Of a stretch of DNA of 64,000 bases, positions 1-64,000 are shown one piece after another. Position numbers and translations under genes: made by a program. Source of the stretch: an uncultured Bacteroidales bacterium (GTDB lineage Bacteria; Bacteroidota; Bacteroidia; Bacteroidales; UBA932); contig ONKO01000005.1 in the NCBI GenBank assembly GCA_900318445.1, positions 31,631 through 95,630 on the forward strand, read 5' to 3'. The notes under the pieces are model-generated. The model searched no databases. It saw only the letters and a program-made list of their open reading frames with translations, and had not been told where the DNA came from. Numbering within the stretch: position 1 is the stretch's first letter; each line of letters opens with the position of its first letter.

Positions 1-258
1 GTCCACCCCGATATAGTTCACGCCGGGATTGCGGAGCGCCAGGGCTATGGTGTAGTCTCCCTTTCCGCAGCCCAGTTCCACCACGATGGGGTTGTCGTTG
101 GCAAACATTTCCTTTCCCCAGTTGCCCTTGATGGCGTGGTCCCGGAGGCGGAGTTCCCGGCTTCCGGGTTCCTTATCGAGGATAGCCGATGCATCCGGTT
201 GCAGCAGGCAGCGGAAGGTCTCGTTCTCGGCAAATTTCTTCAGTTTTCCGTGTCCCAT
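1..258 (-). CDS. trmB: tRNA (guanine-N7)-methyltransferase, N-terminal part (runs off window start)
   Basis: Manual translation from ATG 258: MGHGKLKKFAENETF...NPIVVELGCGKGDYTIALALRNPGVNYIGVD, with the TrmB SAM-binding motif ELGCGKG. Not in the ORF track. Confidence 0.9.
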   Translation of the reverse strand, partial: MGHGKLKKFAENETFRCLLQPDASAILDKEPGSRELRLRDHAIKGNWGKEMFANDNPIVVELGCGKGDYTIALALRNPGVNYIGVD

Positions 259-659
259 ATCTTTCTTGTAACAAGTCCCATCCCGCAGAGCCCTTCGGGG
301 CGTTCGGGGACGGTAATCTCCAGCGTCCATTCTCCCCACTGCGCCGGCACGACATCGGCCCTGTATGGCGCATAAGCCTCGTGCGAGAACTGCGTCGGGC
401 CGTCCGAGACGGGGAGATAGACGGTTTCGCGGAAGACGGAGTCGGCGGGGTCTTTCCACATCATCTCAAGCCGGACCTCGGCCGGATATGCCTTCGCGTC
501 GATGCGCGTGTAAAGGTCAAAGTCGTAGCGGGCCGTGCTGTCGGACATGTCCACGGTGAACCGGTACGGGCCGTCCCCCCGGATGAAGGCTTCGGTGGAG
601 GCAGGCCGATGGCAGGACAGCGCCAGGAAAGGCACAAGGATGAGCACCCAGCGTCTCAT
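240..659 (-). CDS. GldH-like lipoprotein
   Basis: Lipobox LALSC, 139 aa, directly downstream of a PSP1 gene (usual Bacteroidota synteny). Confidence 0.6.
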   Translation of the reverse strand: MRRWVLILVPFLALSCHRPASTEAFIRGDGPYRFTVDMSDSTARYDFDLYTRIDAKAYPAEVRLEMMWKDPADSVFRETVYLPVSDGPTQFSHEAYAPYRADVVPAQWGEWTLEITVPERPEGLCGMGLVTRKIWDTEN

Positions 660-1822
660 TACGCTTCCTTTTTCTTATTATTGTTGCCGCCACGTCCCTT
701 GGAACGGCCACGGCGGCGTTTTTTCTTCTCGGGGTCAAAGCGGTTGATGGCGTCGTCCCCCACGGCCGTGATGAATTCCGGCGCGGCCACTTCTTCCTGC
801 TTGAGCGTGGCAGGCTTCTCTCCCCGACGGTTCATGGCCTGGATTTCGCGTACCTCGGAGGCCTTCAGGGGGAAGATCTGCGCCAGCGAACCTTTTTCGT
901 AGGAGAAATAGAGGGTTTCGGCAAGGATGTCGGTCTTCACCAGCCAGGCCTGGCCGTCCTCGAAGTCCAGGGGCTCGCTCACGCGCGGGATGCGGGAGTG
1001 GGCGTCCAGGTAGGCTTCCACCTCGTAATTGAGGCAGCACTTGAGCTTGCCGCACTGGCCGGCCAGTTTCTGGGGATTCAGGGACAGGTCCTGGGTACGG
1101 GCCGCCGACGTGGTGATGCTCTTGAACTCGGTGATATAGTTGGCGCAGCAGAGCTCACGGCCACAGACACCCAGGCCGCCGATGAGGCCGGCTTCCTGGC
1201 GCGCGCCAATCTGCTTCATTTCCACGCGGATGTGGAATTCCTCGGCAAAATCCTTGATGAGCTGACGGAAGTCCACGCGGCCGTCGGCAATGTAGTAGAA
1301 GATGGCCTTGGTGCCGTCTCCCTGGAACTCCACGTCTCCGATTTTCATCTCAAGGCCCAGGTTTGCGGCCAGGACGCGGGCGCGGATCATGGTTTCCTGT
1401 TCGCGGGCAATGGCTTCCTGCCAGCGCTGGATGTCGAAGGGACGGGCTTTGCGATAAATCTTCTTGAGGTCTCCCTTCCGGGGATCTACTCCCTTGCACT
1501 TCATCTGACGGCCTACCACGGGGCCTTCGAGCGTCACAATGCCCAGGTCGTGGCCGCTGGAGGCTTCCACAACCACCAGGTCTCCGGTCTTGATGCTCTG
1601 GCCGCTGCCGTTGACGTAGAATCCTTTGCGGGTGTTCTTGAAGCGGACCTCGTAGTAGTCGTTAAACTGCTCCTGGGCAATGCCCTTCAGCGTATCGTAT
1701 ACCTCCAGTTTGCAGCAACCCTGCCTGTAGCGGATATCCTGCTCCCCGGTAGCCTCATCGGTCGCGATGGAACAGCCGCGGAAACAGTCAAACTGGATGG
1801 TTTCGTTGGAATAATCGGTCAT
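659..1822 (-). CDS. PSP1/RicT(YaaT)-family protein
   Basis: Motifs RVDFRQL, EMKQIGARQEAGLIGGLGVCGRELCC, KLAGQCGKLKCCLNYE. Confidence 0.9.
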   Translation of the reverse strand: MTDYSNETIQFDCFRGCSIATDEATGEQDIRYRQGCCKLEVYDTLKGIAQEQFNDYYEVRFKNTRKGFYVNGSGQSIKTGDLVVVEASSGHDLGIVTLEGPVVGRQMKCKGVDPRKGDLKKIYRKARPFDIQRWQEAIAREQETMIRARVLAANLGLEMKIGDVEFQGDGTKAIFYYIADGRVDFRQLIKDFAEEFHIRVEMKQIGARQEAGLIGGLGVCGRELCCANYITEFKSITTSAARTQDLSLNPQKLAGQCGKLKCCLNYEVEAYLDAHSRIPRVSEPLDFEDGQAWLVKTDILAETLYFSYEKGSLAQIFPLKASEVREIQAMNRRGEKPATLKQEEVAAPEFITAVGDDAINRFDPEKKKRRRGRSKGRGGNNNKKKEA

Positions 1823-2802
1823 ACGTTTTGAATGGTATATAATTGATTCACCATGTCGGTGAAGAGGATTTTCTGGTTTACGTTTCGCTCGACAAGGAGG
1901 AGGGAACGGTCCATGACGGCGAGGGCCCGCCGGGCGAAGGTGGGCTTCAGGCTCCGGGCCATGCGGGCGTAATAGTCCTCAGTCCCTTCCGGGATGCGGG
2001 CCAGCTGTGGCATTTTCTGAAGGAGGAAAATGCGGCGGAGGTCTTCTCCGGCCAGCTTGCAGAAGTTTTTCTGCTGCTCCCTCACTTTGAGATCCGACAC
2101 GGCTTCCCCGGTTTCGAGGGCCTTGAGGAAATCCCGGGCGACGATGGCGTCAAGGATGTCGTGGAAAAGGTCCTGGAGGGCGGCGACGCCGGCGGCTTCG
2201 CGGGCGTGGACCTCAGCTTCGGCTTCCAGGCTCAGGGGCTGGATGCGCATGTGCAGGCAGCGGGAAGAGATGGTGACGAGCACTTTCTCCGGGGCCTGCG
2301 TAATGAAGATGAAGAGGGTTTTCTCCGGCGGTTCCTCCACCATCTTGAGGAGTGCGTTGGCCGCCTGTACGTTCATTTTCTCGGGGAGGTAGACAACAAC
2401 CGTGCGGTAGCCGCCTTCCACGGCCGAGAGCGACAGGCGTTCCAGGATGCTGCGGGCCTCGTTCACGGAGATATTGCTCTGCTTTCCTTCGATGCCAATG
2501 GCGGCATAGAGCTCATTTTCATAGAAATAGGGATTGGAAAGGAGCAGTTCCCGGAACGGGGCTATATATTGGAGAGACACCGGTTTGTCGGAGCCGGCCA
2601 CGGGAAATACGAAATGGATGTCGGGGTGAATGAGCTTCTCCACGCGGGGGTTGCCGCCGTAAAGCTCATTCAGGAAGTTCATGACGATGGGGAATGCGCC
2701 GCCGCCATCCTCCTGGTTAAGGAGCATGGCGTGCGGGATGTGGCCGCTCTCCACCATGCGGTGAAGGGCGCTTACGACTTCCTCATTGCCAAATACGCGC
2801 AT
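1819..2802 (-). CDS. holB: DNA polymerase III delta' subunit
   Basis: HPDIHFVFP, EKMNVQAANALLKMVEEPP, TISSRC clamp-loader motifs. Confidence 0.85.
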   Translation of the reverse strand: MRVFGNEEVVSALHRMVESGHIPHAMLLNQEDGGGAFPIVMNFLNELYGGNPRVEKLIHPDIHFVFPVAGSDKPVSLQYIAPFRELLLSNPYFYENELYAAIGIEGKQSNISVNEARSILERLSLSAVEGGYRTVVVYLPEKMNVQAANALLKMVEEPPEKTLFIFITQAPEKVLVTISSRCLHMRIQPLSLEAEAEVHAREAAGVAALQDLFHDILDAIVARDFLKALETGEAVSDLKVREQQKNFCKLAGEDLRRIFLLQKMPQLARIPEGTEDYYARMARSLKPTFARRALAVMDRSLLLVERNVNQKILFTDMVNQLYTIQNV

Positions 2803-2803
2803 A

Positions 2804-3787
2804 CTATTTCTTTCTTCGGCCTACAAATTCGGCTAACTTTGCAAGATACAACTTTTCTTTGGATTCCGGAAGGATTTCCAGGCAGGAAATGGCTTTTTCC
2901 GTACAGGAATCTATCACTTTGCCGGCTTTTTCCACTCCATCGCACTCCTTGACAAAGGCGGTGACATCGGCTATATATTCCGGATGATCCGGGATATTCT
3001 TCACTTTTTCGCGGATGGCCTTCTGCGTAGCGGCATCGGCTCCGTCCAGCGCGCACAGGAGCGGCTGCGTTATTTTCTGTTCTTTGAGATCGATGCCCAC
3101 GGGCTTGCCGATGGAAGAAGCATCTTCCTCATAGTCAAAGATATCGTCCTTGATCTGGAAGGCAAGGCCCAGGTTGAGGGCGAAGTCTCCCATGGCGCGC
3201 ACAGTAGGTTCGGGGGCACCTACCGAGAGGGCTGCCGACATGGACGCGCTTTCGAACAGGGAGGCGGTTTTCCCGTAGATGATGCGCATATAATCGGCCT
3301 GGGTGGTATCGGCCGATGCCGCCTTCTGCATCTGGAGAAGTTCTCCCTCCGTGAGATGGCCGATGGTCTGGGCGAAGAGGCGAAGGACGCGGTCGGCTTC
3401 CCGGCGGGCGCCGAGGACGAGCCGCAGGCACTTGGCCAGCCAGTAGTCGCCGATGAGAACGGCGGCGCTGCCTCCGAGAAGGGAGGCTACCGTGGGAAGG
3501 CCGCGGCGCTCGGTGGCGCCGTCCACGACGTCGTCGTGCAGGAGGGTGGCGTTATGCAGGAGCTCGGTGGCAGCGGCATAGCGATAGGTGTCTTCGGGCG
3601 GGGGCGTGGCAATGCCGGCGGCCTGGGCCACCAGAAGGGCCAGCATGGGCCGCATCATCTTGCCCGGATGTTCCCGGAGGCTGCGGTTGGTGCTGTCCAG
3701 GAGCTGGATATCGCTCTGGAGCGCCGCGTTGATGAAATTGTTCACCAGCTCCAGGCCGGGCTGCAGGTAAGTTTTTATTTCCTCCAT
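2804..3787 (-). CDS. polyprenyl diphosphate synthase
   Basis: GKMMRP, LLHDDVVD...RRG, FQIKDDIFD aspartate-rich motifs. Confidence 0.92.
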   Translation of the reverse strand: MEEIKTYLQPGLELVNNFINAALQSDIQLLDSTNRSLREHPGKMMRPMLALLVAQAAGIATPPPEDTYRYAAATELLHNATLLHDDVVDGATERRGLPTVASLLGGSAAVLIGDYWLAKCLRLVLGARREADRVLRLFAQTIGHLTEGELLQMQKAASADTTQADYMRIIYGKTASLFESASMSAALSVGAPEPTVRAMGDFALNLGLAFQIKDDIFDYEEDASSIGKPVGIDLKEQKITQPLLCALDGADAATQKAIREKVKNIPDHPEYIADVTAFVKECDGVEKAGKVIDSCTEKAISCLEILPESKEKLYLAKLAEFVGRRKK

Positions 3788-3863
3788 TATGAAAAGATGC
3801 AGCGCGCGAACTCTGTTGCTTCACGCGCTGCCTGTTTTGTGCATTTTGTCAGTAACTGCCTTA

Positions 3864-4424
3864 TTAAAAGAAGATACCGGCAGTAATCTTGATACCCTGG
3901 TAGTTGGTGTCCTTGAGGGCGTTGGTAACCTGCTCACCGGAAGCATTGGCCAGGGCGCCCAGGTTCTTGAACCACTCTACACGGAGCTGAAGGTGCTTGA
4001 TAACGTCTACACCAACACCTACGCCAAAGCCCCATTCCAACTTGTTGGTCACATCCTTTACGGCAGCTTCGTTACCGGTCACCTGATATCCGATGAAGGG
4101 CTCGGCCACCAGGAACGGACGGGCTACAAGGAGGTCAAGACCTACCTGAAGGCCGGCAGAGGCTTCCACGTAGCCGGATTTGTACTGCACGTTATCGATG
4201 GTGGTACCCTTCATGTTGTAGGTGAGGGAAGGCTGGAGAGCCAGGGCGCCGAAATTGATCTTGTAGGCAACACCGGCATGCCAGAGACTGGCGCTGGTTA
4301 CTTCCTTGGCGGCATCGGAAAGCTTTGTGGTAGAGGAGGTGTAACCTCCCACGATGCCGAACTGTGCGTGGGCCATGGTCACGGAAGCCAGGGCCACGAC
4401 GATAACGGTTAAAAGTTTTTTCAT
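3864..4424 (-). CDS. small outer-membrane beta-barrel protein
   Basis: Signal peptide (AHA-Q), alternating beta-strands, C-terminal aromatic residues (GIFF). Confidence 0.75.
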   Translation of the reverse strand: MKKLLTVIVVALASVTMAHAQFGIVGGYTSSTTKLSDAAKEVTSASLWHAGVAYKINFGALALQPSLTYNMKGTTIDNVQYKSGYVEASAGLQVGLDLLVARPFLVAEPFIGYQVTGNEAAVKDVTNKLEWGFGVGVGVDVIKHLQLRVEWFKNLGALANASGEQVTNALKDTNYQGIKITAGIFF

Positions 4425-4435
4425 ACTGTTAAATA

Positions 4436-4750
4436 TTACAGGTTTGCATTGATTTTATCAACCAGGGCGTTCTTGGGCATGGCACCCACCGTCTTGTCCA
4501 CAATCTGGCCGTTCTTGAAGAACAGCAGCGTGGGAATGCTCATAATGCGGTACTGGGCGGCCACTTCGTCGGCGTCGTCCACATTCACTTTCACGACTTC
4601 CATCTTGCCGGCCATTTCTTCTTCGACCTCGTCCAGGATGGGAGACAGCATGCGGCACGGACCGCACCAGGTGGCCCAGAAGTCCACCACAACCAGCTTC
4701 TCGCTCTGGAGAAGCTCAGCAAAATTATTGTTTGTTGCTACTTTTGCCAT
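4436..4750 (-). CDS. trxA: thioredoxin
   Basis: VDFWATWCGPC active site. Confidence 0.95.
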   Translation of the reverse strand: MAKVATNNNFAELLQSEKLVVVDFWATWCGPCRMLSPILDEVEEEMAGKMEVVKVNVDDADEVAAQYRIMSIPTLLFFKNGQIVDKTVGAMPKNALVDKINANL

Positions 4751-4900
4751 TGTCTTTCATTTTAATGGTTAATAACGTACAAATATAAGTATTTTTTCCA
4801 AAACAATTCCCCTACGCCGCCGTTAGCCCCGCCGATGCCACCTCGCCGTCGGCCCCGCTCCCCCTCGTCCCCGCTCCCCCTCGTCGGCCCAGCTCGAGCT

Positions 4901-4968
4901 CCATGCAGGCGCTGCTCCCGGCACCATACAGGCGCTGCTCCCAGCACCATACAGGCGCTGCTCCCAGC
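4901..4968. repeat. 23-bp tandem repeat x3
   Basis: CCATRCAGGCGCTGCTCCCRGCA units start at 4901, 4924 and 4947. Confidence 0.9.
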
Positions 4969-5099
4969 CGCGTTGACACATAGAATGCACAGACGGCCGA
5001 TTTGGCGTCAACGCGGCAAGAAAATCGGCCCAAAACGGCAAAATGCCGGCCGCGTTGACACGTAGAATGCACAGAACGACGATTTGGCGTCAACGCGGC
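4967..5099. repeat. REP-like hairpin doublet upstream of HUH transposase
   Basis: Two 51-bp units GCCGCGTTGAC-N29-GTCAACGCGGC (4967-5017, 5049-5099) with a 31-bp linker. Confidence 0.9.
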
Positions 5100-5340
5100 A
5101 ACGACGCCTTCCCGTCGCAACCGGACGCCGCGGTATCCCCGCCGTCCCCCGAAGCGCCATCGGCCGTCCCCGGAAGCACCGCCGCCCCCCCCGAAGCGCC
5201 ATCGGCCAGCATGGCCAAAAAAGTTATTTTTCTGCCACATTACCGGCTAAAACAGAAAAACTTCGCCGAAAATCGGCTAAAACATCGCTTTCTTTTAGCC
5301 GATTGTTGAATGCGGGAGCAGGATTCACTATGTTTGGAAC

Positions 5341-6258
5341 ATGAAAGAGTCCTATCATATTTGCTTTACCTCGCACCAGGAGGTCCTGTTCCGTGACGAG
5401 GAAGACCACGGCATGATGCTGAACCTGATGGCACTGCGTGCCTATTCCTCTGATACCGAAATCCTCGTGGAGGCAGAGATGTCCACACACGTGCATCAGA
5501 ACGTGTTTTCCGGCAGGCCCATGGAGTACGCCGCCGCTCTCCGCATGTCGTATACCAAGTACTTCAACCAGAAATATGGCCGTACGGGACGGTTTGGGGA
5601 GAAATACACCTACCTCCTGAAGGTCGAAGGATTCAACCACCAGATGGTGCTTGAGAGTTATATCCTTCGAAACGGGCTGCATCACCAGGCTGCTGCAACG
5701 GCCCTTGGCTACAAGTACTGCACGGCACGGGAGCTGTTCGTGGAGGATATCGGCCTGTCTTCAGAGAAGGCTGCTCCCCTTTCACGAGCCGACATCGCCT
5801 CCCGCCTGCCACGCCACGCCGAATTCCCCGACGAGTTCCAGATGGGTGCCGATGGTGTCTTCCTCCGGAGCAGTTTCATGGAGATACGCCGGGCCGAGCA
5901 GTTCTACGGTTCTCCCCGCAACTACCTCTATCAGATGAACCGGCTGAGTGACGAAGACTGGACACGCAGCCAGGAGGCAGACCATACCGGAAATCCCATC
6001 ACGCTGGACATGCTGGAGCCCGGGTATGAGGGCAGCATCGATCAGCTGCTGAGGAACGAGAACGGCCGCGCATTCAGCCGGACCCGGCTGCAGGACATGG
6101 ACGTATGCAGACTGATAGACAAAGACATTCTGCCCGGCTACGGCGTCACTTCCGTGTACCAGCTCACCGGAAGCCAGAAGCAGCGCATCGCCCGGGAGCT
6201 CTACTACGAATACCACCTTCCCGAAGCCCAGATCAAGCGATGCCTGGTGCTCGGCTAA
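5341..6258 (+). mobile_element. REP-associated tyrosine transposase-like (RAYT / Y1 HUH) protein with C-terminal extension
   Basis: YHICF...LFRDEED, HUH motif MSTHVH, YTKYFNQKYGRTG, catalytic-type YILRN; flanked on both sides by palindromic repeats. Confidence 0.8.
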
Positions 6259-6409
6259 GTGGGGCGGGTGCCGCAAAGCCGTGCCGCCACTACTGCCGCC
6301 GATGCCTGGCCGCCACTGCCGCCGATGCCTGGCCGCTACTGCCGCCGCCCATTCTGCCGACGCGTGCTTCCCGGCCTTCCTCCCGGCCTTCCTCCCGGCC
6401 TTCCTTCCG

Positions 6410-6542
6410 GCCGCGTCGACACGTGGAACGCACAGAATGGCGATTTGACGTCAACGCGGCAAGGAAATCGGCCCAAAACGGCAAAATGCCGGCCGCGTTG
6501 ACACACAGAACGCACAGAATGGCGATTTCGTGTCAACGCGGC
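6410..6542. repeat. REP-like hairpin doublet downstream of HUH transposase (direct repeat of 4967-5099)
   Basis: Units 6410-6460 and 6492-6542 with the same arms and near-identical linker AAGGAAATCGGCCCAAAACGGCAAAATGCCG. Confidence 0.9.
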
Positions 6543-6545
6543 AAG

Positions 6546-6696
6546 CGTAAAGGGGGAGGCGATGCCGTGGCAGGGCCGATGCCCGCGCCGAAGCCGTAAG
6601 GGGGGAGGCAATGCCGTGACAGGGCCGATGCCCGCGCCGAAGCCGTAAGGGGGGAGGCAATGCCGTGACAGGGCCGATGCCCGCGCCGGAGCCGTA
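6546..6696. repeat. 49-bp tandem repeat x3
   Basis: CGTAARGGGGGAGGCRATGCCGTGRCAGGGCCGATGCCCGCGCCGRAGC units start at 6546, 6595 and 6644. Confidence 0.9.
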
Positions 6697-6758
6697 GAAG
6701 GGCCGGCCTATGCCAGCGCCGGAGCCGATGCCAGCGCCGCAGCAGTGCCGGCCCGGCG

Positions 6759-7052
6759 CTACAGCGCGTCCTCCACGGGGAGGGCGTAGGCGCGGAGGCC
6801 GAGGGCGCGGTTGGCGGCGTCGGTCTCGCGGAGGGCGGCCATCAGCTTGGGAGCCAGGGCGTCCTCCACAACCGTGAGGAGGGCGTGGTTCTGCGTGGGC
6901 CAGGCGTGGTTCCCGAGGTGGGGTTCACCGTCCACGGAGCCACGGCCGCCAATCTCTTCCCACACGGTGTAGCCGCGCTGGCCAAGATTCTCCAGAAGCT
7001 CCACAATCTCCTGATTGTAGGCCTGGTTGTATGCGATAAAGATTGCTTTCAT
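6759..7052 (-). CDS. PG0541-family (P-II-like) efflux-associated protein
   Basis: MKAIFIAYNQA...GRGSVDGEPHLGNHAWP; last gene of the RND operon; start moved to ATG 7052. Confidence 0.75.
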   Translation of the reverse strand: MKAIFIAYNQAYNQEIVELLENLGQRGYTVWEEIGGRGSVDGEPHLGNHAWPTQNHALLTVVEDALAPKLMAALRETDAANRALGLRAYALPVEDAL

Positions 7053-7080
7053 AGATTCTTCACTTCGTTCAGAATAACAA

Positions 7081-10000
7081 CTACCTGCGGGCAAGGCGCT
7101 TTTCGCGGCGTTTTTCGCGGTGTTCGCACAGGCCGCAGTACACCACGGGAATCAGGACCAGGGTAATGAGCGTGGAGACAGACAAGCCCCAGGCCACGGT
7201 GGTACCCAGGCCGTTCCAGAGCTCGGAACCCTCGCCGCGACCCAGTGCCATGGGCAGCATACCCAGCACGGTGGTGAGGGTGGTCATGAGGATAGGACGC
7301 AGACGGGCCTTGGCGGCCGATACGGAAGCATCACGCACGGAGTAGCCTCTCTCCTGCAGCAGGATGGTGTAGTCGATGAGCACGATACCGTTTTTCACCA
7401 CAATACCCAGGAGGATGATGATACCCACGGCCGACATCATGCCCACGGCCAGGCCGGAGGCAAGGTTTCCGAGGGCCACACCCACAAAGGCGAACGGAAT
7501 GGAGAACATGATCACAAACGGTCCCAGGAAACTTTCGAACTGGGAAGCCATCACCATGTACACCAGGATGATGATGAGGAGCGCAAGGAGAATCATGGAG
7601 CTGAACATTTCCTGCTGCTGCTCGTAGTCGCCGCCGATACCCCAGGTAAGGCCCTGCGGCAGCGGATTCTTCTCAAGGTGGGCCTGTACGAACTCCACAC
7701 CGTCGCTGAGCGTCATGCCGCTGGCCACGATACCGTTGACGGAAATGTAGCGGTCACGGTTTTTGCGCTGGATGGTGGGCGGAACCTTGGACTCCACAAT
7801 ACGGCCCAGGTCCTTCACTTTGAGGGAACGGCCCTGCGCATTGGTAATGACGATGTTCTCCATATCCTCCATGCTGGTGCGGAACTCCGGGGCATAGCGT
7901 ACACGGATGTTGTACTCCTCACCGTCTTCACGGTAGTAGGAAGCCACGGAGCCGGACATAGCGGCCGACACGGCCATGGCGGCGGTTACGGAGTTAAGTC
8001 CGTTGAGCGCCAGCTTTTCGCGGTCAAAGTCCACTTCGTACTCAGGAGTATACTGGTCACGGGACAGGATGGCCTGGGTGAAGACACCGCTTTCCATCAT
8101 GGCCATGCGAAGGTTGCGGGCGGCATTCTCGGTCTCGTTAAAGTCGTAGCCGTAGATTTCCAGCTGCACGGAGGCGCGACCGCCCATACCCATGCCTTCC
8201 GTCACGTTGAAACGGTTGAGCTCGGGGAAGAGCTTGAGGTCGGCGCGGATGACATCGGCAATCTCGGACACAGAACGCTTACGGTCTTCCATGGACCCCA
8301 CGTTGATGTTCATGGAGATAAGGTACGTACCGTTCTGCTGCATGGAGGCGAAGGCATTCTCGGAGTCGGCCTGGCCGAAGCTGTAGCTGAGAACCTCCAC
8401 CTCGGGGACATCGGCCATGATCTTCTCATAGATGCGGGCGGCGACGTCACGCGTAACATCCTGCGCCGTGCCGATGGGCAGTTCGATGGTAGCCCTCAGG
8501 CGGCCGGCGTCGGAGTTGGGGAAGAATTCCGTCTTCATGCGGGGGACGTAGACAGCCATCACGGCCACAAAAATCACCGCCGAGGCGGCCAGGATGAGCT
8601 TCTTGTGATTCATACACCAGGCAATCAGGCGCGAATAACCGGCCGATACGCCGTCCAGGAACTTGTTCACATAGCTGAACACCCATACATAGAGCTTGTT
8701 GGTGGTGGGCTTGTTGTTCATCAGGAGTGCGCACAGCATGGGAACCAGCGTAAGGGCTGCCGTTGTGGACACAATCATGATGATGGACACGATGAAGCCC
8801 AGCTGCCGGAACATGATGCCGGCCATGCCGCTCATCATGGTAAGGGGCAGGAATACGCACAGCATGGTGAGGGTAGAGGCAATAACCGAGATACCTACCT
8901 CGGCCGTACCGTGCACGGCGGCTTCCGTGGGCTTCTCTCCCCTCTCCAGGTGCGATGTCACGTTCTCCAGCACCACGATGGCATCGTCCACCACCATGCC
9001 GATGGCAATGGACAGGGCGCTCATGGAGATGATATTGAGGGTGTTCCCCGTAAAGTACAGGTACATCAGGGAAGCGAGGAGGGCGATGGGGATGGACAGC
9101 ACCACGATGAGGGTACCCTTCAGGCGGCCCAGGAACAGGAACACCACCAGCATCACCACCAGGAAGGTAATGAGGATGGTCTCCTTCAGGGAGCCGATGG
9201 TCTGGAGGATGTTGCGGGAGTTGTCCACCACCGTGGTAATCTTGATGTCGGCAGGAAGGTTTTTCTCCAGCTGCGCCAAGGAGGCCTTGACCTTGCGGAT
9301 AACTTCAACGGTGTTGTAGCCGGACTGCTTCTGGATGACAATCTGGGCGCCGCGGACGCCGCCCGTATAGGACTCCTGCGACTTTTCCTCAACGGTATCG
9401 ATAACGCGAGCCACATCCCTGAGGTAAATGGTACCGCCGTTGAAGCTGCCCAGCACCACGTCCAGGAGCTCGGAAGGATCCGAGAACTCCTTTTTGATGC
9501 GGAGGGTATAAGTATCGGAGCCGATATCAATGCTGCCTGAAGGGATGTTTCGGTTCTCGGCCGCGATAATCGAAGAAATAGCGCTGATGCTCAGGTTATA
9601 GGCTTCCAGCTTGGAAGGGTCCACATAGACCTGGATTTCACGCTTGGGCGCACCGGCTACCGACACGGTACCCACACCCGTCACGCGGGCCAGCGGAGTG
9701 GCCACACGCTCGTCCAGGATCTTGTCGAGGGCGCTCACGCTCTGGTCGGCCGTAGCCGAGAGAATGAGGATGGGGAGGTCGTCGGCGCTGAACTTGAAGA
9801 TAAAAGGAGAGGATGCGCCGTCCGGGAGCGCCTGGCTCACCATGTCCAGTTTGTCGCGGACGTCGTTGGTAGCTTCGTCGATGGGTGTTCCGTATTCGAA
9901 TTCCAGGGTGAGGACGGCAATGTTCTCACGGGAATTGGACGTAAGGTTCTTCAGGTTGGGAACACCGTTCAGGGAGTTCTCCAGCACTTTGGTGAGGTTG

Positions 10001-10182
10001 GTTTCCACGTCCTCGGCCGAAGCGCCGGGATAGGAACTCATCACCATGATGGTGTTGGATTCAATGTCCGGGAAATTGTCTACCGGGAGCTGTACCAGGG
10101 AGAACACGCCCATGATGGCGAGTGCCAGGAATACCAGCGCGGTAGTTACCGGATGCTCTACGGAAGTTCTGTAAATGCTCAT
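7081..10182 (-). CDS. RND efflux permease (AcrB family)
   Basis: 1033 aa; GMVVDDAIVVLEN, GIVVKNGIVLID, RLRPILMTTLTT. Confidence 0.95.
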   Translation of the reverse strand: MSIYRTSVEHPVTTALVFLALAIMGVFSLVQLPVDNFPDIESNTIMVMSSYPGASAEDVETNLTKVLENSLNGVPNLKNLTSNSRENIAVLTLEFEYGTPIDEATNDVRDKLDMVSQALPDGASSPFIFKFSADDLPILILSATADQSVSALDKILDERVATPLARVTGVGTVSVAGAPKREIQVYVDPSKLEAYNLSISAISSIIAAENRNIPSGSIDIGSDTYTLRIKKEFSDPSELLDVVLGSFNGGTIYLRDVARVIDTVEEKSQESYTGGVRGAQIVIQKQSGYNTVEVIRKVKASLAQLEKNLPADIKITTVVDNSRNILQTIGSLKETILITFLVVMLVVFLFLGRLKGTLIVVLSIPIALLASLMYLYFTGNTLNIISMSALSIAIGMVVDDAIVVLENVTSHLERGEKPTEAAVHGTAEVGISVIASTLTMLCVFLPLTMMSGMAGIMFRQLGFIVSIIMIVSTTAALTLVPMLCALLMNNKPTTNKLYVWVFSYVNKFLDGVSAGYSRLIAWCMNHKKLILAASAVIFVAVMAVYVPRMKTEFFPNSDAGRLRATIELPIGTAQDVTRDVAARIYEKIMADVPEVEVLSYSFGQADSENAFASMQQNGTYLISMNINVGSMEDRKRSVSEIADVIRADLKLFPELNRFNVTEGMGMGGRASVQLEIYGYDFNETENAARNLRMAMMESGVFTQAILSRDQYTPEYEVDFDREKLALNGLNSVTAAMAVSAAMSGSVASYYREDGEEYNIRVRYAPEFRTSMEDMENIVITNAQGRSLKVKDLGRIVESKVPPTIQRKNRDRYISVNGIVASGMTLSDGVEFVQAHLEKNPLPQGLTWGIGGDYEQQQEMFSSMILLALLIIILVYMVMASQFESFLGPFVIMFSIPFAFVGVALGNLASGLAVGMMSAVGIIILLGIVVKNGIVLIDYTILLQERGYSVRDASVSAAKARLRPILMTTLTTVLGMLPMALGRGEGSELWNGLGTTVAWGLSVSTLITLVLIPVVYCGLCEHREKRREKRLARR

Positions 10183-11198
10183 AGCACGTTCACCTTAACG
10201 CCGTCTCTCAGGAGGGCCTGTCCTTTGACCACCACGGTGGCACCTTCTTCCAGGCCGGAGAGGATCTCATATTCTGCGCCGATATGGCGGCCGATGGTAA
10301 CAGGCAGATAGCTCACGGTTCCATCGGCCTGCAATGCGAAGATGAAGCGGGTGCCGGTGCCCTCCTGCTTGACAAGGGCGCGGTCCGGGACGATGACGCT
10401 GCGGCGCGTGCCGAAGTTCACGGTGACGCGGGCATACATGCCGGGGCGGAGGGCCTTGTCAGAATTGGCCACGGACACTTCGGCCTTGAACGTATGCGTG
10501 GCGGGGTCGATGGTAGGATAGAGGCGCTCCACCTTGCCCGTGAACTCACGGCCGGGGATGGCGTCTACGGTCAGTTTGACGTTGTCACCTTTCTTGATCT
10601 TGGTGTACTCGCTCTCGCTGATACCCACGAGCAGTTTCACGGGCAGCACCTGCTGCACCACGAACAGGGGGGCGCTCATGCCGAACATGTCGCCGGCGTC
10701 AAAGTTGCGGGCCGATACAAAACCGTTGATGGGGCTGCGGAGGATGGTGTTCTCCCGGAGGTTGTCCAGGTTGGACTTGCGTACCTTGTAGCCCAGTTCG
10801 GCGGCCTCGAAGTCGCTCTGGGAAACGGCGCCCTCTGCGTAGAGGCTCTTCAGGCGCTCATACTCGATTTCGTCGTTCTTGACCTGAAGCTCCAGCTGGT
10901 CCAGCTGCAGGCGGTCCATCTCGGCCAGGACCTGGCCCTTCACTACATAGTCTCCCACTTCCACATTGATCTTGCGGATGCGGCCGCCCTGCTGGGGCAT
11001 GATATTGTTGACGGCCCAGGCCTGGACGGTGGACGCATAGGATACTTCCATCGGCACGTCGCGAACAGCAGCCTTGGCCACTTCTACGTTAGGGACAACC
11101 TCCTCGGTGGAGGCTGCGCCGGTATTCTGGCTGCTATTGCCGCAGGAAGCGGCAGCAATGGCCAGAGCGGCGATCATTGCAATTTTCGTCGTTTTCAT
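10179..11198 (-). CDS. RND periplasmic adaptor (MFP) lipoprotein
   Basis: Lipobox AASC, lipoyl/hairpin pattern, LRPGMYARV. Confidence 0.93.
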   Translation of the reverse strand: MKTTKIAMIAALAIAAASCGNSSQNTGAASTEEVVPNVEVAKAAVRDVPMEVSYASTVQAWAVNNIMPQQGGRIRKINVEVGDYVVKGQVLAEMDRLQLDQLELQVKNDEIEYERLKSLYAEGAVSQSDFEAAELGYKVRKSNLDNLRENTILRSPINGFVSARNFDAGDMFGMSAPLFVVQQVLPVKLLVGISESEYTKIKKGDNVKLTVDAIPGREFTGKVERLYPTIDPATHTFKAEVSVANSDKALRPGMYARVTVNFGTRRSVIVPDRALVKQEGTGTRFIFALQADGTVSYLPVTIGRHIGAEYEILSGLEEGATVVVKGQALLRDGVKVNVL

Positions 11199-11208
11199 AT
11201 ATCGTCTT

Positions 11209-12723
11209 CTATTTTTCTTCGGTGAAATCGTAACCCAGCGTCTGCTCCAGGCCGGCCTTGGCCACTACGAAACTGTAGACGGCCTGCGCAGCCTGCAAAC
11301 GGGTCTGGGTGAGGGTGAGCTCGGTGTTGTTGAGGTCCGTGAGGGTGCTCTTTCCCACCTCGAAGCTCTTGGAGGCAATGTCGTAGGCTTTCTCGGCGCT
11401 TTTCATGGCCTGGGAAGCCGCCTCATAGGTTTTCATGGCCGTATCCATGGTGGACAGGCTCTGGCGGATGCCGATGCGCAGCTGACGCTCGGCGTTCTCC
11501 CGCTGGAGAGCCAGCTGATCGGCCTGCACGCGCGTCTGCTTGATGGTGTGATAGCGCTGTCCGCCGCTGAAGATGGGGATGCTCAGGGAGAGGGCGAGGG
11601 TGCTGGAGGGCAGCCATTTCCACTGGCTCAGGTTGAACTTGTCGCTCTGTGTGTAGTAGTTGTAGCTCACCTGCATGGCCAGCGAGGGAAGATAGGCATA
11701 CTGCTGCATGCGAATCTGCTTGGCCAGCATCTCGGCCTGCGAGGAGAGCTGACGCAGCTGGGTATTGCGGTCCAGGGAGGCCTCGGCGCCCTCGTTGAGG
11801 TCATAGAACATGTGCTCCGCATAATCTTCGAGCTTGCCTTCCACGTCTACGGCACGGTCCAGATCCAGTCCCATGACAGCCTTCAGCTGCCAGAGGCCCA
11901 GGTAGATGGAGTTCTCGGCGTTGTAGAGGTTGGGGATGGCTGCGGCCAGGGTGCTCTGGGCACGGGCCAGGTCCATCTCGGAGGCCTTGCGGGCGTTGTA
12001 ACGGTTCTCGGTGAGCTTGTAGTTCTGGACGGCGTTCTCGTAAACGGCGTTGTACACGTCATAGGAGGCCTTGGCCATGAGCACGGCGAAGTAGGCCTGC
12101 TTGACGCTGGCCACGGTTCCCAGACGGGATTCGCGGGCCTTTTCCACGGCCAGTTCCACCTGGTCGCCGGTAATCCGGAGGCTTTCCCACAGCTGGAAGT
12201 TCACCAGTGGCATGCTGGCGCTGAGGCCCAGCTGTACCTGGTTGCGGCGGCCCATCTCGATGGGGTCGCTGGAAGAGGACTGGGTGCTGGGGTCGGGCTG
12301 GGGAGCCACGTACGGGACAAAGGGCGTATTTGTAGCAGTGTAGAGCTGCTGGATGTAATACATGATGGGCTCGAAGGCGCTGGTGAACATGGAGGCCATG
12401 CCGCCGCCGGAAGAAGAGCCGGAACTTTCATCATCCGAGCCGAAGAATACCTTCTGCTTCTGGATGGCATAACTGTAGAGGCCAGAGGCGTTGATCTGGG
12501 GGAACAGGGCGCCATACGAACCTTTTTGCGCGTACTTGGTACGCTGCACTTCCATATCGGCCACTTTCACCGATGTATTCTCGGAAAGGGCTATCTTGAG
12601 GGCGTCGTCCAGGGAGAGCACCAGCGTGCTGTCATTTACGGGACGTTCCTGCCCTGAAAACTGCGCCCATGCGGCCGAAGGAATCAGCAGCGAGAGCGCC
12701 AAAGCTACGTTTTTAAGACTCAT
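11209..12723 (-). CDS. TolC-family outer membrane protein
   Basis: LSLDDALKIAL, two OEP repeats; first gene of the RND operon; likely start MSLKN at 12723. Confidence 0.9.
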   Translation of the reverse strand: MSLKNVALALSLLIPSAAWAQFSGQERPVNDSTLVLSLDDALKIALSENTSVKVADMEVQRTKYAQKGSYGALFPQINASGLYSYAIQKQKVFFGSDDESSGSSSGGGMASMFTSAFEPIMYYIQQLYTATNTPFVPYVAPQPDPSTQSSSSDPIEMGRRNQVQLGLSASMPLVNFQLWESLRITGDQVELAVEKARESRLGTVASVKQAYFAVLMAKASYDVYNAVYENAVQNYKLTENRYNARKASEMDLARAQSTLAAAIPNLYNAENSIYLGLWQLKAVMGLDLDRAVDVEGKLEDYAEHMFYDLNEGAEASLDRNTQLRQLSSQAEMLAKQIRMQQYAYLPSLAMQVSYNYYTQSDKFNLSQWKWLPSSTLALSLSIPIFSGGQRYHTIKQTRVQADQLALQRENAERQLRIGIRQSLSTMDTAMKTYEAASQAMKSAEKAYDIASKSFEVGKSTLTDLNNTELTLTQTRLQAAQAVYSFVVAKAGLEQTLGYDFTEEK

Positions 12724-12794
12724 ATAACCAACTAACATAAGACGCGATTGTACTACAACAATCGCGCCACTAGCAGTCAGCTAATTAAAAATTT

Positions 12795-13631
12795 TTATTT
12801 TCTGTGAACAGCCTGTGCAGGAAGCCTTTTCGTGAAGGCATAAACCAGGAAACCGATGCCCAGAAGGACAAAGGGAATGCTCAGGATCTGGCCCATGTTC
12901 AGGAGCATGTCGGCCTCGAAATCTACCTGGTCGTTCTTGACGAACTCGATGAGGAAACGGCTGCCGAAGCACACGATGAGGAAGATGCCCACAAAGGTTC
13001 CGCGGTACATCTTGTCCAGCTTCTTCCAGTACAGGGCCATGAGCACCAGGCCCAGCAGCAGATAGGTTCCGGCCTCATAGAGCTGGGTGGGATGGCAGGG
13101 AACGGTTTCGCCGTTGCGCTGGAACACAAAACCCCAGGGCAGGTCCGTGGGACCGCCGTAAATTTCCGAATTGAAGAGGTTTCCGAGGCGGATGAAGCAG
13201 GCAGCGAAGGATACCGGAATTACCAGATGGTCCAGCACCCACACAAAGTCGAAGTCGTTTCGGGGGCCGTACTTCTTTGCATACCACCAGATGCCGATAA
13301 GGAGGGCGATGGTGCCGCCGTGACTGGCCAGGCCGCCCTTCCAGGGCATGAAGATTTCCAGGAAGCCCTGCAGGCTGCCGAAATAATAGTCCGGCTGATA
13401 AAAGATGACATGTCCCAGGCGGGCGCCCACGATGGTGCAGATCAGGAGCATGTACAGCATGGGATCCAGGAGGTTCTCTCCGATTCTTTCCCGGCGGAAG
13501 AAACTTCTCATGATGTACCAGCCCAGGATGAAGCCGCTCACAAACAAAAGAGAGTACCATCTGAGTTCAAATCCGCCGATGTGCAGGATGGCGGGATCCA
13601 CGTTCCAATTCACAGAGAGAAGTTCCATCAT
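12795..13631 (-). CDS. lgt: prolipoprotein diacylglyceryl transferase
   Basis: GARLGHV, GGLASHGG, IRLGNLFNSE, HPTQLYE, RFLIEFVK. Confidence 0.95.
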   Translation of the reverse strand: MMELLSVNWNVDPAILHIGGFELRWYSLLFVSGFILGWYIMRSFFRRERIGENLLDPMLYMLLICTIVGARLGHVIFYQPDYYFGSLQGFLEIFMPWKGGLASHGGTIALLIGIWWYAKKYGPRNDFDFVWVLDHLVIPVSFAACFIRLGNLFNSEIYGGPTDLPWGFVFQRNGETVPCHPTQLYEAGTYLLLGLVLMALYWKKLDKMYRGTFVGIFLIVCFGSRFLIEFVKNDQVDFEADMLLNMGQILSIPFVLLGIGFLVYAFTKRLPAQAVHRK

Positions 13632-13639
13632 ATAAAAAT

Positions 13640-13666
13640 AGTCGGGCCCCTTGGAGAGCCCGACTA
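13640..13666 (-). terminator. probable intrinsic terminator after pgk
   Basis: TAGTCGGGC...GCCCGACTA stem followed by a T-run on the minus strand. Confidence 0.55.
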
Positions 13667-13685
13667 CAAATATAGCAATAAATTT

Positions 13686-14939
13686 TTACTCCTGGATAGC
13701 GGCAATGCCGGGGAGCACCTTGCCCTCGATGGCTTCCAGCATGGCGCCACCGCCGGTGGAGACGTAGCTCACCTTGTCGGCATAGCCCATCTGGGTAACG
13801 GCAGCGACGGAGTCACCGCCACCCACCAGGGTGTAAGCGCCGTTCTTGGTGGCCTCGGCCAGGTCTTCGGCAATCTGGAGGGTACCCTTTGCGAAGTTAG
13901 GCAGCTCGAACACGCCCACGGGACCGTTCCAGAGGATGGTCTTGGAAGAGAGGATGATCTTCTTCCAGTTCTCCAGGGAAGCGGGACCGGCGTCCATGCC
14001 TTCCCACTCGGGATCGATATCGTGCGTGGAGAAGATGCGCTGGGGGGTGTCGTTCTCAAACTTCTGGCCGGCGACGGTCTCAACGGAGAGGGAAACGTTC
14101 ACGCCCTTTTCCTTGGCGGTCTTCAGGATTTCGAGTGCATCGGGGATGAGCTCGTCCTCGTGGAGGGACATGCCGATGTTACCGCCCTGGGCCTTGATGA
14201 AGGTGTAGCCCATACCGCCACCGATGATGAGGTTGTCCACCTTGCCTACGAGGTTCTTCAGGACAGCCAGCTTGGAGCTCACCTTGGAACCGCCGATGAT
14301 AGCGGTGAGGGGGCGCTGGGCATTCTTGAGCACGTTGTCGATAGCCTTGATCTCACCTTCCATGAGGTAGCCGAACATCTTGTCGTTCGGGAAGTACTCG
14401 GCGATGAGGGCGGTGGAAGCGTGAGCACGGTGAGCCGTACCGAAAGCATCGTTGATGTAGCAGTCGGCATAGCTGGCGAGCGTCTTGACGAACTCCTTCT
14501 GGGAAGCCTTCACGGCAGCCTTGGCGGCCTTCTTCTCCTCGTCGGAGGCGTCGTCGGCCAGGCCGCGGGGTTTGCCTTCTTCCTCGGCGTAGTAACGCAG
14601 GTTCTCGAGGAGGAGGGCCTCGCCGGGCTTCAGGGCATCGGCCTGGGCCTTAGCCTTCTGGCAGTCATCGGCGAACTGGACGGGAACGCCCAGGCACTCG
14701 CTCACGCGGGCCACGATGTGCTTCAGGGAGAACTTGGGATCTACCTTCTTGGGACGGCCCAGGTGGGACATGATGATGACGGAACCACCTTCGGCGAGCA
14801 CCTTCTTGAGGGTGGGCATGGCACGGCGGATACGGGTGTCATCGGTGATTTCGAAATTCTCGTTCAGGGGAACGTTGAAGTCTACGCGTACGATGGCTTT
14901 CTTGCCTTTGAAGTCGTACTTGTCAATGAATTGTTGCAT
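13686..14939 (-). CDS. pgk: phosphoglycerate kinase
   Basis: [38 protein letters not shown]. Confidence 0.97.
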
Positions 14940-15047
14940 AAGTTGTATGTGTGTGTAAAAACTTTCGAGCCCACAAAGTTAGCAATCTTTGCCCGATTTT
15001 CAAAAAGGGCTTTCCTTGGCAATATTCCCCCTTTTCGCGAATATTCA

Positions 15048-15137
15048 TAACGCGCTGTCAGCCAATGCTTTAAGTTTTTCTCTTTCGGCTGTTCTGCCTA
15101 AAGAGGATCCGTGGCAGCATTGACAATCAGAGGTTTA
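15048..15137. repeat. 90-bp dyad-box/palindrome element, core type A (copy 1)
   Basis: TAAcgcgcTGTCAGCCAatgctTTA + 40-bp core containing CTCTTTCGGC..GCCTAAAGAG + ggcagcatTGACAATCAgaggtTTA. Confidence 0.8.
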
Positions 15138-15209
15138 CAAAGATTCGCCCATTGACCGTGCCGGAGCTCTTTCTCCAAAAATGACTATCTTTGCAAAAAT
15201 TTTGGAGCT

Positions 15210-16157
15210 ATGGCAGTGGAATTCCCCGCAAATTATTGGAAAGATTACGAGCTTCTGGACAGCGGCAACGGCGAAAAGCTGGAGCGCTTTGGCAAGTACG
15301 TGCTGCGCAGGCCGGAGCCCAAGGCTCTGTGGACGCCGTCCATGAGCGAGGCCGATTGGAAACGCCTCCTGCACGTAACCTTCCAGCCCGGTGCCGGCTT
15401 TGGCAAGGCGGGCAAGGAGGACAGCGGCACATGGAACAAGTCTAAGCGCATGGACGACCAGTGGAGCATTGCCTACAACGGTGCCCCGGATCCGGAGACG
15501 CACGCTGCCAGCGACCTGCACATTGCCCTCAGGCTGGGGCTCACCTCCTTCAAGCACGTGGGTGTGTTCCCCGAGCAGGCCCCCAACTGGGAGTTTATCT
15601 TCAAGGAGACCAGCCGCCTCGCCCGCATCCACAAGGCCAACGGTCTCCCGGCCCCCAAGGTGCTCAACCTCTTTGCCTACACGGGAGCCGCATCGCTTGC
15701 CGCCAAATGCGCCGGGGCCGATGTCACCCACCTGGACTCCGTGCGCCAGGTAGTCACCTGGGCCCGCGAGAACATGGAGCGCAGCGGCCTGGACGGCGTG
15801 CGCTGGGTGGTGGAAGATGCCCTCAAGTTCGCTAAGCGCGAAGCCAAACGCGGCAACAAGTACGATGGCATCATCCTGGATCCCCCTGCCTACGGCCACG
15901 GCCCCGACGGCGAAAAGTGGAAACTGGACGAGCTCCTCTTCGGCCTGCTCCAGAATGTATCGGCCATCCTCAGCGAGCGCGACGCCTTCATGGTCCTTAA
16001 CCTCTACTCCAACGGCTACAGTGCCGCCCTCGGCGAAACCGTCGTGCGCGAAGCCTTCAAGGGCCAGTTCAAGGAAATGACCTCCGGCGAGCTCGCCTTC
16101 AACGACTCCTTCGGCAAGGTGATGCCCCTGAGCATCTACGTACGCCTCAAGCGATAG
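15210..16157 (+). CDS. class I SAM-dependent methyltransferase (RlmI/RlmK-like)
   Basis: YELLDSGNGEKLERFG, VLNLFAYTG, IILDPPAYG; -7 box TATCTTTG at 15186-15193. Confidence 0.85.
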   Translation: MAVEFPANYWKDYELLDSGNGEKLERFGKYVLRRPEPKALWTPSMSEADWKRLLHVTFQPGAGFGKAGKEDSGTWNKSKRMDDQWSIAYNGAPDPETHAASDLHIALRLGLTSFKHVGVFPEQAPNWEFIFKETSRLARIHKANGLPAPKVLNLFAYTGAASLAAKCAGADVTHLDSVRQVVTWARENMERSGLDGVRWVVEDALKFAKREAKRGNKYDGIILDPPAYGHGPDGEKWKLDELLFGLLQNVSAILSERDAFMVLNLYSNGYSAALGETVVREAFKGQFKEMTSGELAFNDSFGKVMPLSIYVRLKR

Positions 16158-16162
16158 CTGCA

Positions 16163-16252
16163 TAATCGGCTAATTACCAGCACACTAAAAAAATCTCTTT
16201 AGGCTGTTCGGCCTAAAGAGATTTTTCAATAACGCTGATAATCAACTAGTTA
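16163..16252. repeat. 90-bp element, core type A (copy 2)
   Basis: TAAtcggcTAATTACCAgcacaCTA + core AAAATCTCTTTAGGC-TGTTCG-GCCTAAAGAGATTTT + aataacgcTGATAATCAactagTTA. Confidence 0.88.
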
Positions 16253-16265
16253 CAAAGATTCGAGA

Positions 16266-18668
16266 TTACTTGAGCGCCTTCCCGATCTGGACAGCGATGG
16301 ACTGCCAGTGAGCCTGTGTGGCGGGGTCGGAGGACTTGGCCTTGGCGGCCTTCTTCTGGATGGCGAGGAGCTCGCCCAGAATGAGGGCACGGCTGGAGTA
16401 GTTTCTGTAGGCGTCGGAGTTCACCACGGTAATGGCTACGGCCACAAAGCGGTTCTGGAGATAGCGGCGGTAGCTGGAAACCTTGCCGCCCTTCTCAAGC
16501 TCCGTGAACACCATGCCGTGCAGGTCCTTCATGTACTCTTCGGGGCTGTAATTGCCGGCCGATGCCTGCGCAAACTGGCCCATGCGGTCCATGCGGATGG
16601 GACTGAGGAGGAAACCCGCACCCACTACATTATTAATAATAGGATAGAGCTCCTTTTCGGGGCTGTCGGTAAGGTTGAAAACATAGGGCTGCTCCACCAG
16701 CCAGGAAGGACGCGTGAACACGCGGGCATTCAGGAACTCCAGGCACTTTTTCTGGTGCTCCCGGGGGACGGGGGCGTATTTGGGACCGGCCTGCTCCACG
16801 CTCTTATTCGTAATGTAACGGCCGCCGATGTTCTGGGCCACATGCCCCATGTAGCGTCCGTACTGGGACACCACGGCGTCGTACATCCGGTTCAGGTTGG
16901 TATACATATTGGCCTCCTCGGTATTCCAGGCAGGAAGCTGGCCGATGATGCGCTGAAGGTTCAGGATACCATACTCGCTGGCCGCCACGGCATCGTCTCC
17001 GAGGTCTTCGCTCTGGGCGCGGGGATCCTGGTCGTTGCCCTCACCGCCAAACCACAGGCGCGGCTCGGCCTCCAGGCGGGCGATGATCTCCTTGTTCCAC
17101 CACAGGTGATCTTCCTTGGGATCGGAGATGTACGTGGGCTTGTAACCATACTCGATGGCCCACTTGTCATAGAGGTTGATGCGGGGATACAGACCGGCCT
17201 TTTCAATATGGTCTTCGGGCTGGGCCACATAGTTGAAGCGGGCATAGTCCATGATACTCACGGTGTGGCCGTTTTCCTCCACCCAGGCCTTGTCGCGCAG
17301 TTTCTCCACGGGAGTAAAGCTGGATGAACCCTTGTTGTGGCGGAGGCCCAGCGTATGGCCCACCTCATGGGAAGAAACAAAGCGGATGAGGTCTCCCATG
17401 AGTTCGTCGGAGAAGCGGAAGCTGCGGGCGCGGGGATCCACGGCGGCAGCCTGCACCTGATACCAGTCATGCACCAGCGTCATTACATTGTGATACCAGC
17501 CGATGTGGCTTTCCAGGATTTCACCGCTGCGGGGATCGTGCACGTTGGGGCCGTAGGCATTGGCAATGGGGGAAGCCAGATAGCGGATGACGGAGAAACG
17601 CGCATCTTCCAGGCTCATGCCCAGTTCCTCGGCATTCTCCGGCCACTCCTCGGCACGGATGGCGTTCTTCCATCCGGCCTGCTCGAAGGCGACCTGCCAG
17701 TCATTGACACCGGCAATGAGGTACGGACGCCACCGCTTGGGCGTAGCGGGATCGATATAATAGACAATGGGCTTTACGGGCTCTACGAGCTCTCCCCTTT
17801 TCTGCTTTTCTACGTCCTCGGGACGGGCTTCCAGGCGCCAGCGGGTAATGTAGCGGACAGGCTCCACCCCCTGCTGGTCATCGGAGAAATGCGTATAGCC
17901 GCCGGCGAAGTAACCGACGCGGGCGTCGAACCAGCGCTGCTGCATGGGTACTTCCGGAAGCAGCAGGAAGGACGTATTGAGCACCATCGTAACCACGCCG
18001 GCCTCACGGCCCGCAGGAAGGCTGCCCGAACGGGCCGGACCGCCCTGATTGCCCTGCGGCTGGTTGTAGGCAAACGTCTTGGTCACCGTCACCTCCGTAT
18101 TGATGGGGTAGGTGCGCATGCTCCCGATGAAGCTGGCATCGGCCTTGATCCCGCCCAGATTGTACTGTTTCTTGGTGGCGGCGTTCAGGGAAAACACCTG
18201 AAGGTCTCCCTCGAACAGGCTGTTGGCCTTGATGCGGGTGGTGCCGGCCGATGCTTCCTTCTCGGGCTTGAAGGACGCCACAATGGGGTTCTCGGAGCTC
18301 ACGCGCACCGCCTGGGCGATGGCATCGGACTCGGGAGCCTCCACGTTGACGACGTCTACCCGGAGGAGGAGGTTGCCGTTAGGGGCCTTCTCCCAGTACA
18401 GCATGGCATCGTTCACCTCTTCACCGCCGTACTCGCCGGCACCCATGGTATTGGCGGCGAAACGCGTCACAGCCAGGATGCGGCGCCCGAGAAGGGTGTC
18501 GGGGATTTCCAGGAACCAGTCTTTCTCGTTGTGGGCAACGGAAAAAAGGCCCTGGCTGAACTCCAGCTTAACGGGAGCCTCTTTCTTTTCTTTTTCTTTC
18601 TCTTTCTCCTGGGCCGAAGCCGAAACGCAGAGGGCCAGGGAAAGAAGGAATAGCAGCGTTCGTTTCAT
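16266..18668 (-). CDS. secreted zinc metalloprotease (DUF5117/DUF4953, EcxA-like)
   Basis: HEVGHTLGLRH zinc motif, Met-turn SIMDY, DPRSGEI, signal peptide. Confidence 0.88.
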   Translation of the reverse strand: MKRTLLFLLSLALCVSASAQEKEKEKEKKEAPVKLEFSQGLFSVAHNEKDWFLEIPDTLLGRRILAVTRFAANTMGAGEYGGEEVNDAMLYWEKAPNGNLLLRVDVVNVEAPESDAIAQAVRVSSENPIVASFKPEKEASAGTTRIKANSLFEGDLQVFSLNAATKKQYNLGGIKADASFIGSMRTYPINTEVTVTKTFAYNQPQGNQGGPARSGSLPAGREAGVVTMVLNTSFLLLPEVPMQQRWFDARVGYFAGGYTHFSDDQQGVEPVRYITRWRLEARPEDVEKQKRGELVEPVKPIVYYIDPATPKRWRPYLIAGVNDWQVAFEQAGWKNAIRAEEWPENAEELGMSLEDARFSVIRYLASPIANAYGPNVHDPRSGEILESHIGWYHNVMTLVHDWYQVQAAAVDPRARSFRFSDELMGDLIRFVSSHEVGHTLGLRHNKGSSSFTPVEKLRDKAWVEENGHTVSIMDYARFNYVAQPEDHIEKAGLYPRINLYDKWAIEYGYKPTYISDPKEDHLWWNKEIIARLEAEPRLWFGGEGNDQDPRAQSEDLGDDAVAASEYGILNLQRIIGQLPAWNTEEANMYTNLNRMYDAVVSQYGRYMGHVAQNIGGRYITNKSVEQAGPKYAPVPREHQKKCLEFLNARVFTRPSWLVEQPYVFNLTDSPEKELYPIINNVVGAGFLLSPIRMDRMGQFAQASAGNYSPEEYMKDLHGMVFTELEKGGKVSSYRRYLQNRFVAVAITVVNSDAYRNYSSRALILGELLAIQKKAAKAKSSDPATQAHWQSIAVQIGKALK

Positions 18669-18672
18669 ATTA

Positions 18673-21600
18673 TTACTTTACTTCAAGTGTATCTTCACGT
18701 TCAAGGGCATACTCGCTGCCCGAAGCGGCGTGCAGGAGCTGCTCCAGGGCATCGACCATGGCCGTTCCCAGCGTCTTGTCTCCGTACTGCTTGCACACAT
18801 CGGCTACATAGAGGAGCACGCGGCTGGCGGTCTCGAATTCCTGCCGGCCCAGGCTTCCCCACTCCAGGAAGAAGCGGCTGGTCTCAAGGAGCTCATCTCC
18901 CATGCGGGTGGCCAGTTCGCGGGCTTTCCCGGATTCTCCGAGATAGTAGTAGTTCTCAATGATCTGGGCCACCATGTAGTCGTTGCCGCTGAAGCCCACG
19001 GAAATGCTCTCCAGCGGGAAGTTCTCCTCAGGGAAGACCTCCTGGCACATATCCAGCATTTCCAGGGCCTTCTCCGTCTCACCGGCATCGATGAGCGCGT
19101 TGGAAACGGTCAGGAACAGCTGACGCTGGGAAAGCACGCCCAGGAAGGTGTACATATTCTGATAGTCCACAAAATAGTCCTTCCGCTTCAGGGCATCCCA
19201 CTTGTAGACCGTCTTCATCTTCTCATATAGGCCGATGGCATCCACCCTGCCGGCATCCGTAGAGCTCACCTTGTTGCGGATGGGCGTAAAGCGGTAGGAG
19301 AAGCCGTCATACATGAGGTAATCCTTGATTCCCACGTTGAGGTCTCCGCCCATGTTGAGCAGATTGAGCGGACGGTCCCACTCATAGTTGGACAGCAGGT
19401 CCAGCATGAAGAGTTCCGGCTTGGAAATGTAGTTCTTGTCCTTGGAGATGGTGAGCGTGATGCTGTCGGGAATCTCGGAGGCAAATTCCTCAGGGACAAT
19501 ACCGTATTTGATGCAATTCTCCCTGTTTACGGGAATTACCAGGTTGCGGGCGCAGATGAAATCCAGCTTGAGCCCGTTTTCGAGGGCCACCTTCATCTTG
19601 GGGTCGCGGAACACGTCCATGACGTCTGACAGCAGCATGGGAGATCCGTCGTCGTAGGCAATGTACACGAACTCGTTGGTTCCGTACAGATACTGACGGG
19701 CCGGCACCTTGAGCGGCAGCGGAGCGCTCTCGTTGCATGCCCACTTCATCTGGTCAATGTACCAGTCGGTTCCGAGCAGGGACGTATTCACCACGCGGAC
19801 ATCCGTGCGGATTCCTTCAATCTCCTGCGCATACCACAGCGGGAAAGTATCGTTGTCTCCATGGGTGACGAGCATGCCGTTTTTCCCCACCGAATTGAGG
19901 TAGTTGAAGGCCATCTCGGGGGCCGTGTACCGATGCGAACGGTCGTGGTCGTCCCAGTTCTGGGCGGCCATGAGGGCCGGAACGCCCAGGCACAGCACGG
20001 AAACGCCGCAGGCGACGGCCTTCGCCGGCACCTTCTTCATGAAGGCCGATGCCGACAGCCACTCGTGGAGCGCCACCACGCCCAGGCCGATCCAGATGGC
20101 GAACATATAGAACGAGCCCGCATAGGCATAGTCGCGTTCCCGCACCTGGTACGGAGGCTGGTTGAGGTACAGCACGATGGCGATGCCCGTCATGAAGAAC
20201 ATGAGAAACACAAGCCAGCTGCCGCGCTTGTCCCGGTCAAACTGGAACACCAGGCCCAGCAGGCCCAGCAGCAGCGGCAGGAAGAAATAGTGGTTCTTGC
20301 CCTTGTTGCCGGCCAGCGGAGAAGGAGCGTCGGACTGGTCTCCGAGGCGCACGGCGTCCAGGAAGCCGATACCGCTTTCCCAGTTGCCGTAGAAAACGTT
20401 CCCGGGCACCGGGGAATGGATGTCGTTCTGGCGCCCCACGAAGTTCCACATGAAATAGCGCCAGTACATCCAGTTGAGCTGATAGTCAAAGAAGTAGGCC
20501 AGATTGGCCCCGAAGGTGGGCTTGCGGTGGGTAGCCCCCTTCACGCGCGTGCCCTTTCCCTGCGTGTAAGACTCGTAGAAATCGACGAAGCGGGGATCGG
20601 CCGATGACCACATGCGGGGGAACAGCATCTTGCCCTCCGGGCGGTAGGCGGCATCGGCGGGGGCATCGGCCTTCACGTACTTGCCGTCCAGCGGAGCCCA
20701 GTACTTGTCCTGCGTGAGGTCGTAGGGCGCGTCGAAGTACTGGCCGTAGAGAAGCGGCGTGGAGCCGTACTGCTCGCGGCTGAGGTAACGCACCAGCGTA
20801 TACGGGTTATCGGGCTGATACTCGTTGGTGGGCGTTTTCACGCTGGAGCGGATGATCACGATGGAGAACAGCGAGAAGCCGATGACCAGCGTGGTCACGC
20901 ACAGGGTGACGGTATTCCAGAACACCTTTCCGCTGCGGAGGGTGGAGAACAGCGCCCAGAAGCACAGGCCCAGGAGGGCCACCATGAAAAAGACGGCGCC
21001 GCTGTTGTACGGCAGGCCAAAGCCGTTCACGAAGATGCGGTCAAAGAAGGCCGCCAGCTTGGGAAGGTACGGAATGAACAGGTAAACGAGGAGGAACTCG
21101 ATGACAACGCCGATAGAAAAGATGCCCGCCAGCTTCCCGAAGGAGAGCTTGCGTCCCTCGTTCATGCGATAGTAGTACATGAACACGAAGGCCGGGATGG
21201 TAAGGAGGTTCAGAAGATGAACGCCGATGGACAGACCCATCAGGAAGGCGATGAGCACGATCCAGCGGTTGGCGTGCGGCTCGTCGGCGGTCTCATACCA
21301 GCGGCACATGGCCCAGAACACCAGCGCGGTGAACAGCGAGCTCATGGCATACACTTCGCCTTCCACGGCACTGAACCAGAACGTGTCGGAGAAGCAGTAG
21401 GCCAGCGCTCCCACGGCGCCTGCGCCAAAGATGGCAATCGCCTTGGAAAAGCTGATGGCCGATACCCCGTCCTCCGGGGCCTCGGCCTTTTTTATTGCCC
21501 CGGAGGAAGGGGCATCGGCCAGAAGCCGTTGTGCGAAGAACACGATGGTCAGGTACAGGAACATGACCGTGAGCGCACTGAGCAGGGCGTTCATGGCATT

Positions 21601-21837
21601 GATGGCCACAGCGGCATGCGCGGCATCAAAGGGAATGGAGAACAGGCGGGCGAAGAGCTGGAACACGGGGTTTCCCGGAGGATGGCCCACTTCCAGCTTA
21701 TACGACGATGCAATGAATTCTCCGCAGTCCCAGAACGATGCGGTGGGTTCTATCGTGGAAAGATAGGTGGCCGATGAGATGACCAGGACGGCCAGCGCCA
21801 CCCCCCAGTTCCACTTGTTGAAGGTTTTCTTGTCCAT
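18673..21837 (-). CDS. DUF2723 / TMEM260-like membrane glycosyltransferase
   Basis: SFWDCGEFI, VGHPPG, WFSAVEGEVY, RERDYAY, GDNDTFPLWY; likely start MDKKT, just after the -7 box at 21844-21851. Confidence 0.88.
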   Translation of the reverse strand: MDKKTFNKWNWGVALAVLVISSATYLSTIEPTASFWDCGEFIASSYKLEVGHPPGNPVFQLFARLFSIPFDAAHAAVAINAMNALLSALTVMFLYLTIVFFAQRLLADAPSSGAIKKAEAPEDGVSAISFSKAIAIFGAGAVGALAYCFSDTFWFSAVEGEVYAMSSLFTALVFWAMCRWYETADEPHANRWIVLIAFLMGLSIGVHLLNLLTIPAFVFMYYYRMNEGRKLSFGKLAGIFSIGVVIEFLLVYLFIPYLPKLAAFFDRIFVNGFGLPYNSGAVFFMVALLGLCFWALFSTLRSGKVFWNTVTLCVTTLVIGFSLFSIVIIRSSVKTPTNEYQPDNPYTLVRYLSREQYGSTPLLYGQYFDAPYDLTQDKYWAPLDGKYVKADAPADAAYRPEGKMLFPRMWSSADPRFVDFYESYTQGKGTRVKGATHRKPTFGANLAYFFDYQLNWMYWRYFMWNFVGRQNDIHSPVPGNVFYGNWESGIGFLDAVRLGDQSDAPSPLAGNKGKNHYFFLPLLLGLLGLVFQFDRDKRGSWLVFLMFFMTGIAIVLYLNQPPYQVRERDYAYAGSFYMFAIWIGLGVVALHEWLSASAFMKKVPAKAVACGVSVLCLGVPALMAAQNWDDHDRSHRYTAPEMAFNYLNSVGKNGMLVTHGDNDTFPLWYAQEIEGIRTDVRVVNTSLLGTDWYIDQMKWACNESAPLPLKVPARQYLYGTNEFVYIAYDDGSPMLLSDVMDVFRDPKMKVALENGLKLDFICARNLVIPVNRENCIKYGIVPEEFASEIPDSITLTISKDKNYISKPELFMLDLLSNYEWDRPLNLLNMGGDLNVGIKDYLMYDGFSYRFTPIRNKVSSTDAGRVDAIGLYEKMKTVYKWDALKRKDYFVDYQNMYTFLGVLSQRQLFLTVSNALIDAGETEKALEMLDMCQEVFPEENFPLESISVGFSGNDYMVAQIIENYYYLGESGKARELATRMGDELLETSRFFLEWGSLGRQEFETASRVLLYVADVCKQYGDKTLGTAMVDALEQLLHAASGSEYALEREDTLEVK

Positions 21838-21908
21838 AGAATACAAAGGTAAGTATTTTTTAGTTGTAGAAAAATGCTATCTTTGCGAAAATTTAAACCT
21901 ATACCAAT

Positions 21909-23399
21909 ATGTCACAGTATTTTTACGACATGATTCCCAAGGAGGAATTTGACAGGATTCCCTATCTTCCCACCATGGGACAATTTGTCGACTGGTTCAC
22001 AAAAGAGTACGCTTCCATGCCCGCTCTTTCTGATACCGTTAACACCATCAACTATGAAGAACTGGGCCACCGCGTGGCCCGCCGCCGCGCTTTCATCGAA
22101 GGCCTCGGCCTTCCCAAAGGCTCCCACATCGCCATCTTCGACCGCAACAGCCAGGATGCCATCGAACTGTTCCTGGCCGTCACCAGCGCCGGATACGTTG
22201 CCATGAATTTCCCCTCGGCCCTCCCTGAGATGGCCATCGTGGGTTCCTGCATGAAGTTTGACATTGCCGCCATCTTCGTCCGCGAGGAGTTCATGCCCCT
22301 CACCGGCAAGCTGCAGGGCGTGAAGGTGCTCCCCGCCGCCAGCATCGCCGAGACGGAGGCACCATCGGCCCAGATAGACCCCGAAAGCCCCGCCGCCATC
22401 TTCTTCACCGGAGGTACCACCGGCCAGCCCAAGGGTGCCGTCCTGAGCCACCGCGCCCTCATGAGAGGCAACTACAACGCCGTTTTCAAGCCCGGTAAGG
22501 TCATCGGCGTACACCGCTATATCGCCATTCTGCCCCTGAGCCATGTGTTCGGCCTCATCGCCGGCACCATGGGCTGCTTCTATACCGGCAACCTCATCTA
22601 CACCTGCGAGGACATGAAGGCAACCATCGGCAAGCTGCCGGTCCTGAAGCCCACCGTCCTCGTGATAGTGCCGGGCATCTGCGACATCCTCAGCGGTCTT
22701 GTGAAGATGTACGGTCCCCAGTTCCTGGGCGGCAGTCTCCGCATGATCATCGCCGGCGCCGCCAACGTGCCGCCGCGCCTGGTGGACATCTTCACCAAAC
22801 TGGGCGTTGAGTTCTGCTTCGGCTACGGCCTCACGGAGGGCGCCAACCTCACCAGCGCCAACGCCAATGCCGTGGAGAAGCCCACTTCCATCGGCAAGGT
22901 CTATCCCGGTCAGGAGACCAAGGTGGTGGACGGTGAGCTCTGGATCAAGGGAGACAACGTCTTCTCCGGCTACTACAAGGATCCCGAAAAGACGGCCGAG
23001 GCCCTTACCCCCGACGGCTGGCTCCGCACCGGAGACCTCGTGCACTTTGACGAGGAAGGCTTCCTCTACATCACCGGACGCATCAAAAACCTCATCATCC
23101 TCGCTAACGGAGAGAATGTGAGCCCCGAGACCCTCGAGGAGCCCTTCTATGCAGACCCCTGCGTGCGCGACGCCATGGTAAAGGAGGACGAATTCAACGG
23201 CCGCCAGGTAATCGCCATCGAAATCCTGCCCTTCATGCCTGCCTTTGACGGCAAGCCCTGGGAAGAAGTGGAGGCTTACATGAACGCCCTGGTAAAAAAG
23301 GTGAACGCAACGCTTCCCAGCACCCATCAGATTGTGAAAGTAACCGTACGCACGGAGGACTTCAAGCGTACGGGCAGCATGAAAGTATCGCGCATATGA
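21909..23399 (+). CDS. AMP-binding acyl-CoA/acyl-ACP synthetase
   Basis: FTGGTTGQPKG, GYGLTE, WLRTGDL, GRIKNLII; -7 box at 21878-21885. Confidence 0.9.
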   Translation: MSQYFYDMIPKEEFDRIPYLPTMGQFVDWFTKEYASMPALSDTVNTINYEELGHRVARRRAFIEGLGLPKGSHIAIFDRNSQDAIELFLAVTSAGYVAMNFPSALPEMAIVGSCMKFDIAAIFVREEFMPLTGKLQGVKVLPAASIAETEAPSAQIDPESPAAIFFTGGTTGQPKGAVLSHRALMRGNYNAVFKPGKVIGVHRYIAILPLSHVFGLIAGTMGCFYTGNLIYTCEDMKATIGKLPVLKPTVLVIVPGICDILSGLVKMYGPQFLGGSLRMIIAGAANVPPRLVDIFTKLGVEFCFGYGLTEGANLTSANANAVEKPTSIGKVYPGQETKVVDGELWIKGDNVFSGYYKDPEKTAEALTPDGWLRTGDLVHFDEEGFLYITGRIKNLIILANGENVSPETLEEPFYADPCVRDAMVKEDEFNGRQVIAIEILPFMPAFDGKPWEEVEAYMNALVKKVNATLPSTHQIVKVTVRTEDFKRTGSMKVSRI

Positions 23400-23638
23400 C
23401 ACGGGAAGAAGTATTTGAAGGACTCAAGGAAATCCTCACGAACATCCGCCCCAACACAGACCTGAGCAAAGCCGGTTTCGAGACCGAACTTGTCCGGGAA
23501 CTGGGAGTGGACTCGCTTACCATGCTCATCCTGTCGCTGGCCGCCGAGGAAAAGTTCGGCATGCACTTCCCCGACGGCGCCCCCGCCCCCTTTACGGTGG
23601 GAGACGTCTGCGACGCCGTGCTGGCAGCACAGAAGTAA
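23396..23638 (+). CDS. acyl carrier protein
   Basis: LGVDSL phosphopantetheine site; ATGA overlap with the ligase gene. Confidence 0.88.
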   Translation: MTREEVFEGLKEILTNIRPNTDLSKAGFETELVRELGVDSLTMLILSLAAEEKFGMHFPDGAPAPFTVGDVCDAVLAAQK

Positions 23639-23655
23639 CCTCCGCGAACCGCATC

Positions 23656-23745
23656 TAATCGGCTCTACATCAACGTATTAGTAAAATCTCTTTAGGCTGC
23701 TCGGCCTAAAGAGATTTTATTATAGTACTAATAATCAACCATTTA
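23656..23745. repeat. 90-bp element, core type A (copy 3)
   Basis: TAAtcggcTCTACATCAacgtaTTA + GTAAAATCTCTTTAGGCTGCTCGGCCTAAAGAGATTTTAT + tatagtacTAATAATCAaccatTTA. Confidence 0.88.
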
Positions 23746-23813
23746 CATGCAGTGCGCAATGATAGACATTTATGGGAAAAGTTGTATATTTGCAGGTTAC
23801 TAAACCAAACGTG

Positions 23814-24944
23814 ATGCTAAATCTGACCATTGTTCCCGTAAAAGGGAAGCGTATGCTGCGGCAGTTCATCCAGTTTCCCCTGGATCTTTATAAGGATTGT
23901 GACAAGTGGGTGCCCGCTTTCGAGGACGACGAATACAAGTCCCTGGGCCCGGAGAATCCCTCCCTCTCGTTCTGCGACAGGGAACTCTACCTCGCCTTCC
24001 GCGGGGAAGAAGTGGTGGGCCGGGTCGCTGCCATCATCAACCACAACGCCAACAAGAAGTGGGGAGAGGAAGTGGTGCGCTTTGGCTGGATAGACTTCGT
24101 GGAAGACTTCGAGGTGGCCAAAGCCCTCGTGGATACCGTGGCCGATTGGGGCAAAGCCCGCGGCGCCACCAAGATCAAGGGTCCCCTGGGCTTCACCGAT
24201 ATGGACCGCGAAGGCCTTCTGGTAGAAGGTTTTGAGAACGAGAGTCCCTTCACGGTTATCTATAACTACCCCTATTACGGCGAATTCCTGGAGCGAATGG
24301 GCTTCACCAAAGACGCCGACTGGACGCAGCGTTTCATCGAGTTCTCCGACAAACTGCCCTCCATGTTCCAGTACGCAGACCTGGTGGAAAAGCGCTACGG
24401 CGTACACATTTACCGCGCCTCCACGCTGCGCAAGATGGCCCGCCGCGGCCGTGAGATGTTCCACGTGCTCAACAGTGCCTTCGCCGGCCTGTACGAGTAC
24501 AGCCAGCTCTCCAAGGAGCAGATAGACGGCTATGTCAAGCAGTATGTCCCCGTTCTCAACAAGGACATGGTAGCTTTCGTGGTCAATGACAAGGACGAAC
24601 TCGTCGCCTTCACGGTAACCATGCCGCACATCAGCGCTGGCGTCCGCAAGGCCAAAGGCCGTATCTTCCCCTTTGGCTGGATGCACATCCTGCCCGAGCT
24701 CAATCCCCGGAAAAATCACATGGCCGAAGGCCTCCTCATCGGCGTACTCCCTGAATATCAGACCAAGGGGGCAGCCCTTCTCATGTTCAAGTACCTGCAC
24801 GAGAACTTTATCAAACTGGGAATCAAGCGCATGCTGCTTAACCCCCAGCTCGAAGAGAATCACAAGGTGCAAACCTTGTTCGGCGACTATGATCCCAAGC
24901 CCTACCAGCGCCGCCGCTCATACGTAAAAGCGATTACCCTGTAA
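23814..24944 (+). CDS. YghO-like tandem-GNAT acyltransferase (bacterial ceramide synthase-like)
   Basis: FIQFPLDLY, VVGRVAAIIN, RFGWIDF, GPLGFTDMDREGLLVEGF, YNYPYY, PQLEENHKV. A -7 box at 23785-23792 argues for a start at 23811/23814 rather than 23772. Confidence 0.75.
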   Translation: MLNLTIVPVKGKRMLRQFIQFPLDLYKDCDKWVPAFEDDEYKSLGPENPSLSFCDRELYLAFRGEEVVGRVAAIINHNANKKWGEEVVRFGWIDFVEDFEVAKALVDTVADWGKARGATKIKGPLGFTDMDREGLLVEGFENESPFTVIYNYPYYGEFLERMGFTKDADWTQRFIEFSDKLPSMFQYADLVEKRYGVHIYRASTLRKMARRGREMFHVLNSAFAGLYEYSQLSKEQIDGYVKQYVPVLNKDMVAFVVNDKDELVAFTVTMPHISAGVRKAKGRIFPFGWMHILPELNPRKNHMAEGLLIGVLPEYQTKGAALLMFKYLHENFIKLGIKRMLLNPQLEENHKVQTLFGDYDPKPYQRRRSYVKAITL

Positions 24945-25031
24945 ACGCTTGATTATTAGCACTCTAACAAAATCTCTTTAGGCCGATCAGCCTAAAGAGA
25001 AAAACATAGAACATTGATAATAAACAGTTTA
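24942..25031. repeat. 90-bp element, core type A (copy 4; first TAA is the GNAT stop codon)
   Basis: TAAacgctTGATTATTAgcactCTA + core TCTCTTTAGGCCGATCAGCCTAAAGAGA + tagaacatTGATAATAAacagtTTA. Confidence 0.88.
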
Positions 25032-25044
25032 GGCGGGGTGCGCA

Positions 25045-25743
25045 TTATTTTTCGCCGATGAACATACGGCAAAGGCCGAAGGTGAAGGCTTTGTGGCGGA
25101 CGCGGGAGAAGCCGGCATCGGCCATCATGGCGCAGAAGGCCTGCGGGGAAGGAAATGCGTGCACGGAGGCGGGGAGATACTGATAGGCAGCCCTGTTGCC
25201 GGAGATGAGCCCGCCAATCCAGGGCAGAATGTGCATGAAGTAGAGGTCATACAGCCAGCGGACGGTCTTGTTCCGGGGAACGGACAGTTCCAGGATGACC
25301 GCCTTTCCGCCGGGTTTCAGCACCCTGTAGAACTCCTGAAGGCCTTTCTCCTTGTGTTCGAAGTTCCGGATGCCGAAAGCACAGGTGACCCGGTGGAAGC
25401 TTCCCTCTTCATACGGGAGGTTTTCGCCATCGGCTACCTGTAGACGGATGCGGTCGTGCACGCCCTCATGCGCGGCCTTTTCCATGACAAGGGCCATCAT
25501 GCCCTCGGAGATATCGGCCCCGATCACCCGCGAGCCGGAACCCGCAGCGGCGGCAATGGCAATGGTGCTGTCCCCGGTGCCGCACGCTACGTCCAGGATC
25601 TGCTGCGGCGTCCCGTCCACAATCTCCTTGAGCGCATGCTTTCGCCAGAGCTTGTCCACATTCAGGGACATGACATGGTTCAACTTATCGTAAGACGGAG
25701 CAATTCCGTCAAACATTTCCTGGATTTTCTCTTTTTTGGGCAT
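25045..25743 (-). CDS. ubiE: demethylmenaquinone methyltransferase UbiE/MenG
   Basis: MFDGIAPSYDKLNH, LDVACGTGD, FGIRN, RVLKPGG. Confidence 0.92.
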   Translation of the reverse strand: MPKKEKIQEMFDGIAPSYDKLNHVMSLNVDKLWRKHALKEIVDGTPQQILDVACGTGDSTIAIAAAAGSGSRVIGADISEGMMALVMEKAAHEGVHDRIRLQVADGENLPYEEGSFHRVTCAFGIRNFEHKEKGLQEFYRVLKPGGKAVILELSVPRNKTVRWLYDLYFMHILPWIGGLISGNRAAYQYLPASVHAFPSPQAFCAMMADAGFSRVRHKAFTFGLCRMFIGEK

Positions 25744-25767
25744 GTCTTTAATTCGAAGTGACTTAAA

Positions 25768-25870
25768 GCGACCATCAGGTCGCCGGCCGGGCCCGGGATT
25801 TTTCGCAGAAAAATCGTAGAGGGCGAAAAGGCCGCAGGGGGATAATAGGGGGGCAGCGCCCCCCTCTACG
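25768..25870. repeat. cluster of short hairpins including a GTAG-footed REP-like palindrome
   Basis: Minus strand GTAG-AGGGGGGC-gct-GCCCCCCT (25869-25847); also GCGACC/GGTCGC and GATTTTTC/GAAAAATC stems. Confidence 0.6.
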
Positions 25871-26099
25871 GTACAGGATCATAACCGCTCCCGCCCCAGG
25901 GGTGGCAGCGGAGAATTCGTCTCACGGAAAGATACAGCCCCTTGAAGGGGCCATGCTTGCGAAACGCTTCCAGGGCATACTGGGAGCACGTGGGAGTAAA
26001 GCGGCACGACGGCGGCGTAAAGGGGCTGATGCACACCTGATAGAACTTGATGAGCACCACCGCCGGGAAAATAAGGATATTCTTAAGCGTTGGATGCAT
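25866..26099 (-). CDS. yidD: membrane protein insertion efficiency factor
   Basis: [27 protein letters not shown]. Confidence 0.95.
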
Positions 26100-26448
26100 G
26101 GGCGATGGCGGTAAGGGCGGCAGTCATGTCGGCATAGACAGCCTCGTAGGGAAAGACTTCCCGGGAGGTATACACAAACAGGACGTCCACACCGGAGCCC
26201 AGCAGCGCTTTCTGCCTGCGGTAACTCTCGCGGATGCGGCGTTTGAGAAGATTGCGCTTAACGGCGCGTTTGAAGTTTCGCTTGGGGACCGATACCACAA
26301 TGCGTGAAAGGTCTTCCGACCCTTCACGAACGAGATACTTGCACCGGAGGCACCCGGCCGTTACACCCTTGCCATGCTCGAACAGTTCTGCGACGGTTAC
26401 AGCACCGCAGAGACGTTCGCTTTTAGTAAGGGTTTCATCGGCCATCAT
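26083..26448 (-). CDS. rnpA: RNase P protein component
   Basis: [22 protein letters not shown]. Confidence 0.9.
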
Positions 26449-26451
26449 GCA

Positions 26452-27192
26452 TTAAAGGCTTTCCAGGTAGAGTTCGATGGCACGGGCCACCGAAGGGGCT
26501 TCCGGAGAGGGAGCCTTTACGTCGATGCGAAGGCCTGCTTCCTCCATGGCCTTCACGATGGAACGGCCATAGGAAACCATCTTGATGTCTCCCTGCTTGA
26601 AATCCGGAAAATTCTCCTGGAGAGATTTGACGTCGGCGGGGTTGTAGAAGACAATCATGTCAAAGTCTTCCAGCTTGATGTCCTTGAGGTCATTGCTCAC
26701 GGGCTTCACGAACACGCCGGTGGAATACTCCAGTTCACGTTCCTGGAAGAGCCCGGCCAGGGCATCTACGGAAGAGCCTTCGGTCATGGTGATGAGGAAC
26801 TTCTCCCCCTTGTGCTTGGGGCCGATGAGCGTAACCACGCTCTCCGGGGTTCCGTCTCCGAAGAATATCTTGCGCTTGCGGTATACGATGTGCTTCTGCA
26901 GGTACATAGCCACGGCTTCCGTGGTGCAGAAGTACTTCATGGTCTCGGGGATTTTCACCCGCAGTTCCTCCGCCAGGGAGAAAAAGGCGTCAATGACGTG
27001 ACGGGAAGAAAACACAATAGCCGAATACTCCAGGAAGTTGATGCGCTGGGCACGGAACTCACGGGAAGTGAGGGGTTCAATCCTGAAAAAGGGAGTAAAT
27101 TGGAACTGGGCGCCGAACTTCTCCGTTACGGCCTGATATTGTGTGAGAACGCGCGGAGCGTTCTGGGATACCAAAATCTTCTGGATGCTCAT
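26452..27192 (-). CDS. hemD: uroporphyrinogen-III synthase-like protein
   Basis: Bacteroidota HemD pattern (ILVSQ, YFCTTEAVAMYLQKHIVYRKRKIFFG); DUF4271-hemD-rnpA-yidD synteny. Confidence 0.8.
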   Translation of the reverse strand: MSIQKILVSQNAPRVLTQYQAVTEKFGAQFQFTPFFRIEPLTSREFRAQRINFLEYSAIVFSSRHVIDAFFSLAEELRVKIPETMKYFCTTEAVAMYLQKHIVYRKRKIFFGDGTPESVVTLIGPKHKGEKFLITMTEGSSVDALAGLFQERELEYSTGVFVKPVSNDLKDIKLEDFDMIVFYNPADVKSLQENFPDFKQGDIKMVSYGRSIVKAMEEAGLRIDVKAPSPEAPSVARAIELYLESL

Positions 27193-27210
27193 TTTTCTTT
27201 CTACTTCTCT

Positions 27211-27921
27211 CTACAGTACGATTGCCGAAACGATTAATGCCGCACTGGGCAAAATTTCGAGCGCGCAAAGGTACAAAAAAGTTCGCAAAGGATTGCAAAA
27301 TAATGCTAATATTTGCGCACGACGAACAAGAAAAGCGAAATATAAAGTGAAGATTTCAACTTGCAGAACTTTCTGAATAACAGCATTTTCGCATCCAAAA
27401 AGTGCTAAAACACCCGTTGTAAGCAGTGCTAATACTACCAGCAGGATAAAATACGTGTAGGCTGTACGCCGCGACAGGCAGTAAAAGTCATTATTGCGCC
27501 GCGGCTTCAGAAAGGAATACATGGCAAGCCTCACAAGGGCAAAAACGGCAAACACGCCAATGAGCACCGGCAGGCGCCATTCCTCTCCCCAGATATACAG
27601 GAAGGCGGCGTCGTACACCTTGTAATAATACGTGAGGAGCGCTGCAGGCAGCAGCAGCACAAATGCTACCAGCCTGCGGTCATTGCTGGCGCGGACGCTG
27701 CTTTCCAGCGAAACGCTGCCGCGGGCCCTGAACAGGCTGTCAAAAAGCAGCGGTGCCAGGCTCAGGAACCGGGGTAAAAAGGCAATGGCGGCCAGGATAA
27801 AAGCCACCGCCAGGCCGATGAACAGCACAGAAAAACCCTCCGGTGTTACAGGGGGTTGTCCGGAAGGGGTTTGTTCCAGCAGCAGACGACTGCTGGTAAA
27901 AGGCTCTTGGAGCAGCATCAA
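27211..27921 (-). CDS. DUF4271 membrane protein
   Basis: Multi-TM, C-terminal FLYLCALEILP, upstream of hemD. Confidence 0.75.
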   Translation of the reverse strand: MMLLQEPFTSSRLLLEQTPSGQPPVTPEGFSVLFIGLAVAFILAAIAFLPRFLSLAPLLFDSLFRARGSVSLESSVRASNDRRLVAFVLLLPAALLTYYYKVYDAAFLYIWGEEWRLPVLIGVFAVFALVRLAMYSFLKPRRNNDFYCLSRRTAYTYFILLVVLALLTTGVLALFGCENAVIQKVLQVEIFTLYFAFLVRRAQILALFCNPLRTFLYLCALEILPSAALIVSAIVL

Positions 27922-28259
27922 TTTCCTCTTTTGGCGTTGTAGCCCAAGCCCTGCAAAATAGATACCACTTTGTCACGAAAATCTCCCTGGATGGTGATTT
28001 CTCCGTCTTTTGCGCTGCCTCCAACGCCAAGTTTGGTCTTGAGCGTGCGGCCCAGTTCCTTGAGGTCATCGGCCTTTCCCACAAAACCGGTAATGAGCGT
28101 TACCTGTTTGCCGCCACGGTTGCGGCGGTCGATCCCCACGATAAGACGCTGACGGGACGGAGGAAGCGTCTCTGCCTCCTCCGTCTCCGCGGTCGTGTAC
28201 TTAAAGTCCGGGTTGGTGGAGAAAACCACACCCAGCCTGTCTTTCCAGTCGTTCTCCAT
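27918..28259 (-). CDS. SUI1/YciH translation factor
   Basis: VFSTNPDF, RGGKQVT, LKTKLGVGGSAKDGEITIQGD. Confidence 0.92.
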   Translation of the reverse strand: MENDWKDRLGVVFSTNPDFKYTTAETEEAETLPPSRQRLIVGIDRRNRGGKQVTLITGFVGKADDLKELGRTLKTKLGVGGSAKDGEITIQGDFRDKVVSILQGLGYNAKRGN

Positions 28260-28261
28260 GC

Positions 28262-30694
28262 CTAACGGTTTCTGTCTGCCGCCTGAGCCAGTGAGCGCAG
28301 GTGGGCGTTCAACTTGTCATTGCCCACCAGGCTTTCCAGCGTGCAGTGCATGCGGTAGCGCCAGTAGTGACGGGGGATGGCCGGGATGTTGATGCGTTCA
28401 TCGGCCGGATTTCCCTGATACCGGACCTCTCCGTCGGTGGCCAGCCAGTCCTGCAGGGGCAGGATGGCGAGCATGGCGGGCGAATGCATATGCTGGCCGA
28501 TGATAAGGTCTGCCACCCAGGGCTCGCAGAAATAGGGGGCGTCTCCCTCGCAGCCCAGCACCTCGTTATAGTAGCGCTGGGTGAGGGCACGGTCCTCTTC
28601 CCACCATGCCCGAAGGGGTGAGGTGTCATGCGTTCCCGTAGCGCAGACGCACCAGTAAGGATAGCTGCCGGGATGGCCGAAGGCATCGCGCGGATCCTTG
28701 GGCATACGCTGGATTTCCAGGCTCAGGATGTTCAGCTGTTCCATCACGGAAGGCACGCAGGCGGGAATCATGCCCAGGTCTTCGCCGCAGGCCAGCATGC
28801 CGGTGGAGCGCAGGAGGGCCGGAAGCTTGCGAAGCGCGCTCTCCCGCCAGAAGTCGTTGTGACGATGCCAGAAGAAATCTTCCGAGAGCTTGTCATACCG
28901 ATACTTCATCTCGGGGGAAAGCCAGGCATACTGCTGAGTCTTGTTGCCGGAAATGCGCGGATGCCAGTGGTCCTTCTCGCGGGGATCTTCCACAAACAGG
29001 ACATCGGTTCCCTCCCCTTCTCCGGGACGGAATCCCTGCGCACGGAGCTCGTCTCCGGAATAGGGCAGCGCCGGATTGAAATGGCCCATGAGCCCGCTCT
29101 TATACTGGGACGGAATTTCCCAGATGCGGAAGAACCCGAGGATGTGGTCAATGCGGAACGCATCGAAATACTGGGACATCTTGCTCATGCGGGCACGCCA
29201 CCAGGCATAATTGTCCTGGGCCATTCTCTCCCAGTTGTAGGTGGGAAATCCCCAGTTCTGGCCGTCCTCGGCAAAAGCGTCCGGCGGGGCGCCGGCCTGG
29301 CTGTCCAGGTGGAACAGTTCCGGGTGCTGCCAGGCATCCACGCTCACGCGGGATACGCCGATGGGAAGGTCTCCCTTGAGGGCGACACCATGAAGGTGCG
29401 CATACTGGACGGCTTCTCTGAGCTGGGCGTCCAGGACAAACTGCAGATAGCAGTAGAAGCCAACCTCGGCCGCATTCTCCTGGGCGAAAGCCGCCACCTT
29501 GCGGGCGCTGTATACGGCCATTTTGCCCCATTTCTCAAAGTCCGGACTGCCGTGCTGGTCCCGGAGCACGCTGAATACGGCATACGGAAGCAGCCAGTCC
29601 TCGTTGGACTTTACAAAGGCCCTGTACTCCGGCGACTCCAGGGCCTTTTTCCCCTTCGCACCCTTGTAAAGGCTTTTCATGAGTTCAAGTTTAGCGGCAT
29701 TCACCGCTTCGTAATCGATAGCCGGAAGGGCTTCCAGTTCCTCCTTTCTGGCCTTGTAGGCAGCATCTTCCTTCACGCCGGCGGCGGGCAGGTGGATAAA
29801 CTGCGGATGCAGGGCGAAGGAGCTCACCGCATTGTACGGATAGGAGTCCTGCCAGGTATGGGTCATGGTGGTGTCGTTGATAGGCAGAAGCTGCACGACG
29901 CTCTGGCCGGTTTTCACCGCCCAGTCCACCAAATGTTTGATGTCATTGAATTCGCCCACGCCGAAGCTTTCCTCCGAGCGGAGGGAGAAGACGGGGACGG
30001 CAATGCCGGTGCCTCTCCACGGGCGGGTGGGGAACGTGGGCTGGATATCGGCTATGACCAGCTGCGTATCCTGCGGGGGCACCTCCCCGAAGAAATGGTT
30101 GGGGCCTTCCTCCCACAGTTTGATTTCCAGGGTTTTGCTGTCCACGATGACAAACTTGTACTCCATGGGCTCGGTGATATCCAGGGAGATCACCCACCAG
30201 GGGAAGGTTGCGTCGGAGAGCAGATGGACCTTCTTCCAGTCTCCCAGTTCGCGCCCCGATCCCACGAGACCAACGGACTCGCTGCTGCGGACCTCGGGGG
30301 CAGGGATGCGGATACACACGTTGCCAAGGCCCGGAGCCTCCCCCCGGGGATGGCGGAAGGAAGCGCCGTCCGGGCGGCGGAAGATAACGTCGCTGAAGGC
30401 CGATGCGTAGAAGGCGGAATTGGCTGGACGTCCTTTCCACTGCGAGCGCACGATGATATTCTTCTGGGCCGACGGGGAATTGAAGCGATGGACGCGCCAT
30501 TCGCGCTCCACCACCTTTCCCTCACGGACAACCTCGAAGGTGAAATAATCACCGTCGTGGATGTCGCGGCCATTCAGCATAATCTGCCAGAGGCCTCCGA
30601 AGGAGTATTCCATGGGAATACGGCGTTTGCCGATGCGGAGCTGGATGTTTTCGCCCCACTGTGTATGATACTGGAGTTGGATGTTTGTGGTCAT
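28262..30694 (-). CDS. malQ: 4-alpha-glucanotransferase (GH77 with N-terminal CBM20-like domains)
   Basis: QLLPINDT, KGDLPIG, GAPPD, QNWGFPTYNW, RIDHILGFFR, GEDLG, THD; start MTTNI. Confidence 0.92.
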   Translation of the reverse strand: MTTNIQLQYHTQWGENIQLRIGKRRIPMEYSFGGLWQIMLNGRDIHDGDYFTFEVVREGKVVEREWRVHRFNSPSAQKNIIVRSQWKGRPANSAFYASAFSDVIFRRPDGASFRHPRGEAPGLGNVCIRIPAPEVRSSESVGLVGSGRELGDWKKVHLLSDATFPWWVISLDITEPMEYKFVIVDSKTLEIKLWEEGPNHFFGEVPPQDTQLVIADIQPTFPTRPWRGTGIAVPVFSLRSEESFGVGEFNDIKHLVDWAVKTGQSVVQLLPINDTTMTHTWQDSYPYNAVSSFALHPQFIHLPAAGVKEDAAYKARKEELEALPAIDYEAVNAAKLELMKSLYKGAKGKKALESPEYRAFVKSNEDWLLPYAVFSVLRDQHGSPDFEKWGKMAVYSARKVAAFAQENAAEVGFYCYLQFVLDAQLREAVQYAHLHGVALKGDLPIGVSRVSVDAWQHPELFHLDSQAGAPPDAFAEDGQNWGFPTYNWERMAQDNYAWWRARMSKMSQYFDAFRIDHILGFFRIWEIPSQYKSGLMGHFNPALPYSGDELRAQGFRPGEGEGTDVLFVEDPREKDHWHPRISGNKTQQYAWLSPEMKYRYDKLSEDFFWHRHNDFWRESALRKLPALLRSTGMLACGEDLGMIPACVPSVMEQLNILSLEIQRMPKDPRDAFGHPGSYPYWCVCATGTHDTSPLRAWWEEDRALTQRYYNEVLGCEGDAPYFCEPWVADLIIGQHMHSPAMLAILPLQDWLATDGEVRYQGNPADERINIPAIPRHYWRYRMHCTLESLVGNDKLNAHLRSLAQAADRNR

Positions 30695-30832
30695 AGTTAT
30701 GTGTTGCTTTACAAATTTACATACAAAGTGACGATTTACCAACGACTTCCGGCCACTTTTCCTCCGAACCGTTCATTAATTGCGACGAATGTATCAAAAA
30801 TTCGTATTTTTGTACCAGATAAACTGACGAAA

Positions 30833-31906
30833 ATGAAAAAACTGCTGCTGAGTATTTCCCTTCTCCTGTGCGGCCTTGCCGCCCCGGCACAGGAAGGATA
30901 TGTATATACGGACGCGTCCGTCTTCCCCGTCTACGGCAAGGCGCACAGTGAGGAAGGCCCCCGTTACCGCCGGCTGCCGGAACGCCTCCACGGCGTAATC
31001 CGGGACCAGCTCTGGGACCTCGGCACCAACTCGGCCGGGCTCTATATCCGCTTCCGCACCAGCGCGCCCTCCATCTATGCCCGCTGGACCAACACGGGCT
31101 TTCACATGCCGCACATGACCGACTGCGCCGTGGGCGGCCTGGACCTCTATGTCCGCATAGACGGCCAGTGGCGCTTTGTGGGATCGGGGTTCGAATGGGG
31201 CGCCATCAAGGCCGATCACCAGAAAAAACTGGTGGGAAACATGGAGCCTCAGGAACGGGAATACATGCTGTACCTGGCCCTTTATGACGAAGTGAAGTCC
31301 CTGGAGCTGGGTGTCCCGGAAGGTTACACGCTGGAGCAGCCCCTCGTGGAAAGCCCGGTCGCAGACAGCCCTGTTGTCACATACGGCACTTCCATCCTGC
31401 AGGGCGGCTGCGCCTCGCGTCCCGGCATGGCCCACACCAATATCCTGGCCCGGCGCCTGGACCGAACCGTCATTAATCTGGGCTTCAGCGGAAACGCCTT
31501 CCTGGACCTGGAGATTGCAGAACTTATGGCCTCGGTGGAAAAACCGGCCGTGTATGTACTGGACTATGTACCCAACGCAAAGCCCGCGCGCATCCGGGAA
31601 AACGGAGAGAAGTTCTACCGCATCTTAAGGAATGCGCACCCGTCTACTCCCATCATCTTTGTAGAAGATCCCCTCTTTCCCCACGGTATTGTAGATAAGG
31701 CCATCGCCGAGGAAGTGCGGGGCAAGAACGAAGCCCAGAAGGCCCTGTTTGAGAGCCTGCAGGCCGCCGGAGAGAAAAACATCTACTACCTCGGAGCGGA
31801 AGGCATGACCCTTCCCGAGGATTTTGTGGACGGCGTCCACTTCACCGACCAGGGCATGGTCCATTACGTGGAACACCTCCTGCCCCTTCTGGAGAGCGTT
31901 CTGTAA
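30833..31906 (+). CDS. SGNH/GDSL hydrolase (GxDLY N-domain)
   Basis: Signal peptide MKKLLL, GGLDLY, YGTSILQG, NLGFSGN, DGVH. Confidence 0.88.
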   Translation: MKKLLLSISLLLCGLAAPAQEGYVYTDASVFPVYGKAHSEEGPRYRRLPERLHGVIRDQLWDLGTNSAGLYIRFRTSAPSIYARWTNTGFHMPHMTDCAVGGLDLYVRIDGQWRFVGSGFEWGAIKADHQKKLVGNMEPQEREYMLYLALYDEVKSLELGVPEGYTLEQPLVESPVADSPVVTYGTSILQGGCASRPGMAHTNILARRLDRTVINLGFSGNAFLDLEIAELMASVEKPAVYVLDYVPNAKPARIRENGEKFYRILRNAHPSTPIIFVEDPLFPHGIVDKAIAEEVRGKNEAQKALFESLQAAGEKNIYYLGAEGMTLPEDFVDGVHFTDQGMVHYVEHLLPLLESVL

Positions 31907-32823
31907 TGGAAGCCACGGTCGTCAAGAACGCAGGCAGCCATTACCTGCTGTCTCCCCTGCCGGAATGGAAACTGTTTCCGGCCGTGCTGCGCGGTAAAAT
32001 CCGCCTCAAGGGCAGTTCCATCACCAACCCCATCGCCGTGGGAGACCGCGTGGAGTATATTCCGGACGGGGATACCGCCGTCATCACGGAAGTTCTTCCG
32101 CGCCGCAACTACCTCATCCGACGCTCTACCAACCTGTCCCGGCAGGCACACATCATCGCCGCCAACCTGGACCGCGCCTATGTGGTGGTATCGCTGTATT
32201 TCCCGGAGGTAAAACTCCCCTTCCTGGACCGCATCCTTGTCACCTGCGAACTCTACGGCATACCCGCCACCATCGTCCTTTCCAAGACCGATATGTACCG
32301 GGAAATGGCGGCCGATGAGCTCACGCATTTCCGGAGCATCTACGAGGGCGCGGGATATCCGGTCCTGGAAACGTCCGTGCGCACCGGAGAAGGCATCGAA
32401 GCACTCCGGGAAGCCTGCAAGGGGCACGTCAACCTGTTTTCCGGAGAGTCCGGCGTAGGAAAATCGTCCCTTATCAAGGCCCTGGACCCTTCACTGGATC
32501 CCAAGGTTGGCGCCATATCGGCCGCCCACCTGCAGGGCAAGCATACCACCTCCCTCTATGAGATGTATCCGCTTTCTTCGGGCGGCTACGTCATTGACTC
32601 CCCCGGCATCCGCGGCTTCGGCCTGGTCGACGTGGAGAAAGAGGAAATCGCCCGCTATTTCCCGGAAATGCTGCGGGCCTCCGAAGGCTGCCGGTTCACC
32701 CCCTGCACCCATACCCACGAGCCCGGTTGCGCCGTCAAGGCGGCCGTAGACGCCGGCCTCATTCCTCCGGAACGCTACAATTCCTACCTGGGCATGCTGG
32801 AGGAAGACAAGAAATTCCGATGA
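31906..32823 (+). CDS. rsgA: ribosome small subunit-dependent GTPase A
   Basis: SKTD, GESGVGKSS, GKHTT, DSPG, CRFTPCTHTHEPGC. Confidence 0.95.
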   Translation: MEATVVKNAGSHYLLSPLPEWKLFPAVLRGKIRLKGSSITNPIAVGDRVEYIPDGDTAVITEVLPRRNYLIRRSTNLSRQAHIIAANLDRAYVVVSLYFPEVKLPFLDRILVTCELYGIPATIVLSKTDMYREMAADELTHFRSIYEGAGYPVLETSVRTGEGIEALREACKGHVNLFSGESGVGKSSLIKALDPSLDPKVGAISAAHLQGKHTTSLYEMYPLSSGGYVIDSPGIRGFGLVDVEKEEIARYFPEMLRASEGCRFTPCTHTHEPGCAVKAAVDAGLIPPERYNSYLGMLEEDKKFR

Positions 32824-34190
32824 AACTCAGCCGCGAAATCCTTCGCTTGGCTGTTCCCAGCATCCTGGCCAATATCACCGTTCCCCTGGTGGGCATGGTG
32901 GACATTGCCGTGGTGGGACACCTGCCCGTAGAGTCATCGGCCACCCTCATCGGCGGCATCTCCATCGGCACCATGCTCTTTGACCTGCTGTACTGGAACT
33001 TCGGATTCCTCCGGGCCGGGACGGGCGGGCTCACGGCGCAGGCCTACGGACGGGGAGAGGACACCGGCGGCATCCTGGAAAGGGCGCTCCGGCTGGCACT
33101 CTCTTCGGGACTGGTCCTGATTGCCCTCCAGTGGGCCGTGGTGTGGCTCGCGTTTCTCATAGTAGACTGCAGCCCCGAGGTTCGCGCCCTGGCCTCACAG
33201 TACTTCTACATCCGCATCTGGGCGGCTCCGGCAACGCTTTCGCTCTTTGCCTACAAAGGCTGGTTCATCGGCCTGCAGGACTCGGTGCGTCCCATGACGG
33301 CCGACCTCCTGGTGAACGGCGTCAACATCCTCCTGTCCATCGTCCTGGGCATGCGGATGGGCTTCGCGGGGGTGGCCATCGGCACAGCCGCCGCCCAATG
33401 GTGCGGCTTCCTCTATTGCACCCTGGCTGCCCGTCGCCGTTTGCGAATCGGCCATAAATCCCTCATCCTCAGCAGTTTACGTTTTTCTCTTTCGCCTGTT
33501 CAGCCTAAAGAGAAAAACTTAACTAACGATAACACAGCGAGTTATAGTGCGAGCGCCTTTTTCACGCTGAACCGGGATCTGTTCTTAAGGTCCGTCGGGC
33601 TTATTGCCGTGTACATTGGTTTTACGGTGCTGAGCGCGCGGTACGGGGACCTCATGCTGGCCGTCAGCGCCATCCTGATGAAGCTGCTCATGATCTTCAG
33701 CTACTTCACCGACGGGTTTGCCTATGCCGGCGAGGCCCTTGCGGGCAAGTTCATCGGGCAGGGGCGGGCCGATGGCCTTCGCGCCACCATCCGCCAGACG
33801 TTCGCGTGGAGCGGCGGCGTGGCGGCCCTGTTCATGGTGCTCTACGGCGTGTGTGGAGTGCCGCTTTTCCGCCTCATGACCTCTGACGCAGCGGTAGTGG
33901 AAGCAGGGCGGCAGTTCCTGCCGTGGCTGCTCCTGATGCCGCCCATCGGCTGCGCGGCCTTCATGTGGGACGGAATCTATATCGGCGCCACCGCATCAAA
34001 AGAGCTCAGAAACAGTACGCTTCTTTGCGCTGCGGGCTTTTTTGCCGTATGGCTATGCGGCCTGGCGCTTTTTGGCGGCCGCTCGGTGGCACCCGAAACC
34101 GCCATCCACATTCTCATGGCCGCATACTTTGCGCACCTTGCGGTGCGAACCATTTACCTCACGGCAAGAAAAAGCGCAGTACATATCTAA
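32820..34190 (+). CDS. MATE (DinF-like) efflux transporter carrying an in-frame 90-bp element
   Basis: LAVPSILANITVPLVGMVD, GFLRAGTGGLTAQAYG, DGFAYAGEAL; start ATG 32820. Confidence 0.9.
   Translation: MKLSREILRLAVPSILANITVPLVGMVDIAVVGHLPVESSATLIGGISIGTMLFDLLYWNFGFLRAGTGGLTAQAYGRGEDTGGILERALRLALSSGLVLIALQWAVVWLAFLIVDCSPEVRALASQYFYIRIWAAPATLSLFAYKGWFIGLQDSVRPMTADLLVNGVNILLSIVLGMRMGFAGVAIGTAAAQWCGFLYCTLAARRRLRIGHKSLILSSLRFSLSPVQPKEKNLTNDNTASYSASAFFTLNRDLFLRSVGLIAVYIGFTVLSARYGDLMLAVSAILMKLLMIFSYFTDGFAYAGEALAGKFIGQGRADGLRATIRQTFAWSGGVAALFMVLYGVCGVPLFRLMTSDAAVVEAGRQFLPWLLLMPPIGCAAFMWDGIYIGATASKELRNSTLLCAAGFFAVWLCGLALFGGRSVAPETAIHILMAAYFAHLAVRTIYLTARKSAVHI
33455..33544. repeat. 90-bp element, core type A (copy 5), intragenic and in frame
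   Basis: TAAatcccTCATCCTCAgcagtTTA + core TTTTTCTCTTTCGCCTGTTCAGCCTAAAGAGAAAAA + taactaacGATAACACAgcgagTTA. Confidence 0.82.
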
Positions 34191-34228
34191 AAAATCCCCG
34201 CCTCCAGAGATGGAAGCGGGGATTATTA
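34189..34228. terminator. bidirectional terminator between MATE and TonB-dependent receptor
   Basis: AATCCCCGC-TTCC/CTCC...GCGGGGATT stem with A/T flanks between convergent genes. Confidence 0.7.
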
Positions 34229-34247
34229 TAGCAGTTTTCTAAGAGAC

Positions 34248-37200
34248 TTAGAAGGAGTAGCGGACGTTCAGGAGCATCTGCCAGGTGGAAGCAAGGCCGT
34301 TCATGGGCTTCCAGGTAGGAGCAGTGAACGTGTATTTACCGCCCTCATATTTGAGGATAGCGTTGGAGCTCAGCGTCTGGTAAACACCCCAGTTGCTGTT
34401 GAGCATGTTACCGAGGTTCTTGATATCCAGGCCCACCTCGATGGTCTGCTTCTTGCCGGCGATGTTAAAGTACACCTCCTGGGCAACGCGGACGTTGATG
34501 CGGTTCAGGAAAGGAGCCACCATGCCGTTACGCTCGCTGTACTGGCCGCGGTGCTTGCTCAGGTACTTGTCGGAAGCGATGAACTCTTCGTAGGCAAGCT
34601 TGTTGCCGGCATCGGCGAAAGGCATGCTTTCCAGCTGCTCGGCAGTAGGGATGTAGATGAGCTGGGAAGCCTTACCGGCACCGCTCACGTTGTTCATGAG
34701 GTAGCTGAAGCGGCTGTAGCTGAAGTTACCCATGTAGGCAATGTTGTAGCCCTCATAGAAAGCGCTCAGCTTGGTAGCAGTGTGACGGCCTTCGCCAATG
34801 GTGTAGGAAGCGTTGGCGATCACACGGTTAGGGGATACATAGTAGGCGTAACCCAACATAGGCTCGTTGACGCCGTTGATGGTCTGGATGTTACCAAATT
34901 CGGAGATCTGGTCACCGGCACCGTCGGAGAGAGTCTTGGAACCGCTGCGGGTGTAGGCGGCGGAGAGGTCGAGACCGAAGGGGAAGGACTTGCTCAGCTG
35001 AGCGGTAACGGAGTAGTAGATACCGTGACCGGCGTTGTTCACATTGTGCACATAGTAGCCGTTCATGGTCTTGCCATCGCTGTTCTTTACGCCTTCGGCC
35101 ACCCACTTGTTGCGGGCCTCAGGCTCGCCGGGAAGCTGGACGGTACCCTCCTGCTTGTAACCGAGGGAAGTAGCGTAAACCTCGTTGAAATTGTAGCTGA
35201 ATACACCTTCCACGGTACCCTTGATACCCCAGGGCAGGTTCGCGTCAACACCGAGGGAAGTCTTCCAGGAAGCAGGCATCTTGAGGTCTTTGGCGATGAT
35301 GGTGGTGCTGGTGGGAGCGGTCAGTGCCTTCTTCTCCCAGCCACCCTTGCTGTTCCAAAGGTTGTTGATGATCTCGGAACGGTCGGCGTAGAAAGCAGGA
35401 ACGTCGGCGTTCTTCTTGGCAATGTACTGATACTGCAGCACGTTGGAGTTACCCATGGCAGAAACCAGCCACACGTTGGGGATACGGCCGGTGAAGATAC
35501 CGGTACCGCCACGGACAACCAGGGAACGGTCCTTCAGGACATCCCAGTTGAAGCCGATACGGGGAGACACGCTAATGGTGGTCTTGGGGAGGTCGGCGGT
35601 GGAAAGGCCGGCGAAAGAGCTGTTCGGATTATTCTCAGCTACTTTGGCGAAGTCCTCGTTGAGGTTGTTGTTCGGGTTTTTGACGATGGGCATTTCGAGA
35701 CGCAGGCCGGCGGTAAGCTTGAAGTAAGGAGAGAAGGTAATCTCGTCCTGAGCGTACAGGGAAGCCTGGGAGTAGTCGAAGGTAGGATAGGTCTGGGAAG
35801 TAGGATCGTCCAGGTTGGCGTGGGTAATCATGAAGGCGGAAGCCATAGGCTTGGTGCCCTTGCTCTCGACGTCGGTCTTGAAGGACTCCCAGCTGTCATA
35901 CACATACCAGCCGGCGCCGCCCTGCATGAAGCCGTTCTTGGCGCGGTTCCACTCGAACTGGGCACCTACGATGATGTTGTTGATGCCGGCGTTGAAGCTG
36001 TACTCGTCGGTAGCGGTGACGGTGTTCACGTCACGGAGGTTACCGTAGGTGAAGGGATCGATACCGATGGTGGTAAGGACACCATACTTGTCACTGCTGC
36101 CAGTGGGCATACCATCGTTGGACATAATGTCTACCGTGGGGAAGGTGCTGCCCTCGTAGGAACGGGGCTCGAACTGGTGGGAGTAAGCCACACGCAGCAT
36201 GTTGTTGCCCTTGCCCAGACGGGAGTTGAGCTCGGCGGCGATGGAGGTGAAGTTCTGCTCCTGATAGTAGCGGGCGGCCTCATAGAAGAGAGCGTAAACG
36301 CTCTGGCGGCCGGCGCTGTTGCGGTTGAAGGAAACGTCCTCGCCGTTAGGGCCGACGAAGGAGGAATCGTTACCGCCTACGGGGCTCATGGAAGTAGAAG
36401 GCATGGAGGAGTAGAAGTTCTTGGTGTGGCTGAAGCGGACATTGAGACGGTTGGCGTCGTTGATGTTCCAGTCCAGACGGGCCATTACCTTCCAGTCCGG
36501 AGTCTTGAGGTCGTAACCCTGGTAGCGTCCGGGGTTGTAACCGAATTTTTCCTGAACGTAGGCAGCCATGGCATCCATCTGCCCAACGGTAGGACGGTTG
36601 GCAGAGATATCGGCAGCGAACGGATCGGAAGCGCTTGCGCGGGCTACGCGGGTAGAACCGGCAGTGGTATCGAAGGTGTACTCACCGTTCACGAAGAAGA
36701 ACAGCTTGTTCTTGATGATGGGACCACCGATGGAAGCACCGATGGTATGATTGAGAGACTTGCTGCGGGCAACATCCTTACCGGCCACCTTGTAACCGTT
36801 GAAGGCGTCGGAGGTATAGTAGTCGTATACGGAAGCGTGCCACTCGTTGGTACCGGACTTGGTAACAGCGTTGATGGAACCGCCGGTGAAACCGCTCTGG
36901 CGGACATCGAAAGGAGTGACGTTCACGTTGATCTGCTCCAGGGCGTCCAGGGAGATAGGAGAACCGCCGGCAGGGAGGTTCTGGCCGATACCGAAAGCGT
37001 TGTTGAAAGCAGCACCGTCAACGGTGACGGAGGAACCGCGGTAGTTACCGCCGCCCACTGCGAAACCGCTGGTGGAGGAAGAAGCCTGGGGAGTGAGGGC
37101 CATGATGTCGTTCATGCTGCGGGAGACCGTAGGGATGCTCTGGATCTGGCGGGAGGTGATGCTGGTGGCAGCACCATTGCGCTCGCGGCGGAAACGGGAC

Positions 37201-37577
37201 TCATCGGCTACGACCACAGCTTCGGAGAGCTGCTCGGAAGCCTCGGCCATCCAGGCATCGAGGGTGGTCTGCTCACCCAGCTGCATGGTGACATCGTTGA
37301 AGATGACGGTCTGATAACCCAGGTTGGAGATCTCGATGGTGTAAGGGCCACCGGCGCGCATACCGGTAATGTAGTAACGGCCATCGACGTTGGTCACGGC
37401 ACCGTAGGTGGTACCGGAAGGAGTGTGCGTTGCAATAACTGCAGCACCAATCACAGTTTCTCCCTTTTCGTCGGTAATCTTACCACCGAGGGAGGACGTG
37501 GTCACCTGAGCAAAGGCGACACCGCTCGCAATCAGCGTAGTGACTGCAAGCAGAAGAGTTTTGAAGAGATTCTTCAT
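34248..37577 (-). CDS. TonB-dependent receptor (Oar-like, N-terminal carboxypeptidase-regulatory domain)
   Basis: Signal peptide, PFDVRQSGFTGGSINAVTKSGTN, C-terminal RYSF; no SusD gene follows. Confidence 0.9.
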   Translation of the reverse strand: MKNLFKTLLLAVTTLIASGVAFAQVTTSSLGGKITDEKGETVIGAAVIATHTPSGTTYGAVTNVDGRYYITGMRAGGPYTIEISNLGYQTVIFNDVTMQLGEQTTLDAWMAEASEQLSEAVVVADESRFRRERNGAATSITSRQIQSIPTVSRSMNDIMALTPQASSSTSGFAVGGGNYRGSSVTVDGAAFNNAFGIGQNLPAGGSPISLDALEQINVNVTPFDVRQSGFTGGSINAVTKSGTNEWHASVYDYYTSDAFNGYKVAGKDVARSKSLNHTIGASIGGPIIKNKLFFFVNGEYTFDTTAGSTRVARASASDPFAADISANRPTVGQMDAMAAYVQEKFGYNPGRYQGYDLKTPDWKVMARLDWNINDANRLNVRFSHTKNFYSSMPSTSMSPVGGNDSSFVGPNGEDVSFNRNSAGRQSVYALFYEAARYYQEQNFTSIAAELNSRLGKGNNMLRVAYSHQFEPRSYEGSTFPTVDIMSNDGMPTGSSDKYGVLTTIGIDPFTYGNLRDVNTVTATDEYSFNAGINNIIVGAQFEWNRAKNGFMQGGAGWYVYDSWESFKTDVESKGTKPMASAFMITHANLDDPTSQTYPTFDYSQASLYAQDEITFSPYFKLTAGLRLEMPIVKNPNNNLNEDFAKVAENNPNSSFAGLSTADLPKTTISVSPRIGFNWDVLKDRSLVVRGGTGIFTGRIPNVWLVSAMGNSNVLQYQYIAKKNADVPAFYADRSEIINNLWNSKGGWEKKALTAPTSTTIIAKDLKMPASWKTSLGVDANLPWGIKGTVEGVFSYNFNEVYATSLGYKQEGTVQLPGEPEARNKWVAEGVKNSDGKTMNGYYVHNVNNAGHGIYYSVTAQLSKSFPFGLDLSAAYTRSGSKTLSDGAGDQISEFGNIQTINGVNEPMLGYAYYVSPNRVIANASYTIGEGRHTATKLSAFYEGYNIAYMGNFSYSRFSYLMNNVSGAGKASQLIYIPTAEQLESMPFADAGNKLAYEEFIASDKYLSKHRGQYSERNGMVAPFLNRINVRVAQEVYFNIAGKKQTIEVGLDIKNLGNMLNSNWGVYQTLSSNAILKYEGGKYTFTAPTWKPMNGLASTWQMLLNVRYSF

Positions 37578-37677
37578 AAATAAAATAGGTAGAATAAATA
37601 TTGATACTAACGTATTCTCCACTAAAACGGCCGCAAAGATAATACTTTTTAAGGATAAAAAAAAGAAAGGCTTTCCC

Positions 37678-38985
37678 TTATAACTGGAAAGCCTTCTTAA
37701 TCATATCTACGCTGTCGAGTAACTCCCACCCGAAGAACTGGACAATCTTCTCTGTTCCCTGCACCTTAACTGTCTTCGTATAAGGCTTCCGGCCCATGTG
37801 CCCGTAGGCGGCCGTAGGGGAATAAATGGGATTCTTAAGTCCGAATTTCCGGATGATGGCAGAGGGCCGGAGGTCGAAGATATCGGCCACCTTCGCGGCA
37901 ATCTCTCCGTCGGAGAGGCCTTTTGCCGCCGTGCCGTACGTATCTACGAAAACGCTCACGGGCCGGGCGACGCCAATGGCGTAGGCCAGCTGCACCAGGC
38001 ACTGGTCGGCTACGCCGGCGGCTACCAGGTTCTTGGCAATGTAGCGGGCGGCATAGGCGGCACTGCGGTCTACCTTGGACGGGTCCTTGCCGGAGAAGGC
38101 TCCGCCGCCGTGCGCTCCCCTTCCGCCGTAGGTGTCCACAATGATCTTGCGGCCGGTGAGACCGGTATCACCGTGGGGGCCGCCGATGACAAATTTGCCG
38201 GTGGGGTTCACGTGGAGGGTATAGTCGTGGATGAGGGCTGCGGTCTCGGCCGGCAGCTCTGCCTTGAGGCGCGGGATGAGGATGTTTTCCACATCGGCCT
38301 TGATCTGGGCCTGCATGGCGGCGTCCACGGCAGCCTGGCCAAACTGGGCCACGGCTTCCTCGTAGTTCATCTTTCCGAGGGATGCCGGCACAAATTCGTC
38401 GTGCTGGGTGCTCAGGACGATGGTGTCCACCTTCACGGGCTCATGCGTTTCCCCGTCATATTCGATGGTAAACTGACTCTTGGCGTCGGGACGCAGGTAA
38501 GGCATGAGGGCCAGCTCATGGTGGCGGATATCGGCAAGGATGAGGAGAATCTTGTGGCTCAGGTACAGCGGCAGGGGCATGTAGTCCTCGGTGTCGCGGC
38601 AGGCATAGCCGAACATCATGCCCTGGTCTCCGGCGCCCTGCTCCTCCTCGGAGGCACGTTCCACGCCGCGGTTGATGTCGGCGCTCTGCTCGTGGATGGC
38701 GCTGAGCACACCACAGCCGTTGGCGTCGAACATATACTCGGCCTTGGTGTAACCGATTTTGCGGATGGTATTACGAACGGTAGTCTGGATATCTACATAG
38801 GCCTCGGCCTTCACCTCTCCCATCACCACCACCATGCCGGTAGAGCAGAAACTCTCGCAGGCCACCTTGGCCTCCGGGTCCTGCTTGAGGAACTCATCCA
38901 GGATGGCGTCACTGATCTGGTCGGCCACTTTATCCGGATGGCCTTCGCTCACCGATTCGCTGGTAAATAAGTAATTCTTAGCCAT
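37678..38985 (-). CDS. metK: S-adenosylmethionine synthetase
   Basis: [28 protein letters not shown]. Confidence 0.97.
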
Positions 38986-38990
38986 AATAT

Positions 38991-39026
38991 AAAAAAATTA
39001 GCCCCGTGCGTATATGCGGAGGCTAA
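38991..39026 (-). terminator. terminator in the metK leader
   Basis: Minus strand TTAGCCTCCGC...CGGGGCTAA followed by TTTTTTT just before the ATG. Confidence 0.65.
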
Positions 39027-39054
39027 AAAACACAAAACACTGATATGAATGTAA

Positions 39055-39100
39055 TTTTAGCATTTTTTAACGTGGTTGCAAGCAGCCAAATCTATCCACA
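39055..39100 (-). ncRNA. SAM-II-class riboswitch aptamer
   Basis: Minus strand TGTGGATAGATTTGGCTGCTTGCAACCACGTTAAAAAATGCTAAAA: GTGG/CCAC stem, GATTT...TTGCA, A-tract, GCTAAA pairing with TTTGGC; upstream of metK; -7 box TACCTTTG at 39123-39116. Confidence 0.72.
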
Positions 39101-39170
39101 TATTTTTGGGGGCTGCAAAGGTAGAACAATTTTTTTAATCCACCAAATTTTTTTCATCTTTTTCACGTTT

Positions 39171-39230
39171 TGGACCAGGTTCGCCACTGCCATGGACCAG
39201 GTCCGCCACTATTTTGGACCAGGTCCAGGC
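39171..39230. repeat. 22-bp tandem repeat x3 (TGGACCAGGTYC...)
   Basis: Units start at 39171, 39193 and 39215; the last merges into the 117-bp repeat. Confidence 0.75.
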
Positions 39231-39331
39231 TTAGTCCCACCCTGTAACGCACTTTTGGTCCTTTTTCGCGTTACTGCCCACCCTTGAGCGGGACCTGTAA
39301 CGCGAAAAACCGGGAAAAACGCGTTATTGGT
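39215..39331. repeat. 117-bp multi-hairpin repeat, left copy
   Basis: Reverse complement of 40641-40757 with 5 transitions; four GTAACGCR/YGCGTTAY arms. Confidence 0.92.
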
Positions 39332-39340
39332 TATAAAGAA

Positions 39341-39796
39341 TCAATAGTCCCCGCGGTCCATCTCGCGCCGCACGTCCTTCTCCTTGATGGACTGGCGCTT
39401 GTCGTACTCCTTCTTACCCTTGGCCAGGGCGATGACCAGTTTGGCAAATCCGTTATCGGCAATGAAGAGTTTGACGGCGGCGATGGTGAGGCCTTTTTGC
39501 TTGTCGGCCTGCTGCAGATGGCGCAGTTCTTTCCGGTTCAGAAGAAGCCGACGGTCCCTTACGGGCTCGTGCTGGCCCCAGCTTCCCCAGTGGTAGGTTG
39601 CGATGTTCATGCCACGCACGAAGAGTTCGTTTCCTACAAAGAAGCAGTAGGCGTCCTGCAGGGAGCACTTCCCGGCACGGATGCTTTTAATCTCCGTACC
39701 CACCAGCTGGATGCCGGCGGTATAGGTTTCCAGGAACTCGTAATCGAACGAGGCCCGGCGGTTTTTGATCTGTATGGAACTCTTGGCTTTTGGCAT
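39341..39796 (-). CDS. smpB: SsrA-binding protein
   Basis: [31 protein letters not shown]. Confidence 0.96.
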
Positions 39797-39837
39797 AGGA
39801 TTGCAAAGGTAGCACTTTTTTCGTAATTTCGCCCTCT

Positions 39838-40641
39838 ATGAACAAGACACAGCTTCTCCCCGACCGCCCGGGCATTCCGCCCATGGCCAAGCTTCCGGAC
39901 CCCGAGACCGTGGATCCGGGAGAACTTCTCCGAGCCTATGAGTCCGGTGAAATTGACCTTATCTGTATCCTCGGCCCCACTGCCTCCGGTAAAACGCGGT
40001 ATGCGGTGGAGCTGGCCATGGCACTCGGAAAGGCCGAGATCCTCTCCGCCGACAGCCGCCAGGTCTACGCCGGCATGGACATCGGCACGGGAAAAGACCT
40101 TGGAGAGTACGGAGACATCCCTTATCACCTCATTGACATCGTCCCGGCAGGCATGAAGTTCAATATCTACCAGTATCAATCGGCCTTTGCCGATGCCTGG
40201 GCCGATGTCCGCCGCCGTGGCGCCATCCCCATCCTGTGCGGGGGCTCGGGGCTCTATATTGAATCGGCCACCCGCGCCTACAAGTTCGAAAAGGACAACG
40301 GCGTTCCGGCGAGCAGCCTCCCGCAGAGTGTATATTATATAGGTACGCTGGTGACCCGCGAAGAGCGTGTGGCGCGCATCGACCGCCGGCTGGAAGAGCG
40401 CCTCGAGGAGGGGCTGGTGGAAGAAATCCGGGGCCTGCTGGAGAGCGGCATACCGGCCGATGACCTTATCTACTACGGCCTTGAGTATAAGTTTGTGACG
40501 CAGTACGTACTGGGCCAGCTCAGCTATGAAGATATGGTTGTAGCCCTCGGGAACGCCATCCACCAGTTTGCCAAGCGCCAGATGACCTGGTTCCGGGGCA
40601 TGGAGCGCGACGGCGTACGCATCCACTGGGTGCGGCCCTGA
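39838..40641 (+). CDS. miaA: MiaA-like isopentenyltransferase, internally shortened
   Basis: GPTASGKT, SADSRQVY, GTGKD, GGSGLY, YYGLEYK, HQFAKRQMTWFR. Confidence 0.8.
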   Translation: MNKTQLLPDRPGIPPMAKLPDPETVDPGELLRAYESGEIDLICILGPTASGKTRYAVELAMALGKAEILSADSRQVYAGMDIGTGKDLGEYGDIPYHLIDIVPAGMKFNIYQYQSAFADAWADVRRRGAIPILCGGSGLYIESATRAYKFEKDNGVPASSLPQSVYYIGTLVTREERVARIDRRLEERLEEGLVEEIRGLLESGIPADDLIYYGLEYKFVTQYVLGQLSYEDMVVALGNAIHQFAKRQMTWFRGMERDGVRIHWVRP

Positions 40642-40757
40642 CCAGTAACGCGTTTTTCTCGGTTTTTCGCGTTACAGGTCCCGCTCAAGGGTGGGCAGTA
40701 ACGCGAAAAAGGGCCAAAAGTGCGTTACAGGGCGGGACTGAGCCTGGACCTGGTCCA
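40641..40757. repeat. 117-bp multi-hairpin repeat, right copy (inverted)
   Basis: Inverted copy of 39215-39331, starting at the miaA stop codon. Confidence 0.92.
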
Positions 40758-40761
40758 CCTT

Positions 40762-41682
40762 TTAATCCATACTCTGCTCCGTAATCACGGACAGGTAAAT
40801 CATGCGGGAATACTCTTCGGGGGAAAGGGAGGCGAAGAAGAAGTTGACGGGGTCGCAGACGCGGCCGCGGCGCCGGATCTCGAAGTGAAGGTGCGGCGCT
40901 GGAAGCGTGGGAGAAATGCCGACCGTTCCAATTTGCTGGTCCCGTTTTACGCGGCGTCCTTTCACCACCGACATTTCACCCATAAGGCAATACCTTGACA
41001 CATAGCCGTTTCCATGATCAATCTCCACGATGTTTCCAAGGCCTTTACGGGAGCGGACCACCTGCGAAACCACGCCGTCGGCCACGGCATAAACCGGGGC
41101 ACCCTGCGGAGCCACCAGGTCCAGGCCGTCATGCTGCACCTGCAGCTTGTACACGGGATTGTACTTCATGCCAACAGATGCACCCGTCTGCACATAGGAC
41201 ATGCCATGCAGCGGCAGCGACAGCGGCGGAACGCTGTCCCTCTCTTCCCGCAGGATACGGAAGACTTCCTCGAAATTGGCATCCACACTTCCGGCCATGA
41301 GCATCAGGGTGCCTGACGTAGAAGCCGCCGTGCTCAGGTAATAGGACTCCGTCAGGGAATCGGCGATAGCCACCATGCCGGCCGGCGAAACAGGGTCGGC
41401 CGATGGTACGGAAGTTTTGAACAGTCCCTTATAAATGTCGTTATCCCGTACGGAAAGCCCCTCGAGGACATCGGCAATCAGCCTTTCCTTCTGAACCATC
41501 TTGTCGTAGCGCTGCCGGTACAGACGATTTTCCCGCTGCAGCTGCCGTTCCTCGTCGGTGGAGAAAAACAGGGCGAACAGCACATACAGGGCAATGGCAA
41601 AACTCACCGTCGCCACCAAGTGACGGAAAACGATACCCAGGATGGTACGGAACTTTGACGTTTTACGCTTACTCTCTGACAT
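40762..41682 (-). CDS. M23 peptidase-family protein (degenerate site)
   Basis: N-terminal TM, HDGLD and HLH present, but RYCLM where the paralog has RYAHM. Confidence 0.8.
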   Translation of the reverse strand: MSESKRKTSKFRTILGIVFRHLVATVSFAIALYVLFALFFSTDEERQLQRENRLYRQRYDKMVQKERLIADVLEGLSVRDNDIYKGLFKTSVPSADPVSPAGMVAIADSLTESYYLSTAASTSGTLMLMAGSVDANFEEVFRILREERDSVPPLSLPLHGMSYVQTGASVGMKYNPVYKLQVQHDGLDLVAPQGAPVYAVADGVVSQVVRSRKGLGNIVEIDHGNGYVSRYCLMGEMSVVKGRRVKRDQQIGTVGISPTLPAPHLHFEIRRRGRVCDPVNFFFASLSPEEYSRMIYLSVITEQSMD

Positions 41683-42641
41683 TACTGTTCGGGTTTGCGG
41701 ACCATGTTGAAATAGTCCTGGGGAGAGATGTCCATATCCAGATACAGCGCAGGATTCTGATAATCCTTGCGGTACATAACCTCGTAGTGGAGGTGCGGGC
41801 CCGACGAGCGGCCGGTATTGCCGGTTGTGCCGATGCAGTCTCCGCGCCGCAGCTGCTGCCCCACGGAAACGTCAATGCGCGACATGTGGGCATAGCGTGT
41901 CCTGTAGCCGAATCCATGGTCTATCTCCACATGGAAGCCATAGCCCTTCTTGCGGTCAGTGGCCACCTTGACCACTACGCCGTCACCGGTAGCATAGATG
42001 GGATTGCCGGGTTTGCAGGCGAAGTCCATGCCGGTGTGCCGCTTGCTGGCGCCGGTGAAAGGGTCGGAGCGATAGCCGAAGCCGCTGGAGAGCCGATACG
42101 TGGACGGATCTGTATTGATGGGAGGAATGGCCGGAATGTGGGCGGCCATGTCACCTGCGCTTCGCTGCAGATGCGCCACTTCTTCAAAGGACTTGGACTG
42201 GATGAAAAGGCGCTTTTCAAGGACATCCAGGCGCTGGGTTACTTCGAGGAGCGACGTTCCCTTGAGGTCTTCGTAGCGGTTTTCTCCACCGAAACCGGCC
42301 TGCCGCACGTTCTGCGGGATTTCATCCATGCCGTAGACCGAGCGGTAAATGCGGTCGTCCCGGATTTCGAGCTGGCTGATGGCGTCTTCGTACTGGTCCA
42401 GCAGCTGACTCATCTGGTCTATACGGGTTTTCCACTCCGAGTTCTGGTAGCGAAGGACGGCCGTCTTGGGCAGGGTGAATCCCAGCACCGACGCATAGAC
42501 CCACATGTAGAGGATAAAGAGAACAAGGCCAAGCGAACCTACCAGCGGCAGGCTCCACCACTCTTTCTTGGGAGAGGACTGCCGCTCATAGGTGAGCGTC
42601 TCCGGGTCCAGGATATATTTGGGTTCTTCTTTCTTAGCCAC
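41682..42641 (-). CDS. M23 metallopeptidase
   Basis: HTGMD, RYAHM, GPHLHYEV; likely GTG start at 42641. Confidence 0.9.
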   Translation of the reverse strand: MAKKEEPKYILDPETLTYERQSSPKKEWWSLPLVGSLGLVLFILYMWVYASVLGFTLPKTAVLRYQNSEWKTRIDQMSQLLDQYEDAISQLEIRDDRIYRSVYGMDEIPQNVRQAGFGGENRYEDLKGTSLLEVTQRLDVLEKRLFIQSKSFEEVAHLQRSAGDMAAHIPAIPPINTDPSTYRLSSGFGYRSDPFTGASKRHTGMDFACKPGNPIYATGDGVVVKVATDRKKGYGFHVEIDHGFGYRTRYAHMSRIDVSVGQQLRRGDCIGTTGNTGRSSGPHLHYEVMYRKDYQNPALYLDMDISPQDYFNMVRKPEQ

Positions 42642-42758
42642 GTCTCGCAAAGGTAATCATTTTTTGCGAACCACGTGTCCATATGCACAATCTGTGCCCC
42701 CGGCAAGGAAAATCAGTTAAAAATGCTTAAATTTGCAGGCTATATTTAAATTGTATAT

Positions 42759-45371
42759 ATGACATCTAAAGAGATTCGCCAGAAGTACCTGGATTTCTTC
42801 GCTTCCAAGGGCCACACCATAGTGCCGTCGGCCCCCATGGTCATCAAGAACGACCCCACGCTCATGTTCACCAATGCGGGCATGAACCAGTTCAAGGATA
42901 TTTTCCTGGGCAACAGCGCCCCCAAGTTCCCCCGCGCCGCCGACAGCCAGAAGTGCCTTCGCGTGAGCGGCAAGCACAACGACCTCGAGGCCGTGGGCCA
43001 CGACGGCCGTCACCACACCATGTTCGAGATGCTGGGCAACTGGAGCTTCGGAGACTACTTCAAGGCCGAGGCCATCGATTGGGCCTGGGAACTCCTCACC
43101 GAGGTATACAAGATTGACAAGACCAAGCTGTACGCCACCGTATTCGAGGGCAGCGAAGAAGACGGAACCGCCCTGGACACCGAGGCGCAGGCCGCCTGGC
43201 TGAAGCACCTGCCGGCCGACCACGTCCTCACCGGCAACAAGCACGACAACTTCTGGGAAATGGGAGACACCGGCCCCTGCGGTCCCTGCTCCGAGATTCA
43301 CATAGACCTTCGCAGCGACGAGGAAATCGCCAAGGTTCCCGGCCGCGAGCTGGTGAACACCGACAACGACGAGGTTATCGAAATCTGGAACCTCGTGTTC
43401 ATGCAGTACGAGCGCAAGGCCGATGGCCACCTGGAGTCCCTCCCCGCCAAGAACATTGACACGGGCATGGGCTTCGAGCGTCTTTGCATGATTCTCCAGA
43501 ACAAGAAGAGCAACTACGAGACCGACGTCTTCTCCGGCCTCATCGGCCAGGTGGAAACCTTCAGCGGCCACAAATACGAAGAGGGCGGCAACGTCCAGGT
43601 GGCCATGCGCGTGATCGCCGACCACATCCGCGCCATCGCCTTCTCCATCGCCGACGGCCAGCTGCCTTCCAACGTGAAGGCCGGTTACGTGATTCGCCGT
43701 ATCCTGCGCCGCGCCGTCCGCTACGGATACACCTTCCTGGGCTTCACCGAGCCCTTCCTGTGCCGCCTCATCCCCCAGCTGGTAGCCGATATGGGAGAAG
43801 CCTATCCGGAGCTCAAAGCCCAGCAGAAGCTCATCACCAGCGTCATCAAGGAGGAAGAAAACGCCTTCCTGCGCACGCTGGAGCGCGGCATCCGCATGCT
43901 GGAAGACAACATGGCCAAGAACGCCGCCACCAAGGTGGTCTCCGGTACCGACGCCTTCGTGCTGTATGACACCTACGGATTCCCCATCGACCTTACCGAG
44001 CTCATCGCGGCCGAGAAAGGCTACACCGTAGACATCAAAGGCTTCAACGTGGAGCTGGGCAAGCAGAAGGAGCGCGCCCGCAACGCCACCGCCAACGAAT
44101 TCGGCGACTGGATGGTATTCCAGGAGGCCGATGTCGTCTTCGAAGGCTATGACACCCTCCGCGTGGAAGGTGCACGCCTCCTGAAGCAGCGTACCGTAAA
44201 ACAGAAAAACAAGGAATACTTCCAGCTGGTGTTTGACCACACGCCCTTCTACGCAGAGATGGGCGGCCAGGTTGGCGATACCGGTTATATCGAGGGCGAG
44301 AACGGAGAACGCATCCAGATCCTCAACACCGTGAAGGAGAACAACCTCACCATCCACCTGGCCGAGCGTCTTCCTTCGCACAGCACACAGGCCTTCACCC
44401 TGGTGGTGGACAATGTGCGCCGCCGCCATATCCAGAACAACCACACCTGCACCCACCTGCTGCACCAGGCCCTCCGCGTAGTGCTGGGCACCCACGTGGA
44501 GCAGAAGGGTTCCTTCGTGGGACCGGACTACTTCCGCTTTGACTTCTCCCACTTCCAGAAGATGACCGACGAAGAGCTCCGCACCGTGGAAATCCGCGTG
44601 AACCAGCTCATCCGCTCCGACTTCCCGCTCGTCGAGAAGCGTGACGCCACCATGGAGGAAGCCCGCAAGATGGGCGCCATGGCCCTGTTCGGCGAGAAGT
44701 ACGGAGACGTGGTCCGCGTGGTCCGCTTCGGAGACTCCGTCGAGCTCTGCGGCGGCACCCACACGCCCCGCACCGGCACCATCGGCCTGTTCAAGATTGT
44801 GTCCGAGAGCGCCGTGGCCGCCGGCGTACGCCGCATCGAGGCCGTCACGGGCGCCCAGGCCGTGGAGAACATCCACCACATGGAAGACCTCCTGAAGACC
44901 GTAAAGAATATCTTCAACAACGCCCCGGACCTCACCGGCGCTATCGAGAAACTGGTTGCCGAGCACGCCGAGGCCCGCAAGCAACTGGAGGCCGTAGCAG
45001 GCGAGAAGGCTGCCGCCCTCGCCGCCAAACTGGAGGCCGAGGCCCAGGAGGTGAACGGCGTGAAGCTGGTCAAGTTCGACCACTCCATGGACCCCGCCAT
45101 CGTGCGCAACGTGGCCCTGCTTTTGCAGAAGAAGGTCCAGAAATTCGTGCTGGCCGGTGCCTTTGCCTTTGACGGAAAGCCCAACCTGGTGCTCCTGTAC
45201 TCCAACGACCTTGTAGCAGCAGGCAAAAACGCAGGCAAGGACATCCGCGAGGCCGCCAAGTTCATCCAGGGCGGCGGCGGCGGACAGCCCGGACTTGCAA
45301 CGGCCGGCGGCCGCAACCTCGAAGGCCTCTCCGAGGCACTTGAAAAACTTGTAAGCATCGCATCGGCATAA
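42759..45371 (+). CDS. alaS: alanine--tRNA ligase
   Basis: [45 protein letters not shown]. Confidence 0.98.
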
Positions 45372-47819
45372 TTGAAAAAGCTTGACCAGTTCCTGCTCAA
45401 ATCGTTTGTGGGTCCGTTTTTCGCGATCCTCGCGATTGTCACGTTCATACTGGTCATGCAGTTTCTCTGGCTGTACATTGACGAACTGGTGGGAAAAGGC
45501 CTGGAATTCAAGGTAATCCTTGAGTTCCTCATGTGGGGCAGCTGTCAGACGCTGCCCATGGCCATCCCGCTGGCTACCCTCCTCAGTGCCATGATGACGC
45601 TGGGAGACATGGGTGAGAAGTTCGAGCTCACGGCCATGAAGGCCTCGGGCATCTCCCTCGCCCGTATCCTGGCTCCCATGACGGTGGTCGCCGTCCTCAT
45701 CTGCGTAGGTGCTTTCTACGTGGGAGACCGGCTGGTCCCCTACTCCATCAACCAGATCTACACCATGCGCGACGACATCGGCCGCACCAAGAGTGAGATC
45801 AAAATCCCCACCGGTACCTTCTACGACGGTATCGAGGGATACATCCTCCGGGTGGAGCGCCGGGACAAGAAGACGGGCATGATGTACAACATCCAGGTGT
45901 ACGACCACACCACAGGCAAGGGAAACACCCGCCTCACGGTAGCCGACAGCGGCATCATCCGCATGTCCAAGGCCAAGGACTACCTCACCTTCCAGTTGTT
46001 TGACGGCATCAACTACCAGGAAGAGAACCGGCGCAGGTACAGGGACACATCCCTGGCCCTGCAGCGCATCCAGTTCCACAGCCAGGAAATGGTGATCCAG
46101 CTGGAGAACTACGCCTTCCACCACTCCGACAGTGCCCGCTACGGCGAACAGGTCCGTTCCATGAACCTCGCGTCCCTGCGGCATGGCTACGACTCCCTCA
46201 GCAATCTGGAGCACCAGGGCACGCTCAAGCACGTTCGCGAGTTCAGCCATCAGAGCTATATCGGCTACCGGGAGCAGCTGGACACGACGTGGCGGCAGAA
46301 AGAGGAGCGTCCCCGCCTGGAGGGTCCCGGGGAGAGCCGATGGAAAAGCCTTCAGGACAAGAAACGCGGCCTGGAAAAAGCGGCGGCCAATGCCCGGCAG
46401 TATGAGAGCCTGGCCCGCGGTCAAACGATGGAAGCCTACGACTACACGCGCCTTATCTACCGGACCGACGTCGAAATCTGGAAAAAGTACGCGCAGGCGC
46501 TGGCCTGTCTGCTGCTGTTTTTCATCGGCGCGCCGGTGGGTGCGCTCCTGAAAAAGGGCGGTCTGGGGGCGCCGGCGGTCATTTCCATGCTGTTCTTCGT
46601 GCTGTACTGGGTCATTGACATTACCGGCGAACGCCTGGCCAACAATGGTGCCACCACCGCTTTCGTGGGCAAGTTCATATCGGCCTTCGTACTGGGGCCC
46701 ATCGGCGCGTTCCTTACCGTGAAGGCGGTCAAGGATGCCAGCCTGTTCAACCTGGACGGCGGCAAAATCTGGTTCCGTAAGATCAAGAGTAAATTCTTCC
46801 GTATGTTCAGAAAGACACGTATCGTATATATGGGAACGCCCGAGTTCTCCGTAGGTCCACTGGATGCCCTCATGCAGAGCGGATTCAAGGTAGTGGGCGT
46901 TGTCACCGTCCCCGACAAGCCCAGCGGCCGCGGCCTCAAGATGAATGAGAGCGCCGTCAAGAAGTACGCTGTAGAGAAGGGGCTTCCGCTGCTGCAGCCG
47001 GAGAAACTCAAGGACGAACAGTTCCTCAAGGATTTGGCGGCATGGAAGGCCGACCTCTTTGTGGTGGTGGGCTTCCGCATGCTGCCGGAGGTAGTCTGGA
47101 GCATGCCCAAGCTGGGAACGTTCAACCTGCACGCCGCCCTGCTGCCGCAGTACCGCGGCGCCGCCCCCATCAACTGGGCCGTGATCAACGGCGAAAACAT
47201 CACCGGTGTCACTACTTTCATGATTGACAAGAAGATCGATACGGGCGGCATCATCCTCCGTACCGAATGCCATATCGAGCCCACCGACACGGCCGGAGAC
47301 GTCCACGACAAGCTCATGGAACTGGGCTCCCAGCTGGTGCTGGAAACCGTGGAAGGCCTTGTCCAGAAGAATGTGGAACTGCGTGTCCAGCGCAGCTTCA
47401 TCCAGGGCTCCGAGCTCCTCAAGCCCGCCCCGAAGCTCACGCGCGAACTCCAGCACATTGACTGGAACGACACCACCCGCCACATCTACAACCTCATCCG
47501 CGGCCTGTCTCCGTTCCCCTGCGCTTTCACGGAGTTAGTAACAGGTGAGGCAGCTCCTGTCCAGCTCAAGATCTACTTCGGGGAAATGCGCACGGACCTC
47601 CATGCCACGCCCGGAACCGTTCTCAGTGACGGAAAGACCTACCTGGCCATTGCCACCGAGGACGGCGCTATTGCCATCACAGACCTGCAGCTCGCCGGCA
47701 AGAAGCGCATGGACGTCAAGTCCTTCCTCCTGGGCTTCCGCAATCCTACTTCCTATGTAGCCACCCAGGGCACTTCCAAAGCCGAGATGGCCAAGGCCCA
47801 GCCTGTAGAGGATGAATAG
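45372..47819 (+). CDS. fused LptF/LptG permease - methionyl-tRNA formyltransferase
   Basis: N-terminal YjgP/Q motifs (QFLWLYIDELVGKGL, ELTAMKASGISL, FFIGAPVG) continue without a stop into Fmt (YMGTPEF, PDKPSGRG, NLHAALLPQYRGAAPINW). Confidence 0.85.
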   Translation: MKKLDQFLLKSFVGPFFAILAIVTFILVMQFLWLYIDELVGKGLEFKVILEFLMWGSCQTLPMAIPLATLLSAMMTLGDMGEKFELTAMKASGISLARILAPMTVVAVLICVGAFYVGDRLVPYSINQIYTMRDDIGRTKSEIKIPTGTFYDGIEGYILRVERRDKKTGMMYNIQVYDHTTGKGNTRLTVADSGIIRMSKAKDYLTFQLFDGINYQEENRRRYRDTSLALQRIQFHSQEMVIQLENYAFHHSDSARYGEQVRSMNLASLRHGYDSLSNLEHQGTLKHVREFSHQSYIGYREQLDTTWRQKEERPRLEGPGESRWKSLQDKKRGLEKAAANARQYESLARGQTMEAYDYTRLIYRTDVEIWKKYAQALACLLLFFIGAPVGALLKKGGLGAPAVISMLFFVLYWVIDITGERLANNGATTAFVGKFISAFVLGPIGAFLTVKAVKDASLFNLDGGKIWFRKIKSKFFRMFRKTRIVYMGTPEFSVGPLDALMQSGFKVVGVVTVPDKPSGRGLKMNESAVKKYAVEKGLPLLQPEKLKDEQFLKDLAAWKADLFVVVGFRMLPEVVWSMPKLGTFNLHAALLPQYRGAAPINWAVINGENITGVTTFMIDKKIDTGGIILRTECHIEPTDTAGDVHDKLMELGSQLVLETVEGLVQKNVELRVQRSFIQGSELLKPAPKLTRELQHIDWNDTTRHIYNLIRGLSPFPCAFTELVTGEAAPVQLKIYFGEMRTDLHATPGTVLSDGKTYLAIATEDGAIAITDLQLAGKKRMDVKSFLLGFRNPTSYVATQGTSKAEMAKAQPVEDE

Positions 47820-48453
47820 CATCGTCATACTGTGTAACGGAGCGTTCCCCACGCAGCCCTATCCACTGTATCTGCTGGATTCGGCCGAGGGCGTGGTGTG
47901 CTGCGACGGTGCCCTTGTGAAATGGCTGGAGCATACGCCATCGGCCCGTCCGCTCATGGTGGTGGGAGACATGGATTCTCTCCCCCAGGAGCTCCAGGAG
48001 CGTTTTGCCTCCACGCTGTTCCACGAGACCGAACAGGACTACAACGACCTCACCAAGGCCATGCGGTGGGTGCTCCGCGAGCATCCGGAAGTGTCCGAGA
48101 TTACCATCTTGGGCGCAACGGGGCTGCGGGAAGACCACACCATCGGCAACCTGGGACTTCTCATGGAATATACACGCATGTTCGAGCTGGGAGAGCGCAA
48201 GGTGTCCATGGTCTCCGACTACGGCACCGCTTTCGCCATCACCGACTCCTGCGACCTTCATCTGGGCGAAGGACGGCGCTTCTCTCTCTTCTGCGCCGAC
48301 AATTCCGTCCACATCTCGTCCGAAGGGCTGGTATGGCCCACGGACGGGGTTGTCTTCGACGCCTGGTGGAAAGCTACGCTCAACCGGACATCGGCCCCCA
48401 TCGTTTCCCTGCACTTCTCGCATCCGGCGCCGGCGCTGGTGATGGTGGACTAA
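47812..48453 (+). CDS. thiN: thiamine diphosphokinase
   Basis: CCDGA, VGDMDS, QDYNDLTKA, GATGLREDHTIGN. Confidence 0.9.
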   Translation: MNSIVILCNGAFPTQPYPLYLLDSAEGVVCCDGALVKWLEHTPSARPLMVVGDMDSLPQELQERFASTLFHETEQDYNDLTKAMRWVLREHPEVSEITILGATGLREDHTIGNLGLLMEYTRMFELGERKVSMVSDYGTAFAITDSCDLHLGEGRRFSLFCADNSVHISSEGLVWPTDGVVFDAWWKATLNRTSAPIVSLHFSHPAPALVMVD

Positions 48454-48457
48454 GGCC

Positions 48458-48567
48458 CCGTTTTTGCTAACGCCCTCATTATCAGCCGATAATAAAATCT
48501 CCTCCGGGCGAAAACGACCGGAGGAGATTGTGTAAAATGCTGATAGTTAGAACGTTAACAAAAACGG
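48458..48567. repeat. 90-bp element, core type B (48468-48557), with 9-bp outer inverted repeats
   Basis: CCGTTTTTGc TAAcgcccTCATTATCAgccgaTAA + core AATCTCCTCCGG-GCGAAAACGA-CCGGAGGAGATT + TAAaatgcTGATAGTTAgaacgTTA aCAAAAACGG. Confidence 0.88.
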
Positions 48568-48655
48568 ATATTGCATGCATCCTATTTGATTTGTACTTAT
48601 GGCAAAACTATGCTACATTTGTAGCAAGTGAAACCAGTTTTTTAAGTATTATACC

Positions 48656-49537
48656 ATGAGATTAATTGCTAAATTCTCGCTCGTTCTGGTAGCTTTTATG
48701 ATGACTGCCCCAATTTGCATGACTGCACAAGACAAGACCATTAAAAGGAAAGTTGCCATTGGACGTTTCTCCAATGAAACGCAGTATGCTAAAGGTCTGT
48801 TCTATGACAAAGATAACGATCCTATGCGTAAGCAGGCACTCGACATCTTGTCTTCCAAACTTGCATTAAGTGGTAAGTTTATACTCCTTGAGAGGGATGA
48901 TCTCGATGTCCTGGTTGCAGAGGCTGGTGATGGTATGAACAAGATTGGCGCAGACTACATAATTCTTGGCTCCATCACGGAGTACGGCCGTAAAGCAGAA
49001 GGGCAGCAAAAAGTTTTCTCTTCTACTAAGACTCAGACTGTTGAGGCAGGAGTAAGCATTCGGCTGGTAGAAGCATCCACTGGTCTTATCATTTATTCCG
49101 ACGAGGCGAAGGGCTTTGCTGAAACGTCCACTAAACAGACGCTGGGAATTGGTGGCACTGCCGGATTTGACGCGACCCTCAGCGATAAAGCTATCTCCGC
49201 TGCGCTCAGCCAGCTTGTGGAGAATATTATCAATAAGTGCATGGATAAGCCCTGGCGCTCTTATATTCTCTCTGTAGAAGATGGAACCTATATTATTTCC
49301 GGGGGCGCGTCTCAGGGACTTGCTGCCGGTGATGTTTTCAACGTATACAAGAAAGGAAAGACAGTAAAGAACCCTCAGACAGGGTTTAATATTGAGTTGC
49401 CCGGCCAGAAAATAGGGATGGTGACGGTTGTCTCAACATACGGAGAGACTCCTGAGACAGAAATCTCTTTCTGCACATACGAAGGAGCCGGTTTTGACAT
49501 AAACAACCTCTCTGAAATATACATATCTGATAAATAA
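48656..49537 (+). CDS. CsgG/HfaB-family protein with FlgT-like C-terminal domain
   Basis: KVAIGRFSNETQY, FILLERDDL, GADYIILGSITEYG, KNPQTG; AT-richer than its neighbours. Confidence 0.75.
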   Translation: MRLIAKFSLVLVAFMMTAPICMTAQDKTIKRKVAIGRFSNETQYAKGLFYDKDNDPMRKQALDILSSKLALSGKFILLERDDLDVLVAEAGDGMNKIGADYIILGSITEYGRKAEGQQKVFSSTKTQTVEAGVSIRLVEASTGLIIYSDEAKGFAETSTKQTLGIGGTAGFDATLSDKAISAALSQLVENIINKCMDKPWRSYILSVEDGTYIISGGASQGLAAGDVFNVYKKGKTVKNPQTGFNIELPGQKIGMVTVVSTYGETPETEISFCTYEGAGFDINNLSEIYISDK

Positions 49538-49540
49538 TTC

Positions 49541-49885
49541 ATGTCTATGAGAAAATTTATATTATCCTTCCTGGGCGCCATCATTATAACGTCTTGTGGA
49601 GTGGGCTCCTATTCCGTCTCCTCTGGAAAAGCAGATGAGGCGATGGTTTCATTTGTCAGCTCCCAAGAAATTGCTATCTCTGTAACTATTGATGGCGAGA
49701 ATTACAGTCTCGTCAGTGTTAAGGCCGATGCCTGGAAAAAAGACAGAAACATCAAAAAGACCGCAAAGAATACCATTTACATTGCACCAGGACAGCATGA
49801 AGTGGCGGTCCAGATAGAAGGAAAGGAAGTTTGTCATAAGAAGATTTTTGTTTCGACACAGGAACACAAAATTATTGAACTATGA
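49541..49885 (+). CDS. small lipoprotein, unknown function
   Basis: Lipobox ITSC; within the csgG operon. Confidence 0.65.
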   Translation: MSMRKFILSFLGAIIITSCGVGSYSVSSGKADEAMVSFVSSQEIAISVTIDGENYSLVSVKADAWKKDRNIKKTAKNTIYIAPGQHEVAVQIEGKEVCHKKIFVSTQEHKIIEL

Positions 49886-50320
49886 GAAGATTGATTGTCC
49901 TTGCTGCGGCTGCCTTGCTGTTGTCTTCTTGCGGCGTTAGTTCCTTATACTATTGGGGCGGTACGCAGAGTGGGGCTACCGCCTATGAGAATTTGGCTTA
50001 TCAGTCTTATGACAAACAGACGCCCAAAAGTCTTTGCAAACTGGTAGCGCTTTATGAGAAAATGGTAACCAAGCCTGGCGGCCTCCGTCAGGTCCCTCCT
50101 CCCGGTATTTGTGCCGAATACGGATACCCTTTTACTCCAGGGAGAAACTGCCGTTGTCTTTGCTGAGAATGCATCGGCCAGTGAAAAGCAGTTGTTCAAA
50201 ACGGATGATTACGGTGCCTTCTTTGCAGCGAGAGGCAAGGAGATGCTAGAAAAGGAGATGGAGTATTATCCCGAGTCCGTTAAGTTTATCCAACCACTTA
50301 TTAAAAAACTGACGAAGTAG
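49882..50320 (+). pseudogene. DUF4810-like lipoprotein split by a single-base frameshift
   Basis: LLSSC, LYYWG, VPPPGICAEYGY, then continues in the +1 frame as LLLQGE...EMEYYPESVKFI; extra C in TACCCTTTTA (50124-50133). Confidence 0.7.
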
Positions 50321-50321
50321 C

Positions 50322-50996
50322 ATGAAGAGACTTTTATATATTTGCCTGCTGGCAGTTATTGTCAGTTCATGCGGCCTTACGAGCCGTCTCTCTCGCGAGA
50401 CCCAATATGCATCCATGTACGAGAACATGCCTACGACAGTTCTTGTAATGCCTCCCATCAATAACACTACTCACGTAGAAGCGAAGGACTTGCTTTATAC
50501 TTCAATCAGCCGACCGCTTGCGGAGGCTGGCTATTATGTCATCTCTCCTCTGTTGGCAATGGATATACTTAAATCCGAAAGTGCATACGATTCCGAACTA
50601 TTTATCGATAAACCTTTAACGGCGTTCCGCGATTTCTTTGGAGCCGATGCCGTGGTGTTCTCTCAGATTGATGACTGGACTAAACGCGGTTTCGGCATAG
50701 ATACGAAGATTCGGTATATAATCAAGTCGGCTATCTCCAATGAGGTGATCTTTGACAGAACCTGCAATTTACATCTGGATCTTTCCGTAAACTCTGGTAA
50801 TAGTGGCGCAATTGCAGCACTCATTGAACTGGCGGCATCGGCCATCGTTACGGCAACTACCGACCACATTGTGGCTGCCAGAAAGGCAAATTACTATATC
50901 TTCCGAGATATTCCTCGCGGGAAGTATAGTCCGGACTACCTCAAAGACCAAGGTGTGCTGGTAGATGCTAAGGACATTACCGTCACTGTGAAATAA
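50322..50996 (+). CDS. DUF799/GNA1162-family lipoprotein
   Basis: VSSC lipobox, LVMPPIN, PLAEAGYYV, FGADAV, IPRGKYSPDY. Confidence 0.78.
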   Translation: MKRLLYICLLAVIVSSCGLTSRLSRETQYASMYENMPTTVLVMPPINNTTHVEAKDLLYTSISRPLAEAGYYVISPLLAMDILKSESAYDSELFIDKPLTAFRDFFGADAVVFSQIDDWTKRGFGIDTKIRYIIKSAISNEVIFDRTCNLHLDLSVNSGNSGAIAALIELAASAIVTATTDHIVAARKANYYIFRDIPRGKYSPDYLKDQGVLVDAKDITVTVK

Positions 50997-51025
50997 AAAG
51001 ACAGGCCCCATCGGCCCACCCCCGC

Positions 51026-51526
51026 CTACTTCGCGGCCTCGGCCAGGATGTTCTCCAGTTCGTCGCGGTCCATGTTGCCTTCGAGGCTCATGAAGGTGAA
51101 GTCTTCGGCGTCACGGGAGATGAGGATGAGGGAGGAGACCTTTTTACCGTCCCCGGCGGTGAAAAGGCGGGTGGTTTCACCGTCCTCCTTGGCCTCGAAC
51201 AGGAGTTCGAACTTCTTTCCGTCCAGAAGCTTTTTCACATCGGCCTGCAGCTGGACGGCAGCACTCGAATTCTCTTCCACTTCCAGCAGATAAAACCCGG
51301 AGAGCGTGTTGATAATGGGCGTGAGGTTCACTTTCTCGCCCTGGCTGTTCTCCATGTCAACATCGGGGAGTTTACCAATCATGCGGAACATGGCGGGGGA
51401 CACGTAGACGGCGCTGACGCCATTGAGGTCTGAATACTTGTTATAGAGTTCCTTCGCGCTCTGGGCAAAGGCGGAGACTGCAAGGAAAAGGGCAGTCATA
51501 AGGGTGAGTATCTTTTTCATTTCCAA
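51026..51526 (-). CDS. DUF4252 protein
   Basis: Signal peptide, LYNKYSDLNGVSAVYVSPAMF. Confidence 0.75.
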   Translation of the reverse strand: MEMKKILTLMTALFLAVSAFAQSAKELYNKYSDLNGVSAVYVSPAMFRMIGKLPDVDMENSQGEKVNLTPIINTLSGFYLLEVEENSSAAVQLQADVKKLLDGKKFELLFEAKEDGETTRLFTAGDGKKVSSLILISRDAEDFTFMSLEGNMDRDELENILAEAAK

Positions 51527-51858
51527 TAAGCTATTTTGTTGTCAATTTCGGTTTCCTGCTTTTCCAGGATAACGGCGCCTTGCGAAACGGCTTCTCCCAT
51601 GCGGCCGAAAGCCTCTTCGATGGCGGCATAGGCCAGGTACGGGTCCGAGAACGTGTCCTTGGGCTCGGGAGTGCGCAGGGTAGCGGCAAGGCCGATGCCA
51701 GCAACTACGGCTACAGAGGCGGCGATGCTCCAGACGGCGGCGTTGTGCCGGCGGGGCAGCCTTACGTGGAGGTCTTCCGGAACGGGGATGGATTCATCGG
51801 CCCCGATTCTCTCCCAGTCCTCTGCCGAGAGTTTTTCTATGTCCTCAATGCGTTTCAT
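51517..51858 (-). CDS. putative anti-sigma-like single-TM protein
   Basis: WSIAASVAV TM, DTFSDPYLAYA; directly after an ECF sigma gene. Confidence 0.6.
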   Translation of the reverse strand: MKRIEDIEKLSAEDWERIGADESIPVPEDLHVRLPRRHNAAVWSIAASVAVVAGIGLAATLRTPEPKDTFSDPYLAYAAIEEAFGRMGEAVSQGAVILEKQETEIDNKIAYWK

Positions 51859-52328
51859 AGGCTTTGTTTGAGTTTTTTGCGGGCCAGGCTCACCTGAACC
51901 CTGATATTAAGCGGACTGAGTCCTGTTTTCTGAGCAATCTCTTCGTAAGACAATCCTTCGAATACCCTCAGCTGAAGCAGGTGCTTCTGCGTGGGAGGCA
52001 GCCCCTCAATGGCTTTCCGCACTTCCCGGAGCCTCTCCCGGTTTTCCAGTGCTGTGTCGGGCGGTGCTTCCAGGGCCGCGGCTTCATCGGGTTCCTCCGT
52101 GGGCCGGGCCCGCCGGATGCGGTCGATGCAGAGGTTTTTCAGGAGCATCGTTCCGTAGGCCGATGGGTTCCCGATCATCTCCAGATGGTCCCGGAGGTTC
52201 CACAGTTTGAGGTACAGCTCCTGGACGGCGTCCTTGGCATCGGCCTCGCTCTCCAGCATATAGAAGGCCATGCGGTAGAAGCGCGTCTGAAGGGGCATCC
52301 AAACGGTATGGAATACCTGCTCAGTCAT
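51855..52328 (-). CDS. ECF RNA polymerase sigma factor
   Basis: DAKDAVQELYLKLW, KNLCIDRIR, LSYEEIAQKTG. Confidence 0.92.
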   Translation of the reverse strand: MTEQVFHTVWMPLQTRFYRMAFYMLESEADAKDAVQELYLKLWNLRDHLEMIGNPSAYGTMLLKNLCIDRIRRARPTEEPDEAAALEAPPDTALENRERLREVRKAIEGLPPTQKHLLQLRVFEGLSYEEIAQKTGLSPLNIRVQVSLARKKLKQSL

Positions 52329-52821
52329 TGTTCACGGCGGCCATCAGTTTGTCCAGCGTAACGGAGCCGCGCACACAGATGATGGTTCCGTCAGGATCCC
52401 AGAGAATGCAGTCACGGATTTCATCGCCCTTGTCGATCCCGTAAATGCTGAGCTTGTCTCCGTCATCTTTTGCTTCCAGGATGAGTTCCATGCCGGAGAG
52501 GATTTGCTTCGCTTTCTGGACAAAGCGCGCCTTGACGTCGGCCTCGGCATCCTCGAAATCCAGGATGGAGACCCTTTTGATTCTGTTGAAAGCGCGAAGG
52601 ACCGCGCGGTCTTCCTCGTCGAGGTCGCTGTCGGAGAGGGCGATGGTTTTGAGGAGGGCTACTCCCAGGGGGCCCACCGAGATTCCGTCAAAGCCCTCGT
52701 GGTGACGGTACTCATTGATGAGCGTTTGCATCTTGCCTGCCGGGTTTCCCGCCAGGGCCATGGTAACGGCGAACAGTGCCGGTCCCATGAAAAAAGTAAG
52801 AGTGAGTAATAGTTTTTTCAT
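52321..52821 (-). CDS. DUF4252 protein
   Basis: Signal peptide; typical DUF4252-sigma-antisigma-DUF4252 arrangement. Confidence 0.65.
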   Translation of the reverse strand: MKKLLLTLTFFMGPALFAVTMALAGNPAGKMQTLINEYRHHEGFDGISVGPLGVALLKTIALSDSDLDEEDRAVLRAFNRIKRVSILDFEDAEADVKARFVQKAKQILSGMELILEAKDDGDKLSIYGIDKGDEIRDCILWDPDGTIICVRGSVTLDKLMAAVNND

Positions 52822-52847
52822 TGTCAATTCTCAAGCGCTTGCTTTCT

Positions 52848-52874
52848 TAAGACGCAGAACGGAGTTATTTGTTA
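52848..52874 (-). promoter_or_regulatory. candidate ECF-sigma (autoregulatory) promoter
   Basis: Minus strand TAAC-N16-CGTCTTA upstream of the ECF operon, matching generic AAC...CGT ECF spacing. Confidence 0.5.
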
Positions 52875-52884
52875 AAAGAAAAAA

Positions 52885-52975
52885 ACTGAAATCGGACAAA
52901 AATGGCGATTTTGACCGATTTCAGTCTGGCTCGTTCCCAAAATCGGACAAAAAAGGCAAAAATGTCCGATTTTGG
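52885..52975. repeat. double-hairpin (four-arm) repeat
   Basis: AAATCGGAC-N15-G(A/T)CCGATTT twice, just after the esterase stop codon. Confidence 0.75.
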
Positions 52976-52983
52976 CCGACGGC

Positions 52984-53847
52984 TTACTGGTGGCGGCTGA
53001 AATTGCGCGAAGCGAACGGGAAGGAAATGCGCAGGGCGCTGCGCCAGTACTCCCACGTGTGGCCGCCGTTACGCACGCGCAGCTCGCTGTGGATGCCGGC
53101 CGCCTTCATTTTGAGGTGCAGTTCCACCGACAGGCGCATGAGGGCGTCGTCGTCTCCGCAGTCCAGGAACCACGCGACGGTTTTAAGCTGGCCGATGGTC
53201 TCTTCGTCGGCATTGTCCACAAAATCCAGGGCCGAATGTTCCCGCACGGACAGGTCCGTGATGACAAGTTTGCTGCCGGGCTTGTCCGTTCCGCGTACTT
53301 CACGGTGCTTGTTGTCCAGCCAGGCGCTCATGCCATAGGCGCTGGAGAACATGTCGGGGTGGCGCTGGGCATACACGATGGAACCGCCGCCGCCCATGGA
53401 CAGGCCCATGATGGCGCGCTGGCCTTTACTGCCGCCGCAACTGAATTTCTTTTCGGCCGCAGGGAGGAGCTCCTGGAAGAAGAAGTCCTCGTAAGGCCAG
53501 TTCTCTACATTGAAATAGCCGTTCTGATAGCCGTGGACGTCATTGTCACCTGCGTTGGGCATGATGATGACGGTCGGAACCAGTTCGCCGCTGGCAATGA
53601 GTTCGTCGGCCACGCTCTTGGCATGGCCGGTGTTTACCCAGTTGGTGTAGTCTCCGTAGAGGCCGTGCAGCAGGTAGATGACGGGGTAGTGCTCCGAGGC
53701 CTTGTAGCCGGCGGGAAGATACACATTGTACTTCTGCTCACATCCCAGCTTCTTGCTGGCGATGGACTCAGTGACAACTTGGGAGGGCTGGGCCGATGCT
53801 GCGAGCGCGAGCGTCAGTGCCAGCAGGGAGAAGACTAGCTTTTTCAT
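52984..53847 (-). CDS. secreted esterase (CE1-like alpha/beta hydrolase)
   Basis: YPVIYLLHG, GLSMGG, DCGDDD, GGHTWEYW. Confidence 0.9.
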   Translation of the reverse strand: MKKLVFSLLALTLALAASAQPSQVVTESIASKKLGCEQKYNVYLPAGYKASEHYPVIYLLHGLYGDYTNWVNTGHAKSVADELIASGELVPTVIIMPNAGDNDVHGYQNGYFNVENWPYEDFFFQELLPAAEKKFSCGGSKGQRAIMGLSMGGGGSIVYAQRHPDMFSSAYGMSAWLDNKHREVRGTDKPGSKLVITDLSVREHSALDFVDNADEETIGQLKTVAWFLDCGDDDALMRLSVELHLKMKAAGIHSELRVRNGGHTWEYWRSALRISFPFASRNFSRHQ

Positions 53848-53849
53848 GG

Positions 53850-54554
53850 TTACGGGTGTACTAGGGTGCCCACCTTTTCTCCGGAGAGGAGTTTGGTGAG
53901 GTTGCCGGTGGCGTTCATATCAAAGACGATGATGGGCATCTTGCCGTCGCTGCACAGGGCGTAGGCAGTCTGGTCCATCACCTTGAGATGCTTGGAAATG
54001 GCCTCGTCGAAGGAGAGCTCGTCGTACTTGGTAGCGGTGGGGTCTTTCTCGGGATCGGCCGTATAGACGCCGTCCACGCGGGTGCCCTTGAGGAGGGCAT
54101 CGGCCCCAATCTCGAGGGCCCTGAGCGCCGCACCGCTGTCGGTGGTGAAGAAGGGGTTGCCGGTGCCGCCGGCGATGAGGGCTACGCCCCCGCGCTCCAT
54201 GACCTTCACGGCGTCGTCCCTCATATAATATTTGGCATGGGGCTCCATGGGGGTGGAGGTGAATACCACGGCGTCTACGCCCTCGGCCTTGATGAACATG
54301 CTAAGGGCCAGGGAATTGATGACGGTAGCCAGCATTCCCATTTTGTCTCCGTCCACACGGTCGAAGCCTTTGCCCACGCCCTGGAGGCCCCGGAATATGT
54401 TGCCGCCGCCGTTGACGATGGCAATCTGAAGGCCGGCCTTGGCTGCAGATGCAATTTCTTTGGCATATTTTTCCAACCATTCGGTTTCCAGGCCCTTACC
54501 GGCCGGACCGCCCAGGCTTTCGCCGCTGAGTTTGAGTAAAACGCGTTTGTACAT
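53850..54554 (-). CDS. pyrH: uridylate kinase
   Basis: LLKLSGE, GGGNIFRG, GTGNPFFTTD, DGVYTADP. Confidence 0.96.
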   Translation of the reverse strand: MYKRVLLKLSGESLGGPAGKGLETEWLEKYAKEIASAAKAGLQIAIVNGGGNIFRGLQGVGKGFDRVDGDKMGMLATVINSLALSMFIKAEGVDAVVFTSTPMEPHAKYYMRDDAVKVMERGGVALIAGGTGNPFFTTDSGAALRALEIGADALLKGTRVDGVYTADPEKDPTATKYDELSFDEAISKHLKVMDQTAYALCSDGKMPIIVFDMNATGNLTKLLSGEKVGTLVHP

Positions 54555-54659
54555 GAATGTCGTGGTTAAATAATTATAACAAAAGTATCGAAATATTGGG
54601 AAACTTCCAAGAAAGATTCCTATATTTGCATAATTGAAACAAACCTGACAACAACAATA

Positions 54660-55421
54660 ATGGCTAATTTTTTAACCTCCTCCATCGGCAAGAAGTTCAT
54701 TCAGAGCGTCAGCGGCGCTTTCCTTATCATCTTCCTGCTTCTTCACGGTACCATCAATTTTTTCTCCGTCATTGATTCCCTTCACGGAAACTTTGGCAAG
54801 GTAGCGGCCGACAACATGCCCTACACCCACGGTGACGGCTGGTTCCAGCTGGGCTGCGACTTTATGTCCTCCCCCGTCATCACCATCATGGTTCCCGTAC
54901 TGGCTCTCGGTTTCCTCATCCACATCGGCTACGGCATCTGGCTCAGCGTCCAGAACTTCCAGCGCCGCGGCGGCGTAAAGCGCTATGAGGTTTCCTCCAA
55001 GGCCAAGAACGACAGCTGGAGCGCTAAGAACATGTTCGTGCTGGGTATAGTCATCCTCGGCTTCGTGTTTTTCCACCTCACCCACTTCTGGGCCAAGATG
55101 CAGCTGCAGGAATTCACCGGCGGAGAGGCAGAGAACCCCTACTTCCTCCTTCTCAAGACCTTCGGCAACGTCTGGGTCCTTGTAGGTTACATCCTGTGGT
55201 TTGTTGCCATCTGGCTGCACCTCAACCACGGTTTCTGGAGCATGTTCCAGACCATTGGCTGGAACAACAAGAAGTGGCTTGTACGCCTTAAGGTAATCAG
55301 CACCATCGTCGCTACCCTCATCATCATCCTGTTCGTTGCGACGGCCGTCAACGCCTACATCGAGGCCAACTACGTAACGGCTTCCGCCCAGTGGACCGAG
55401 GCCATTATTGCAAATATTTAA
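54660..55421 (+). CDS. sdhC: succinate dehydrogenase/fumarate reductase cytochrome b subunit
   Basis: SSIGKKF, conserved heme His residues (LLHG, LIHI, FHLTHFW, LHLNHGFWSMFQTIG). Confidence 0.88.
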   Translation: MANFLTSSIGKKFIQSVSGAFLIIFLLLHGTINFFSVIDSLHGNFGKVAADNMPYTHGDGWFQLGCDFMSSPVITIMVPVLALGFLIHIGYGIWLSVQNFQRRGGVKRYEVSSKAKNDSWSAKNMFVLGIVILGFVFFHLTHFWAKMQLQEFTGGEAENPYFLLLKTFGNVWVLVGYILWFVAIWLHLNHGFWSMFQTIGWNNKKWLVRLKVISTIVATLIIILFVATAVNAYIEANYVTASAQWTEAIIANI

Positions 55422-55467
55422 TAAATTTCTTGCGATTCTCATTTTCATTCTGCATCTTTGTAGCCGT

Positions 55468-55518
55468 ATGAGAAAAAGCAACAATAACTGGTGGCGCGCT
55501 TACAGTCCAAACCTGTAA
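55468..55518 (+). CDS. Trp leader peptide MRKSNNNWWRAYSPNL
   Basis: 16-codon ORF with tandem TGG codons upstream of trpB2. Confidence 0.85.
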   Translation: MRKSNNNWWRAYSPNL

Positions 55519-55582
55519 GTCGCTTCGCCGTAGTTATACATGAATAGAAGGCCTGCTGACTTACAGCAGGCCTTCATTTTTT
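55499..55582 (+). promoter_or_regulatory. tryptophan attenuator (antiterminator/terminator)
   Basis: CTTACAG(55499)/CTGTAAG(55513) 1:2 stem; CTGTAAGTC/GACTTACAG alternative pairing; terminator GAAGGCCTGCTG/CAGCAGGCCTTC + T-run. Confidence 0.85.
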
Positions 55583-55618
55583 ATGCAATTTTTTATAAAC
55601 ATCAAATAACGAACTGAT

Positions 55619-56983
55619 ATGAAACAGAAAAAGTACCTGCTCCCGGAGAGCGAAATTCCCACTCATTTCTTCAACATCCAGGCTGTAATGCCCCACAAGC
55701 CCCTTCCCTTCCTGCACCCGGCCACCCGGCAGCCCCTGAAGCCCGAAGACCTTTACCCCATCTTCTGCAAGGCCTGCGCCGACCAGGAACTGAACCAGAC
55801 CGATGAGTGGATCCCCATCCCCGAGCCCGTCCGCGAGCAGTACGCCGCCTACCGCTGCACTCCGCTGGTGCGTGCCTACGAACTGGAAAAGGCACTCGGC
55901 ACTCCCGCCCATATCTACTTCAAGAACGAGAGCGTTTCGCCTGCCGGCAGCCACAAGCTCAACAGTGCCATCGCCCAGGCCTACTACGCCAAGGAGCAGG
56001 GCATCACCAACCTTACCACCGAGACCGGTGCCGGCCAGTGGGGCGGTGCCCTCAGCTATGCCACCAAGAAGTTCGGCATCGACTGCGCTGTGTACATGGT
56101 AAAAGTGAGCTACGAACAGAAGCCTTTCCGCCGCAGCATCATGCAGACCTTCGGTGCCGCCGTCACTCCCTCCCCGTCCATGAGTACCCGTGCCGGTAAA
56201 GACATTCTCACCGTCAACCCCAACGACCGTGGTTCCCTGGGCTGCGCCATCTCCGAGGCCATCGAACTGGCCATGAACACCCCCAACTGCAAGTACGCGC
56301 TGGGCTCTGTCCTTAACCACGTGTGTCTGCACCAGACGGTCATCGGCCTGGAAGCCGAGAAGCAGATGGCCCTCACCGGCGAGTACCCCGACATTGTGAT
56401 TGCCTGCTTCGGCGGCGGCTCCAACTTCTGCGGCCTGGCCCTGCCGTTCATGCGCCACAAGATCTCCGGCGAGAAGAACACCCGCTTCATTGCCGCTGAG
56501 CCCAGCTCCTGCCCCAAACTCACCAAGGGCAAGTTCGAGTACGACTTTGGTGACGAGGCCGGCATGACCCCGCTGCTCCCCATGTTCACACTGGGCCACA
56601 GCTTCAAACCCGCCTCCATCCACGCCGGCGGCCTGCGTTACCACGGTGCAGGCGTTATCCTCTCCCAGCTCATGAAGGACGGCTACATGGAGGCCGTGGA
56701 CATTGACCAGCTGGATTCCTTCAAGGCCGGTGTGCTCTTTGCCCAGACCGAAGGCATCATCCCCGCTCCGGAAAGCTGCCACGCCATTGCCGCCACCATT
56801 AACGAAGCCCTTAAGTGCAAGGAGTCCGGCGAGCAGAAGACCATCCTTTTCAACCTCTCCGGTCACGGCTTCGTGGACATGGCCGCCTACGACAGCTACT
56901 TCTCCGGCGAAATGCAGAACTACACCGTTACCGAGGAAGAACTGGCCAAGTTCATCGCCAGCGCCGATGCCCTGAACAAATAG
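55619..56983 (+). CDS. trpB: TrpB2-type tryptophan synthase beta-like enzyme
   Basis: GSHKLNSA, TETGAGQWG, CFGGGSN, IHAGGLRYHG, NLSGHG; 454 aa. Confidence 0.93.
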   Translation: MKQKKYLLPESEIPTHFFNIQAVMPHKPLPFLHPATRQPLKPEDLYPIFCKACADQELNQTDEWIPIPEPVREQYAAYRCTPLVRAYELEKALGTPAHIYFKNESVSPAGSHKLNSAIAQAYYAKEQGITNLTTETGAGQWGGALSYATKKFGIDCAVYMVKVSYEQKPFRRSIMQTFGAAVTPSPSMSTRAGKDILTVNPNDRGSLGCAISEAIELAMNTPNCKYALGSVLNHVCLHQTVIGLEAEKQMALTGEYPDIVIACFGGGSNFCGLALPFMRHKISGEKNTRFIAAEPSSCPKLTKGKFEYDFGDEAGMTPLLPMFTLGHSFKPASIHAGGLRYHGAGVILSQLMKDGYMEAVDIDQLDSFKAGVLFAQTEGIIPAPESCHAIAATINEALKCKESGEQKTILFNLSGHGFVDMAAYDSYFSGEMQNYTVTEEELAKFIASADALNK

Positions 56984-57093
56984 CCGTTTTTGTTAACGGC
57001 CTAATTAGTAGTGTATTACGTAATCTCCTCCGGGCGGAAACGACCGGAGGAGATTTTATTATCGGCTGACAATGAGCAGATTAGCAAAAACGG
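56984..57093. repeat. 90-bp element, core type B (56994-57083), with outer inverted repeats
   Basis: CCGTTTTTGt TAAcggccTAATTAGTAgtgtaTTA + core AATCTCCTCCGG-GCGGAAACGA-CCGGAGGAGATT + ttatcggcTGACAATGAgcagaTTA gCAAAAACGG. Confidence 0.88.
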
Positions 57094-57145
57094 CATTCGC
57101 GCACCGATGGCACAGGCCGATGGTGCTGAGACGGGCCGGCGGGCG

Positions 57146-58951
57146 CTAGACCGGCCGGGTCTGGGCGAAGAGCCAGGCGGCGACGGGGGCGGGGAGGCGC
57201 GGGGAAAGCACTTCGCAGACGTGCGCGTTGTAGGCGTTGAGCCAGGCGCGCTCATCGGGCGACAGGAGCGAGACCTCCAGGCAGGAGGTGTCGAAGTGGC
57301 AGAGCGTGAGCGTCTCAAAGCCCAGGAACGAGCCAAATTCGTTGTCCCCCACGGGACGCACCATCACCAGGTTCTCATGGCGGACGCCGTGCATGCCTTC
57401 GCGGTAGAGGCCGGGCTCGTCGGAGACAATCATGCCGGGCTCCAGGGGCTGGGGGTTGAAGTTCTGGCGCACATCCTCAGGGCCTTCGTGCACCGTGAGG
57501 AAGAAGCCCACGCCGTGGCCGGTACCGTGACCAAAGTTGCGCTTGGCCCTCCAGAGCGGTTCGCGGGCCAGTGCGTCTATCTGGCACCCGGCCGTTCCGC
57601 GCGGGAACAGGGCCATGGCCAGTCCGATGTGCCCCTTCAGCACCAGCGTGTAGTCTTCCCGCTCCAGCGGCGTGCAGGGGCCGAGGGGCACCGTACGGGT
57701 GATATCCGTGGTGCCAAACAGGTACTGACCGCCGGAGTCTACCAGATACAGGCCGTGAGGCTCCAGGAGAGCCGACCCCGTATGCGGCGTGATATAGTGC
57801 GGAAGGGCCGCAGAAGGCCCGTAAGCCGATATGGTTTCAAAACTGTCTTCCCGGTAACCGGGCACCTCCGAGCGGAGCCGGCCCAGTTCCAAGGCAGCCT
57901 CCCACTCATTCACGGAGCCGATATGGCGCGAAACCCAGTACAGGAACTGCTCCATGACAAGGCCATCCTCCAGATGCGCTTCCCGCATGCCCTCTACCTC
58001 GACAGGGTTCTTCACGGCCTTCCAGAGCGCAATCGGAGAGGTAACCTCCCGCACTTCCGGCAACAAGTCTCCGTCCTCAACGGCATCCCGGAGCGCGTAA
58101 TTCACCTGCGCCGGGTCCAGGCAGATGCGGTCTACCCCGTCCAGCCGAAGAGTTGCCAGATCGAAGTTGACATCATCGTAATCCTTAATGGTAACGCCAT
58201 CGGCCTCCAGTTCTTCGAAACTGGCGGCGGTCTCCGAATCCGGGTCCTGGAAAACATCCTTGCGCACATACCAGAAAACATCGTCCAGGGTAACGAGAAG
58301 ATACGAGATAACAACGGGAGTGTACTCGATGTCCTCTCCCCGCACGTTGAGAAGCCACGCAATCTCATCCAGAGCCGTAACGAGGATGGCATCGGCCCCC
58401 TCAAGCACCAGCCACTTGCGAAGGCGTCCCAGGCGAGCTTCGCGGCTCTCCCCCACCAGGTCCTCACCCAGCGTGATGACGGGCGAGACAGGGATGGCGG
58501 GGCGGTCGGTCCACAGCGGAGACAGGATATCCGGCACCGGGATAATCCGGGCCGATGGCACCGCTTCCTGCAGCGTATCCACCGCCTCAACGCTCTGGCA
58601 CAGGCCGTCCACGGCGATGACCGGTTCGTCCAGCCCCAGGGAGGCAATCCACTCCGGGATGGGCACCTGCTCAGGCACACGCATCTTGTGGAGCTCGATT
58701 CCGGAGCCCTCCAGCTGCCGCACGGCCTGGATGAAATAGCGGGTATCCGTCCAGAGTCCGGCATGCTCGTGCGTGACAACAATGTCCCCCGCCTCACCGG
58801 TAAAACCGGAGAGCCACTCCACCTGTTTCCACCGGGCGGCGGGGAATTCGCTCCCGTGCGGATCGCTGCCTGTAAGGATGACGATATCCCACCCATTTTC
58901 CCGCATAAGGGCCCTCAGGGACTCTACCCGGCCCGAAAAGATTGATGCCAT
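57146..58951 (-). CDS. Xaa-Pro aminopeptidase (M24)
   Basis: DSGGQY, GTTDITRT, HGTGHGVG, VHEGP, SDEPGLY, GVRHEN. Confidence 0.93.
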   Translation of the reverse strand: MASIFSGRVESLRALMRENGWDIVILTGSDPHGSEFPAARWKQVEWLSGFTGEAGDIVVTHEHAGLWTDTRYFIQAVRQLEGSGIELHKMRVPEQVPIPEWIASLGLDEPVIAVDGLCQSVEAVDTLQEAVPSARIIPVPDILSPLWTDRPAIPVSPVITLGEDLVGESREARLGRLRKWLVLEGADAILVTALDEIAWLLNVRGEDIEYTPVVISYLLVTLDDVFWYVRKDVFQDPDSETAASFEELEADGVTIKDYDDVNFDLATLRLDGVDRICLDPAQVNYALRDAVEDGDLLPEVREVTSPIALWKAVKNPVEVEGMREAHLEDGLVMEQFLYWVSRHIGSVNEWEAALELGRLRSEVPGYREDSFETISAYGPSAALPHYITPHTGSALLEPHGLYLVDSGGQYLFGTTDITRTVPLGPCTPLEREDYTLVLKGHIGLAMALFPRGTAGCQIDALAREPLWRAKRNFGHGTGHGVGFFLTVHEGPEDVRQNFNPQPLEPGMIVSDEPGLYREGMHGVRHENLVMVRPVGDNEFGSFLGFETLTLCHFDTSCLEVSLLSPDERAWLNAYNAHVCEVLSPRLPAPVAAWLFAQTRPV

Positions 58952-58966
58952 AGTACGAAATTTGCA

Positions 58967-58984
58967 CAAATATAAGTATATTTG
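58967..58984. promoter_or_regulatory. back-to-back Bacteroidota -7 promoter boxes
   Basis: CAAATATA-AG-TATATTTG between the divergent pepP and coiled-coil genes. Confidence 0.6.
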
Positions 58985-59005
58985 CCAAAATTAAAACAAC
59001 TTGCT

Positions 59006-59917
59006 ATGACAGAAGATCCGCTCGAAAGAATTGAACGCGAAGAGCGTGAAAGAAAAGAGAAAAAAGGTCCCCGCACCGTTATGACCGCTCTGGCCGCAGT
59101 TGCCGCAGTCCTTGCCTGCATACTGGCCTACATGCTGTATCAACGCAATACCCTTGTCAATCAACTGGAAGGAGAAAAAGCAGAACTTGCCCAGCAAATG
59201 GTTGCCCTCCAGGAAGATTTCTCGGCCCTGAACTCGGACTATGAGAACATCAATCACCAGCTTGACACCTCCCGCGAACAGGTTGCCATGCTCATTGAGA
59301 AACTGAACAAGACCCAGGCCACCAACCGCGCCAAAATCCGTCAGTATGAGAAAGAGCTGGGCACCCTCCGCGCCATCATGAAGGGCTACATTGTCCAGAT
59401 TGACTCCCTCAACACCCTCAACAAGAAACTTACGGCCGATGCCGCCGCAGCCCGCCGCGAAGCCGCCGAAAGCCGCCGCGCCAACGAAGAGCTGAGCGCC
59501 CAGGTAGAGAACCTCTCCACCCAGGTAAGCGCCGGCAAGGTGCTGCGTGCCCGTGCCATTTCCCTCGCCGGCTACTACGGCAACGACAAGCAGGGAGACC
59601 GCCACAGCCGCGTCCGCTACATGATCGCAGGCCTCTCACTGGTAGAGAACTCCCTGGCCGACCGCGGCCCCGTCCGAGTGTACGTGCGCGTCAAGGATCC
59701 GGAGGGCGTGCTCCTGATGAACAACGAATCCGTAGAGTTCATCGTGAACGGACAGGCCCTGCAGGCCACCGCCTCCCGTGAAGTGGACTACGAAGGCTCC
59801 GAGGTGGACATGTCCATCTACATCAACGACACCGGCGAGTTCATCAAGGGCGTCTACACCCTGGAAGTATACACGGAACAGAGCCTTCTGGGCCGCGCCG
59901 AATGCATGCTGCGCTGA
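59006..59917 (+). CDS. conserved single-TM coiled-coil protein
   Basis: TM at N-terminus, long heptad region (ELGTLRAIMKGYIVQIDSLN), beta-rich C-terminal domain. Confidence 0.7.
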   Translation: MTEDPLERIEREERERKEKKGPRTVMTALAAVAAVLACILAYMLYQRNTLVNQLEGEKAELAQQMVALQEDFSALNSDYENINHQLDTSREQVAMLIEKLNKTQATNRAKIRQYEKELGTLRAIMKGYIVQIDSLNTLNKKLTADAAAARREAAESRRANEELSAQVENLSTQVSAGKVLRARAISLAGYYGNDKQGDRHSRVRYMIAGLSLVENSLADRGPVRVYVRVKDPEGVLLMNNESVEFIVNGQALQATASREVDYEGSEVDMSIYINDTGEFIKGVYTLEVYTEQSLLGRAECMLR

Positions 59918-59918
59918 T

Positions 59919-60995
59919 ATGATCTACATCCACGTTCCCTTCTGCAAGAGTTTTTGCACGTACTGTGACTTCTACTCCGAGATAGCGGAAGAAGGCATGT
60001 TCAGCCGCTATACGGATGAAGTGTGCGAGGAAATCCGCCGGCGCAGGAAGGAAATGGACAGTCAGCTCCACACCCTCTACTTCGGAGGCGGCACGCCGTC
60101 CCTGCTCCCGCTCGGAGACCTCACCCGCATCCTCCTCACGCTGGACGAAGTGGGCATGGGCGGTCCCTACAGGGAATTCACCCTGGAAGTAAACCCGGAG
60201 GACATCCTGGAAAAGGGTCTCCCCTACCTGCAAAGCCTGCGATCGCTGGGGGTAAACCGTATCAGCATGGGCGTACAGTCCTTCAACAACACCCTGCTGC
60301 GCTGGATGAACCGCCGCCACGACGCCGAGGGCGCCCGGCAGGCCTTCCGTCTCATCCGGGAAGCCGGTTTCCAGAACGTGAGCATAGACCTCATCTTCGG
60401 GCTCAGCAACCTTTCGGGAGACGTCTGGCAGAAGACCATCGACGAAGCCGTAGCCCTGAATCCGGAGCACATCTCCTGCTACCAGCTCACCGTGGATGGA
60501 GACAGCGTGCTGGCCATGCGCCTGGAAAACGGAGAGTACGAAGAAGCCTCCGATGAAGTGTGCCGCCGCCAGTACGACATCCTCTGCGAAAAACTGCGGG
60601 TTGCCGGCTACCACCACTACGAGATTTCCAATTTTGCCAAGCCCGGCTTCGAGGCCGTCCATAACAGAGGCTACTGGGAGCGTCGCCCGTATGTGGGCCT
60701 GGGCCCTGCCGCCCACTCCTTCAGCGGCCGCGGCCGCAGCTGGAACAGCGCCGAGCTGGACGGCTACACCCACACCGAGGAATCCCTGAGCGTGGAGGAC
60801 GAGAAAGTGGAAACCCTGATGCTGGCCCTGAGAACCTCCGACGGGGTAGACGCCGAATTCCTCCAGGCCAACTGCTTCCCCGGCAGCATTGAGCAGCTCA
60901 TGGCCGAGGGTGCCCTGATCAAAACAGGGCGCCGCTACCGCATTCCCGAAGACCACTTCTTTGTTTCCGACGAAATCATCCGACAACTGGTATGA
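59919..60995 (+). CDS. hemW: radical SAM heme chaperone HemW
   Basis: IYIHVPFCKSFCTYCDF, GGGTPS, YEISNFA, HNRGYW. Confidence 0.88.
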   Translation: MIYIHVPFCKSFCTYCDFYSEIAEEGMFSRYTDEVCEEIRRRRKEMDSQLHTLYFGGGTPSLLPLGDLTRILLTLDEVGMGGPYREFTLEVNPEDILEKGLPYLQSLRSLGVNRISMGVQSFNNTLLRWMNRRHDAEGARQAFRLIREAGFQNVSIDLIFGLSNLSGDVWQKTIDEAVALNPEHISCYQLTVDGDSVLAMRLENGEYEEASDEVCRRQYDILCEKLRVAGYHHYEISNFAKPGFEAVHNRGYWERRPYVGLGPAAHSFSGRGRSWNSAELDGYTHTEESLSVEDEKVETLMLALRTSDGVDAEFLQANCFPGSIEQLMAEGALIKTGRRYRIPEDHFFVSDEIIRQLV

Positions 60996-61459
60996 AATAC
61001 ATCAGAAGATCTGTAAAATACTTTATCCAGCTCACCCTCATTTTCACCGTGCTCATCGCCATCCTGATGCTGTCGGGCATGGTGGAGAAAGACGTCGCCG
61101 CCGCCTTCCGCCGCGGCTGGGACTCCGTCTGGATGATCCTGGGCGTATTTGCGGCCATGTCGGCCCTGTACCCGCGGTTTGGCTACACCACCCGCAAGGT
61201 ATCCGTCAAGGGAGAGCCCTCGGAGCTCTGGCCGGGAGTAGAAGAAGTGATGAAGGGCCGCGGCTATGAGAGCGCCGGTGAAGCGCCGGACGGAGGCCGC
61301 CGTTACCATCTGGGCAGCGTCGTCAACCGGGCTGCAAGACTCTGGGAAGACACCATTACCATTACCCCGGTGCTGGGAGGATTCCAGGCAGAAGGCCTGG
61401 CAAGGGACCTGGCCCGGGTCATCTCATCCATTGACCATAAATTTAACCGCTATGAGTGA
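60992..61459 (+). CDS. hypothetical 2-TM membrane protein
   Basis: ATGA overlap with hemW; two hydrophobic segments. Confidence 0.65.
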   Translation: MKYIRRSVKYFIQLTLIFTVLIAILMLSGMVEKDVAAAFRRGWDSVWMILGVFAAMSALYPRFGYTTRKVSVKGEPSELWPGVEEVMKGRGYESAGEAPDGGRRYHLGSVVNRAARLWEDTITITPVLGGFQAEGLARDLARVISSIDHKFNRYE

Positions 61460-61676
61460 TTCTCAAGGATTCAAGACCGTCGCCACCTTCACCGACAGGG
61501 TGCAGGCCGACATGTGCGTCGCGCTGCTGGGAGACAACGACATCCCCGCCGGCGTGTTTGGCGCAGACTCCTCCTATCCTTCCCTGGGCTATGCCAGGCC
61601 TATCGAAGTGAAAGTGAATGAAACCGACTACGAGGCGGCTATCAGCATCCTGGCAGCCTCGGCCAAGGCAGAGTAG
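61452..61676 (+). CDS. DUF2007-like small protein
   Basis: MSDSQGFKTVATF...LLGDNDIPA...IEVKVNETDYEAA. Confidence 0.65.
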   Translation: MSDSQGFKTVATFTDRVQADMCVALLGDNDIPAGVFGADSSYPSLGYARPIEVKVNETDYEAAISILAASAKAE

Positions 61677-62236
61677 AACTCCTGTCCAAAAGCTTCTGTA
61701 AGCGGCCCGCGGAGGAATTCGTAAACCCGGATTCCTTCGCGGCGCCCTTTTTCATAGGCCTCCTTGCAAATAGCCCACCGGTGCAGGTTCAGGCCCACCC
61801 GGCCGCCGCCGAGGTCTGCCACCCGGATGGGATAGAGGCTGCAGGAAATGGGCTTGCGGAAAGATCCCTTCCCCGCGCAGAACTGCCGTTCAATGGCGCA
61901 CATGCAGCTGCCGTCGGCCGTAAAATGACAGTAGGCACACTCCTCGCTGCCATCCACGACGGGCGTCACCAGGTCTCCGTCCCGGTCAATTTCGAAGAAC
62001 CCTTTGGCATCTATCGTCGCACGGCCCTCATCCCGCATGAGCGGGCTGTAGATGGGATAATTGGCCTCCAGAGGCTCCAGCTCCTCCTCCTTGAGGGGCG
62101 CACCGCTGTCTCCGATGATGCAGCACTTTCCCTTGCACACGGGATAGTCGCAGGCGAAAAACTCCATCACCACGTCCTCGGACACAAGGACGTCTCCAAT
62201 CTCGATGATTGTACCAAAATCTTTTCGCTTACTCAT
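61628..62236 (-). CDS. DUF3109 Cys-rich protein
   Basis: FACDYPVCKGKCCIIGDSGAP, KPISCSLYPIR. Confidence 0.85.
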   Translation of the reverse strand: MSKRKDFGTIIEIGDVLVSEDVVMEFFACDYPVCKGKCCIIGDSGAPLKEEELEPLEANYPIYSPLMRDEGRATIDAKGFFEIDRDGDLVTPVVDGSEECAYCHFTADGSCMCAIERQFCAGKGSFRKPISCSLYPIRVADLGGGRVGLNLHRWAICKEAYEKGRREGIRVYEFLRGPLTEAFGQEFYSALAEAARMLIAAS

Positions 62237-64000
62237 GGGTAATGTATTCGATGCGTCCACCCTCGGAAAGGGCTTTCAGGAAGGACTGGACCTGTTCGCC
62301 GTCAATGTCGGCGATGGACTCGGCGTAACGGGAAGTGATGTCTTTGTTGGCCGAGTAGCGGGCAAGCAGCGAGGAGACAATGCCCTCCGGCGTAGCCAGG
62401 ACCTGGCGCACATGCGCATCCAGCTTCTGCTTCCAGGCCTTGATGTCGGAGGTGGAAGACTCTTCCGCGGCGGCATCGGCAATGGCCGCCCGTACGGAAG
62501 GAAGGGCCTCGAGCGGAGCGCCGGGGCACAGAATGAGCACCTGGAAGCGCTCCTGCGGCTGCACGCAGTAACGAAGCTCCACGCCGGCTTTGACGCCGTA
62601 TCCGGCAAGATGGCGGGCCAGTGACATGCGCAGGGCATCCAGCGCCACCTGAGCCGTATAGAAATGGCCGGCCGTCATGCTCATTTCGGTATCCATGAGT
62701 ACGTAGAAACCGGGCGCTCCGGTACCGGTCAGGGCAGAGACACCGCTGAGCGTATGCATCTCTACCGGATGGCGCACCACCGACCCGCGAAGGGTGCGGA
62801 AACCGCCCAGGTACTTCATGAGCATTTTCTTGACGCCTTCCTCGGGGATGTCTCCCGAGAGAATGAGGACACCGTCATTCACGCGTGAAAAACGGTCTTC
62901 AAAGAACTTGTGGGCCTTGGTACGCACGTCGTCGGACGGTACCCGGGCCGATACATACGGGCTATAGGCATAGCCGGGATTCAGCGCCTGGAAGAGGGTT
63001 CCTTCCAGCGAAGGGCCCTGGAGCTGCTGCTTCGCGCGGAAAGCGTGGAAGGCATCGGCATTGGGAGTACGCCGGTTGGCGATGGCGAGGAAGGCCTTGA
63101 GGAGCAGGGAAAGCTTGTCGGACGGGGCGCTGCCGCTGATGTCCATGCTGTTGAGCTCCACATGCGTCTGCATGGAAATGCCATTTGCAAGGAGCATATC
63201 CTGGAAAGTGCCGGGAGCAAGGCCGGCCACATTATACAAGGGCAGAAGCGCTCCGATGTAAGCTCCTTCGCCCTCGGAGAGACCCTGTACCTGAGACAAG
63301 CCTCCGTTCAGCTGAAGGGCATAGGAGAAGTAGCCTGAGCCTTTCACCTGTTTGTACACGACCCGCATGCCGTTGGAGAAAGTCCAGAGCACGCCGCCGG
63401 AAACAGGTTCTGCCCTTTCGCTCTTAAGCTTGACCTTGGACGGGCTCACATGCAGGGCGGCGGTATCGGCCGAGTGCCAGGAATAATCCTTGCCGGAAGC
63501 GACTACGGAGCCATACAGGTAATGAAGGTTATAATCAAAGAGAAGCTCGTCGGTGTCCAGGGAGTCCGGAGCGCCCGTAATGGCCAGGGTGAAATTGTCC
63601 AGGCGGCCCCAAAGAGCCTGCGCGTAACGGTTGAAAAGACGCGTCTCCACACTGTCGGCCACGTTTTTCCGGGAAAAATAGCGCAGCGTCTCCGCACCGG
63701 TAGCCAGATGTGCTCCATACAGGAAGTGTCCCATGCAACGCTCTACGTATTCACGGGCAGAAGGTGTGACCGCCGCCGCCCGGTGCATGCCCGGCAGCAG
63801 CACCTGCTTCACGTCGGAAAACTCCGCGGTGGAAACGCCGAAATCGTCCAACTCTCCAAGGGTCCGGGCCATCACCTTCATGGCCAGGGTGAGCTGCTCC
63901 TTCGGAACTTCCACATACACGGTATGCCGTTCGTCTCCGCCATGGGACTCACTTCTGCGCGCATCCATGCCAATGTAATAGCCGTCAATTCCCTCGTCGG
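62229..64000 (-). CDS. M16 (insulinase/PqqL-like) peptidase-family protein, C-terminal part (runs off window end)
   Basis: WTFSNGMRVVYK and LILSGDI...KYLGG repeat motifs. Confidence 0.65.
   Translation of the reverse strand, partial: DEGIDGYYIGMDARRSESHGGDERHTVYVEVPKEQLTLAMKVMARTLGELDDFGVSTAEFSDVKQVLLPGMHRAAAVTPSAREYVERCMGHFLYGAHLATGAETLRYFSRKNVADSVETRLFNRYAQALWGRLDNFTLAITGAPDSLDTDELLFDYNLHYLYGSVVASGKDYSWHSADTAALHVSPSKVKLKSERAEPVSGGVLWTFSNGMRVVYKQVKGSGYFSYALQLNGGLSQVQGLSEGEGAYIGALLPLYNVAGLAPGTFQDMLLANGISMQTHVELNSMDISGSAPSDKLSLLLKAFLAIANRRTPNADAFHAFRAKQQLQGPSLEGTLFQALNPGYAYSPYVSARVPSDDVRTKAHKFFEDRFSRVNDGVLILSGDIPEEGVKKMLMKYLGGFRTLRGSVVRHPVEMHTLSGVSALTGTGAPGFYVLMDTEMSMTAGHFYTAQVALDALRMSLARHLAGYGVKAGVELRYCVQPQERFQVLILCPGAPLEALPSVRAAIADAAAEESSTSDIKAWKQKLDAHVRQVLATPEGIVSSLLARYSANKDITSRYAESIADIDGEQVQSFLKALSEGGRIEYITHE

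Follow-up and report, generated by a model that had tools for sequence, protein, structure and literature searches.

A palindromic two-box repeat family in a rumen Bacteroidales genome and the RAYT-like Y1/HUH transposase genes that it brackets

Seven copies of a single palindromic arrangement are scattered over the window (the whole 64-kb stretch of DNA analyzed) of an uncultured Bacteroidales bacterium, which raises the question of what these elements are and what spreads or maintains them. The initial annotation described each copy as a 40-bp palindromic core between two 25-bp boxes, opening with TAA, closing with TTA, and carrying one of two core types, and all of this was confirmed at every position. 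Five copies, assigned to family A (core TCTCTTT..AAAGAG), are located at 15048..15137 (boxes 15048-15072 and 15113-15137, the right one decayed), in the divergent promoter region of pgk and a methyltransferase gene (15210..16157, + strand); at 16163..16252, between convergent genes; at 23656..23745, 17 nt past the stop codon of a short open reading frame labeled acyl-carrier-like from its DSL motif; at 24942..25031; and at 33455..33544, in frame within the gene for a MATE/DinF-like efflux transporter (32727..34190, + strand). Two copies of family D, at 48468..48557 (core CTCCTCCGG..CCGGAGGAG) and 56994..57083, bound a segment of 8.4 kb (48558..56993). As had been noticed, five copies begin close behind a real stop codon (0 to 17 nt after it); at 24942, the first TAA is itself the stop codon of a GNAT-family gene (23772..24944, + strand) that lies between the elements at 23656 and 24942. 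A profile scan found no eighth box pair in the window. An Rfam search of the window returned only a SAM-II riboswitch and no match for the 90-base element.

The box profile reads YAAnnnnYTGAT-W-ATCARnnnnTTR. Scanned over spacings of 55 to 79, it detected 135 box pairs in the genome, and the spacing proved to be conserved: 118 pairs fall at 65 (69 pairs) or 66 (49 pairs), versus 0, 0, and 1 pairs at spacings of 63 to 67 in three locally shuffled genomes. A strict pattern gave 66 matches, versus 0 with a reversed control. The repeat family comprises ~120 copies in this genome, with five to six core families. A BLAST-type DNA search of 30 relatives gave no match to the element itself, so a profile was needed. 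The lack of length variation claimed for the copies holds for the seven in the window, but the core is 40 or 41 bp across the genome (mostly 39 to 41 bp in relatives); likewise, 90 bp stands as the layout of boxes and core, but the element reaches ~8 to 11 bp past each TAA/TTA and ends at a conserved CG. The repeats are non-coding, palindromic, and ~110 bp long, and their two mutually inverted halves each consist, from the outside in, of CG, 6 to 9 bases, the 25-bp box, a 5- to 7-bp linker, and a family-specific hairpin arm. Against a CG background of 7.7%, the terminal CG lies at offset -11/-10 in 77 of 78 family A halves, at -9 in 89 of 98 family B and 11 of 12 family D halves, and at -8 in 13 of 14 family E halves; in family C the signal is weak, with 14 of 24 halves spread over three offsets. 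The degenerate dyad proposed for the boxes was borne out in its Y and R, present in 14 of 14 window boxes, but is otherwise loose, with 2 to 6 mismatches to 17 specified positions; the exact 11-mer of the box occurs once in the window. The boxes were also considered as possible stems and rejected as such (self-complementarity of the free positions, 0.276 versus 0.285 shuffled; left-right identity, 0.313 versus 0.305). The loops of family B contain an IS end, which had no match in plasmids.

The search for HUH genes near the repeats was decisive. On other contigs of the genome, three families each enclose a ~310-aa Y1/HUH transposase gene of their own (family A at C21:98241/99398, family B at C8:14099/15467, and family C at C15:22483/23634). 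Every RAYT-like gene that the genome has from this clade (three of three) is placed between two elements of a single family. These genes are single-copy and encode paralogous enzymes that are 32 to 41% identical, with the HUH motifs DHTH, DHLH, and NHYH and the Tyr residue within LAYSNNNP, LIYLGNNGP, and ISYCYNNS. The predicted enzyme model (pLDDT 94) has a C-terminal helical part of ~170 aa, and the best structural match of the predicted fold is E. coli TnpA-REP (4ER8; Foldseek E 1.6e-4; Z 15.0, rmsd 2.7, 160 aligned); scores against the NCBIfam model REP_Tyr_transpos (NF047646) are 23 to 40 bits, below its cut-off of 80. A fourth Y1_Tnp match (C31) turned out to be a cytidylate-kinase-like protein. 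The family D transposase gene was not found in this assembly (GCA_900318445.1). In the related genomes G066, G228, and G700, cores of families D and C and E-like cores flank cognate genes. Arms compared within a locus have a similarity of 0.88 (23 loci), falling to 0.76 for pairs of enzymes that are >70% identical (7 pairs) and to 0.44 to 0.47 for pairs that are <60% identical (455 pairs). The transposase genes have the same neighbors across species, i.e., a fixed locus, and one enzyme clade retains its locus across species with a changed core. Each core family is tied to its own transposase, and the cores are not freely interchangeable, as they had been taken to be.

The same association was seen in other genomes of the genus, where 28 of 29 homologous genes have an element within 1.5 kb (most with one per side). 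A box pair at a spacing of 63 to 67 is present at 28 of the 29 transposase loci, versus 1 to 5 for five control spacings. Since an element is likewise present at 17 of 29 pgk control loci, nearness alone is weak evidence; the control loci carry 19 elements, versus 56 at the transposase loci. Of the genus genomes, 44 of the 72 that have the gene contain at least five pattern matches, as do 5 of the 78 that lack it. Because related genomes are not independent, all of these tests overstate the association. The strict pattern is absent in 13 of the 72 genomes with the gene, and G061 (89% complete) and G068 (97% complete) have 47 and 41 matches, respectively, with no Y1 gene found in either. Element copy number in the genus tracks the transposase, which argues against the earlier suggestion of a standalone nucleoid organizer. 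Given the bracketing of genes, the TnpA-REP-like fold, and the genus-wide proximity, this is best read as a REPIN/REPtron-like system rather than a tyrosine-recombinase or nucleoid-organizer site.

The box can be read as two overlapping inverted copies of WATCARnnnnTTR, with a distance of 9 bp between the Y|T and A|R steps. The same WATCARnnnnTTR is the consensus of IHF, with kinks 9 bp apart, in the relevant part of 10.1101/382655, and 193 of 238 boxes have at most one mismatch to it on the better side. In 15 kb of phage lambda, the three top profile matches within attP are its three consensus IHF sites, which rank 5, 13, and 16 among 14,977 positions, with four lambda sites outside attP scoring above the best attP site. 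The boxes thus fit the binding consensus of IHF, a DNA-bending protein that is predicted to fold the element at either end; a Fis-like reading was considered and dropped in favor of this consensus. In the 92-aa HU/IHF protein of this genome (contig C15), the segment RGFGSF aligns with IHF-beta, for which the pertinent portion of PMC8421141 gives an Arg46-beta contact, and NCBIfam models, all below their cut-offs, cannot discriminate between HU and IHF for this protein.

Several window copies differ from what is found at the corresponding places in relatives, and sister genomes differ in the occupancy of filled and empty sites. The element at 15048 is missing from 29 of 29 relatives' pgk loci and present in the conspecific L164; two relatives lack 106-107 bp at the site of 16163; the outer arm of 24942 substitutes for the last codons that relatives have in the GNAT-family gene; and the relative L167 carries an element with a different core at the same spot as 33455. 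The copy at 56994, 79 of whose 90 bases are identical to a G700 element, sits where G700, G066, and G228 carry the family D transposase gene, and the reverse complement of 48468 agrees in 73 of 90 bases with the element beside that gene in G700 and has the same left flank. The segment between these two copies is inverted relative to G700 and G066, the GNAT-family gene is inverted in place in G066 and G379, and the methyltransferase gene, between the elements at 15048 and 16163, is inverted in G228 and G152. Overall, copies are enriched at inversion breakpoints and at breakpoints of gene gain or loss. In one case, a foreign cassette lies between duplicates of ~75 bp of the element. In the C31-gene cassette case, the gene is present in the outgroups G701 and G379, so a loss in G700 is likely; the polarity of the ABC-gene case is ambiguous. 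Empty sites have no sharp boundary (inserts carry up to ~17 extra bases past the CG), and several of them resemble partial deletions. The contigs of four sequencing runs, which cannot prove absence, had no joint that skips an element: at 85% likeness, the comparison was swamped by other species, and at 96%, the sole clean joint was a coding-region deletion unrelated to any element. The family B gene had no coverage in two runs, which was not used as evidence.

We put at roughly 80% the probability that each family brackets its own RAYT-like Y1/HUH gene and is spread by that enzyme in trans, with an IHF-type host protein predicted to bend the boxes. The cognate genes support the initial proposal of a non-autonomous mobile element with paired, presumably protein-binding boxes around a hairpin, as opposed to a plain terminator. 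Very probably, the enzyme of the family recognizes the hairpin arm and generates new copies. A homodimeric IHF/HU-family protein could plausibly bind the box and impose a U-turn, bringing the arm (~19 to 30 bp inside the box center) beside the CG (~20 to 23 bp outside it). We tentatively place cleavage and strand transfer at or near this CG. Copies already in place act as sites of recombination at which segments are inverted and genes gained or lost. We infer cleavage, binding, and mobility of the elements alike. E. coli TnpA-REP binds single-stranded and not double-stranded DNA, as stated in the corresponding section of PMC3333891, and IHF acts on a duplex, so the two steps would be sequential, or else this clade differs. 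In a bolder reading, a Bacteroidales-specific HUH branch would act on double-stranded DNA folded by an IHF-type host protein, as with lambda integrase and Cas1-Cas2, instead of bare single-stranded hairpins. Such an enzyme would join DNA at the terminal CG, carrying neighboring genes along, and the product would enter a resident copy, of which ~75 bp is duplicated. The repeats would be portable capture and integration sites, and a dispersed gene-cassette mechanism would shape the genomes of an abundant rumen genus; we regard this extension as doubtful.

Who reads the box can be answered differently within the same transposase system: the C-terminal helical domain of the enzyme might do so itself, with no host protein. 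That part has no Pfam match, and its nearest Pfam-bearing Atlas clusters, HTH_23, HTH_3, and Bac_DnaA_C (0.79 to 0.82), offer a weak lead in this direction. However, the box stays constant across the divergent paralogs and adjoins, in another geometry, a distant Y1 gene (~25% identical over 120 aa). It also occurs alone (54 solo boxes scoring >17, versus 7 in a local shuffle, some of them beside integrase remnants and a tRNA gene) and corresponds to the consensus of a known host factor, all of which makes recognition by the enzyme alone unlikely. A different shift of emphasis would make a host role (chromosome folding, topological insulation, or RNA 3'-end hairpins) the main one at present and the transposase a domesticated maintenance factor instead of a mobilizer. 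Between strains, the arms are near invariant, with 1 differing position of 242 (13 of 220 in the fixed and 27 of 176 in the free box positions; divergence at four-fold sites, 6 to 9%). In addition, convergent gene pairs flank 47 of 111 classified copies, compared with 77 of 391 gaps of at least 110 nt; an enzyme clade keeps its locus though its core changes; and families persist in genomes where the enzyme was not found. Nevertheless, 20 of 49 family B copies have a neighbor copy of at least 90% identity in unrelated flanks, and occupancy varies between sister genomes. Only 1 of the 5 window copies scanned passed the terminator scan, which was uninformative in that its 23 matches in the region do not exceed what shuffled sequence gives (19 ± 4). 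A predominantly host role is therefore rather improbable, although compatible with spread by the transposase.

Alternatively, a tyrosine recombinase or a DDE transposase could use the repeats as cassette sites or mobilize them as miniature elements (att-, attC-, pdif-, or MITE-like), given that the order of end, IHF site, and arm resembles the lambda att architecture and that gene cassettes and inversions are bounded by copies. However, no integrase or DDE gene tied to the families was found, each traced family leads to a Y1 gene, and the few empty sites compared had no target-site duplication. The 5 integrase-family matches in the genome lend no support to the tyrosine-recombinase sites proposed initially: for none was bracketing of the families or co-occurrence with them demonstrated, and C11:2551, the sole match near any elements, adjoins two different families. 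The association with Y1 genes largely refutes this explanation, which we consider very improbable.

The system is of a named kind, REP/REPIN-RAYT, so the impression that it belongs to no named family was correct only for the layout: literature searches (mostly of open texts and Quentin Table S1 parts 1, 6, and 7) yielded no description of the 25-40-25 two-box arrangement. As in REPtrons, a single-copy Y1/HUH gene lies between copies of its own multi-copy palindromic repeat; there are several enzyme-repeat pairs per genome, with vertical inheritance at a fixed locus and occasional loss; and the repeats are extragenic, often between convergent genes, locally clustered, and an IS target (REPtron features are from portions of PMC3333891, PMC3116915, PMC5581495, and PMC6006769; structure 4ER8). 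Unlike canonical GTAG REPs (groups 2 and 3; 5' GT[AG]G foot, 20- to 40-nt hairpin), no family logo has a foot adjoining the core; where it occurs (families B and E), GTGG sits at the outer end, ~33 nt away from the core. Each unit places a single hairpin between degenerate boxes a fixed distance apart, whereas a REPIN has two short hairpins; the terminal dinucleotide is CG, as opposed to the CT/CA cleavage sites of REPs (PMC8266576); and, compared with RAYTs, the ~310-aa enzyme has a long C-terminal domain and scores below the NCBIfam cut-off. The lack of a GTAG foot, the fixed geometry, the terminal CG, and the symmetric IHF-consensus boxes set these elements apart from described REPs.

An IHF site in a repeat has a precedent in the BIME-1/RIB elements of E. 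coli, reportedly the subject of Boccard and Prentki 1993. These are likewise REP-type repeats with an IHF site near gene 3' ends, but have one IHF site between two REPs and represent one subtype (both per the passages on BIMEs in PMC3333891), whereas here every copy has two symmetric predicted IHF sites outside one hairpin, in all families and species examined. Placement relative to the TnpA-Y1 subclasses of Quentin 2018 is by motif comparison only. TIRtrons/TIRYT (subclass 2.1) similarly have a Y1 gene with a C-terminal extension, possibly HTH-like, and long inverted-repeat flanks unrelated to GTAG REPs, some TIR families being repeated in the genome (portions of PMC3733652; PMC6006769, section 20). 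Here, in contrast, each flank is a complete palindromic element with up to ~120 copies; inspection of family logos and listed flanks revealed no GGGGWSAS motif of TIRYT, and subclass 2.1 is reported, in the same part of PMC6006769, to lack REP-like flanks and to have a median length of 238 aa. Subclasses 2.4 and 2.6 are TnpA-REPs of the same phylum with "atypical" or "double-foot" repeats, which family B resembles in starting with GTGG and ending with CCAC. However, the subclass 2.6 rows in Table S1 parts 1, 6, and 7 give 13- to 49-nt hairpins and no boxes, and the median lengths of 179 to 194 aa and the WQ motif given for both subclasses in the pertinent sections of PMC6006769 are not seen here.

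These repeats bear on two open questions, the way in which REP-type repeats move and the reason for which bacteria retain RAYT genes. They provide many natural enzyme-repeat pairs in which the scaffold is shared and the core can be swapped, along with predictions of a host cofactor and a cut site, so that specificity, the role of IHF, and the mechanism become directly testable. A long-tailed Y1 clade, of the kind reported to lack REP-like flanks, gains an abundant repeat partner, and the box is a candidate for the motif bound by the Bacteroidales IHF/HU protein. The elements also suggest one origin of changes in gene order and of the turnover of genes in rumen Bacteroidales. In an order-level sample, 2 of 300 genomes have weak N-terminal matches to the enzyme profile, and pattern counts are mostly near control, with 11 to 19 matches in eight genomes.

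The seven-copy repeat is a real feature of this bacterium, a member of the Bacteroidales from ruminant gut samples. The positions of the window copies, their 25+40+25 layout (box, palindromic core, box) and the outer TAA and TTA are all as described in the initial annotation; the boxes are likewise degenerate, with 2 to 6 mismatches over 17 positions, yet the Y and R are kept in 14 of 14. In an iterated profile scan of the whole 2.3-Mb assembly (G000, 88% complete), with box spacings of 55 to 79, the fixed spacing recurs: among 135 box pairs, 69 are spaced by 65 and 49 by 66, versus 0, 0 and 1 pairs in local shuffles of the genome. By core type, the 119 pairs at spacings of 64 to 66 fall into families B (49), A (39), C (12), E (7) and D (6), with 6 others, one of which has a non-palindromic core. 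Five window copies belong to family A, and those starting at 48468 and 56994 to family D.

After symmetrising, the box consensus reads YAAnnnnYTGAT-W-ATCARnnnnTTR. The boxes are not stems, since their free positions are neither self-complementary nor common to both boxes; the cores of the seven window copies fold as hairpins (z of -1.7 to -10.7). Beyond each box lies a CG at a family-specific offset, seen in 77 of 78 halves (sides of the element) in family A, 89/98 in B, 11/12 in D and 13/14 in E, and weak in family C. As these outer CGs flank both boxes, the full unit comprises ~106 to 112 bp. At the orthologue of copy 23656, the hairpin loop has opposite orientations in L163 and the conspecific L164.

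Copies are found between tandem (48), convergent (47) and divergent (16) genes, inside a gene (1) and at contig edges (7), versus 216 tandem, 77 convergent and 98 divergent among gaps of at least 110 nt between genes called within the analysis. Of 30 neighbours within 3.5 kb, 25 belong to the same family (8.8 expected). Copy 33455 is located in frame inside a MATE gene; the linker of this gene has inserts of differing length in many relatives (L086, L087, L095, L104, L167 and L172 among them), which are elements in L087 and L167. A further in-frame copy is at C19:116648 of G000. The window also contains a SAM-II riboswitch (39047-39105, minus strand) upstream of metK (37678-38985).

Co-occurring HUH genes, which the initial annotation had named as something to look for, were found: three enzymes, whose genes each have an element of the same family on either side (A, B and C, respectively). 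A Y1_Tnp search of G000 gave these and a fourth match, a false positive. The three proteins (~310 aa, mutual identity 32 to 41%) contain the HUH and Tyr motifs; a structure model (pLDDT 94) has E. coli TnpA-REP as its best match, and NCBIfam REP_Tyr_transpos matches them with scores below its cut-off. Homologues are encoded in 72 of 150 genomes of the genus, and a separate count gives 324 clusters at 50% identity (E values up to 1e-30); across the order, matches are weak (2 of 300 genomes). The same layout, with different cores, is seen at 28 of 29 homologous loci, versus 1 to 5 of 29 for control spacings at these loci. The 17/29 seen at pgk control loci is due to the abundance of elements in these genomes and to a site directly 3' of the pgk stop codon, where 11 of the 29 relatives (L049-L077) carry one, with several different cores. 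This site, vacant in G000, is either a recurrent hot spot or one where the core is swapped in place. At least 5 strict pattern matches were detected in 44 of the 72 genomes with the enzyme gene versus 5 of the 78 without it, with G061 and G068 as real exceptions. Core similarity rises with enzyme identity, although kin among the sequences are not independent. In one enzyme clade, the genomic neighbours are constant across species and the core is altered, and in some genomes the enzyme gene is inverted between its two elements. The sister genome G700 (L384) lacks the entire family C gene together with its two elements (C15:22483-23723 in G000), but G066, the closest outgroup, has them at this locus.

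The box amounts to two inverted overlapping copies of the IHF consensus WATCARnnnnTTR, and its two conserved steps (Y|T and A|R) lie 9 bp apart, matching the IHF kink distance. When the profile was run over 15 kb of phage lambda, the top three hits inside attP fell on its three consensus sites (ranks 5, 13 and 16 of 14,977), which we take to be H', H1 and H2; four other sites outscore the best of them. The available text of 10.1101/382655 gives the consensus, the kink spacing and the three IHF sites of attP. G000 encodes one typical HU/IHF protein, with an IHF-beta-type RGFGSF stretch (compared through a residue contact in the accessible part of PMC8421141), and CTnDOT integration is aided by a Bacteroides member of this family (PMC6606824, in the portion available). 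Solo boxes number 54 in G000 versus 7 in a shuffle. The symmetric box would suit a homodimer and, judging from its sequence, is a predicted site for the host IHF-type protein. A weak box (score 12.6) just 5' of the HU/IHF gene (C15:115942) could serve autoregulation. At C16:418 (L407), a promoter-like motif is separated by a conserved box or box pair from the start of an S6-like gene, presumably that for ribosomal protein S6, whose frame is seemingly interrupted in the G000 assembly. Single matches occur there in G059, G061, G104, G123, G126, G139 and G160, including where the genome has no transposase.

The association of enzymes with repeats is observed directly. As to mechanism, the enzyme most likely acts in trans and recognises the family-specific arm, half of the core hairpin (probability about 0.85). 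Cutting at or near the outer CG is a more tentative proposal; the element would then be joined to a new site, often close by and in the tolerated position directly 3' of a stop codon. The host IHF-type protein probably bends each half, bringing arm and CG together. A tension remains with the characterised TnpA-REP, which works on single strands (PMC3333891 and PMC8266576, in the parts available).

A bolder reading, in which an IHF-folded HUH system captures and integrates genes, appears unlikely. Plain homologous recombination among copies could explain part of the site and cassette differences that follow. Against 1.18 Mb of G700, the 119 G000 sites comprise 90 uncallable, 22 shared, 2 empty and 4 rearranged, with 1 at an end; the 86 G700 sites comprise 50 uncallable, 23 shared, 8 empty (one false, three resembling partial deletions) and 5 rearranged. 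Control sites are rearranged in 4 of 147 callable cases (p ~0.02 versus elements). Neither target-site duplications nor a sharp element end could be established at the compared sites. In three cases, element-genes-element in one genome corresponds to a lone element in the other. One involves a 1.7-kb cassette of low GC, missing from G000 and four other genomes, which holds a lipoprotein-like gene and a broken gene with a Spi-inhibitor domain; left box and core, beginning at CG, are directly duplicated on its two sides, and the TGA of the duplicated sequence terminates the captured gene. The second case is likely a loss, and the third is ambiguous.

Family B looks young and family A old, to go by sequence identity: a neighbour with 90% identity or more exists for 20 of 49 B copies and for 0 of 39 A copies. 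Five window copies are common to conspecific or sister sequences and absent from G066. Among three related sequences, differences amount to 1/242 in arms, 13/220 in fixed and 27/176 in free box positions, and 6 to 9% at four-fold sites. Family D elements bracket their own enzyme in G066, G228 and G700. In G700, this unit lies between the inverted sequence that follows 48468 and the sequence that follows 56994, and the 8.4 kb between the two window copies has the opposite orientation in G700 and in G066. The same G700 element resembles 48468 at 73 and 56994 at 79 of 90 bases, in opposite orientations. We infer that G000 has probably lost the family D enzyme and retained its repeats, one per inversion end.

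The system is a variation on the REPIN-RAYT theme, which works alike and which it resembles at the gene level (PMC3333891, PMC3116915, PMC5581495 and PMC6006769, as far as available); the box-core-box layout was not found described in the literature searched. Window-type elements differ from canonical REPs in having no GTAG foot beside the core hairpin. The enzymes have a long C-terminal part in common with TIRYT/subclass 2.1 (available sections of PMC3733652 and PMC6006769), and the elements would share an IHF site, by consensus, with BIME-1 (PMC3333891, likewise in part).

Near a distant second Y1-like gene of G000 (297 aa; C21:205005-205898), arrays with a period of 83-84 have the same box centred between two inverted GCCCGA-type arms; such repeats lie at C21:204730/204814, C21:208425/208509, C27:389142/389225 and C14:114193/114277. 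In other Bacteroidales families, G025, G414, G472, G538, G548, G589, G593 and G597 have 11 to 19 box-pair pattern matches versus 1 to 5 in controls. An insertion sequence, whose terminal inverted repeats are ~22 bp long, lies inside family B loops at six contig ends (C4, C5, C11, C12, C31 and C32; L405, L406), four with one end and two with the other; comparison with plasmids gave no match. Two extra repeat families in G000, a short GATGTACGTACATC-type palindrome and tandem GGCGCAGGTYC units (47 and 117 matches, none in the window), often adjoin family B copies, some of which are duplicated along with them.
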